In this document: piece after piece, positions 1 to 40,499 of the stretch | Layout: every line of letters begins with the position of its first letter | Numbering within the stretch: position 1 is the first letter of the stretch | Origin: a virus | Lineage: Duplodnaviria > Caudoviricetes | Virus record (IMG/VR): IMGVR_UViG_3300036786_000065 | Span: 1 to 40,499 of that record | Length of the DNA: 40,499 bases | Direction: 5' to 3' (one strand) | The notes under the pieces: model-generated | What the model saw: only the letters and a program-made list of their open reading frames with translations | Told to the model about the DNA's origin: nothing | Database searches by the model: none | Made by a program: the position numbers and the translations under genes

Positions 1-151
1 GTGGTGATCGACCCGCCCACCGGGTCCAGCCCCGTCCAGGCCCTCGCCCACGCCACGATCGACCCCTCCACCGGGGCCGTCACGGGGATCGTGATGGACA
101 ATGTGGGCAATGGCTATGCGGTGACTCCCCTGGTCCACATCGGGGTTTCCC
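1..151. repeat. Terminal direct repeat (circular overlap), copy 1
   Basis: 1-151 matches 40349-40499 except T25 vs C40373. Confidence 0.95.
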
Positions 152-396
152 CCCGCACCGAGATCACGCTGACGGTGCTCGCGGACCTCTGCTCGGTCGG
201 CGCGGGTTTCACGGGGGCGATCTGGCCGCTGCTCTACACCAACCCCAGCACCGGCGAGGCGAATGTCGGCCACCGCGTGCCGCCGTCCTCCGTCACCTGT
301 GATCCCTACACCGCCGCTTACGACTTCACGGGGACGGTCCTCGACGGCACGGTGTTCCAAGGTACGTCCAAGGTGGTCACGATTCAGGGGGTGTGA
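1..396 (+). CDS. C-terminal part of Gly/Thr-rich tail protein that starts at 39053 and crosses the junction
   Basis: In frame with ATG 39053 through the overlap (40349-39053 = 432 codons); contains a GNGYAVTPLV module like other tail modules. Confidence 0.8.
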   Translation: MVIDPPTGSSPVQALAHATIDPSTGAVTGIVMDNVGNGYAVTPLVHIGVSPRTEITLTVLADLCSVGAGFTGAIWPLLYTNPSTGEANVGHRVPPSSVTCDPYTAAYDFTGTVLDGTVFQGTSKVVTIQGV

Positions 397-399
397 GCC

Positions 400-891
400 G
401 TGCCGGTCCCGGACGTCTTGATCTCGGCCCTGAAGCGCCGCCGACCGCGACCCAGGCCCAAGGCCAGCCCGCGCCCGAGACGGACGTTCCTCGCCGCGCT
501 CTACCCCGTCCTTCCGGTTCCGGATGTCTGGCGGGCCGGCGGATCGCTCGCGGGCTGCGACGACAACAACGCCAGCCTCCCGATCTGCGCGGCCGAGTTC
601 CGCCCGGCGCTCACGGACGACGCGATGGGGGCGCTTCGGAGGCGGCTCTCCCTCGTTTTCTCCTCGCGCGCCGGCTGGCCCGCGATCCTCCGCCAGACCG
701 ACCCGTTGCCGGCGGCTCCGGATCTCGGGCCTTCCCCCTATCCGCCGGGCTTCGATCCGAGTTCGATCGCCCCCTACCTGATGCGCCGGCGCCGGCGACG
801 ACCCAGCGTCCGGCGAGCGGGCCGGCCGGGATCGGGACTGGCCCACGCGCGGGCACGGGCGGCGCTCATCGCCCGGAGCTTCACGCCGTGA
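400..891 (+). CDS. Hypothetical Arg/Pro-rich protein at end of tail module
   Basis: GTG 3 nt after previous stop; GTGA overlap with next ORF. Confidence 0.5.
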   Translation: MPVPDVLISALKRRRPRPRPKASPRPRRTFLAALYPVLPVPDVWRAGGSLAGCDDNNASLPICAAEFRPALTDDAMGALRRRLSLVFSSRAGWPAILRQTDPLPAAPDLGPSPYPPGFDPSSIAPYLMRRRRRRPSVRRAGRPGSGLAHARARAALIARSFTP

Positions 892-1199
892 CGTGTTCGA
901 GCTGCGATCTCCGTCACCTCCCCGTCTGCGCCGGCGAGCTCGATCCCTCGGCGTGCTCCGGGTCCCCCGAGCGGCGCGCCCAGCGCTCGCTCTTCGCGTC
1001 GACCCTGGCCGGCTGGCCGGCGATCACCCGCGACGAGGCCAGCCCTCACGCCGCGGCGATCGACGCGACGGCCCTGGCCTCGCCCCGGCGGCCCCCGCTC
1101 GACGTCGCCGGCCGGATCGACCGAGCGAAGCCCCGGATCGCCCTGGGCGTCGCCCAGCGGCCCCCGCCGGGCTGTATCCCATGCGCGGCCAAGACGTAG
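888..1199 (+). CDS. Small Cys-rich hypothetical protein (CxxC at both ends)
   Basis: GTGA coupling at 888-891; TCSSC...CIPC. Confidence 0.55.
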   Translation: MTCSSCDLRHLPVCAGELDPSACSGSPERRAQRSLFASTLAGWPAITRDEASPHAAAIDATALASPRRPPLDVAGRIDRAKPRIALGVAQRPPPGCIPCAAKT

Positions 1200-1202
1200 G
1201 AG

Positions 1203-1335
1203 GGAAGATCTCACGCAGAGGCGCAAAGGCGCAGAGGAAGACGCAAAGGAAGATTCAAGGATTTATCCATCAATTCTTGATTGAGCATTCTCCGCGTTTT
1301 GCTCTGCGCCTCCGCGCCTCTGCGTGAGATCTTCC
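1203..1335. repeat. Intergenic hairpin element, family B (GCGCAGAG-type 8-mers)
   Basis: GGAAGATCTCACGCAGAGGCGC... pairs with ...GCGCCTCTGCGTGAGATCTTCC; starts 3 nt after stop at 1199. Confidence 0.9.
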
Positions 1336-1425
1336 TCTTCCGGCTTGTTATCGCGCGACCGACATGCGCTAATATGCTCGGCCGGGACGGCTTCTAGAGA
1401 CATCCCCCGGCCACGACGACCGCGC

Positions 1426-1486
1426 ACCGTCAACGGCGACGGCCCGCCTCTGCCATCCCGGAGGTCGGGCCGTTGTCGTTGACGGT
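1426..1486 (+). terminator. Long hairpin between convergent modules (terminator or small RNA)
   Basis: ACCGTCAACGGCGACGGCCCG / CGGGCCGTTGTCGTTGACGGT; mismatches are G-U pairs on the + strand. Confidence 0.5.
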
Positions 1487-1738
1487 TCAGCCAGCCGACT
1501 TCGGCTTTCGCCCGGCCCCGACCCGTGCCCCGCCGGGTCGGGGCGCCCGGCGGGGCACGTTCAGGCCGCGCGCGACCCCGCACTCGAACAGCGCGTAGTC
1601 GACAACAGCCAGGGCGTTCGCCGGGTCGAAGGTCTTCCCCTCGGCGGCCAGCGATTGCCCCAGCCGCTTGAGGTAGCGCGTGAAGCTGGGTGAGCAGGTG
1701 AGTGTGATCGTCACGTTCGGTTTCTCCGACGCGCTCAT
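1487..1738 (-). CDS. Small putative DNA-binding protein (RHH-like N-terminus, GGARxGAGRKPK tail)
   Basis: ATGA overlap with upstream gene; GGAGG RBS; basic AT-hook-like C-terminus. Confidence 0.6.
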   Translation of the reverse strand: MSASEKPNVTITLTCSPSFTRYLKRLGQSLAAEGKTFDPANALAVVDYALFECGVARGLNVPRRAPRPGGARVGAGRKPKSAG

Positions 1739-2223
1739 GTGAGCACCTCCAAAAAAAAAGCGGCGGCCAGGCACGTCTCCATATCGGCGACGATCGCCAG
1801 GTCGGGGTGGACCTCCAGCGCCGGCACGATCAGGCTCGCGATCAGGGGCCGCTCGGCGATCGCCCGCAGGCTGAACCCGGGCTCGATCGGCGTGCCCCGG
1901 AAGAGCTGCAGCGCGAGCCCTTGCAACGCCTGGGCGGCCTCGGCGTCGGCCGCCGGATCAAGGCCCGACAACAGCGCGCTGGTCGTCAGCGGGTGCTTGC
2001 CGCCGGACCAGAACGTGGCCATCGCCGCGCCGCGGGTTTCGCTGGTCCAGGAGAGCTCGAGCCGCCCGAGGCCCGGGACCGGGATCGTCTTGCGGAAGTG
2101 GTCGCCCCCGACCCGGAGCATCTTCGTGAACACGCGCACGGCCTCGGGTGCGAGCGTCCCCGTGTCGTGGACGCGGCGGCTCACCAGATCGCCGGCTTCC
2201 AGGGTCACGTCGTGGAAGAGCAC
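1735..2223 (-). CDS. Hypothetical protein
   Basis: 162 aa ORF tightly packed in leftward operon. Confidence 0.7.
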   Translation of the reverse strand: MLFHDVTLEAGDLVSRRVHDTGTLAPEAVRVFTKMLRVGGDHFRKTIPVPGLGRLELSWTSETRGAAMATFWSGGKHPLTTSALLSGLDPAADAEAAQALQGLALQLFRGTPIEPGFSLRAIAERPLIASLIVPALEVHPDLAIVADMETCLAAAFFLEVLT

Positions 2224-2225
2224 GG

Positions 2226-2837
2226 TCAGCCTCCCTTCGGGGCCGGCAGCCCCAGGATCGCGCGGACCTCGCGCGCCAGCGCCGGCCGCGACTCGCGGCG
2301 CACGTCGCGCACCACCACCCGGCCACCCGTCGCGGTCGCAAGTTTACGCATGAACGCGATGGCATTTGTGTCACTATCCGGGCCGACGTAGATCACGTCC
2401 ACGACGCCCGTGAGCCGCGCCGCCGATGCCAGCGCGGCGGCCTCGTCGTCGGGCTGGCCGTCCGAGATCACCAGGGTCCGCCTGGGCCGGTGCGCGGCCG
2501 CGGCGTCGAGGCCCAGGTGGAGCGCCGTGCCGCCCGCGGGTGCGGTGAGGGCCGAGGGCTGCGCCGCGGGCCGCGCGATCGCGTCGAAGCCGTAGAGGAT
2601 CGCCCCCGGGATCTCCGGCCAGCAGCCGGCCAGGGCCTCGCGCAGCAGGTCGATCTTGGAGACGCCGGCGCCGGCCGGCTCAGCCATTGAGCCCGACGTG
2701 TCGGCGAGGATCACGGTCGCCTCGCCGGCCCCGGCGAACCGGGCCTTAACCCGGTCGGACTCCCCCGTCACGCGGGGGGTGGACTTCGCGATCTGGGCGA
2801 TCAGCCCCTGGAGTGGGTTCTGGATTTCCTTGCTCAC
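2226..2837 (-). CDS. von Willebrand factor A (vWA) domain protein
   Basis: MIDAS DTSGS, GGT, VISDGQPD, VDVIYVG motifs. Confidence 0.85.
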   Translation of the reverse strand: MSKEIQNPLQGLIAQIAKSTPRVTGESDRVKARFAGAGEATVILADTSGSMAEPAGAGVSKIDLLREALAGCWPEIPGAILYGFDAIARPAAQPSALTAPAGGTALHLGLDAAAAHRPRRTLVISDGQPDDEAAALASAARLTGVVDVIYVGPDSDTNAIAFMRKLATATGGRVVVRDVRRESRPALAREVRAILGLPAPKGG

Positions 2838-3514
2838 GCGGCACCCCCTTCGGTCATCGCTTCAAAATACGTGCAACCGTAAAACGTCGCGTCGGTGTAG
2901 AGCGCCCGAAGCTCCGCGCAGAATTCCAGCAGCGCGGGCTTCTTGGCGATCAGCCCGCGCTTGGTGGTGATCGTGAGGCCGCGGAGCGTGACCAGGTGTT
3001 CACGGTCGTACTTGTCGCTGCCCTGGTTAATAAAGACCTGCTTGTCGTAGATCCGGACGGTCACGCTCCAAGGGGGCAGGTCGACCAGGTTGGCCGCGCG
3101 GAGCAGGATCACCCGCGCCGCCTCGGCCCGGCGCTCGGCCTCGGCCACGTCGGCCGCGGCCTTGACCTTCGCGACCTGCGCGGCCGCCTCCGCCTTGGCC
3201 CTGGCCTCCGCGGCCCGGGCCTCGGCGATCGCCTGCTCGCGCCGGGCGTCGGCCCCGGCGTTCTGCCGCGCCTGCTCGGCACGAACCGCCGCCGCCGCCT
3301 CGGCGGCGACACGCTCACGCTCCCGGGCTCGCGAGATCGACGCCTCGCGGTCGGCGGCGTCTCTCTGGATCTTGGCCTTCTCGGCCTCGTCGAGCACGGC
3401 CGAGCGGGCCGCGGCCTCCATCGCCGGGTGCCTCCGGACGGCCTCCTGGAGGGCCGCCCGGATCAGGCCGAGGACCTGGTCGTCGGAGAGGCTGGAGAGG
3501 TCGAGATTATCCAC
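2834..3514 (-). CDS. Coiled-coil hypothetical protein
   Basis: Ala/Glu/Arg-rich central helix; overlaps both neighbours. Confidence 0.7.
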   Translation of the reverse strand: MDNLDLSSLSDDQVLGLIRAALQEAVRRHPAMEAAARSAVLDEAEKAKIQRDAADREASISRARERERVAAEAAAAVRAEQARQNAGADARREQAIAEARAAEARAKAEAAAQVAKVKAAADVAEAERRAEAARVILLRAANLVDLPPWSVTVRIYDKQVFINQGSDKYDREHLVTLRGLTITTKRGLIAKKPALLEFCAELRALYTDATFYGCTYFEAMTEGGAA

Positions 3515-4523
3515 GGGTCACCACCTTGGCCGCCTCGGCCGCGATCCGCAGGACCTCGGGGTGGTTGGGGTCGAGGGGCCAACCGTTTTGGGTCTCCAGG
3601 GTGATCGCCTTGGCCTTGCGGTCCCCGCGGATCGTCGAGCCGTCGGAGAGCGTGACCGTCAGGTTGGGCTCGCTCCGCTTGGAGGTTGCGACGGCCGACA
3701 CCACGGAGATCCCGGCCAGCCCCCGGGAGGTCGCGGCCTTGAGGCACGCATCCCACCGCTCGCTCTGGTAGAGCGACAACTCCGCGAGGGCCTCGCCCGC
3801 GACCAGCACCGCGACCTTGCCGCGGCGCCCCCGGATCGTGACCTCGCCCTCCGTCACCTCCACGGCCTCGCCGTCGGCGGTGTCGTGGGCCGTGTCGGGG
3901 TCCAGCGCGGCGGCCCGGAAGATCCCCGCCGCCCGCTGCCGCCGCTCCGCGTCCTCTTCCGCCGCGACCCGCTCCCGCTCCTCGCGCTCGGCTTTCTCGG
4001 CCAGCCGCCGCGCCTCGGCGGCCTGGCACTCGGCGGCGAAGGTCGGTGTCAGGCCGCGGGTCTCGACTTGCTGGGCGGCCCAGCGGTGGTAGGAGGACAG
4101 GACCTCCGCGTCGCGGTTGTCGATCCACCAGCGGGCGTCGCCGTGGGCCATCACCTCGGAGCCGAGCAGCGCGAAGGCGTCGCCCAGCTCCTCGATCGCG
4201 ACCTCGGAGAGCCCCTTCGAGCGAACCCGGTCCAGGCTCGCCGCGTTGGTCGCCGCGACGGCCTTCGACGCTGCGACCCGGATCGACTCGGCCCAGGCCA
4301 CCTGTTTCTCGGAGCCCGCGAGGGGAGCCAGTCCGATCGACCGGGCTTCCTCGGCCGCCGTCGCGTTCGCGGCGGCCCGGTCGGTCTCCTTCTTCGCGTG
4401 GTAGCAGACCGCGCAGAGGGTGCCGCCGAGCCAGCTCTCCTTGCGGTCGCGCTCCTCGCTCTTGCCAAAGAGGTCGTGGACCTGGTCGTGACCGCAACTG
4501 TGCGTGATCGTATACTTCGCCAC
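3507..4523 (-). CDS. Phage hypothetical protein with N-terminal putative Zn site (CGH...CxxC) and GSEKQVAWAESIR motif
   Basis: RBS AGGAG; first gene after a strong promoter. Confidence 0.75.
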   Translation of the reverse strand: MAKYTITHSCGHDQVHDLFGKSEERDRKESWLGGTLCAVCYHAKKETDRAAANATAAEEARSIGLAPLAGSEKQVAWAESIRVAASKAVAATNAASLDRVRSKGLSEVAIEELGDAFALLGSEVMAHGDARWWIDNRDAEVLSSYHRWAAQQVETRGLTPTFAAECQAAEARRLAEKAEREERERVAAEEDAERRQRAAGIFRAAALDPDTAHDTADGEAVEVTEGEVTIRGRRGKVAVLVAGEALAELSLYQSERWDACLKAATSRGLAGISVVSAVATSKRSEPNLTVTLSDGSTIRGDRKAKAITLETQNGWPLDPNHPEVLRIAAEAAKVVTRG

Positions 4524-4556
4524 GGGAGTCTCCTATCACCGTTAGGGGGCTTCCAG

Positions 4557-4589
4557 GGGCCGGAGGGTGTTAGTCGCACCCTCCGGCCC
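4557..4589 (-). promoter_or_regulatory. 13-bp perfect leader hairpin of leftward operon
   Basis: GGGCCGGAGGGTG-TTAGTCG-CACCCTCCGGCCC, between promoter and start codon. Confidence 0.6.
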
Positions 4590-4626
4590 TGACCTGTTCC
4601 GGGACCGTTTCGGCCCCACGCGATGG

Positions 4627-4655
4627 ATTATACCTCCAATGTAATCAGAAATCAA
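4627..4655 (-). promoter_or_regulatory. Sigma70-type promoter of leftward accessory operon
   Basis: Minus strand TTGATT-17 bp-TATAAT; imperfect palindrome 4643-4670 over the -35 and perfect palindrome 4680-4698. Confidence 0.75.
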
Positions 4656-4816
4656 GTCTGAATTTTGATTTAGTGGGGAATGATTCCCCGGGAATCATCA
4701 CACGCCCCTCGGCCGCCGCAGATACCGCACCGCCGCCGCCAGCACGACCAGGCCAGCGATCGCGAGCAGCCAGGTGTCCCGATCGTAGGCCGAGAGCATG
4801 GGCCGTCCCCCCCTCC

Positions 4817-4867
4817 GAGTGGTCAGTCATCCGCAACTGACAACTGACCACTGAGAACTGACAACTC
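4817..4867. repeat. Intergenic hairpin element, family A (short, asymmetric)
   Basis: GAGTGGTCAGT followed by ACTGACA/ACTGACC/ACTGAGA heptamers. Confidence 0.75.
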
Positions 4868-4910
4868 ATTCCCCCGCCCCAGCCAGGCCGGGCTCCGCCG
4901 GGCGGGGGCG

Positions 4911-4929
4911 TTTATGCACGGTGCATAAA
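4911..4929. promoter_or_regulatory. parS-like palindrome, copy 1
   Basis: TTTATGCAC-G-GTGCATAAA; same palindrome recurs inside parB. Confidence 0.6.
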
Positions 4930-4930
4930 G

Positions 4931-5401
4931 TCAGCGCTGTGGTCGTAAGTTGTCCCGATTTATTCGACCGGAAGCACCCTTGTGCTCGCCGGACTCGACC
5001 ACGACTTGCACAGGTCGGCCGCCGCTCCCGGGGTCGGGGGCGTCCTTCCGATAAGGATTCGCGGATCGCATTGCCTCGGCGACCTTCGGGTCGGAGGTCT
5101 CGCTCGCGATCTCGTCGAGCTTCTTCCTGGTCATCTCATAATACCCCGGGTCGAATCCGACGGTCACGGCAGTCCCGGGGGCGAGCGAGGCCACTTGCAC
5201 GAATCCCAACGTCCCTTTCTCTTTGGTGACCAGGTAGATCTCGTCCTCTTCGCCGGTCTTCCCGTACTTGACCGCATTGGGTGTGTAGGCGACGATCGCC
5301 CGATCGCCGGCCTCAAGCTTGCAATACACGTCGTGCTCCTCGGAGGGACCGCACCCGCCGAGGAACGAGAGGCCCGCCAGCACAGCACACGCACGCCGCA
5401 T
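4931..5401 (-). CDS. Lipoprotein, possible superinfection exclusion
   Basis: MRRACAVLAGLSFLGGC signal with lipobox; downstream of putative repressor. Confidence 0.65.
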   Translation of the reverse strand: MRRACAVLAGLSFLGGCGPSEEHDVYCKLEAGDRAIVAYTPNAVKYGKTGEEDEIYLVTKEKGTLGFVQVASLAPGTAVTVGFDPGYYEMTRKKLDEIASETSDPKVAEAMRSANPYRKDAPDPGSGGRPVQVVVESGEHKGASGRINRDNLRPQR

Positions 5402-5516
5402 CGCGAAGTCCCTCCCGTCGAAGATTACGAAACCGTCGCGACGTCGCGACGGCACGGGATCAGACTCACACGCAAATGCGCATACGTCAATACTGTGGAT
5501 TTGTTCAAGCGTTGGG

Positions 5517-5747
5517 CTAGGCGTCGCCAGCGATGCGCTTGGTCTCGGCCTTGATGTAATCCCGGTGAGCCTTCTCGGCGCAGGGCGTGAGGAACTGCTC
5601 GCAGAACTCGGCAGCCGTCATGCCACGCTCGCCCGAGGCGCGCTTTACCTTGTCCGCGAACTCTTTATAGACGCGGACCATCGTCGATTGCCGTTCGCCC
5701 TTTTTCCGCCCCATCTTTCGGGGAACCTCCAGCACGGTGGTCGCCAT
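5517..5747 (-). CDS. Putative ribbon-helix-helix repressor
   Basis: 76 aa; basic arm then STMVRV strand and two helices; divergent from early genes. Confidence 0.6.
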   Translation of the reverse strand: MATTVLEVPRKMGRKKGERQSTMVRVYKEFADKVKRASGERGMTAAEFCEQFLTPCAEKAHRDYIKAETKRIAGDA

Positions 5748-5816
5748 CAGAGATTTCCCTCCCCAATCTAGCGGTAAACGCGGTGGACGGCGAGACATGA
5801 CTCTTAATTGGAAGCA

Positions 5817-5886
5817 ATGGTATACAAAAATTCTAGGCAAGTCAACCGTTATTCTGGTTGACACCGTATACCGTTATCGTTAAGAT
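5817..5886. promoter_or_regulatory. Back-to-back divergent promoters (genetic switch)
   Basis: Rightward TTGACA(5858)-17-TAAGAT(5881); leftward TTGACT(5845)-17-TACCAT(5822); GTCAACC-N8-GGTTGAC inverted repeat; ACCGTTAT twice. Confidence 0.75.
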
Positions 5887-5926
5887 AGTCTCATCGGGTC
5901 GAACGGTTCGGCCCGGAAACGAAAGT

Positions 5927-5960
5927 GGGCCGGTGAGAGGGTTGCAGCTCTCACCGGCCC
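5927..5960 (+). promoter_or_regulatory. 13-bp perfect leader hairpin of rightward early operon
   Basis: GGGCCGGTGAGAG-GGTTGCAG-CTCTCACCGGCCC. Confidence 0.6.
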
Positions 5961-5995
5961 GGGTGGATCGGCCCCGCATAGGACACGATCTTACG

Positions 5996-6238
5996 ATGAA
6001 CGTACCACGCAACGCCCAGCCCGGCAAGCCTCGCCCGTTCGGCGAGGGCATCCTGCCCCCCGACGACGGCGAACCTTTCGCCCTGTCCTCGGAAGACAAC
6101 CCGCCCCACCGCGTCGCGATCTTCCAGCGCGCGTGGCTCAACTGCCACGGCGTCGCGCTCCCGGCCCACGAGGCCAAGGCCCGGCTCGACGGCTTCGCTC
6201 GGATGGGGCTGAGCTTCAAGGAGGTGAACTGTGGCTAA
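5996..6238 (+). CDS. Early hypothetical protein
   Basis: First ATG after the promoter, AGGA RBS. Confidence 0.55.
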   Translation: MNVPRNAQPGKPRPFGEGILPPDDGEPFALSSEDNPPHRVAIFQRAWLNCHGVALPAHEAKARLDGFARMGLSFKEVNCG

Positions 6239-6398
6239 GCCCACCGTCACCTCGCGCAAGCCGCGCCGCAAGCGCCCGATCATCACCACGGCCGTGCCGG
6301 CGTCGCGCTGGCCGGCCTGGACCGATCGGCCTCTCGTCGCCGTGTGCTCCGCGATCGCGCGGGCCGACCGGGCGGGAACGGCGGTGGCCCGTGGTTGA
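6231..6398 (+). CDS. Small basic hypothetical protein (55 aa, not in ORF track)
   Basis: AAGGAGG RBS before GTG; overlaps both neighbours. Confidence 0.55.
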   Translation: MAKPTVTSRKPRRKRPIITTAVPASRWPAWTDRPLVAVCSAIARADRAGTAVARG

Positions 6399-6684
6399 GA
6401 TCCTCTACGACGGCGACGGCCAGGCCGTGGCCCGCGTGCTCGACTACCGCGACGGCCTCCCCTCGGAGATCGAGTGGGACCCGCGCTACGACTCCGACCG
6501 GATCGAGGACCTCCGCGCCCAGCGCGACGAGCCCAGCGAATGGGCCTTCGACGACGACACCAACGAATGGCCCCCGCTCGACGCGTACGGGCCGCCCCCC
6601 GCCGAGGCTGATCCCACCGGCCCGTCCGTCGAGGACGAGGCGTGGTGGGCCGCCGAGACGACCCGCGAGCTGGCCCTGGCCTGA
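6391..6684 (+). CDS. Acidic hypothetical protein
   Basis: 97 aa, Asp/Glu/Trp-rich; coupled to upstream ORF. Confidence 0.6.
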   Translation: MVEILYDGDGQAVARVLDYRDGLPSEIEWDPRYDSDRIEDLRAQRDEPSEWAFDDDTNEWPPLDAYGPPPAEADPTGPSVEDEAWWAAETTRELALA

Positions 6685-6693
6685 AGACTTTTT

Positions 6694-6798
6694 GCCACAG
6701 AGCACACAGAGGGCCAAAGAGGGGAAAACGAGAAATACCGGAATTTCGATATTCCTGAATTTCTCATTTCTCTCGGTGCCCTCTGTGTCCTCTGTGGC
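6694..6798. repeat. Intergenic hairpin element, family B (CACACAGAG-type 9-mers)
   Basis: GCCACAGAGCACACAGAGGGC / GCCCTCTGTGTCCTCTGTGGC around an AT-rich centre. Confidence 0.85.
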
Positions 6799-6829
6799 CA
6801 ATCCCCTCTTACCCCGGGAGATCCCGATC

Positions 6830-7171
6830 ATGGCCTGCGTCGATGCCTTGCTTGCCGAGATGACGGCCGACCAGTTGATCGACTTGTACCGCGACACGCT
6901 CGCGGAGTTGCCCTACCAGCCCTACGGCTGGCCTCTGGACGAGGTCCGCGAGAGCTTTCCAGGCATCGCCGCCCGGCTCGACACGATCAACGCCGCGCTG
7001 ATCATCTGCGAGTTCCGCGACCAGGCCGTGGACGCGGAACGAACGCCCCTAGCCGCCGCCGCCCCCCTGGCGGCATGCAAGGCCGTTCTCTCTTCGCCGC
7101 TCTACGGCGACGAGCCGTCCGAAGAGGCGATCAAGATGGTTGAAGCCGCGATCGCCAAGGCCACCGCCTGA
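6830..7171 (+). CDS. Hypothetical protein
   Basis: GGGAG RBS; 113 aa, helical. Confidence 0.6.
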   Translation: MACVDALLAEMTADQLIDLYRDTLAELPYQPYGWPLDEVRESFPGIAARLDTINAALIICEFRDQAVDAERTPLAAAAPLAACKAVLSSPLYGDEPSEEAIKMVEAAIAKATA

Positions 7172-7216
7172 CGGACCCTACAATGCCTCGATCCCTCACA
7201 TCACAGGAGCCCCGCC

Positions 7217-7780
7217 GTGGAGACGCACCGTCTCTATCCCCGGACCCCCGCGCCGCAGCCGGCCGGGGGCTTTCCGTCCGCGCTGGCCGAGGTGACGGAA
7301 CGCTGCGGCCTCGTCCCCGCATCCTCGCTGGCCTCGCCCTCCGACCACGCCGAGGCCGACCCGCAACCGCCTCCGGACCCCAAAGTGCCCGGCAAGGCCA
7401 AGGCCCCGGCCGTCGGGATCTCGACCCAGGTGCTGTACGAGGACATGCTGCTGACCGTCTCGGTGCAGGCCCCGCTCACGACCGCCAACCTGGCCGCGCT
7501 GCGGGCCAAGCTGAAGAGACTCGGGCTGGAGCCGCTGCCCGCCCCCGTGGTCTGGACGCCCGAGGGATTGCCGATCTGCCCCCGCCACCACGTCCTCATG
7601 ACGCGGCGCGAGATGCAGGGGGACGTCTGGTACAGCCATGCGTTCCCCGTGCTCGACGCCGACGGCGAGCCGATCCTCGACGGCAAGGGGAAACCCAGCT
7701 ACCGGCTGGACGTTTCGCGCAAGGTGATCTTCTGTCGCGGCTGCGGCGGCAGGTCGTCGCCCGGCTGGGAGCTGCCCTAG
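7217..7780 (+). CDS. Hypothetical protein with possible Zn ligands (CPRH...H...C)
   Basis: AGGAG RBS; 187 aa. Confidence 0.65.
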   Translation: METHRLYPRTPAPQPAGGFPSALAEVTERCGLVPASSLASPSDHAEADPQPPPDPKVPGKAKAPAVGISTQVLYEDMLLTVSVQAPLTTANLAALRAKLKRLGLEPLPAPVVWTPEGLPICPRHHVLMTRREMQGDVWYSHAFPVLDADGEPILDGKGKPSYRLDVSRKVIFCRGCGGRSSPGWELP

Positions 7781-8086
7781 GCCGGGTGGCCGGGCGGAGC
7801 CGGCTCCCGAACACGGGAGTACGGGTTTGTTCACGTTTCGCCAGGCTGCGCGCCTATTTAGGTTCTCACTTTTGGGAATCCGGACGGTGGATGCGCGCAT
7901 GCCCTTGGCGCACCCGGGGATCGCGCGGTAATCGTTGTCTCGTGCGGACCAACGGGGCCTGTCATCCCCGCCGCTTGTGGAGTTGTGTTCCCCAGCCTCG
8001 GCCGGGGACCATCACGGGTCGACCGAACGGGGATGACAGCCCGTCTCGGCCGGCCCGTTCCCTTTGGTCCCCTCAACCCCCGGAGT

Positions 8087-8149
8087 CGGTCGCTCGTCAG
8101 GGTCCTCGTCAAAGAACCCCCGTCGAGGTCAACGGCCGTCGAAAGCGAT
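8087..8149 (+). ncRNA. Candidate structured cis-RNA motif, copy 1
   Basis: GGGTCCTCGTCAAAGAACCCCCG (8100-8122) at the apex of a stem, followed by TCGAAAGCG; second copy at 10151. Confidence 0.45.
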
Positions 8150-8233
8150 GAACGCCCTCAATTCCGCGCTGGCGGCCTCGCGCCGCCTCGCTCTCCGTCC
8201 GCGCCGAGCCAGAGCGCGGGGGAGGCGTCAACC

Positions 8234-8656
8234 GTGAGTCGATTCACCACGCCCGACAAGGTCCGCCGCGTTCGGGCCTACCACCCGCCGTCACTCTTCG
8301 CGGGCCCCGATCCGCGTGACGACGTCCGGCCGAGCCAGGCTCAGCCACCCTCATCGGCCGAAGCCCCGTCGGACGCCGGCCACCGTTGCCGGCTGGTCCT
8401 GACGATCGACGATCGCGACTTCCGGGTCCGCGTCGAGGTCGGGCCGGAAGGCCACGCGGTCGCCCTCGACGGCCCGCGCGGCGATCGCTGCCGGGTCACC
8501 GTGGATGACGACCACGGCCTCCACGGCACCTGCTACGCCTGGTCGGCCGAAAGCGGCTGTGTCCACTCCAATGCGGCCTATGCCGCCGGGCTTTTCCCCG
8601 AGCTCGACCTGGTCCCCCTTAAGCCCACGATCGCGGTGGGGGGGGGTGAACCTTGA
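8234..8656 (+). CDS. Hypothetical protein with degenerate SWIM-type Zn finger
   Basis: GGAGG RBS; beta strands then HGTC...GCVH; coupled to rep. Confidence 0.55.
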   Translation: MSRFTTPDKVRRVRAYHPPSLFAGPDPRDDVRPSQAQPPSSAEAPSDAGHRCRLVLTIDDRDFRVRVEVGPEGHAVALDGPRGDRCRVTVDDDHGLHGTCYAWSAESGCVHSNAAYAAGLFPELDLVPLKPTIAVGGGEP

Positions 8657-9729
8657 CCACGCCAGACCTCCAATTCTGGGATGCCCTGCCGCGCGAGGCT
8701 CGCAACGAGCTGCCTGGTAATGCCTGCGTGCTGCTGGCGGCGATCGAGGGCATGCGCCGCCAGCGCGGCGTCGAGACCTTCGAGGCCACGGATGAGCAGC
8801 TCGCGCGGGCCTGCGGTCGGTCGGTCTACTTCGTGGCTCGCGCGCTCCCCCACCTGCGCGGCCGGTGGGTGACCTGGGAGCGCGACCACGGCCGCCGGAT
8901 GCTCACGGTCGCCTACCGGCTCAAGAGCCTCGACGAGCCCAAACAGGCAGACGACTTCTCAGCGCATGCGCGTAGACCTATCAGCGCATGCGCGAAGACG
9001 TCTAAGCGCATGCGCGGAGACGTCTTCGCGCATGCGCTGATGCTCCCCTTTACAGAGGAACGCGCGGGGAATGCAGAGCTTTCTGAGAGCGAAGAAGAGC
9101 GTCCCGTCAGAGGGCCCGATTCGACCCCGGCGCATCCCGTTGCCCAGGACGGGACGGGACGGGACGATTTCGCTTCGCTCTCGGAGGGGGGACCCGAGCC
9201 GCCGCCGGCCATGTCGATCTCCGAGATCGAGGCGGAGCTGGCCGAGGCCGAGGCCGAGATCGCCAGGGCCGAGGCGAGCCGCCGGCCCGTGCCCGTCATG
9301 GCCCGGTTCCGCCGCACCGTCCTCCGCCGCGAACTGGAGGACCTCCGCAACCCCGCTCCGCCGCCCCGGCCGGCGACCACGCCCACCCCGACGCCCCTTC
9401 CCTCCCCCGCGCCGATGCGCCCCGGACCACCCCGGGCCGCCCCTCCCCCACCCAAGCTGATCGACGACGCGATCGCGTTCCTGGCCCTCGGCGAGCCCGG
9501 CCGGCGGCGGTTCGCCGTGGCCCTGGGCGAGGCCCTGGGCGAGCCCGACAACCCCCGGACGTTCGAGACCCTGTTCGACGCCGCAACGCTTTTGCGGCCC
9601 GACTGGCTCGCTGGCCGGGTACGCTACGCCTTGCGGCCGGGGATACGCGTCCCCGGGAATTACCTGGTCCAGACGCTCGCCAAGGACCTGCGGGTCAAAC
9701 GGCAGGCCCCAAACGGAGGACGACCATGA
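8653..9729 (+). CDS. Replication initiator (winged-HTH, lambda O/DnaD-like layout)
   Basis: HTH (TDEQLARACGRSVYFVARALPHL) followed by internal iteron array and Pro-rich linker. Confidence 0.7.
   Translation: MTTPDLQFWDALPREARNELPGNACVLLAAIEGMRRQRGVETFEATDEQLARACGRSVYFVARALPHLRGRWVTWERDHGRRMLTVAYRLKSLDEPKQADDFSAHARRPISACAKTSKRMRGDVFAHALMLPFTEERAGNAELSESEEERPVRGPDSTPAHPVAQDGTGRDDFASLSEGGPEPPPAMSISEIEAELAEAEAEIARAEASRRPVPVMARFRRTVLRRELEDLRNPAPPPRPATTPTPTPLPSPAPMRPGPPRAAPPPPKLIDDAIAFLALGEPGRRRFAVALGEALGEPDNPRTFETLFDAATLLRPDWLAGRVRYALRPGIRVPGNYLVQTLAKDLRVKRQAPNGGRP
8959..9040. repeat. Iteron array, putative replication origin
   Basis: Palindromic GCGCATGCGC at 8962, 8984, 9006, 9028 (exact 22-bp period); last unit inverted. 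Confidence 0.8.
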
Positions 9730-9950
9730 TCCCGGATGCCCCTAACTCCCCGACCGCGCCGCCCCTGCCGCCCGGCGTCGGCTTCGTGATCATCATGGCC
9801 GGCGCGACCACGCTCCTGGCCTTCGAGAACGGCCTGGTGAACGCGGCGGAGGTGATCTCAATCCGCAACCAGGGCGATGGGCGGTCGTGCGTCGATCTCA
9901 AGCGGGAAAACCCGAATCAGCAGGATACCGTGATGCTCAAGAATCGTTAG
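9726..9950 (+). CDS. Hypothetical protein
   Basis: ATGA overlap with rep; GGAGG RBS. Confidence 0.55.
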   Translation: MIPDAPNSPTAPPLPPGVGFVIIMAGATTLLAFENGLVNAAEVISIRNQGDGRSCVDLKRENPNQQDTVMLKNR

Positions 9951-10140
9951 AGGCCGGCTCCAGGACCTCGAGCGGGAGCACGGCCTTCTGAGGGGCATGG
10001 CTGTGATCGAACCAGTAGCAAACGTGGGTCCGCCTGAGTGTGTCGGACAGCTCGCCGAGCGTCATGACCGGACCGCCCGACTTCAACTTAACCAAGTCAC
10101 CCGGTTTCATCGGATCGCCCTCTCCAAGTTCGGCGCATGA

Positions 10141-10192
10141 ACCGACCCCCGGGTCCTCGTCAAAGAACCCCCGGGGGCCGGTCTCGAAAGCG
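10141..10192 (+). ncRNA. Candidate structured cis-RNA motif, copy 2
   Basis: Identical 23-mer at 10151-10173 on a different lower stem, followed by TCGAAAGCG. Confidence 0.45.
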
Positions 10193-10270
10193 GACGATCC
10201 TTCGGAACCCCACCCTTAGCACGGAACAAGCGTCCATGACAAGAGTATTTTTCCTCGCGATCGCCTGGTC

Positions 10271-10292
10271 GGCCGGGACGCAAATCCCGGCC
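10271..10292 (-). terminator. Hairpin directly downstream of the tRNA 3' fragment
   Basis: GGCCGGGA-CGCAAA-TCCCGGCC. Confidence 0.5.
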
Positions 10293-10294
10293 AG

Positions 10295-10336
10295 TGGAGC
10301 GGAAGGGGATCGAACCCTCAACCTCAGCATTGCGAA
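10295..10336 (-). other. attP core: 3' half of tRNA-Ala(CGC)
   Basis: Minus strand TTCGCAA-TGCTG-AGGTT-GAGGG-TTCGATC-CCCTT-CCGCTCC-A: anticodon loop, T arm, acceptor strand with U70/A73; about 90 bp from the integrase. Confidence 0.85.
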
Positions 10337-10425
10337 GTCGCAGATTGCCCAGTTTACCCAAGCTCCGGCCCGATTGACAGATTACACTCTCCCCGGGGAA
10401 CCTAGTTATCGGGGAGAAAACGGCG

Positions 10426-11346
10426 ATGGCCAAGCTCGACTTTCGGCAGTTTCAGAGCGAGATCCTGTCACTCTACGGCCCGGGCTTACGCTCGCCCCGG
10501 ACCAAGAAAAAACTAGCCCATATCCTCGACTCCGTGGCGGCGTTACCTGGGGTCAAGACCACGGCCGACCTGACACCGGCCACCGTGGCGGCGTTCGTGT
10601 CGACGCTGGCGACGCTGAACCCGAACACGGCCAACGGCTACCTCGGGTACCTCCGACGGGCCTGCAACTACGCGGTCGCCCGGGGCTATCTCCGGGCCAG
10701 CCCGTTCGCCGCGCACAACTTCCGGTTGCGGCCCCGGCCGCCGGCCGACGCGCACCTCGGGGCCGACCAGGTGGGGGCGATCCTGGCCCATCTGGCGGGG
10801 TCGCGGGCGACCTGGGAGGAGCATCGGCTTTACGCGCTGATCGCGACCTTCGCGTTCACGGGCCTGCGGCGCGACGAGGGCCTTCGGCTTCGGGTCGCGG
10901 ACGTGGACCTCGCCAACCGGGTGATCCAGGTGGTGGACCGCGCCAGCTCACCACTGAAGACCGAGGGATCGGCCGCTCCGGTGCCGATCGCCGAGGTCCT
11001 GGCCGAGGTCCTGGCCGAGTGGCTCCCCCGCTCGGGCTCGCCCTGGGCGTTCCCGGGGATCACGCGGGTCGGTCCCTGGACGGGAGGACCGGCGGGCAAG
11101 CGCCCCCTGGACGAGGCCAAGGCGGCGGCCCTGGCGGCTGGGGTCGCTGGCCTGACGTTCCGGGGCTTGCGGCAGACCTGGGCGACGATGGCCGAAAGCC
11201 GATGGGGACTCTCGGAGCTGGTCGTGCAGCGCGTGCTCCGGCATGCGCGGCCACAGACCCAGCAGCTCTACCGCAAGGCCGACCTGCCGAACCTGACCGC
11301 GGCCGTCCGCGACCTCACGTTCCCCCCGGCCTCGCCCTTGCCCTGA
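10426..11346 (+). CDS. int: Tyrosine recombinase / phage integrase
   Basis: TGLRRDE, LKT, RGLR (in place of HxLR), LRH, TQQLY catalytic motifs. Confidence 0.92.
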   Translation: MAKLDFRQFQSEILSLYGPGLRSPRTKKKLAHILDSVAALPGVKTTADLTPATVAAFVSTLATLNPNTANGYLGYLRRACNYAVARGYLRASPFAAHNFRLRPRPPADAHLGADQVGAILAHLAGSRATWEEHRLYALIATFAFTGLRRDEGLRLRVADVDLANRVIQVVDRASSPLKTEGSAAPVPIAEVLAEVLAEWLPRSGSPWAFPGITRVGPWTGGPAGKRPLDEAKAAALAAGVAGLTFRGLRQTWATMAESRWGLSELVVQRVLRHARPQTQQLYRKADLPNLTAAVRDLTFPPASPLP

Positions 11347-11519
11347 CCAGCCTCCAGGCCGGCACCCCCCCGCCGGCCCCCACGGCCGCCTCGGACGAGG
11401 CGCGGCTCACGGCGATCGGGGCGGCGCTGGCCGTCGGCGTGCCGGTGGGCCTGTTTATGACGTTCGTCGCCGTCATCCTGCTTCGGTCCCACCGGGACCG
11501 GAAGGGGGGTGCCGCTTGA
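11343..11519 (+). CDS. Possible single-pass membrane micro-protein
   Basis: Fills the int-parA gap exactly; hydrophobic LTAIGAALAVGVPVGLFMTFVAVILL; start (CTG) uncertain. Confidence 0.35.
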   Translation: MTSLQAGTPPPAPTAASDEARLTAIGAALAVGVPVGLFMTFVAVILLRSHRDRKGGAA

Positions 11520-12316
11520 TCACCGCGAGCATCGCCAACCGCAAGGGCGGCGTCGGCAAGACCACGATCACCCACCACCTGGCCGGGGCGCTGGCCGCCT
11601 TGGGCCTGAAGGTGCTGCTGGTCGATTACGATCCCCAGTCGTCGCTCACGCTGGGCCTGATGGACGCCACGCTGGCCGAGGGCCTGCCCCCCGACCAGAC
11701 CGTGGCCGCGATCGAGGCCGGGTCCGGCCCCGACCCCCAGGACCTGGTCGTCCGGGCGTGGGAGGGCGTGGGCCTGGTGCCGGGCTCGCCGGCCCTGGCG
11801 CAATACGACTTCGCGAGCCCATTCCGGCCGGGGGTCCGCCGCGCGGCGCTGCGCCACTTCCTGGCGGAGGCCGGGGCGGAGGGGGCCTGGGATTACTGCC
11901 TGGTCGACTGCCCGCCCAGCTTGCAGGCCCTCACGGCGTCGGCCCTAGCCGCGTCGGAATGGCTGATCGCGCCGACGACGCCCGACAAGTATTCGGTGCT
12001 CGGGCTGGTGCCCGTGGTCGAGTTTGTCGGGCAGTCCCGGGAGGAGGACAACCCACTCCTGAAGCTCGCGATCGTGGTCAACCGCCGCGAGACCCGGAGC
12101 AACGCGCACTCGATCTGGAGCAACACCCCGCGCGACACCTACGGCGACCTGGTGATGGTCGCCGAGCTGCCCAAGAGCACGGTGTACGAGGAGGCCGTGG
12201 CGCAGGGACTCCCGGTGACGACGGCCGACCCCAGGAGCAAGGCCGCCGACGCGATCCGCGCGCTGGCGTCCGAGTTCGTGCTGAAGACGGGAGGGCACCG
12301 CGATGGCCAGCTCTAG
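11516..12316 (+). CDS. parA: ParA/Soj family partition ATPase
   Basis: NRKGGVGKTT deviant Walker A, VDYDPQ, VDCPP. Confidence 0.95.
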   Translation: MITASIANRKGGVGKTTITHHLAGALAALGLKVLLVDYDPQSSLTLGLMDATLAEGLPPDQTVAAIEAGSGPDPQDLVVRAWEGVGLVPGSPALAQYDFASPFRPGVRRAALRHFLAEAGAEGAWDYCLVDCPPSLQALTASALAASEWLIAPTTPDKYSVLGLVPVVEFVGQSREEDNPLLKLAIVVNRRETRSNAHSIWSNTPRDTYGDLVMVAELPKSTVYEEAVAQGLPVTTADPRSKAADAIRALASEFVLKTGGHRDGQL

Positions 12317-13757
12317 CGCGAAGAAGAAGCGGATCGAGGCCAGCGCGGCGGCGGCCCTCGCGCCCCGGCCGCCGAAGGTCGCCGCCCCGCCGAAGGAGGA
12401 TGGGCCGGGGCGGGTCCGGATCCGGGTGGACGACGCGGCGTTCCGGGTCCCGCTGGCGCAGCTCCACCCCGACCCCAAACAACCCAGGAAGGAGTTCGAC
12501 GAGGAGGCCCTCCGAAAGTTCGGCCAGCGGCTTCGGCGCAAGCAACTCCAGTCGATCCTCGTGACGCGAGCGATCGAGGGTTACACGATCGTCGACGGCG
12601 AGCGGCGGTACCGCGCCGCCCTGGCCGTGGGCATGACCGAGTTGCTGGCCCGGATCGACTCCTCGGCCGCGACTCCCGCGGACCGGCTGGCCGACCAACT
12701 CGCGGCGAACCTCGATCGCGAAGACCTCTCGGATGCCGACCTGGCCGTTGCGCTGCACGAGCTGCGCGAGGTCCACGGCTGGACTCAGGCGAAGATCGCC
12801 CAGCGGATCGACACCAGCCAGTCCCGGGTCTCTCGGTGCCTGTCCCTGATGGATCTCCCCGCGACGGTGTTCGGCCTGGTGCAAACCAAGGAGCTCGCCC
12901 CCTCGACGGCCCTGGCGATCGCCAAGGCCCATCCCGGCGATGAGCTGGCGGTCGTCGAGGCCGCCCAGGAGGCGGTCGCCAAGGGAACGACGCGGGCGGA
13001 GGTTTTATGCACCGTGCATAAAACCGAGCCGCCTGACCCGGCGCCGTTTGATCGCGGCCTGACCGTGATTGAAGGCCCCGGGAAGGAGCTGCGACCCTAC
13101 ACCGGCAAGGCCGCCGCCCCCGACGTGGCCGATCCGGCCACCTCGGCCGAGGCACACCTGGTCAACGCGAACGGGGTGTACCTCGATCCCGAGGTGATCA
13201 AGGTCCCGATCCCGAAAGGGACGGGATGTGATGCGCAGGTGGCGATCGCCCAAGGGGCCGACGGCCTCTGGCGACATGCCGAGGTGATCGGGATGCCGAT
13301 GGGCCGAGGCGGGCGCAGTTCCTCGGGCGTCATGTCCAAGAGCCCCGGCCTGGCGACCCGCCAATTGGCGATCGGCATGGCCTGCACGCGGATCGTGAGC
13401 TGCTTCCTGAAGCACGGCCACGCCAAGGCGGCGCAGGCCGTCGACGACTTCATCACGGCTCAACAACGCGCCCCGGCAGCCGAAGCCAAGCCCGCGACTC
13501 GCGAGGTCGGGATGCAGGTCTACGGCCCCGGCTTCTCGATGCGATCGCTCGACGCCGGGGCCTTGATGCTCCGCTTCGAGCGGAGGGCGGCCGGCGCGGC
13601 CGGCCGCCAACCCGCGGCGATCTCCCTGCACGAGATGCTCGCCGCCGCGCGGGCGGCCGTCACCATGATCGAGGCCGCGATCGCCGAGGGCTGCAATCGT
13701 CCTGTGGATGAGAGCCTACGCCCGGGAAAAGCCCCCGCGAAGGGAGGCCGCCCATGA
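12303..13757 (+). CDS. parB: ParB/RepB/Spo0J partition protein with long C-terminal extension
   Basis: QPRKEF, VDGERRYRA, NLDREDLS, HTH WTQAKIAQRIDTSQSRVSR. Confidence 0.92.
   Translation: MASSSAKKKRIEASAAAALAPRPPKVAAPPKEDGPGRVRIRVDDAAFRVPLAQLHPDPKQPRKEFDEEALRKFGQRLRRKQLQSILVTRAIEGYTIVDGERRYRAALAVGMTELLARIDSSAATPADRLADQLAANLDREDLSDADLAVALHELREVHGWTQAKIAQRIDTSQSRVSRCLSLMDLPATVFGLVQTKELAPSTALAIAKAHPGDELAVVEAAQEAVAKGTTRAEVLCTVHKTEPPDPAPFDRGLTVIEGPGKELRPYTGKAAAPDVADPATSAEAHLVNANGVYLDPEVIKVPIPKGTGCDAQVAIAQGADGLWRHAEVIGMPMGRGGRSSSGVMSKSPGLATRQLAIGMACTRIVSCFLKHGHAKAAQAVDDFITAQQRAPAAEAKPATREVGMQVYGPGFSMRSLDAGALMLRFERRAAGAAGRQPAAISLHEMLAAARAAVTMIEAAIAEGCNRPVDESLRPGKAPAKGGRP
13001..13025. promoter_or_regulatory. 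parS-like palindrome, copy 2 (inside parB)
   Basis: GGTTTTATGCAC-C-GTGCATAAAACC perfect palindrome, AT-rich within GC-rich CDS. Confidence 0.65.
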
Positions 13758-13975
13758 TCGCCCTGGCCCGGCCCACCACGCCCCGACGCCGCGGCTTCGA
13801 GCCCGGCGATCGGGTCACCCTCGACTGGCCCGTCAACCCCTACCACGGCGCATCGGGTGTCGTGGCCACCGTCGCCGGCGACCAGGTCGGCGTGACCTGG
13901 GAGTTGCTCGGCGATCGCTTCTACGCCCCGTTGCCCGCGCACCGAATCCAGCTCGACAAAGGAGGCCGCCGTTGA
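13754..13975 (+). CDS. Small KOW/SH3-like hypothetical protein
   Basis: FEPGDRV...GASGVV pattern; ATGA coupling. Confidence 0.6.
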   Translation: MIALARPTTPRRRGFEPGDRVTLDWPVNPYHGASGVVATVAGDQVGVTWELLGDRFYAPLPAHRIQLDKGGRR

Positions 13976-14223
13976 ACGACCACGACCAGGACGAGGACAC
14001 CGTGATCGACGCCCGCGTGGCCCTGATCCGCGCCGCCCTGACGGACCCCACGATCCTCGACGACTGGCCCGCCCGCGACGAGGCCACCCCGGGCCGCGTC
14101 CGCGTGTGGCTCGGCCGCCTGTGGCGGGGCTTGCGGCGCTGGGGTGGTGTCGACGTGGGCCACGGCCGGGAGTGCCGCTGCGAGCCGTGCCAGGGGGACC
14201 GCCGCGAGCTGCGGGCGATGTGA
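13972..14223 (+). CDS. Hypothetical protein with HxxxCxCxxC
   Basis: GGAGG RBS, TTGA coupling. Confidence 0.55.
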   Translation: MNDHDQDEDTVIDARVALIRAALTDPTILDDWPARDEATPGRVRVWLGRLWRGLRRWGGVDVGHGRECRCEPCQGDRRELRAM

Positions 14224-14298
14224 AGTCAGTTGTCAGTGGTCAGTTATCAGTTGTCAGTATCCAAATGCGTTCACTGATAACTGACGACTGACAACTTC
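14224..14298. repeat. Intergenic hairpin element, family A
   Basis: (CAGTTGT)-like x4, loop TATCCAAATGCGTTC, (ACTGACA)-like x3; begins at the stop codon. Confidence 0.9.
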
Positions 14299-14317
14299 CG
14301 AGCGAAGCGAGGAAACC

Positions 14318-14584
14318 ATGACCCCCGAGCCCGCGCTGTACGTGATCATCGAGGCGGCCATCGGCGGCCCGGTCACGTTCGTCTCGACGATCCCCGATCA
14401 TAGCGCCTTCGCCGCGTGGTCGGCCCGCAAGTTTCGCAGTCTCGGCGAGGCCGCAATCTACGCGCCGCAGCTCTGCCAACCCGAGGCCCTGTTCTGGGTC
14501 GTCCGCGCGGATGACCCGAAGGTGGAGATCGTCGAGCGGCGATTCAAGCAATCCAACCATCGACAACCGCCGAGCGCACCATAA
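14318..14584 (+). CDS. Hypothetical protein
   Basis: GAGG RBS, 88 aa. Confidence 0.6.
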   Translation: MTPEPALYVIIEAAIGGPVTFVSTIPDHSAFAAWSARKFRSLGEAAIYAPQLCQPEALFWVVRADDPKVEIVERRFKQSNHRQPPSAP

Positions 14585-14630
14585 CAGCCGTTATCAGACC
14601 CACGATTTCCAAACAATCGGAGTCAAGAAC

Positions 14631-14903
14631 ATGATGCTCGCGGACCTGCTCTACTATGCCGACGTGGATGGCGAGCTGGTCCCGGTGGTCTGCCCCTCGG
14701 GCGACCATGTGGACTCCACCGAGTTCGACAGGCTCCTCTGCCTGGCCGGCTGCAAACGCTTCGTCCGCCGTGCGCAGACGCGCGAGCGTCCTCATCCACT
14801 CCCTCCCATGAGCGTCGAATACGTCCTCGTTATCGAAATCGAGCCCGGCGTCAGGATCCGGATACCGATGACGTGCCTCAAACGCTACGCGGACGCGAAC
14901 TGA
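14631..14903 (+). CDS. Hypothetical protein
   Basis: GGAG RBS, 90 aa. Confidence 0.55.
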   Translation: MMLADLLYYADVDGELVPVVCPSGDHVDSTEFDRLLCLAGCKRFVRRAQTRERPHPLPPMSVEYVLVIEIEPGVRIRIPMTCLKRYADAN

Positions 14904-14924
14904 CTAGCTCGAAGGACGACCGTC

Positions 14925-15263
14925 ATGGGCATCCTCCCCGATCGCCGCCCTCCCGACCTCCCCGGCCAGCTCCTCATCCCCGGCCGGGGCTTCCCCCGCC
15001 CGCGCCGCAACCGCACGGCCCGCGTCGCCTACCGGGTGAGCTGGTGTGGGTTCAGCGCGATCGTCGTCGAGGTGACACCGGGCCGAGCCGCGACGCGATT
15101 CCTTCAATCCATGCGTCCCCAGTACCGGCACGAGATCCAATTCACCGCGATCCGCGTGGTCCGCGCCCCCGATCACGACGGCTGGGCCAGGCTCCAGCCG
15201 GTGGGCTCGGTCCATGCCGGGGGCGACGTGCCGGCTACCGATCGACCGGACACACTTGTCTGA
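14925..15263 (+). CDS. Hypothetical protein
   Basis: AAGGA RBS, 112 aa. Confidence 0.55.
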   Translation: MGILPDRRPPDLPGQLLIPGRGFPRPRRNRTARVAYRVSWCGFSAIVVEVTPGRAATRFLQSMRPQYRHEIQFTAIRVVRAPDHDGWARLQPVGSVHAGGDVPATDRPDTLV

Positions 15264-15335
15264 GTGGTCAGTTTTCAGTGAATGCCAATGCGTGAATCCG
15301 TCGGACTGACAACTGACAACTGACAACTGATAACT
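15263..15335. repeat. Intergenic hairpin element, family A
   Basis: Spans from one stop codon to the convergent stop codon; loop contains AATGCGT. Confidence 0.9.
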
Positions 15336-15591
15336 AAAGCCCTCGCTCGGCCGCCCACTCCTGATTCCATTCCCGGTGCAGGTCCGATCGCCGGGGCGTG
15401 TCCCGCCAGGCGTCGAGCAGCTCCGCCAGCTCGCCGGCCAGGCCGGGCTCGACCTCGGCCAGGGCGATCGGCCCGAGGTCCACGCGCGGCGAGTCCTCGT
15501 CCTCGGTCGCGCGGATCCAGAGCCGGCCCTCGCGGTCGAGCGCGAGGTGGGCCGTCATGAGCCAGGGATCGAGCCAGGAGGTGTGGGTCAC
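15334..15591 (-). CDS. Hypothetical protein
   Basis: GTGA coupling with methyltransferase. Confidence 0.6.
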   Translation of the reverse strand: MTHTSWLDPWLMTAHLALDREGRLWIRATEDEDSPRVDLGPIALAEVEPGLAGELAELLDAWRDTPRRSDLHREWNQEWAAERGL

Positions 15592-16349
15592 GGGGCCACC
15601 GCCCCGGCGAGGCGACGCTCGGCGATGGCGAAGTAACCGGGGTCACGCTCGATGCCGATGAACGATCGGCCCTCTTCCACGGCCGAGACGCCGAACGATC
15701 CCGAGCCCATCGTGTTGTCGAGCACCGCGTCGCGGGGGTTGCTGTAGGTGCGGATCAGGTAGGAGCCGAGAGCGACGGGCTTTTGGGTGGGATGAACCTT
15801 GCCGGCCCAATTTCCGTTCGCGGCTACGACGATTGAGGTGGGATAATAAGCATCAGACGATACAGCCAGATTTTTATACGACCCGTAACATTCGGACGTC
15901 CGTCCCCCCGAACCTTTCACCCGATGGGCACCCGCCCGCATGATCGGCCTGTATGTGCCACGGCCAAGAGTCGAGGGGCTGAAGACCGCGATATCTTGGT
16001 GAACGCGCAAGGGCATCTTTTTCGCGTTCAGGTGTCCCGTGGGGCATCGCTGGTCCCATACCAGGCTGTACCGAAACCACTTCCGATTGCTCATCACGAG
16101 CATCGACGTGAACGGCTGGCTGGCCGTCAAAACGACCGCTCCGCGCGGCTTCAGGATGCGGCGGTAGTGAGCCCAGAGCGGCTCGAAGGGAATGATCGTG
16201 TCCCACTTGCAGGCCGTCGTGCCGTAGGGGAGATCGGCCAGGATGAGATCAACCGACCCATCGGCGACCTCGCCCATCCGCTCCAGGCAGTCGCCCAGCA
16301 AGAGCCGCGCGCCGCCGATCGTCACGTCTCCCGCCGCGCCGCAAGCCAT
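15588..16349 (-). CDS. Orphan N6A/N4C DNA methyltransferase (beta class)
   Basis: GDCLE, DLPYG catalytic motif, HPTQKP, LDNTMGSGS SAM-binding motif. Confidence 0.93.
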   Translation of the reverse strand: MACGAAGDVTIGGARLLLGDCLERMGEVADGSVDLILADLPYGTTACKWDTIIPFEPLWAHYRRILKPRGAVVLTASQPFTSMLVMSNRKWFRYSLVWDQRCPTGHLNAKKMPLRVHQDIAVFSPSTLGRGTYRPIMRAGAHRVKGSGGRTSECYGSYKNLAVSSDAYYPTSIVVAANGNWAGKVHPTQKPVALGSYLIRTYSNPRDAVLDNTMGSGSFGVSAVEEGRSFIGIERDPGYFAIAERRLAGAVAP

Positions 16350-16387
16350 CCGTCACCCCTTGCGATAATGACCACTTCCACAACCGC

Positions 16388-16615
16388 TCATCCCTTCGCC
16401 CGCTTCGGCTTCGGTCGCGCCGCCGTCTCGACCAGGCGGAGGTTGAGCACGCGGCCGATCCGCTCGGCCGTGGCCAGCTTCAGGTCGCAGGTGCCGACGA
16501 CGAACTTCTGGACCACGCTCGGGCAGACGTCGGCCTCGATCGCGACGTCGCGGAGCGACCGGCCCGATTCGGCCAGGGTGCGGCGCAGGGTGTTGGCCCA
16601 TCCGGGAATGTTCAT
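16388..16615 (-). CDS. XRE-family HTH regulator
   Basis: 75 aa; SLRDVAIEADVCPSVVQKFVVG...LATAERI; ATGA coupling with resolvase. Confidence 0.8.
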   Translation of the reverse strand: MNIPGWANTLRRTLAESGRSLRDVAIEADVCPSVVQKFVVGTCDLKLATAERIGRVLNLRLVETAARPKPKRAKG

Positions 16616-17274
16616 GCTTGTGGCCTCTTGAGGACGCGGGTGATCGTGGACGGGGGCCACTTCCGGCCCGTGCGCTCGGCCATGAGGCGGGAGATCGCCC
16701 GGGCGCCCAGGCCGTCGCGATCGCGGAGCACGCGGATCATCGCGAGGTCGGCCATCTCCACCGCGTCGGGCACGAGGGTCCGGCCGTCGCCGGCGAGCTT
16801 CGCGCCGCGCGGGATCGTGCCGGTACGCTCTCCGTTCGATCGCTTGTGACGCAGCGCGTCGCGGGTGCGTTCGGCGATCGCCTCGCGCTCCCACTGGGCG
16901 ACCGACATGAGAATGTTTAACACCATCCGCCCGGCGGCCGTGCGGGTGTCGATCGAGTCGCCGACCGACCAGAGGTGGCGGCCGGCGTCGGACCCGAAGT
17001 GGGCCTCGATCAGCACGGCCCAGTCAGCCACTGACCGCGAGAGTCGATCGAGCTTGGCGATCACCAGCCCGTCGGCCTCACCTCGAATCAGCCGGGCCAG
17101 GGCGTCGGAGAGACCGGGCCGATCGAGCGACTTGGCCGAGACCCCGTGGTCCCGGACCACGTCCACCAGGTCGATCTCGTGGAGCGCGCAGTAGCCCCGG
17201 ACCTTGGCCTCCTGGGCCTCGATCGAGACGACCTGTTCGTCGGTGCTGACCCGGACATATCCGATCGCCCGCAT
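16612..17274 (-). CDS. Serine recombinase (resolvase family)
   Basis: GYVRVST, RPGL, AKLDRLSRS, C-terminal HTH. Confidence 0.92.
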   Translation of the reverse strand: MRAIGYVRVSTDEQVVSIEAQEAKVRGYCALHEIDLVDVVRDHGVSAKSLDRPGLSDALARLIRGEADGLVIAKLDRLSRSVADWAVLIEAHFGSDAGRHLWSVGDSIDTRTAAGRMVLNILMSVAQWEREAIAERTRDALRHKRSNGERTGTIPRGAKLAGDGRTLVPDAVEMADLAMIRVLRDRDGLGARAISRLMAERTGRKWPPSTITRVLKRPQA

Positions 17275-17308
17275 CTCGTTGCGCCGCCTCGATAAAGGTC
17301 CGTCGCCT

Positions 17309-17419
17309 GGTGCCGCTCTCGGGCGTCATGCGCCGCTTCCGGGCGTCATCGCCCGATCGCTCCGATGACGCTCCGAAGCGTCATCACGGAGGCCGCGAAT
17401 ACCGCTCCGAAGCGGCACC
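17309..17419. promoter_or_regulatory. Candidate res/operator array upstream of resolvase
   Basis: Two direct GCCGCTYYCGGGCGTCAT copies (17312, 17332) and two inverted related copies (17365, 17399). Confidence 0.55.
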
Positions 17420-17630
17420 CGGAAGGCCCGTCCCGCGCCGGTCGGCGCGGCGCGGCCACACCCAAACCATCGCGACCGCGCCGCGCCGCGATTCGCCCGG
17501 GGCGCGGCGCACGGCCGGAATCGGGTATGATCGCGCGACCATCACTCGATGATGTGAGTGTCCCGACCAGGAGGACGGAGCCTCGACTCGACCCAACCCA
17601 ATTCGACTCGATCCCGCCCGAGGGCCGCCG

Positions 17631-18137
17631 ATGGCCGTGTCGCACAGGAAGGCCCAGCAGTCGCGCCGGTTCCGCCCCATGCGCGTGCCCAGCAGCCCGA
17701 CCTCGCAACTCCGCGCCGACGTCGGCCAGGGCGAAGGCGACCCGCTCCCCGCCGCCGAGGCCTTGGCCCGCGCCGGGCGGCATCACCCGCTGCGCGTGGT
17801 TGGCGAACGCGCGATCGACCGCGGCCTGGTCGAGGCCGTCTACGGCGGCAAGCTGGTCGAGATCCAGAGCGAGGGCTACCTGACGCCGGCCAACGGCGAG
17901 ACCGTCGCCTACCTGGTCTCGGCCCCCGCCTTCGCCGCGATCTGCGCCCGGGCCTACGCGGGCGACGACACCGACACCGACACCGGCACGGGCACCGCCG
18001 CCGGTGCCAACTCGCCGCCCGATCCCGCTCCAGTCCCAGCCTCCGGGGGACGATTACCTGACGCGACGCCGCGCCGGGAAAATCGGGGGCGACGCCGCCC
18101 CTCCCCAACCCCCCTCGAGTTGTCAGTTGTTAGTTAG
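17631..18137 (+). CDS. Hypothetical protein
   Basis: 168 aa; stop supplied by the adjacent heptamer element. Confidence 0.45.
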   Translation: MAVSHRKAQQSRRFRPMRVPSSPTSQLRADVGQGEGDPLPAAEALARAGRHHPLRVVGERAIDRGLVEAVYGGKLVEIQSEGYLTPANGETVAYLVSAPAFAAICARAYAGDDTDTDTGTGTAAGANSPPDPAPVPASGGRLPDATPRRENRGRRRPSPTPLELSVVS

Positions 18138-18237
18138 TAGTTGTCAGTTGTCAGTTCTCAGTTCTCAGTTCTCAGTGGATGCCATTGAATGCGTTCACTG
18201 ACAACTGACAACTGACAACTGGAAACCACGGACAACT
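18118..18237. repeat. Intergenic hairpin element, family A (longest)
   Basis: CAGTTGT/CAGTTCT arrays, loop GGATGCCATTGAATGCGTTC, ACTGACA arrays; between convergent genes. Confidence 0.9.
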
Positions 18238-18781
18238 ACCTGATCCTCGCGTCGCGGCGCACGACCTGGCCCAGGATCACGACGGGCTCACCGTCGTCGT
18301 CGCGGAGGAGCGGGTCGGCCGCCTTGCCCTTCGATCGCTTCCACCGCAGGACCGCCTCGAAGCGCGTGAGCGAGCGCTTGAGCGGCCCCCAGTCGAGCGT
18401 GATCGTGAAGTGCTCCGGCTCGTCGAGGTAGCGGCCGGTCCTGTCGAGCGCGTTCCCCTCATAGCTCGGGTCGGCCCCGGCCCGGCCCCAGCGCGGCTCC
18501 TCGTCGGCATCGTCCTCGGGCTGGATCAGGGCCAGGCCGAGCGCGGCGGCCCCGAGCGGCGTGAAGGTCGCGACCCGCGCCCCGCCCGCCGGCCGCCACG
18601 TCTCCAGCCACTGGTCGCGGAGGAGCCCGGCGATCGCCCGCCCGGCCGCGCCCCGGGGGGTGCCGATCGCCCCGGCGCGGCGCAGGGAGGCGACCGTGGA
18701 ATAGCAGCGCGCGCCCGAGCGGATCGCGTCGAGTACCTGGCGCCGGGCCGCGTCGTCGCCGGGGCAATCGGGCGTGGGCAT
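18236..18781 (-). CDS. Hypothetical protein, possible winged helix
   Basis: ATG 18781 after AAGG; AGLLRDQWLE...TFTPLG pattern. Confidence 0.5.
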   Translation of the reverse strand: MPTPDCPGDDAARRQVLDAIRSGARCYSTVASLRRAGAIGTPRGAAGRAIAGLLRDQWLETWRPAGGARVATFTPLGAAALGLALIQPEDDADEEPRWGRAGADPSYEGNALDRTGRYLDEPEHFTITLDWGPLKRSLTRFEAVLRWKRSKGKAADPLLRDDDGEPVVILGQVVRRDARIR

Positions 18782-19019
18782 GGGCCGGGCCTTGCGCGCT
18801 GGAGGACGAATTGGTGTCCGCCTCGTCGCGGATTCCGGAGTTTCCCGGGGAATGTCCATTCGCCCGGGAAAAACTATCGCGATCCGCGGCCCGCGCGAGT
18901 CCCCGGGCCGGCCGATCGCCGCCAAACGGGCCGAATTCCCGTCCGCTTCCCCGCGATAGGTGTAGGGACCGAGCGAGCGGGCGACGCCGCCCGGCCCTGG
19001 ATCGAAGGGGACCGCCGCC

Positions 19020-19223
19020 GTGACGACCGCCGAGCTGACGACCATCGAGCCCCGCCGCCGGGGCCGGCCCCTGCCCGCCCCTGGCTCCGAGGAGCGCATC
19101 CGCCGCGAGGCGGCCGTGGGCCACTACCGCGCCGGCGACGACGCCGCCGGCCGGGTGGCTCGCGCGTTCGGGGTGACCGATCGCACGCTCCGCCGCTGGG
19201 CACGCCAGCTCGCGGCGCGTTGA
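19020..19223 (+). CDS. Small HTH protein upstream of packaging genes
   Basis: AGRVARAFGVTDRTLRRWARQ. Confidence 0.7.
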   Translation: MTTAELTTIEPRRRGRPLPAPGSEERIRREAAVGHYRAGDDAAGRVARAFGVTDRTLRRWARQLAAR

Positions 19224-19254
19224 GCCCAGTCCCGCACACCCGGAGAGACGACCC

Positions 19255-19536
19255 GTGAACGCTCCCAGTTTCCGCCCGGGGATCGCCGTCCGATCCCTTG
19301 CCGCAAGCGTGGCCGGCCTCCTCGCTTCACTCCTGCCATCCATGTTCACCGGCGGCGGCCCGCTCCTCCCGGACGAGCCCGTGCCGTCGGACTGCTGCGC
19401 GGTCTCGCGCCGCCGGGTCGACGGCCGCTGGGTCAATCTCGTGGGCTACCGCCGCTTCGACGCCGGGGACGCCCGGGTCGCCGCCCGGGGCGGCCGGCCA
19501 CTCCCCCCGCCCCGGGTCGAGTTCCTCCACGCCTAA
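19255..19536 (+). CDS. Hypothetical protein with hydrophobic N-terminus
   Basis: GGAG RBS; 93 aa. Confidence 0.45.
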   Translation: MNAPSFRPGIAVRSLAASVAGLLASLLPSMFTGGGPLLPDEPVPSDCCAVSRRRVDGRWVNLVGYRRFDAGDARVAARGGRPLPPPRVEFLHA

Positions 19537-19736
19537 ACGCCCCGCGAGCGAGGGAGATCCAGTGAACGCCGCCAATCTCGGGGCCGCATCCGCCCCCGCG
19601 CCGGCCGAGCTGTCGCTCGGGCGGCCGTTCCTCGTGGCCCCCGGGCCGCGCGCGCCGAAGCGGGCCTGACCGCCGGCCCCCGGATCTTCCTCCCAAGGTG
19701 TGATGGCGCCACCTCAAAAACAGGTGGACAACAGGT

Positions 19737-20087
19737 GTGTCGTTCCCCAATCCCGCGACCCAGTTCCCGCCCGGCCGGTCCGGCAACCCCGGCGGCCGGC
19801 CCAAGGGGCGATCGCTCACCGCGATCCTCCGCGAGGCGCTCGACGCCGACACGCTCGGCGAGATGCCGATCGTGGGCGGCAAGACGGTGGCCGACGTCCT
19901 CGTGCAGGCCATGCTCGGCCACGCGATCTCCGGCGACGCCGCGCTCATCCGCGAGGCGTTCACCCGGATCGACGGCAAGGTCCCCGACCCCGACCCGCCG
20001 CGCGAAGCCAAGGTCGTCGACGTGATGGCCCGGGCCAAGGCGATCCGCGCAGCCCGCAAGGTCCCCAAGACCGATGGCCAGCGATGA
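19737..20087 (+). CDS. Putative terminase small subunit (DUF5681-like)
   Basis: TQFPPGRSGNPGGRPKG motif; directly upstream of TerL. Confidence 0.75.
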   Translation: MSFPNPATQFPPGRSGNPGGRPKGRSLTAILREALDADTLGEMPIVGGKTVADVLVQAMLGHAISGDAALIREAFTRIDGKVPDPDPPREAKVVDVMARAKAIRAARKVPKTDGQR

Positions 20088-21543
20088 TGACCTGGCCGAG
20101 CTGATCGCGGACTGCTACGACGACCCGGGCCTGTTCCACGAAGCGGTGCTGGGCCGCCCCGCGTTCCACGGCCAGCAGGAGCGGATCGCCGAGTCCGTCG
20201 TCCGCAACCGGGTGACGGTCGTACCGGCGGCCCACTCGGTCGGCAAGAGTTGGGCGGCCGCCTCCACGGCGCTCCACTGGCTCTACACGCGGGACGACGC
20301 CAAGGTCATCACGACCTCGTCTAGCAACAACCAGCTCGTCTCCGTCCTCTGGGCCGCGATCAAGGGGGCGCACGGCAAGAGCCTCTTTCCGCTCGGCGGC
20401 GAGCCCAGCGAGGGCAACGCGATCCCCCAGCGGGTCACGATTGACCCCGAGCGGTTCGCGATCGGGTTCTCGGCCAAGAACGCCGAATCGTTCTCGGGCT
20501 ACCACGGGGACAACATCCTCGTCATCGCGGATGAGTCCTCGGGCATCAAGCAGACGTCGTGGGACGCGATCGAATCCCTCGGCTACACGAGCCTCCTGGC
20601 CCTCGGCAACCCCATTCGAGCCAAGGGGCACTTCCGCACGCTCTGGGACCTCGCGGCCTCGGGCACCGAAGGTTACGCCGGCTTTCACCTGACGGCGTTC
20701 GACTCGCCCCACGCCCAACTGACCGATCGCGAGATCAAGGCCCAGGGGCTGCCGAAAGGGCTGTGTTCCCGGACCTGGATCGACAACGTCCGCAAGGTCT
20801 ACGGCGAAGGTTCGCTCTACTGGAAGACGCGGGTCCTGGCCGAGTTCCCCGACGAGGACCTCGACCAGCTCCTGCCCCCGTCCTGGATCGACCGCTGCGT
20901 CGCCGAGGCCCGCGCCAAGGGCCAGGGCGGCCCGCGATACCTCGCGATCGACATCTCCAAGGGCACGGGCCGCGATCGCACGGTGGCCGTCGTCGCCGAC
21001 ACGCTCGGCGTGCTCGCGATGGTCGTCTCCAACCGGATCGACGTGCTGGGCGCGGCCCAGCTCGTCAAGAAGCTCTCGGTCGAGTGGGGCGTCGCCCACG
21101 ACCGGATCGTCTACGACATCGGCGGCTGGGCCGGGTCGGACATGACCCGCTACCTCGAAGCCCTGGAAATCCACGACGCCGTGGGCTACCGGGGCGGGGC
21201 CAAGGGCGGCGCGCGGTTCGCCAACCGCCGAGCCCGCGCGGCCTGGACCCTGCGGCAGCGGCTCGACCCCGAGCGGCCCGAGATCGTCGAGGCCGAGCCC
21301 GCGCCCGCCAAGCCCAATTACTACAAGGTCCTGGAAGGCCGCAAGACGCCCGCGCAACCGCCGTTCCACATCCCGATGAACGAGCACTGGGGCGACCTTC
21401 GCGAGGAGCTGCTGGCCCTGCGGTACACGCACGACGGGGCCAAGATCGCGCTGGAGAAGAAGGAGACCTGCCAGGAGCGACTCGGGCGCTCGCCCGACCT
21501 GGCCGACACGTTCCTGATGCTGGCCTCACTGTGGGGGAATTGA
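20074..21543 (+). CDS. terL: Terminase large subunit
   Basis: Walker A AHSVGKS, Walker B VIADE, GNP, nuclease AIDIS...D and SPDLAD. Confidence 0.92.
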   Translation: MASDDDLAELIADCYDDPGLFHEAVLGRPAFHGQQERIAESVVRNRVTVVPAAHSVGKSWAAASTALHWLYTRDDAKVITTSSSNNQLVSVLWAAIKGAHGKSLFPLGGEPSEGNAIPQRVTIDPERFAIGFSAKNAESFSGYHGDNILVIADESSGIKQTSWDAIESLGYTSLLALGNPIRAKGHFRTLWDLAASGTEGYAGFHLTAFDSPHAQLTDREIKAQGLPKGLCSRTWIDNVRKVYGEGSLYWKTRVLAEFPDEDLDQLLPPSWIDRCVAEARAKGQGGPRYLAIDISKGTGRDRTVAVVADTLGVLAMVVSNRIDVLGAAQLVKKLSVEWGVAHDRIVYDIGGWAGSDMTRYLEALEIHDAVGYRGGAKGGARFANRRARAAWTLRQRLDPERPEIVEAEPAPAKPNYYKVLEGRKTPAQPPFHIPMNEHWGDLREELLALRYTHDGAKIALEKKETCQERLGRSPDLADTFLMLASLWGN

Positions 21544-21546
21544 TTC

Positions 21547-21735
21547 ATGGCTCTCGCCCCGTTGCTCGACGTCACGGTCACGTCGCTATCCCGATCGTCG
21601 CTCGTCCCGCTCCCCGCCCAGGTCCGCGCCGAGCTGGAGCGGCTCGACGCCGAGCGGAGGTCGCTGCGAACCCTCCTGAAACTGGCGGTGCTGGCGCACG
21701 GCGACGACGAAATGGGCGACCCGGAGGACGCATGA
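21547..21735 (+). CDS. Small hypothetical protein
   Basis: 62 aa, 3 nt after terL. Confidence 0.5.
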   Translation: MALAPLLDVTVTSLSRSSLVPLPAQVRAELERLDAERRSLRTLLKLAVLAHGDDEMGDPEDA

Positions 21736-22055
21736 AGCTCCACGCCCGCCTCAAACAACTGGCCCAGAACCACACCCGACACGAGAGGAAGAAGATGTCC
21801 CAAGGGACCGCGACCGCCACGCTGCCCGTGTTCCGGATCGTCGCCGTCGGCGGCGGCCAGAACGGCGAGGGCGACAAGATGACGCTCCTGACGTTCCGCG
21901 ACCACGAGGGCGGCCAGCAGACGTGCGCCGTGCCCACGGCCGACCTGATCCCCGTGATCGCCGCCTGCATGGGCGTGGCCCCGGCCGGCGCGGGTGCGGA
22001 CAAGCCGAAGCCGTCGCCGATCTTCAAGCCCAAGCTGTTGCTGCCCACGCGCTAA
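21732..22055 (+). CDS. Hypothetical protein (alternative start 21795)
   Basis: ATGA coupling at 21732; GAGG RBS before 21795. Confidence 0.55.
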   Translation: MKLHARLKQLAQNHTRHERKKMSQGTATATLPVFRIVAVGGGQNGEGDKMTLLTFRDHEGGQQTCAVPTADLIPVIAACMGVAPAGAGADKPKPSPIFKPKLLLPTR

Positions 22056-22070
22056 CCAACGGGTGCCGAT

Positions 22071-22202
22071 GTGAGCTACCACGCCAACCTTGACCTTCGC
22101 ATCCAGGAAGCGGTGGGGACCGTCACGGCGTTCGCCGGGGCGTGCATCGACCCCGGCTTCCTGATCTTCGGTTTCGCCCACGTCGCAAGGTACATCGCCT
22201 GA
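22071..22202 (+). CDS. 43-aa hydrophobic micro-protein
   Basis: TGATG overlap with portal start. Confidence 0.4.
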   Translation: MSYHANLDLRIQEAVGTVTAFAGACIDPGFLIFGFAHVARYIA

Positions 22203-23863
22203 TGCCGCCCGACACCGCCGCCGTCACCCTTCCCGAGCCCGAGTCCGTCCCGTCCCTCGACACGATCGAGGAGTCGGTGACGGCCGGCTTGCCGATGGAC
22301 AGCGACCGCATGGAGTGCGCGTCGGCGAACGAGGACTTCTACCGCGGCGACCAGCGCCAGCACCTCGAGGCCCGCGAGGCCGAGCTGCCCAGTGATTACC
22401 GCAAGCGCCCGAAGCGGTTCAGCCGCTTGACCCGCAAGGCGATCCGCACGCTCACGAGCCTGCTCTATAGCCCCGGCCCATCGCGGTCGATCGAGGGCTC
22501 GGAAGACGAGGGCGGGGCCGAGCCCAGCCCGCTGGCGTCGACCTGGCTCGAGCTGGTGTGGCGCACCAACCACATCGACCGGGTGATGCGCACGGCCGAC
22601 CGCAAGGCCACGCTCAACGACTGCTGCGCCGTCCAGGCCGTGGCCACGGGCAACCCCAACAAGCCGATCACGCTCTACCTCTGGGGCGGCGACGAGTTCA
22701 CCGTGTTCTGCCGCGACGACGATCCCTGCTGCCCCTGGGCCGTCGTGACCGTGCAGGTCATCACCAAGGGCCGCAAGAAATGGCGGCACTACGAGGCCTG
22801 GACCGCCGCCGAGCATCGGGTCTACGAGACCAAGGCCGTCGATTGGGTCGACGCCCTGCCCACGGCCGGCGGCACGGCCGCCTACTACCAGCCCCAGCTC
22901 TCGGGCACCGTGGACGCCGAGCGCCAGACCGGCGACGGCTTGAACCCCTACGGCGTGCTGCCGTTCGCGTTCGTCTGGAATGAGCGACCCGTTGATCGGT
23001 TCTGGGGCAGTGGCGTCGGCACGATGCTCCGCGAGTGCAATGAAGATATCGACAGAGAATTGTCCGATACCGCGCTCCACGTCAAGGAGTTCCTCAACCC
23101 GAAGGCGTTTGTCCGCAACGTGGCCGTGGGCACGAAGCTCCTCGATCGCGTCGGCGCGTTCATGCACCTGAAGCCGCACGCGACGGCCGCCGCCGGCGAC
23201 AACGCCCTGGAGCCCGACGCGTTCTACCTCCAGGCCCAGCTCGGGGTGCAGGACGCCTGGTGGGACGCGCAGAAATACGCGAACCAGACGTTCCACGAGC
23301 TCGACGTCCCGCTCTCCGCCGTCCGCGACGACCAGCAGGGGCCGCAGAGCGGGTTCCAGGTCGAGGCCGAGCGCGGCCCCCTGCTCGACTACACGATCGC
23401 CCGCCAGCCGGACTTCAGCGAGTACGAGGAGGAGGCCGCCCGGCTGATCCTCCGCGTGGCGGGCCACTATTACGACCAACCCGAGCTGATCGCGGCGGCC
23501 GAGACCGTGCAGGTCCATTGCGCGTGGACCAAGCCGGCCTCGACGATCCGCTCGGCCGAGACCGACGACCACGAGACCCACGACCTGCAAGCCGGCGTGG
23601 CCACGCGGATCTCGATCCTGATGGACCGGGGCATGACCCGCGCCCAGGCGATCGCCCGGCTCGAGCAGTTCGCCGAGGACGCCCAGGAGGAGGCCCGGAT
23701 CTTCCCCGAGCCCGACCCCGTGGCGGCCGGCGTCAAGCCCGATGGCTCGCCGCTGGCGACGGCGGCGACCACGACTCCGGCCGCGGCGGCGATCGCCGCG
23801 ACCAGCGGCAAGACCCCGGCCACCGCGGCCGACCCCTCCGAGGATGACGCGACCGATGAGTGA
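22202..23863 (+). CDS. Portal protein (SPP1 gp6-like)
   Basis: Size and synteny; FYRGDQ, NPYGVLPF, SG motifs. Confidence 0.85.
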   Translation: MPPDTAAVTLPEPESVPSLDTIEESVTAGLPMDSDRMECASANEDFYRGDQRQHLEAREAELPSDYRKRPKRFSRLTRKAIRTLTSLLYSPGPSRSIEGSEDEGGAEPSPLASTWLELVWRTNHIDRVMRTADRKATLNDCCAVQAVATGNPNKPITLYLWGGDEFTVFCRDDDPCCPWAVVTVQVITKGRKKWRHYEAWTAAEHRVYETKAVDWVDALPTAGGTAAYYQPQLSGTVDAERQTGDGLNPYGVLPFAFVWNERPVDRFWGSGVGTMLRECNEDIDRELSDTALHVKEFLNPKAFVRNVAVGTKLLDRVGAFMHLKPHATAAAGDNALEPDAFYLQAQLGVQDAWWDAQKYANQTFHELDVPLSAVRDDQQGPQSGFQVEAERGPLLDYTIARQPDFSEYEEEAARLILRVAGHYYDQPELIAAAETVQVHCAWTKPASTIRSAETDDHETHDLQAGVATRISILMDRGMTRAQAIARLEQFAEDAQEEARIFPEPDPVAAGVKPDGSPLATAATTTPAAAAIAATSGKTPATAADPSEDDATDE

Positions 23864-24488
23864 ACCCGTCCAAGGCCAGTCCGTCCCCTACGCGGTCTAT
23901 GAGCGCGTGCTCAACGAGTCGATCCAGCGCAAGGGGAAGCTGGTCGAGCTGAAGAAGGCCAACGCCGAACTGACCACCGAGCGCGACACCTTGAAGGCCT
24001 CGGTCGGCACGCTCACCACCGAGCGCGACACGCTGGCCAGCAAGGCCAACGCCGCGCCCGACGAGAAGGACAAGAAGATCTCCGAGCTGACCGACAGCCT
24101 GCGCGGGATCAAGCACCGCGCCGTCTTCGACAAGCTCGCGAAGACCGCCGACGTCCGGGATGAGGCGAAGGACGACCTCTGGGCGGCCCTCCAGTACAAG
24201 CCCGAGGCCGACGAGGCCGACGAGGCGAAGCTCAGCGGACTGGTGACCGAGGCCCTGAAGGGCCGCGCGTACATGGTCCAGGCCGATCCCCAGGCGGGGA
24301 GCGGGGTCGCGGGAGCGACGAGGCCGGCACCGATCGTCCAGCCCAGCGCGGCCGGGCCGGGTGCCGCGCGGGGGAGTTCCCCCAGCGTGTCGCAAACGTC
24401 CGCCAAGTCGGTGATGCAGATCGTCGCGGAACGCGCCGCCAAGGCGGGTATCGCGATGGGAGGCGCGCCGATCGGCTCTGAGCGCTAA
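23856..24488 (+). CDS. Capsid scaffolding protein
   Basis: Coiled-coil with flexible tail; between portal and capsid. Confidence 0.75.
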   Translation: MSEPVQGQSVPYAVYERVLNESIQRKGKLVELKKANAELTTERDTLKASVGTLTTERDTLASKANAAPDEKDKKISELTDSLRGIKHRAVFDKLAKTADVRDEAKDDLWAALQYKPEADEADEAKLSGLVTEALKGRAYMVQADPQAGSGVAGATRPAPIVQPSAAGPGAARGSSPSVSQTSAKSVMQIVAERAAKAGIAMGGAPIGSER

Positions 24489-24509
24489 CGCGCGAGAAGG
24501 AGGTGACTC

Positions 24510-25400
24510 ATGGCCAACAGCCTGGCCAATTTCGTCCCGCAGATCTGGTCGACGAACATCGTCGCCAACCTCGATCAGTTGAACGTCGCGTACAACGTGA
24601 TGTGCAACATCGACTACCAGGGCGAGATCCAGGAGAAGGGCGACACCGTGCAGGTGCGCACCTTCGGCTCGGTCAACATGCAGAACTACACCCGGGGCAA
24701 CCCGATCTCCTACGAGGACCTGAACCCCTCGAAGGAGACCCTGACGGTCACCGACTCGAAGCTGTTCGCCTTCGAGGTCGACGACCTCGACCGGGCCCAG
24801 AACGACATCAACGCGCTGGACGGCTACAGCAAGCGCGCGGCCGTGGCCCTGGCCAACGAGATCGACCGCAAGGCGCTCTCGTTCTACGCCAGCGCCAACA
24901 GCGCCAACCAGCTCACCAACGGCGGCTCGGCCTGGACGGTCTCCGCGGCCAACGCCTACACGCTGCTCGTGGACGCCGGGGCCAAGCTCGACGCGCTCTC
25001 GGTGCCCGCGCAGGACCGCTGGGTGATCATCAGCCCGATTTACAAGGCGTTCTTGCTGAAGGACATCACCTACCTGATCCGGGCGTCGGACCTCGGCGAT
25101 AGCGTGATCACCACGGCCCGGGTCGGGATGACGGCCAACACCGCGCCGGGGTTCTTCGGCCGGATCGCCGGGTTCGACCTCTACGTCTCGCCCGCGCTGC
25201 CCGTCGACGCCAGCGGCAAGTATTGCCAGTACGGCCAGGGCAAGCCGGTCTCCTACGCCCGCCAGCTCGTCGAGACCGAGGCCCTGCGGCTCGAATCGAC
25301 GATGGCCACGGCCGTGCGCGGCCTGCTCTTGCACGGGGCGGCCGTCTTCGCCGAGGACGCCAAACGGTTCGGCACCATCTACGTCGGCGCGACGCAGTGA
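24510..25400 (+). CDS. Major capsid protein (HK97 fold, P22-coat-like)
   Basis: NFVPQIWS, YQGEI..KGDTV, ALANEID, LDALSVP..DRW, GRIAGFDLY; AAGGAGG RBS. Confidence 0.88.
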   Translation: MANSLANFVPQIWSTNIVANLDQLNVAYNVMCNIDYQGEIQEKGDTVQVRTFGSVNMQNYTRGNPISYEDLNPSKETLTVTDSKLFAFEVDDLDRAQNDINALDGYSKRAAVALANEIDRKALSFYASANSANQLTNGGSAWTVSAANAYTLLVDAGAKLDALSVPAQDRWVIISPIYKAFLLKDITYLIRASDLGDSVITTARVGMTANTAPGFFGRIAGFDLYVSPALPVDASGKYCQYGQGKPVSYARQLVETEALRLESTMATAVRGLLLHGAAVFAEDAKRFGTIYVGATQ

Positions 25401-25513
25401 GAGTAGGTCTCAGTTGTCAGTGGTCAGTTGTCAGTATGCAAATACGTTCGACTGACCACTGGCAACGGACCACCGAAAACCACCGACGACTGACCACTGA
25501 CAACTGACAACTC
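25401..25513. repeat. Intergenic hairpin element, family A
   Basis: Starts at capsid stop; loop TATGCAAATACGTTCG. Confidence 0.9.
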
Positions 25514-25534
25514 ACCACGCGAGGGCCCACGGCC

Positions 25535-26209
25535 ATGATGCCGATCACCGTCGACAAGCGAGTGCAAGCCGAGATCTTCGACGACTTCTTTTACCTCGAC
25601 ACCGCCGCCACCAACGGGGCCTGGGCGGTCGTCAAGGGGACCGGCGGCGCGCTGGCGGTCAACACCACGAAGGCGGGCGGCTGGATCAACATCCCCACCG
25701 CCGCCTCGGCCAGCGACTACCAGCTCCTGGCCACGCAGCAGAAGTTCTTCAACCCGCTCAAGTCGGGTTGGCTTGAAGCCTCGATCCTCGTCACCGAGGC
25801 GTCGACCAACTCCAGCAACTGGGCCATCGGCCTGTCCTCGATCACCACCACGGGCTGGATGGTGGCCTCCAGCGCCGGTCCGCCCACCTCGTTCGACGGT
25901 GCCGCGATCTTCAAGACCGGCGGCGCGATGGCCGTGAAGGGCATCACGAGCGTCACGACCACGCAGACCACGTCGGCCACGATCGCCACGGCGGTCACGG
26001 CCGTGGGCCTCCGCCTGGGCATCCACTGGGACGCCAACGACGGCGTCACGGCCCGGGTCAGGTTCCTCGTCAACGGCGTCGTCCAGGCCACCCAGAACGT
26101 CACGATCGGCACGAACAACCTCTTCCCGTTCATGACGATGATGGCCGCCGCCGGCGGCACGGCCGAGACGCTGAACGTCGACTACTTCCGCTGCGTCGTG
26201 GATCGCTGA
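25535..26209 (+). CDS. Putative capsid decoration protein (lectin-like beta sandwich)
   Basis: DDF...VDY beta-rich, Thr/Ala-rich; follows capsid gene. Confidence 0.6.
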   Translation: MMPITVDKRVQAEIFDDFFYLDTAATNGAWAVVKGTGGALAVNTTKAGGWINIPTAASASDYQLLATQQKFFNPLKSGWLEASILVTEASTNSSNWAIGLSSITTTGWMVASSAGPPTSFDGAAIFKTGGAMAVKGITSVTTTQTTSATIATAVTAVGLRLGIHWDANDGVTARVRFLVNGVVQATQNVTIGTNNLFPFMTMMAAAGGTAETLNVDYFRCVVDR

Positions 26210-26285
26210 TGTTCGTCGCCCGGCGCTCCCCGCGCCGGGCGCTTCTTTTCCCCGATCCCGATCACGTTACGAGGTCGCACGCGCC

Positions 26286-26582
26286 ATGGCCAACCCGCAG
26301 TTCACGATCGCCTGGAAGACGCAGGCCGTCGCCGCCGCCGCCGCCGCCGCGCTCATCGGGGCGGCCGAGCCGGGGCGGCTGTTCAAGGTCACCGTCACGA
26401 CGCTCGGCACGGCCGCGCTCAACTTCTACGACAACGCCACCACGAACTCCGGCACGATCCTCCTGGCCATCCCGGCCTCGGCGGCCGTCGGCACGATTTA
26501 CACCGTCGACATGCCCACCGCCAACGGGATCTGGTGCGCCTCGGGTGCCAACTCGCCGGCCGTCACGGTCTCCTACAACTGA
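26286..26582 (+). CDS. Small putative virion beta protein
   Basis: 98 aa, YDNA...SGT pattern; GAGG RBS. Confidence 0.6.
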   Translation: MANPQFTIAWKTQAVAAAAAAALIGAAEPGRLFKVTVTTLGTAALNFYDNATTNSGTILLAIPASAAVGTIYTVDMPTANGIWCASGANSPAVTVSYN

Positions 26583-26659
26583 GTTTTCAGTTGTCAGTAG
26601 GTCTCAGTTGTCAGTATTCGCATGTCTTTACTGACAACTGAAAACTGACAACTGACAAC
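26582..26659. repeat. Intergenic hairpin element, family A
   Basis: Starts at stop; shares AGTAGGTCTCAGTTGTCAGT with the element at 25401. Confidence 0.9.
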
Positions 26660-26680
26660 GTTTCCCGAAGGGAAACCCGC

Positions 26681-27037
26681 ATGATCACCGACTCCGAAGT
26701 CCTCGCGTTCGTCGCCGAGACGCTGCGACCGCACAGTGACGTCCTGGCCCTGCACCTGGCCAACACCCTGAAGGTCCTGCTCGGCGCGGCCACGCTCCCC
26801 TCGGCGGCCGGCGGCGGCCAGACCGTGCTCGCGGCCCTCCAGGCGGCCGACCCGGCGGCCATCATCGCCGACCGGCCCGGCGAGCCCGCCAAGCAAGTCA
26901 CCGCCGGCCAGGCCCTCCAGGTGATCGGGCTCCTCCAGAGCAACCACGACGCGCTCCTGGCCAGCGGCAACGCGCTGCTCTTGATCGTCAACACGCTCGC
27001 GATCAACCCCCGCGCCAGCCTCCTCCCCTCGTCCTGA
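26681..27037 (+). CDS. Hypothetical helical protein
   Basis: 118 aa, AAGG RBS. Confidence 0.65.
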   Translation: MITDSEVLAFVAETLRPHSDVLALHLANTLKVLLGAATLPSAAGGGQTVLAALQAADPAAIIADRPGEPAKQVTAGQALQVIGLLQSNHDALLASGNALLLIVNTLAINPRASLLPSS

Positions 27038-27062
27038 CCTGAGCCGCGGAGCGAACTGACCG

Positions 27063-28715
27063 ATGGCCCTTTCCACCGCGCAAGTCTGGGAAGTCCGGGG
27101 TTCGGGCAGCGACAGCAACGGCGGCGGCTTCAAGGCCGGCGCGACCGGCACGGACCGTTCCCAGCAGGATGCCGCGCAGGTGGTGATCGACAACGCCACG
27201 ATCACCACGTCGATCGCGGCGAACGTGATCACGTTCACCGGCTACACCCCGACCTCGGCCGACGTCGGCAACGTGGTGCAGATGGCGACCGGGACCAACG
27301 TGACGGCGGGCTTTTACGAGATCACCGCCCAGACCCCGACGACGTGGACGGTCACGGGCGCGGCGGCCCTGCCCACCAGCGGCACCACGACCAACGCCAC
27401 AGGCTCGATGGGCGGCGCGTTGCAGACGCTCGGCAAGCTCTCCGGCGCGATGGTCGCCTCGAACAAGGCGTTCATCAAGAGCGGCACCTACGGCATCACC
27501 ACGGGCGTCACCTTCGCCCAGACCTGCTCGCCCAGCCGGACCGTGCCGCCGACGGAGCTGGTCGGGTACAACGCGACGCGCGGCGACACCGTGTTCGGCA
27601 CCGGCGCGGCCAACCGCCCCACGATCGCGACCAACGCCGCCAGCCTGACGGCCCTGACGTTCTCGGGTACCGGCGTCATCGTCCGCAACCTGATCGTCGC
27701 CACCGGGTCGAGCATCCCGCAAATCGGCATGCTGTTCAGCGGCGGCGGCCACGTCTGCCACAACAACAAGATCGCCAACTTTTCGCAGTACGGCGTCCGC
27801 GTCGGCGGGGCCACCGGCGGCGTGGCGACCTACAACGAGATCACCGGCGGCGTGGCGGCGACGGCCGCGCTCAGCACGATCTTCGGCGCGATGGGGTTCT
27901 CGTATAACTACATCCACGACAGCGCGGCGGTCGGGATCGCCGGCGCGGGCAATGGCCGGATCGACGGCAACGTGATCGCGAACATGTCGGGCGCGTCGTC
28001 CGACGGCATCCAGACCATCAACTCGGACGCGGTCACGTTCAACACGATTTACAACAGCGGCCGCCACGGGATCGCGATCACGAACGCGGCCTATGAAAAC
28101 CTGTGGATCAAGGGGAACGTCCTCCATTCCAACGGCGGCTTTGGCCTGACCCACATCACCGGCGCGGGCGTCGAGGCGCGGCCCGATTGGGACGGCAACG
28201 CCTTCTACAATAACACCAGCGGATCGCGGAACAACCTCGACGACACGTCGACCAATCCCGCCCACGGCGTGGCGCCGTACACCAACACGCTCGACGTGCC
28301 GCTCGCGTCGCCCAACGACCCGCTCACGAACGCGGCCGGCGGCGACTTCACCCTGAACGCCACGAGCGGCCGGGGCGCGCTCCTGCGCGGGACGGCCCCC
28401 GGCGCCGCGCTCCCCGGCCTCACCCAGGCCGGCTACCGCGACTTCGGCGCGTTCCAGTCCCAGCCGTCGGGCTTGACGCCGGCCATGTTCCGGGTTTCGC
28501 CCGCTCGCCTGGTCACCCGGATCGTCGAGGTGCCCCGGCGGCGAACGGTGGTGATTCCCGGCGCGGCCACGCCGGTCCAGGTCCTCTTGCCCACGATCCG
28601 CCGCACCGCGTACCCCCGATTCCCCGGCGGACCCCGCCCGCGTCGCGAGGCCCTCATCCCGGCCCCGGCCGTCGTCCAGAGTGTTGTGATCAAGTCCACC
28701 CGACCCGTGAGGTAA
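27063..28715 (+). CDS. Right-handed beta-helix (pectin-lyase-like) virion protein
   Basis: Asn-ladder repeats (NNKIAN, YNYIHD, GNVIAN, FNTIYN, GNAFYNN), DFTL...DFGAFQ end; Arg/Pro-rich tail. Confidence 0.75.
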   Translation: MALSTAQVWEVRGSGSDSNGGGFKAGATGTDRSQQDAAQVVIDNATITTSIAANVITFTGYTPTSADVGNVVQMATGTNVTAGFYEITAQTPTTWTVTGAAALPTSGTTTNATGSMGGALQTLGKLSGAMVASNKAFIKSGTYGITTGVTFAQTCSPSRTVPPTELVGYNATRGDTVFGTGAANRPTIATNAASLTALTFSGTGVIVRNLIVATGSSIPQIGMLFSGGGHVCHNNKIANFSQYGVRVGGATGGVATYNEITGGVAATAALSTIFGAMGFSYNYIHDSAAVGIAGAGNGRIDGNVIANMSGASSDGIQTINSDAVTFNTIYNSGRHGIAITNAAYENLWIKGNVLHSNGGFGLTHITGAGVEARPDWDGNAFYNNTSGSRNNLDDTSTNPAHGVAPYTNTLDVPLASPNDPLTNAAGGDFTLNATSGRGALLRGTAPGAALPGLTQAGYRDFGAFQSQPSGLTPAMFRVSPARLVTRIVEVPRRRTVVIPGAATPVQVLLPTIRRTAYPRFPGGPRPRREALIPAPAVVQSVVIKSTRPVR

Positions 28716-28722
28716 CCCGCCG

Positions 28723-29184
28723 ATGCGTGGTGTTTATGAAGGTTCGATTCTCTGCAGCGCGCTGGCCGCGACCAAGACCGTGATCCTGATCACGGCCCCC
28801 TCCACGACGATCGTCGAGCTGCTCTCGGCGAGCATCACCGACGCCTCGAACGCGACCAACCAGCAGCTCGCGGCGCTCTGGCAAAAGGTCACCACGATCG
28901 GCTCGGCCGCCGGCACCAGCCTGACCCCGACCAAGACCGAGCAGGGCGACCAGGCCTCGGCCTCGACCGTGCTGGGCAACCTGACCGTCGAGCCGACCAC
29001 GTACACCACCAACACGGGCGGCGGCTACCGCGGGTTCCCCACGCTCGGCGGCTGGGAGTGGGCCCCGATCCCGGAGGAGCGGATCTACCTCGCGCCGTCG
29101 TCGGTGTGGGGCCTGCGCATCCTCACGTCGACCTGGACGGCGCAGGACACGATCGTCCGGTTCACCTACCGCGAGATCGGGTGA
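28723..29184 (+). CDS. Putative virion protein
   Basis: 153 aa Thr-rich beta protein, PEERI motif. Confidence 0.65.
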   Translation: MRGVYEGSILCSALAATKTVILITAPSTTIVELLSASITDASNATNQQLAALWQKVTTIGSAAGTSLTPTKTEQGDQASASTVLGNLTVEPTTYTTNTGGGYRGFPTLGGWEWAPIPEERIYLAPSSVWGLRILTSTWTAQDTIVRFTYREIG

Positions 29185-29261
29185 GGTTATTCATGGTGAT
29201 CGAACCGATTCCCGTTCCCACTCCCGTTCCCGTGCTCTCCCAACCCAGACAGGATTTCCCC

Positions 29262-29471
29262 ATGCTTCGCATCGTCCAGGCCCAGGGCGGTTTCATTGTC
29301 TACCGCGATCGCTGCCTGGTCGCCCGGGTCGAGTCGGCCGCCACGCCCGGCGAGCGCGTCGTGGACCTCACGCGCACGCTCACGGCCAGCGAGATGAAGG
29401 CCGTCGCCGACCTGGCCCTGTCCTACGTCGAGGTCGCACCCACTCCCGGACCGGCCCACCTCGTGAGCTGA
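29262..29471 (+). CDS. Small hypothetical protein
   Basis: AGGA RBS before ATG 29262. Confidence 0.5.
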   Translation: MLRIVQAQGGFIVYRDRCLVARVESAATPGERVVDLTRTLTASEMKAVADLALSYVEVAPTPGPAHLVS

Positions 29472-29484
29472 ACTGAGCCAAGCC

Positions 29485-29745
29485 GTGCAGCACTACTCGG
29501 CCGCCAACTATTACACCCCCGGCTGGGTCGCGCCCCGCGACCGGCTGCGCGACCCGTTTCCCCGGGCCAGGCGCCGCCGCGGCGCGGGCATCACCATCGG
29601 CACGGGGGGCGTTGTTGCGCCGGGCACCGGCCCCACGGCGTTTCAGGTCAAGACCGTGGCCTCGACGTCGTTCAGCGTCAAGGTCGTTTCGACCGGGCCG
29701 AGCGTGGCCGCGATCGGGGCCATCAAGATCGTGAGGTCCACCTGA
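29485..29745 (+). CDS. Small hypothetical protein
   Basis: 86 aa, ends 1 nt before next start. Confidence 0.55.
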   Translation: MQHYSAANYYTPGWVAPRDRLRDPFPRARRRRGAGITIGTGGVVAPGTGPTAFQVKTVASTSFSVKVVSTGPSVAAIGAIKIVRST

Positions 29746-29746
29746 G

Positions 29747-30583
29747 ATGGCCATCGAGCTCCCCATCGAGATCGGCGCGGACGTTTCCTACGTCCTCGAG
29801 ATCGACGACCTCAACGACGCCCAGGTCACCACCTACAACGGCACCGAGACGCTCACCTGCGCCTGCTGGCGGGGCGACGACCAGGCCGTCCTGTTCGCCC
29901 CGGCCGTGTCGTGGGCGACGGCCGCGCTCGGCCAGTTCAACTTCGCCGTCTCGGCCGCCCAATCGGGCACGCTCACGCCCGGCCGCTACAACCTCCAGTT
30001 GACGATCACCTCCGGCGGCGTGGCCCGCAAGAAGACCTTTGGCTGGCTGATCGTCAAGCCCTCCCCCGGCTCGGCGACGGCCCGGCCCGTCTACCAGACC
30101 TGGGATGAAACGAAGTTCTACGCCGGCAGTTGGCTGGAGAAGCTCCAGCGGCTCGACACCGACCAGACCGGGTTCGCCGAGGAGCGGGGCCGCGCGCGGG
30201 CCTCCTTCGAGCAGCTCCTGCACAACGCCTGGCGGGGCGACAACGTCGTCGTCCGCCAGACCCGGTTCGCGTTCCCCTACGGCGTCAACTGGGCCAACCG
30301 CCGCTCGCCCCTGCGGGACCCGCAGCTCATCACCTGGCTGGCCGCCAACCAGCTGCTGGTGACCGACGAGATCAAGGAGTGGTGCGCCTACGCCACGATC
30401 GCCCTGATCTGCCGCCGCCAAATCAACCCCATGAAGGACGACGGCTACGGCGCCGCGGCGTCCTGGTACGCGACCCGGGCCGACACCCTGGCCGCCACGC
30501 TCACGCCCGAGATCGACACCGACGGCGACGGCCTCGGCGATATCCCGATCCCGCTGGGCACGATCGACATGCTCAAGGGGTGA
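29747..30583 (+). CDS. Putative head-tail adaptor with N-terminal beta domain
   Basis: GRYNLQLTIT beta domain plus helical C-terminus (EIKEWCAYATIALI); synteny. Confidence 0.55.
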   Translation: MAIELPIEIGADVSYVLEIDDLNDAQVTTYNGTETLTCACWRGDDQAVLFAPAVSWATAALGQFNFAVSAAQSGTLTPGRYNLQLTITSGGVARKKTFGWLIVKPSPGSATARPVYQTWDETKFYAGSWLEKLQRLDTDQTGFAEERGRARASFEQLLHNAWRGDNVVVRQTRFAFPYGVNWANRRSPLRDPQLITWLAANQLLVTDEIKEWCAYATIALICRRQINPMKDDGYGAAASWYATRADTLAATLTPEIDTDGDGLGDIPIPLGTIDMLKG

Positions 30584-31049
30584 GGGCGAGGTCGGGAAGC
30601 ACGAACAGGCCATCGACCCAGGGCACGAAAGCGACTTTCAGCCCGGCGAACATCCGGGGGTGCCGCTCCATGCCGAGAGAGGTCCTGGCCTGGAAATCCC
30701 ATGGGAAGCTCACCACGAACATCCCGCTCCGGTCGCGGGCCCCGAGCAGGTCGTGGTAGCGCGAGCCGCCGACGACGATGTAGGCCGCCCGCTTCTGGTA
30801 GACACGCATCATGTCGTCCTGGGAGGTCAGGACGGCAGCGACGATCGCGTCGAAATCCACGCGCACGCATTCGACGCGGCGAATCTCCTCGAAGCCCGAG
30901 GAGGCCCCGAGTCGCCTCAGCAGGCGGAACAGGACCCGCTGGAGCCAGGGCCATCGCCCGGCCGGATTGACGCGCAGCTGATCCACCAGCTCCCTCCGCT
31001 CGGTGATCTCCTGGGGGCGATAGATCGGGACCACGCTCGGCGTCGACAT
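30573..31049 (-). CDS. Antisense-oriented hypothetical gene (moron-like)
   Basis: Fills the gap between + strand structural genes; GAGG RBS. Confidence 0.65.
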   Translation of the reverse strand: MSTPSVVPIYRPQEITERRELVDQLRVNPAGRWPWLQRVLFRLLRRLGASSGFEEIRRVECVRVDFDAIVAAVLTSQDDMMRVYQKRAAYIVVGGSRYHDLLGARDRSGMFVVSFPWDFQARTSLGMERHPRMFAGLKVAFVPWVDGLFVLPDLALTP

Positions 31050-31080
31050 CGTCGGCCCTCTCACTGGGAAGTCACACGCG

Positions 31081-31776
31081 ATGGCCCAGATCAAGCATAG
31101 CGACTTCGGCTTTCGCCTGGAAGGGATCGAGCCGATCCACGATCCGGCGTGGACCGCGGCCCCCGATCGGGCGCGCCGCGCCTACTGGACCGAGGCCGCC
31201 GCGTTCGGATTGCGGACCCGCCAGCGAGGCATCATCCGGGGCCTGGGCGCCAACGGCCAGCCCGTCCGCAACATCCTGCCCTCCACCCGGAAACGCCGAC
31301 GCTCGGCCATGACCAAGTCCGGCAAGGGCTCGCCGTCGGCCGCCCCGCTCGTGCCCGGGTACACGCTCTCGCGGACCCACCAGTACCTGCGAGCCATCGT
31401 CCAGAGGGACGGCGTCTGGTTCCAGTGGCGGCATGATCCCAGGACCGGCGTGAACTGGGGTCAGATCCTCCAGTACCAGGCCGAGCAGGGCCGCGACCAC
31501 TTCGGGTTCAGCGCCGAGGAGTGGGACGCGATCGTGACCCACATGGACGCCTGGTGGGCACGTCGCCGCCCGCGCTACGCCCCGGTCGAGCCGGCCGCCC
31601 CGGTCGTCCCCATCCGCGTCTACCGGCCCGCTCCGATCCAACCAACCCGGATCAAGCCGGCGCGGATCGTGGCCATGCCGGCCGGCGGCGTCTACACCGC
31701 GGGGCCGAGCTCCAGCGGCGGCAGCTCCCCGTTCTCGGACCTCACCCACTTCAGCGGGTTTCGCCAGTTCCGATGA
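31081..31776 (+). CDS. Putative neck/tail completion protein
   Basis: Basic 231 aa ORF; synteny. Confidence 0.5.
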   Translation: MAQIKHSDFGFRLEGIEPIHDPAWTAAPDRARRAYWTEAAAFGLRTRQRGIIRGLGANGQPVRNILPSTRKRRRSAMTKSGKGSPSAAPLVPGYTLSRTHQYLRAIVQRDGVWFQWRHDPRTGVNWGQILQYQAEQGRDHFGFSAEEWDAIVTHMDAWWARRRPRYAPVEPAAPVVPIRVYRPAPIQPTRIKPARIVAMPAGGVYTAGPSSSGGSSPFSDLTHFSGFRQFR

Positions 31777-32369
31777 GCGCCAACTTCATCGACCTCACCC
31801 CGCTGGACCGCGTCGCCGGCCACTTCCGCAAGGTGGCCCGGGGGTTCTCGCTGGCCGAGATCCGGCCGACGCTGGTGAAGGTCGAGAAGGTGTTCGTCGA
31901 GGACAACCGGATCGGCGTCCTGAAGGGCGTGGATTGCGACGATCAGCCCGCGCCCAGGCTCAAGTACCGCGACGGCAAGGGCCGCAAGACCTCGCCCCGC
32001 AAGGTCGGGTTCGGCAAGGCCACCGGCCGACTCCGCGAGACCAGCCTCGGCGGGTCGAAGTACGCGGCCGCGCGGGGGCCGCGGCTGGCCCCGTTCGGCG
32101 TCCGCTCGCGGGTGATCACCAACTACGCGACGGGGCACGGCCAGGACGGCCGCGACTACGTCGTGGTCGGGGCCTGGCGGAACGTCGTGTCCCGGGACAA
32201 CGTCGAGTTCCTCCCGGCCCACTTCAACGGCCCGACCTGGACCGGCCGCGGCCACAAGGCGCTCTTGCCCCGCTACAACCTGGCCGGCCACCTCCGCGCG
32301 TGGGGCCGCGACCAGGCCCGCCAGATCGTGTACGCCGACGTCTCCGCGCTCGTGACGAAGGGGCCCTGA
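31773..32369 (+). CDS. Putative virion morphogenesis (neck) protein
   Basis: ATGA coupling; basic, HFNG...LPRY pattern. Confidence 0.55.
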   Translation: MSANFIDLTPLDRVAGHFRKVARGFSLAEIRPTLVKVEKVFVEDNRIGVLKGVDCDDQPAPRLKYRDGKGRKTSPRKVGFGKATGRLRETSLGGSKYAAARGPRLAPFGVRSRVITNYATGHGQDGRDYVVVGAWRNVVSRDNVEFLPAHFNGPTWTGRGHKALLPRYNLAGHLRAWGRDQARQIVYADVSALVTKGP

Positions 32370-32373
32370 CCCG

Positions 32374-32877
32374 ATGGCACGCAACGATCGCCTCGCGATC
32401 CCCTCCTCGGTCCACTCGGTCGTGTTCCGGCGGCTCGACAAGATCGTCCGCCGCGACGCCGTCGTGGCCCGGACGTTCGCGGTGATCCGCTCGTGGGAGG
32501 GTAAGGACGACGACCACGCCGGCTTCGCCCCCGACGAGTGCCCGGCCCTGCGGTTGACGCCCGGGGCTGGGCCGGACGGCTGGTATGGGCCATCAGGCTT
32601 CGAATCGACCCTGACCGTCGATTGCGAGGTCTACGCGATCGGCACCAACGCCGAGGACATCCTCGACCTGGTGCAGGTCGTGCGGCTCGCGCTCTACCCG
32701 GCCGATCCGGCGGCCTGTCTCGCGATCCAGCAGGCCCTCAAGGCCGACGGCGCGAGCGAGACCGGCCAGCCCCTGCTCGGCACACCCGGGGTCGCGGTCG
32801 CGCTCAACGGCGACGCCGCCATGATGCAGGCCACGTTTGCAATTCAGATCGACACGCTCAACACCCTCAACGCATAA
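32374..32877 (+). CDS. Putative tail terminator
   Basis: DECPALRL motif, size, directly before tail tube. Confidence 0.65.
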   Translation: MARNDRLAIPSSVHSVVFRRLDKIVRRDAVVARTFAVIRSWEGKDDDHAGFAPDECPALRLTPGAGPDGWYGPSGFESTLTVDCEVYAIGTNAEDILDLVQVVRLALYPADPAACLAIQQALKADGASETGQPLLGTPGVAVALNGDAAMMQATFAIQIDTLNTLNA

Positions 32878-32889
32878 GGTGGCCCAGAC

Positions 32890-33891
32890 ATGGCCAGTCG
32901 TCGCTTCGTCCGCGCCTGCATCGAGTCCTCGTTCGGCGTGGCCAAGACCACGCCCACGCTCGGCACCGACGCCTGTGTGCTCCGCCTCCCCGACGCCAAC
33001 GCGTTCAAGGCCGAGATGACGCCCTCGATCGAGTACATCCCCTACGGCGGGGGCCGCACGACGTATGCGGATTCCGTGGCCGACGTGGCGCTCGTGCAGG
33101 GCTCGGTCTCGACCTATCTCTATCCCGGGATCTGGACCACGCTCCTGACCAACTGGGCCCTGACGCTGATCAACACGGGCCGCACCACGCCCTGGGTGAC
33201 GACCGACGCCTCGTCCGTGATGCCGGCGGGCGACCTGGCCAGCATGTGCTTCTACCACGGCTTCCAGAACCCCGATGCGTCGTATGTCCGCGAGAAGTGG
33301 CTCGGGTCCAAGAGCACGAAGGGTTCGATCGAGGGTTCGGCCAAGGACCGGAAGATCAAGTTCACGAGCGACTTCATCGGCATCAAGGAGGTGACCAACG
33401 CCTTCATCTCGGGCGAGGCCTCGGCCCCGGACGCCACCGAGTTCCCCGCGCCGGCCGAGACCGACTACCCGACCGCCCCCTACCTGTTCAGCCACGTCGG
33501 CAGCGGCACCGGCACCATGAAGATCGGGTCGGCGCGGACCCAGATCGAATCGTTCAAGTTGAGTTGGGAGAACGCGATCTACCCCGACCCCTACGAGAAG
33601 CAGGTCATCCAGCTCGCCCGGTTCACGGGCCGCAAGGTGATGCTCGAGGTCGGCCTCCGCTACAAGATCAGCCCCGACGACCTCGCGAGCTTCCAGAGCC
33701 AGGCCGCGCAGGCGTCGCAGTTGATCCTCGACAACGGCGCGCACACGTTCAACCTCCAGATGAACGGCGTCAACAAGATCACCGGCCGCGAGCGGGACTA
33801 CACCGACGGCAACGAGTACGCGACCAAGATCACGGTCACGAACTTCTGGGATGCGTCGGCCGGCTCGGACGTGGTGCTCACCCTCACTTGA
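32890..33891 (+). CDS. Major tail tube protein
   Basis: ESSFGVA N-terminus, SFKLSWEN, GRKV; before tape measure. Confidence 0.75.
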   Translation: MASRRFVRACIESSFGVAKTTPTLGTDACVLRLPDANAFKAEMTPSIEYIPYGGGRTTYADSVADVALVQGSVSTYLYPGIWTTLLTNWALTLINTGRTTPWVTTDASSVMPAGDLASMCFYHGFQNPDASYVREKWLGSKSTKGSIEGSAKDRKIKFTSDFIGIKEVTNAFISGEASAPDATEFPAPAETDYPTAPYLFSHVGSGTGTMKIGSARTQIESFKLSWENAIYPDPYEKQVIQLARFTGRKVMLEVGLRYKISPDDLASFQSQAAQASQLILDNGAHTFNLQMNGVNKITGRERDYTDGNEYATKITVTNFWDASAGSDVVLTLT

Positions 33892-33899
33892 TCCCAGAC

Positions 33900-34013
33900 G
33901 GGGATTTCACGCGGAGGCGCGGAGGCGGAGAGAGAAAAGAAGAACAAATTCTTGATTGAGAATTGATTCTCGATCTCCCTCTCTCCGCCTCCGCGCCTCC
34001 GCGTGAAATCCCC
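33900..34013. repeat. Intergenic hairpin element, family B
   Basis: 35-bp perfect inverted arms; loop contains AATTCTTGATTGAG. Confidence 0.92.
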
Positions 34014-34039
34014 TTTCTCTTGTCGTCGAGGGCCCACCC

Positions 34040-35947
34040 GTGGCCATGACCGAAGATACGATCCGCCTGAAGCTCGCGATCGCCTCGGAGGAGGCCGTGA
34101 CGGCGGCGGCGCGGACCGAGACCCTGAAGGCCAAGCAGGACCTGCTGGGCCGCGCCCTGGACGAGGGTGTCATCAAGGGAGACCGCTACAACCAGCTGAT
34201 GGCCAAGTCCTCGGCCGAGCTGGCCAAGGCCGAATCGGCGGCGGCGCGGGCGGCGGCCCTCACGGAGAAGTTGACGGTCGCCCAGAACGCCAACGCGGCG
34301 GCGGCCGAGAAGGCGGCGAAGAGCACGGGCGGCACGGTCAACGCCATCCAGGGCACGAGCCGCGCGGTCCAGGACTTCACGTCCAGCGCGCTCAACGGCG
34401 GGTTCGTCCAGGGGCTCAACTCGATCACGAACAACGTCGATCAGATGGCCCAGGGCTTCGGCCGGATGGGCGGCATGACGGCCCAGGCGGCGACGAACCT
34501 CGGCTCGATCGCGACGTTCGGCGTCGTGGGGTTGCAGCTCGCGATCGTCGCCTTGACCCCGATCATCAAGGGCCTCCTCGATCAGTTCGGCCTGTTCAAG
34601 GGGGCCGTCGACCCGGCGGCCACCGAGGTCGAGAGATTGAAAACGAAGATCAAGGAGCTGGGGGACAAGCCGATCAAGCTCCAGGTCGACCGCAACGAGC
34701 TGGCGGCGGCCGAGGCCGACCTGAAGCGGTTGACGGCGGCGCGGGAGGCGTACAACCGGATCGCCGGCCTCAAGAGCGAAGACGAGAAGGAAAGCGAGGC
34801 GAGCGTCACCAAGGTGTTTGGCCAGGACCACATGGCGCTGGGATCGCTGGCGAAACCGGAGATCGCGAAGGCCGAGGCCGGCGCCCGGGCCGCGCAGGCC
34901 GAGAAGGTCGCCAAGCTGGAAAAGGAGCTGGCTGACCTCGTCAAGGCAGGCTACAGGCCGTGGGAATTGACCGAGGCGAAGCAGGCCATCGAGGACGCCA
35001 AGAACGACACGAAGCCAGTCGCCGCCGCCATCGCCACGGCCAAGGACCGCGTCGGCACGCTCGTCGGCGGGGCCACCGGAGCGGCCAAGCCCGGTCAGGT
35101 CGGGGACGCCAACGAAGCCCTCGCCCAGGCCGCCGAAAAGGCCGGGCGACACGATATCGCGTTCAAGGTGCGCATGGCGAGCCCCACGGGTCGGGCCGAG
35201 TCCAACACCGCCAACGACGAGATGGAGCGCCAGAACGAGGACCTGGCCGTCGACCAGCGTCTGCGCGATAAGACGCGGGAGGAGAACGAGAAGGCCCAGG
35301 AGGAACTCGACAAGCAGGAAGACGAGAAGATCGAGAAGGGCGGCAAGGCCCTCTCCAAGCAGAGCAAGGACGCTCGAGAGACACAGAAGCATGTCTCGAA
35401 GGACGCGACGAACGAACTCAAGAAGATGCAGGCTGACGCCCAGGCGAATGCCAAGCTCACCGCGGCCGGCGGCACGATGGACGAGGAGATTGGCGCGTTC
35501 CTGAACATCCAGGACCAACGCCGCCACAGCCTCGACGGCGTCACGGGTGCCACCCGCAAACGGATGATCGCCGAGGCCGCGAAGGCCGGCACCCCGATCT
35601 TGACGGCGGAAGAGGCCAACGCCCAGGCCGAACAGGCGGCCATGAACGCCATGTCGTCGACCACGATGCGCGACAAGGACGGCAACGAGCTCAACGCCGA
35701 ACAGCGGCGCGCGGCCGCCAAGGCGATGGTGGGCGACGCCAACGCCGACCTCTCCCGCCGGCAGATGGAATTGCAGGGCCAGGGGCTCAACCAGGCGGAG
35801 CGCGGCGTGGCCATCACCGATCAGTTGATCGGCCTGATTGACCAGGTCGGACAGCGGACCCTCCGTCTCGAACAGGGCATGAATCGGAACGCCCAGCGCG
35901 CCCAGCAGGTGAGTCGTTCGAACCTCCGTCAGCGTGGCGGCAACTGA
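34040..35947 (+). CDS. Tape measure protein
   Basis: Long Ala/Lys/Glu helical ORF with hydrophobic segment; after tail tube. Confidence 0.8.
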   Translation: MAMTEDTIRLKLAIASEEAVTAAARTETLKAKQDLLGRALDEGVIKGDRYNQLMAKSSAELAKAESAAARAAALTEKLTVAQNANAAAAEKAAKSTGGTVNAIQGTSRAVQDFTSSALNGGFVQGLNSITNNVDQMAQGFGRMGGMTAQAATNLGSIATFGVVGLQLAIVALTPIIKGLLDQFGLFKGAVDPAATEVERLKTKIKELGDKPIKLQVDRNELAAAEADLKRLTAAREAYNRIAGLKSEDEKESEASVTKVFGQDHMALGSLAKPEIAKAEAGARAAQAEKVAKLEKELADLVKAGYRPWELTEAKQAIEDAKNDTKPVAAAIATAKDRVGTLVGGATGAAKPGQVGDANEALAQAAEKAGRHDIAFKVRMASPTGRAESNTANDEMERQNEDLAVDQRLRDKTREENEKAQEELDKQEDEKIEKGGKALSKQSKDARETQKHVSKDATNELKKMQADAQANAKLTAAGGTMDEEIGAFLNIQDQRRHSLDGVTGATRKRMIAEAAKAGTPILTAEEANAQAEQAAMNAMSSTTMRDKDGNELNAEQRRAAAKAMVGDANADLSRRQMELQGQGLNQAERGVAITDQLIGLIDQVGQRTLRLEQGMNRNAQRAQQVSRSNLRQRGGN

Positions 35948-35950
35948 CCC

Positions 35951-38740
35951 ATGCCCAGCGCCCTGCTCCCCACCATCACGCTCACCGTCGCCGGCACCAC
36001 GTTTGACCGCGTGGCCGGCCAGGTCGCGCTCGAGCGGCTCATGTCGTTCTCACGCGACGGCGGCACGCCCACGCTCGACTGGTCGATCCTGGGCGGCGCG
36101 ATGCAGCCCGGCACCGACCCGTTCCGGGGCAAGACGATCCAACTCACGATCGACATCGGCGGCGGCCCCGTCACCGTGTTCGCCGGCGACTGCCGCAAGC
36201 GACCGGTGAACTACACCCGGGACGGCGGCTGGCACCGGCGGTACACGGCCCTCGGCCTCCGCGACCGCATGGACCGCGTCGCGTTCACGGGCGACGACAG
36301 CACGGACACGTCTTACTTCAATTTGGACCCGCAAGACCGCAACTACAACGCGGCCCGCGCCGGCCGGACGGTGGGCGAGATCCTCCGCCAGTGCCTCGAC
36401 AACTCGGCCAACGCGGCCGCGCTGATTTCCCTGGGAATCGGCGGCTACACGTCGAGCGGATCGGGCGCCACGGCGACGGCGACGCTCTCCGGCTCCTCGG
36501 TCGGCACGGTCGTGGTGGCCACGGGGGGCACCGGCTACACGTCGGCCCCGACCGTGATCCTGCGGGGCGGAGGCGGCTACGGGGCGAAGGCCACGGCCAC
36601 CGTCGTCGCCGGCGTCGTCACGGCGATCGCCGTCACCACGGGCGGCCACGGCTACGCGACGGCGCCCGAGGTCTGGATCTCGTCGCTGCCCGCCGACACG
36701 CTGAACGACCTGGCCGCGCTCACCACGATCTATCCCGCGCCGGTGCGGATCGGTGGCGAGCGGCTGGGCTCGGCCATCGAGAGCGCGCTCAAGGAGCTGG
36801 CCCCGAACTCGTGGATGCACGTCGACCACGGCACCACGCACCTGCGGTTCTTCGACCTGAGGGGCCTGGGCCGGCCCTACGCCGCGTTCATCGACACGCC
36901 GGGGACCGGCGCGAAGGCCGAGGCCACCGTGGTGGCGGGCGTGATCACGGCCTGGTCGGTCACCTCGGGCGGGGCGGGTTACGACAGCGCCCACCCCCCG
37001 GCCGTGCTGATCCTCGACTCCAGCGGCTCCGGGGCACTCGCGACGGCGACCGTCGTCTCGGGAGCAGTCACAGCGGTGACCGTCACGGCCGGCGGCACGG
37101 GGTATTCCCAGCCCGTCACGCTCACGATGGGCACCGACCCGATCGACGTGGCGGGCGTGGATTACGCCACCGCCGACGATGCCTGCTTCCAGCGGGTGAT
37201 CGTGCGCGGGGCGGAGCTCATCACGGGGCTTTACTTCGACGACGCGGTGCCGCCCGGCGGCACCACGGGCGACAACGGCCTCACCCACCTCTACGCGCAC
37301 GACGGCCTCACCCTCGCCCAGGCGCTCGCGCGGTGGAAGCTGGGCGACTGGACCAACCCGCTGGTCGACGGCGGCCAGGCGTCGGCGGCGGCGGCGATCA
37401 ACACGACCACCCACGCCGTGTCGTCGCTCACCCTGGGCAACAGCGGCTACGGCTACACGAGCACGCCCGCCGTGCGGATCACGGGCGGCGGCGGCACCGG
37501 GGCCACGGGCCACGTCACGATGGCCGGCGGCGCGGTGGCCACGATCGTGCTCGACCTCGTGGGCACGGGCTACACCAACGCGCCCACGGTCACGATCGAC
37601 AGCCCCACCGGCGCGGGCGGCGACGCGGGCACCTGCGCCTGCCCCTCGACCACCCAGATCGTGGTCACCAGCTCCGAGCCGGGCAAGACCTGGCCGGCCA
37701 ACTACTGGGACCAATCGGCCACCGGCCGCAAGGGCGAGGTCGTGGTCTCGATCCAGCTCACCACGGGCATCACCTCGAAGGTCCGCCTGCCGGTCCTCAC
37801 CAACACGTCGCTCGCGGCCGGCGGCACGTCCACGCTCAACCTGGGGGGCGCCCTGCCCGCCACCACCTACACGAGCTACACCCTGATCGGCACGGCCGGC
37901 GGCGCCAGCAACGTCTACCGGCATTTCGGCCTGTCCAACACCGACATGGCCCCGAAGCTGCGGCGCAAGTTCCCCCGGCCCACGCTCTGGCACAACAGCG
38001 ACGGCTCCTACGACCAGCTCGTCAACTTTCCCGTGGCCAGCGTCCTGTTCTCGGCCAACGGCCTGCCGCCCTACGCCGAGCTGCCGATCGGGATCACGAT
38101 CGACACGACCACGTCCACGTTCCTGACCGATCAGCCGGTGGTCTGCCTGTTCGGCAACCCCGCGAACCTGCGAGCCGGCGGCGCGGCCGTCGACGGCATC
38201 GGCATCGTCCGCGCCCTGCTCCCGATCGCGACGGGCCAACTGCAAAGTATCTGGCCGCCCAACTCGGGCGGCTCGCCGGTCTACGGCGGCACCTCGCACG
38301 CGATCGACGGCCTCACCGACACCCTGACGGTCACGATCCCCTCGTGGCGCGACGACAATTCGACCAACAACATGCTGGGCTACGCGGCCGACCTGTTCGA
38401 CACCGTCTCCGACGTGGCGCAGGAGCTGACCGTGCCCTGGCTCGGCATCAACCTGGCCGTGCTGGTGCCGGGCCTGGCCGTGAACCTGACGGGCCACGGC
38501 TACACCACGGGCCTGGAAGCGGCGAAGCTCCCCGTGCTCCACGGCGAGCTGGCGTTCAAGCGGAACACGCCCCGGTTCACCACGGTCCTGAAAGCTTCAT
38601 CGCGCCGCGCCCACCACGCCGCCGCGCAGTACGAGCACCCGCCGGCCACCGGCTTGCAGCTCGGGTTCGCGATGGGATCGGGTGAAGGGTTCGTGGGCGG
38701 CCTGGGCTTCGATGTTACGGGTGACCTTAACGCGGTTTAA
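35951..38740 (+). CDS. Large tail tip/baseplate protein with GGxGYxxxPxV modules
   Basis: 929 aa after tape measure; repeated GTGYTSAPTV-like units. Confidence 0.75.
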   Translation: MPSALLPTITLTVAGTTFDRVAGQVALERLMSFSRDGGTPTLDWSILGGAMQPGTDPFRGKTIQLTIDIGGGPVTVFAGDCRKRPVNYTRDGGWHRRYTALGLRDRMDRVAFTGDDSTDTSYFNLDPQDRNYNAARAGRTVGEILRQCLDNSANAAALISLGIGGYTSSGSGATATATLSGSSVGTVVVATGGTGYTSAPTVILRGGGGYGAKATATVVAGVVTAIAVTTGGHGYATAPEVWISSLPADTLNDLAALTTIYPAPVRIGGERLGSAIESALKELAPNSWMHVDHGTTHLRFFDLRGLGRPYAAFIDTPGTGAKAEATVVAGVITAWSVTSGGAGYDSAHPPAVLILDSSGSGALATATVVSGAVTAVTVTAGGTGYSQPVTLTMGTDPIDVAGVDYATADDACFQRVIVRGAELITGLYFDDAVPPGGTTGDNGLTHLYAHDGLTLAQALARWKLGDWTNPLVDGGQASAAAAINTTTHAVSSLTLGNSGYGYTSTPAVRITGGGGTGATGHVTMAGGAVATIVLDLVGTGYTNAPTVTIDSPTGAGGDAGTCACPSTTQIVVTSSEPGKTWPANYWDQSATGRKGEVVVSIQLTTGITSKVRLPVLTNTSLAAGGTSTLNLGGALPATTYTSYTLIGTAGGASNVYRHFGLSNTDMAPKLRRKFPRPTLWHNSDGSYDQLVNFPVASVLFSANGLPPYAELPIGITIDTTTSTFLTDQPVVCLFGNPANLRAGGAAVDGIGIVRALLPIATGQLQSIWPPNSGGSPVYGGTSHAIDGLTDTLTVTIPSWRDDNSTNNMLGYAADLFDTVSDVAQELTVPWLGINLAVLVPGLAVNLTGHGYTTGLEAAKLPVLHGELAFKRNTPRFTTVLKASSRRAHHAAAQYEHPPATGLQLGFAMGSGEGFVGGLGFDVTGDLNAV

Positions 38741-38885
38741 CCGCCAAGACGCCAGGACGCCAAGGAAGAGAAGACAAGAGAAGAGAAGCCGAGAAGCAAT
38801 CGAATAGCCATTTCTTGATATTTGCTCTTCTTCTCTTCTTCTTGTCTTGTCTTCTCTTCCTTGGCGTCCTGGCGTCTTGGCGGTT
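38739..38885. repeat. Intergenic hairpin element, family B
   Basis: 41-bp perfect inverted arms (38739-38779 / 38845-38885) overlapping the TAA stop. Confidence 0.93.
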
Positions 38886-38908
38886 CAAGCTCTTCTTCGG
38901 GGACGGCG

Positions 38909-39049
38909 ATGTCTGACCAGGACCGCAACGACCTCCGCAACGCCGAACGCGCGATCTATGGCCTGCAGGAGCGGATCGCGACGCTGGAGGACCTCCTCCG
39001 TGAGGTCCTCGAGCGTATCCGCGTCCTGAACGCCCCGGGGCAAGGGTGA
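38909..39049 (+). CDS. 46-aa coiled-coil protein
   Basis: LQERIATLEDLL heptads; similar to the N-terminus of the next protein. Confidence 0.55.
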   Translation: MSDQDRNDLRNAERAIYGLQERIATLEDLLREVLERIRVLNAPGQG

Positions 39050-39052
39050 CCC

Positions 39053-40499
39053 ATGCACCAGGACACGCTCGATCTCCGCGCCCTGGAGTGGCGAATCCGC
39101 GGCCTGCAAGAGCAGGTCGCGTCCGTCGAGGATGGCGCGCGGGGATTGCTCGAAGGCATCGGCCGGCAGAACCTGCTCGCGGCCGCGGCCTCATCCTCGT
39201 CCCGCGAGTGCGACAGCCAGGTCTCGGTCATCGTCACGGGCTGCGAGGGCCTGCCGATCTGGGGCGCTCACGTCACGGCCATCTCGCCGGCCACGGGCGA
39301 AATCATCGTCGACGGGTACACCGACTCCACTGGCCTGGCCGTGGTCTGCGGGTTCGCCTCCGAGGGGGGCATCCTGCTCGACGTCGCGGCCGTCCATTAC
39401 GCCCCGTTCACCACGGTGATTTCCCTACCGCGAGCGCCCGGGGCGGGCACGGTGGGCGTGGCGCTCACGGCCGGCCAAGGCTATGCCGAGCCCCCGCTCG
39501 TGACCTTCAGCGCGTCCCCCGGCGGACGCACGGCCGCGGGCTACGCGCGACTCCAGGCCAATGGTTTGCTCCAGGACGTGGTGATCACCGACGCCGGCAC
39601 GGGCTATGGCGTCACGGCCCCCACGGTCACGTTCACCGACGCCGGCACCGGCACCACCGGCGGCGCGTCGGCCTATGCGATCCTCGGCGGCTCGGGCGTG
39701 TTCGGCCGGCCGGCCACCGGCACGGTCACGATGGACGCCAACGGCCAGATCGCGAGCTTCACGCTCTCCGACGGAGGAGCCGGCTACCGGTTCCCGCCGG
39801 TCGTCAACGTCGTCACGGGCCCGCTGGTCGATCCCTACCGCGTGCCGGTGGTGCGCGCGACGGCGGCCGGCGGCGCGGTGACCGGGTTCGTCGCGCTCGA
39901 CCCCGGCGCGGGCGTGGGGGCGAGCTCGACCCTGGCCCTGTCGATTTCCCTGCCGGGCGGTGCCCCCGGCGCGTCATCGCCGGCCGGCGCGGTGGCGGCC
40001 GTGGTGGTGACCGACCCGGGGCGGACCTATGCGTGCGTCGGCGACTGCGGCGCGGTGATTTACGATGGGATCTTGACCGATCCCTCGGGCGCGACGGGCC
40101 GGGTCGCGTTGAGCGGCTCGGCGCTGATGCTCTTCGCGACCGGCACGGTGGCCAAGGATTGGGCCGGGGGACAGTACGGTTGCAACGGGCTCGCGCTGGC
40201 CACGACGACGGCTCAATATGGGGTCGTGTACATGGTCTCCGCCCAGACCGGCAACGCGACGGCGACCGCGAACCGCACGGGGAGCCAGGTCACGAGCTGC
40301 ACGGTCGGCGCTCCCGGATTCGGCTACTTCACGGGCGCGCCGCCCTCCGTGGTGATCGACCCGCCCACCGGGCCCAGCCCCGTCCAGGCCCTCGCCCACG
40401 CCACGATCGACCCCTCCACCGGGGCCGTCACGGGGATCGTGATGGACAATGTGGGCAATGGCTATGCGGTGACTCCCCTGGTCCACATCGGGGTTTCCC
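39053..40499 (+). CDS. Tail fibre/receptor-binding-like protein (about 563 aa, continues at 152-396)
   Basis: Open frame from ATG 39053 to contig end; GQGYAEPP, GTGYGVTAPTV, GAGYRFPPVV modules. Confidence 0.8.
   Translation, partial: MHQDTLDLRALEWRIRGLQEQVASVEDGARGLLEGIGRQNLLAAAASSSSRECDSQVSVIVTGCEGLPIWGAHVTAISPATGEIIVDGYTDSTGLAVVCGFASEGGILLDVAAVHYAPFTTVISLPRAPGAGTVGVALTAGQGYAEPPLVTFSASPGGRTAAGYARLQANGLLQDVVITDAGTGYGVTAPTVTFTDAGTGTTGGASAYAILGGSGVFGRPATGTVTMDANGQIASFTLSDGGAGYRFPPVVNVVTGPLVDPYRVPVVRATAAGGAVTGFVALDPGAGVGASSTLALSISLPGGAPGASSPAGAVAAVVVTDPGRTYACVGDCGAVIYDGILTDPSGATGRVALSGSALMLFATGTVAKDWAGGQYGCNGLALATTTAQYGVVYMVSAQTGNATATANRTGSQVTSCTVGAPGFGYFTGAPPSVVIDPPTGPSPVQALAHATIDPSTGAVTGIVMDNVGNGYAVTPLVHIGVS
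40349..40499. repeat. Terminal direct repeat (circular overlap), copy 2
   Basis: Matches 1-151 with one mismatch. Confidence 0.95.

What the first reader, a model, noticed from the sequence alone, without database searches (positions are those of the whole stretch)
1203..38885. Ten stop-codon-anchored hairpin elements made of inverted tandem-repeat arrays punctuate the genome
Seen: ten intergenic elements (1203, 4817, 6694, 14224, 15263, 18118, 25401, 26582, 33900, 38739) of 50-150 bp. Each has a tandem-repeat arm, an AT-rich centre and the reverse-complement arm, with up to 41 bp of perfect pairing. Nine begin or end within about 10 nt of a stop codon, several overlapping it. Six lie between co-transcribed genes, including after the capsid, tail tube and tail tip genes, and none has a U-tract. 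Inference: they are not simple terminators. They may be RNA processing or stability signals that set subunit stoichiometry, or a non-autonomous mobile element that targets gene ends. From memory (unverified), similar arms flank four-helix-bundle (TIGR02436) and GxxExxY (TIGR04256) genes in bacterial genomes. If so, these could be empty cassettes of that poorly described system that colonised a phage.
Basis: partly seen in the sequence, partly recalled or inferred. Interest (0 to 1): 0.85.

Follow-up and report, generated by a model that had tools for sequence, protein, structure and literature searches.

The report
Empty hairpin cassettes colonising a phage
Ten mirror-image repeat hairpins sit in the gaps between this soil phage's genes, nine of them at a stop codon; their arms match those that enclose two small orphan genes in its likely host family and such elements come, go and swap at the same junctions in related phages, so they are likely gene-less copies of a little-described mobile cassette rather than tuned expression signals.

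Summary
All ten elements are real (9 long hairpins against 0 in 12 shuffles). The window is a circular phage-plasmid whose host is probably an Isosphaeraceae planctomycete.

They form two classes. Six have 7-base arms that match only the flanks of host four-helix-bundle genes (TIGR02436/PF05635). Four have 8-9-base arms; three of these tie to GxxExxY genes (TIGR04256/PF13366), E9 only through E1. The phage carries neither gene. One host bin holds a single arm family in three states: gene-filled, empty in the chromosome, empty in a phage contig.

In related phages the same junction is empty, or holds a 7-mer element with another unit, a 9-mer element or an unrelated palindrome, even at 93% tube-protein identity. 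Copies in the window share unique centres, which suggests they were copied as empty units. Hairpins favour the transcribed strand in only 6 of 18 cases, so a stoichiometry signal is unlikely.

Stop-anchoring probably reflects the only free slot, between stop codon and ribosome-binding site. The mobiliser is inferred, and no target duplication was found. Paired heptamer arrays are published for Xanthomonas; the cargo link was not found in 10 searches. This scan noted the system before on other DNA.

The parts
1203..1335 (.). E1, 8-mer class (unit CGCAGAGG), 3 nt after the stop of gene 888-1199, convergent gap; shares a 14-nt centre word with E9
   Evidence: arm matches the flanks of GxxExxY locus L102
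4817..4866 (.). E2, 7-mer class, short and asymmetric (10-bp perfect stem), between two minus-strand genes, 64 nt from the nearest stop
   Evidence: arm matches 4 IVP loci and no GxxExxY locus
6690..6802 (.). E3, 8-9-mer class (CACAGAGG-like), 5 nt after the stop of 6391-6684
   Evidence: arm matches the flanks of 4 GxxExxY loci, including L108, L103 and L079
14224..14297 (.). E4, 7-mer class (AGTTGTC / ACAACTG), begins directly after the stop of 13972-14223; shares its centre with E5 and E6
15263..15336 (.). E5, 7-mer class, weakly paired, overlaps the stop codons of both convergent neighbours
18118..18238 (.). E6, 7-mer class with the longest left array (8.4 units); right end overlaps the stop of minus-strand gene 18236-18781
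25403..25516 (.). E7, 7-mer class, 2 nt after the major capsid stop; this junction is 13-25 nt long in relatives L002, L003, L010 and L027 and holds other 7-mer units in L008, L013, L021 and L028
26582..26660 (.). E8, 7-mer class, overlaps the stop of 26286-26582
33900..34013 (.). E9, 8-mer class (CGCGGAGG), 35-bp perfect stem, 8 nt after the tail tube stop; tied to the GxxExxY class only through its likeness to E1
   Evidence: no hit to the 61 cargo loci at E<0.01
38736..38888 (.). E10, 8-9-mer class (CGCCAAGA), 41-bp perfect stem whose left arm contains the TAA of gene 35951-38740; member of a host family that encloses a GxxExxY gene in L368

Best explanation
The ten hairpins are likely gene-less, non-autonomous members of two small host-borne cassette families, taken up by a resident phage-plasmid and probably copied onward as empty units. 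SHOWN: the full 7-mer form encloses a four-helix-bundle gene (TIGR02436/PF05635) and the full 8-10-mer form a GxxExxY PD-(D/E)xK nuclease-family gene (TIGR04256/PF13366); full and empty forms of one arm family coexist in one host bin; orthologous phage junctions switch between empty and several element types; window copies share unique centres. INFERRED, step by step: (1) a host-encoded protein acting in trans, most likely the cargo protein of the matching class, recognises the paired arms and a copy is inserted by nicking and repair (about 40%; another host enzyme or plain recombination covers the rest); (2) insertions survive almost only in the 0-4 nt between a stop codon and the next ribosome-binding site, or between convergent genes, which makes them look stop-anchored without targeting (about 65%); (3) afterwards the arrays change length by slippage, and the two arms of a copy are kept complementary by hairpin-templated correction; (4) the transcribed hairpin may stabilise or get the mRNA cut as a side effect, but holds no fixed job.
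For: Class-specific arm match: the six 7-mer elements each hit 3-4 of 31 IVP loci and 0 of 30 GxxExxY loci; E1 and E3 hit 1 and 4 GxxExxY loci and no IVP locus. Period-7 flanks at 20 of 31 IVP loci (controls 4 of 59) and inverted arms at 17 of 31 (0 of 59); period 8-10 at 17 of 30 GxxExxY loci (5 of 56) and inverted arms at 24 of 30 (0 of 56). E10 matches 10 of 81 family genomes, with 28 matches in G051; 9 of 10 fetched G051 regions hold an empty E10-type hairpin, and in L368 such arms enclose a GxxExxY gene over 637 bp. G001 holds one arm family filled (L089), empty on four other contigs (L186, L188-L190) and twice in its phage contig L018. No cargo gene in the window, in L001-L047 or in L375-L399. 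Capsid 3' site: 7 of 33 rows labelled 7-mer need 7 changes, at least 5 forced by starred branches. L389 and L391 (93% tube identity) differ at the junctions examined. Shared centres: E1/E9 14 nt, E4/E6 9 nt, E10/L351 11 nt, each reached by 0 of 300 shuffles. In 18 E10-family copies the two arms of a copy are 90% alike, against 81% between copies. In empty phage junctions the ribosome-binding site starts 0-2 nt after the stop. Full IVP cassettes also occur in viral contigs: 26 of 40 loci have period-7 flanks, near-duplicates included.
Against: No movement was observed, and no target-site duplication could be seen in the closest filled/empty alignment. No cargo protein is known to be a transposase; PF13366 is listed as function unknown (PMC3424549, passage). 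E9 has no direct host match among 61 cargo loci, and E1 has one weak hit in 5 genomes. The E1/E9 and E4/E6 centres were not found inside a hairpin in 336 other loci or in two viral scans (0 of 63, 0 of 40), so the donor is unsampled. At the gltB-gltD junction, 6 of 58 scored loci carry cargo and 40 have none, but none of the 12 spacers is a clean empty hairpin. Two of the seven 7-mer labels in the tree (L001, L045) are weak, 12 of 21 periodic matches, and the one-clade test did not finish. In E10-family arms, one-sided changes (25) are as common as compensated ones (23). The host is inferred from capsid relatives in binned genomes.
Confidence: 0.6

Rival explanations
1. Deletion scars: only full cassettes move. 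Each site once received a gene-bearing cassette whose cargo was later deleted between the arms, and the empty forms are immobile.
For: L129 shows an internally deleted GxxExxY cassette, and L146 arm-like remnants, at a junction filled in relatives. Full cassettes occur in viral contigs. Broken cargo genes occur in hosts (L361).
Against: Unique centres shared between copies (E1/E9, E4/E5/E6, L018's pair, L186/L188/L190) would need repeated deletions with the same ends. No cargo remnant was found in the window. G051 has at least 9 empty E10-type copies against 3 GxxExxY matches.
Confidence: 0.2
2. Selected RNA stability or processing signals that set the ratios of virion proteins; the phage keeps or recruits them after highly expressed genes.
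For: They follow the capsid and tube genes. A plain GC hairpin occupies the post-capsid site in 14 of 33 relatives (labels by eye), and that site is filled in several phages that have few elements, so a stem-loop there may be favoured. Folding energies reach -106 kcal/mol.
Against: The site is empty in 12 of 33 relatives, including the nearest (L002, L027; weak support 83/57). The post-tube site has a 7-mer element in 2 of 25 loci, which are one near-identical pair. The transcribed strand folds better in only 6 of 18 elements. Five of the ten elements lie outside the virion operon.
Confidence: 0.1
3. Local products of mutation: polymerase slippage builds 7-8-base arrays in situ and template switching mirrors them, with no donor and no mobiliser.
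For: Array length varies freely (3-9 units), and units differ between phages at one site. Rehm et al. cite slippage as the proposed source of heptamer excess (PMC4692102, Discussion).
Against: E10's arms match a host consensus at nearly all of 24 positions and share an 11-nt centre with L351. Period tracks cargo class. All six 7-mer elements share one unit and polarity. Whole elements of about 95 nt are present or absent as a block.
Confidence: 0.05
4. Unusual intrinsic terminators.
For: All but one follow a stop codon; 3 of 3 convergent gaps are filled; E9 and E10 have T-rich tails.
Against: Loops of 14-63 nt and stems up to 41 bp do not fit the short-stem, short-loop pattern (established knowledge), and the scan called none. 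Four lie inside the virion operon, where the only promoter-like hits expected downstream were not found (0 in 20500-40499, a consensus scan that may not suit this host).
Confidence: 0.05

Closest known systems
Paired GGGAATC heptamer arrays of Xanthomonas and GGGGA(C/T)T arrays of Nostoc (Rehm et al. 2015, PMC4692102; passages and Discussion read)
   Same: Intergenic heptamer arrays, 70-75 inverted pairs per Xanthomonas genome, within 50 bp of stop codons, mostly between aligned genes, scarce between divergent genes, function unknown.
   Different: Other units, not G-quadruplex-type here; that paper has no mention of 'four helix' and reports no arrays on the Nostoc plasmids. It gives no cargo-bearing form and no phage.
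TAACTGA repeats of Beggiatoaceae, Cyanobacteria and Bacteroidetes (MacGregor 2015, PMC4679880; abstract and passages read)
   Same: The unit is one base from the window's CAACTGA; it lies just upstream of start codons, as the right arms do here; horizontal spread is suspected, with no mechanism.
   Different: Described as direct repeats (169 sets, one inverted) and read as translational control sites; here they are paired arms tied to IVP cassettes.
REPINs mobilised by RAYT transposases (Bertels and Rainey 2011, PMC3116915; passages read)
   Same: Works like them: short non-autonomous extragenic inverted doublets with a variable spacer, forming hairpins, with arms shared with the flanks of a protein-coding gene.
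   Different: The arms are tandem arrays, not REP palindromes, and the linked genes are PF05635 and PF13366, not HUH tyrosine transposases.
ORF-bearing intervening sequences of 23S rRNA (S23p / IVP, PF05635; family link and PMC10053308 passage; excision by RNase III recalled)
   Same: The same protein family enclosed by a long stem.
   Different: Located between protein genes, not in rRNA; the phage copies have no ORF; excision untested.
MITEs (recalled)
   Same: Short, non-coding, terminal inverted repeats, apparent dependence on a protein in trans.
   Different: No target duplication seen and no link to an IS-family transposase.

Membership tests
Repeat-armed IVP cassette (TIGR02436), empty form; E2, E4-E8 | Inverted 7-mer arms with a unit found flanking IVP genes, in the same polarity | tested here: met
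   L051, L052, L057, L062; L424
Repeat-armed IVP cassette (TIGR02436), empty form; E2, E4-E8 | No cargo gene between the arms, and position in a gene junction | tested here: met
Repeat-armed GxxExxY cassette (TIGR04256), empty form; E1, E3, E10 | Inverted 8-10-mer arms matching arms that enclose GxxExxY genes | tested here: met
Repeat-armed GxxExxY cassette, empty form; E9 | Direct match to arms that enclose a GxxExxY gene | tested here: inconclusive
   no hit at E<0.01 among 61 loci; tied to E1 by arm likeness and a 14-nt centre
Both cassette classes | Presence/absence at orthologous junctions | tested here: met
   for sites E7 and E9 and for related phages, not for the other eight window sites
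Both cassette classes | Mobilisation in trans by the cargo protein | not testable with these tools
   needs binding, cleavage and transposition assays
REPIN | Inverted doublet with spacer forming a hairpin in extragenic space | tested here: met
REPIN | Arms are short REP palindromes shared with the flanks of a RAYT gene | tested here: not met
   arms are tandem arrays shared with PF05635 and PF13366 genes; RAYT flanks in the hosts were not examined
MITE | Terminal inverted repeats around a short non-coding core | tested here: met
MITE | Target-site duplication | tested here: inconclusive
   none visible in 2 filled against 3 empty loci whose flanks are 72-88% identical; too diverged to exclude a short one
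23S rRNA intervening sequence | Lies inside an rRNA gene | tested here: not met
   between protein genes; no Rfam match in the window
23S rRNA intervening sequence | Cut out of the transcript by RNase III | not testable with these tools
   needs RNA end mapping or an in vitro assay
Intrinsic terminator | Short GC stem, 3-8-nt loop, U-tract | tested here: not met
   0 of 10 called; T-rich tails only at E9 and E10

The most novel reading that the evidence does not exclude
Four-helix-bundle (Avd-like) and GxxExxY nuclease proteins are the motors of an undescribed class of mobile element that uses no known transposase. Each recognises its own 7-mer or 8-10-mer inverted arrays, moves full and empty cassettes into stop-codon/ribosome-site junctions, and uses resident phage-plasmids as vehicles between hosts. 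This would account for much of the unexplained excess of heptamer repeats in bacteria.
Probability: 0.3. Interest if true: 0.9.

Novelty: new variant of a known kind. Interest (0 to 1): 0.62.

Why it matters
Heptamer repeats at bacterial gene ends have been described without a source or function (PMC4692102, PMC4679880), and PF13366 and PF05635 are widespread proteins of unknown role. Tying arm period to cargo class gives both a direct test: does each protein bind or cut its own arms, and does it move an empty element? A 40-kb phage with ten empty copies of both classes and no cargo, plus a phage group in which single junctions swap occupants, is a compact substrate for that test. It also warns against reading such hairpins after capsid or tube genes as designed terminators or stoichiometry signals.

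Tried and rejected
Rfam: no match in the window at gathering scores.

RNA evidence: no RNA holder was listed, so expression was not tested. The second run X2 covered only short pieces and gave no filled/empty variant.

Universal centre motif: two viral pattern scans returned 63 and 40 loci, none in a hairpin or array; rejected as chance hits. An exact paired-heptamer pattern matched 1 of 81 family genomes, being too strict.

IHF-like site: the E. coli IHF consensus (recalled, chosen after seeing the sequences) matched 5 places in the window at 1 mismatch, 4 of them in 8-mer-class centres (6 of 100 shuffles reached 5). It matched 3 of 4 phage centres and 7 of 23 others (shuffle mean 3.1). Kept only as a lead, because E1 and E9 are related copies.

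Strand bias for RNA folding: none. Plasmid collection: only short, weak hits for E9 and distant capsids. The single-protein tube scan found no locus. The one-clade test did not finish. One search used a wrong gltB frame and was redone; the arm count was mis-anchored and was redone.

Rows dropped: the capsid tree used 33 of 48 rows (7 duplicates, 5 without a stop in the locus, plus L024, L039 and L047). The gltB-gltD survey used 63 of 78 matches (6 second paralogues and 9 others, mostly partial, left out), 5 had no anchor, and its query came from a cargo-bearing genome. Cargo flank counts used the best-scoring loci only (31 IVP, 30 GxxExxY).

Literature: 10 searches found no paper linking the arrays to the cargo genes or reporting them in phages. 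The library lacks most subscription papers, and I read no supplements.
Full report
Setting. The window has a 151-nt terminal repeat, and a Logan contig joins its end to its start, so it is a circle of about 40.35 kb. It encodes ParA, ParB, a resolvase, a DNA methylase, a terminase large subunit, a capsid protein and a tail tube, which fits a phage-plasmid (inference). The nearest named capsid relatives are in Isosphaeraceae and Planctomycetales bins at 49-58% identity. The host family is therefore inferred, not shown.

All ten elements are present, with perfect stems of 7 to 41 bp. Nine hairpins score 17 or more, against none in 12 shuffles. Six elements use the heptamer AGTTGTC and its complement (E2, E4-E8); four use 8-9-base units followed by a purine-rich stretch and an AT-rich loop (E1, E3, E9, E10). 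Nine lie within -5 to +8 nt of a stop codon. Of the 25 gaps of 40 nt or more, 3 of 3 convergent, 7 of 19 co-directional and 0 of 3 divergent gaps are filled (my gene model). No element was called as a terminator, although E9 and E10 have T-rich tails. Rfam gave nothing.

The arms are those of host gene cassettes. In 81 genomes of the family of G001, the bin that holds relative L018, TIGR02436 matched in 40 and TIGR04256 in 58. Among the best-scoring loci, 20 of 31 IVP genes have period-7 flanks and 17 have inverted arms (controls 4 and 0 of 59). Of 30 GxxExxY genes, 17 have period 8-10 flanks and 24 have inverted arms (controls 5 and 0 of 56); only 1 has period 7. Each 7-mer phage element hits 3-4 IVP loci and no GxxExxY locus. 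E1 and E3 hit only GxxExxY loci; E9 and E10 hit none of these 61. A separate search tied E10 to a family in 10 of 81 genomes: 9 of 10 fetched G051 regions hold empty copies, and in L368 the same arms enclose a GxxExxY gene. Representative cargo proteins are PF05635, with a weak bAvd hit, and PF13366. The phage has neither gene. In G001 one arm family is gene-filled at gltB-gltD (L089), empty on four other contigs, and present twice in the phage contig; this depends on the binning being right.

Sites come, go and swap. After the capsid stop, 33 distinct rows split by eye into 7 with a 7-mer element, 14 with a plain hairpin and 12 with neither. The units differ in each case. Five labels are strong (16-20 of 21 periodic matches) and two weak. 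The tree needs 7 changes, at least 5 forced by starred branches, and the window's weakly supported nearest rows (L002, L027) have only about 25 nt to the same next gene. A tube-related phage group, 29-41% identical to the window's tube, gives closer pairs. L389 and L391 (93% tube identity) have a 7-mer against a 9-mer element at one junction, nothing against a 9-mer element before the tube gene, and a 7-mer element against a short spacer after it. Other members carry unrelated palindromes at the same junctions. In hosts, the gltB-gltD junction overlaps or is short in 40 of 58 scored loci, carries GxxExxY in 6 (one internally deleted) and a spacer in 12, none of them a clean empty hairpin. One G051 site lacks the element in genus relative G083. 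A strict detector finds 8 elements in the window's 40.5 kb and 19 in about 616 kb of 44 related loci, 31 of which have none (two contigs counted twice), so the window is heavily but not uniquely colonised. The window's heptamer pair also occurs at 11 loci on 10 other viral contigs, and full IVP cassettes occur in viral contigs (26 of 40 with period-7 flanks).

How it most likely works. Window copies share unique centres (E1/E9 14 nt, E4/E6 9 nt, E4/E5 7 nt), as do L018's pair and G001's empties, and E10 shares 11 nt with host copy L351. This points to copying of empty units (inference). The two arms of a copy are more alike than arms of different copies, 90% against 81%, but the transcribed strand folds better in only 6 of 18 elements. 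Symmetry therefore seems kept at the DNA level rather than selected in RNA (inference). Empty junctions have the ribosome-binding site 0-2 nt after the stop, so a harmless insertion must abut the stop. In three filled gltB-gltD loci the arm itself supplies gltB's stop, and in four the old gltB tail survives before gltD. I put 60% on empty mobile cassettes, 20% on immobile deletion scars, 10% on selected RNA signals, and 5% each on local mutation and termination. That the cargo protein is the mobiliser is about 40% and wholly untested. No target duplication was visible.

Relation to known systems. Paired heptamer arrays near stop codons are published for Xanthomonas (PMC4692102; passages and Discussion read), and a one-base variant of the unit for Beggiatoaceae (PMC4679880; abstract and passages), both without source or function. 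The elements work like REPINs (PMC3116915; passages) but fail membership, since the arms are tandem arrays and the linked genes are not RAYTs. PF13366 is listed as function unknown (PMC3424549; passage). PF05635 resembles Avd (PMC10053308; passage) and has been seen wedged into cas operons (PMC3936711; passage). PMC5524665 (passages) was irrelevant. Ten searches found no paper linking arrays to cargo or reporting them in phages; I read no supplements, and subscription papers are mostly absent from the library. Earlier notes of this scan describe the same cassette system in bacterial genomes; two look-ups found none for this phage or for phage capsid sites. What this window adds is a phage with both classes and no cargo, and junction-level turnover in related phages.

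Verdict. New variant of a known kind (non-autonomous hairpin elements) with an unknown mobiliser; interest 0.62.

Noticed in passing
window 8950-9041: An array of 3.9 copies of a 22-bp unit, each with a palindromic core, inside ORF 8728-9729 whose N-terminus looks helix-turn-helix-like; candidate replication iterons or parS sites of the phage-plasmid.
   Followed up: no
window 1-151 and 40349-40499: Terminal repeat plus a contig spanning the join show a circle, although the record is classed 'linear, 34% complete'. The fibre-like gene from 39053 runs across the join to 396.
   Followed up: yes
window 400-891 and 888-1199: Two coupled small ORFs share a short motif (..LxFSSxAGWPAI..), suggesting a duplication; no Pfam hit.
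   Followed up: partly
window 10426-11346: A 306-aa ORF upstream of parA that resembles a recombinase by eye, with a 35% hit in L013; no Pfam or PHROG match for the overlapping 460-aa frame, and this frame itself was not scanned.
   Followed up: no
L396 4729-4943: Heptamer arms in a related phage enclose a short hydrophobic ORF with an internal stop on the opposite strand, a possible third cargo type.
   Followed up: partly
L344 1560-1808; L387 upstream of the tube gene: Repeat arms with an unrelated palindromic element nested inside, so the hairpins may themselves be landing sites.
   Followed up: no
L407, L421, L435, L436, between left arm and IVP start: Promoter-like hexamers seen by eye between the left arm and the cargo gene; full cassettes may carry their own promoter.
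   Followed up: no
L394 near 357: An 11-nt word identical to the centre of E8 lies in the spacer before the tube gene, without arms; remnant or chance.
   Followed up: partly
window 1253-1282, 33945-33957, 38808-38820: IHF-like words (recalled consensus) in the loops of E1, E9 and E10; a post hoc lead for a bending protein between the arms.
   Followed up: partly
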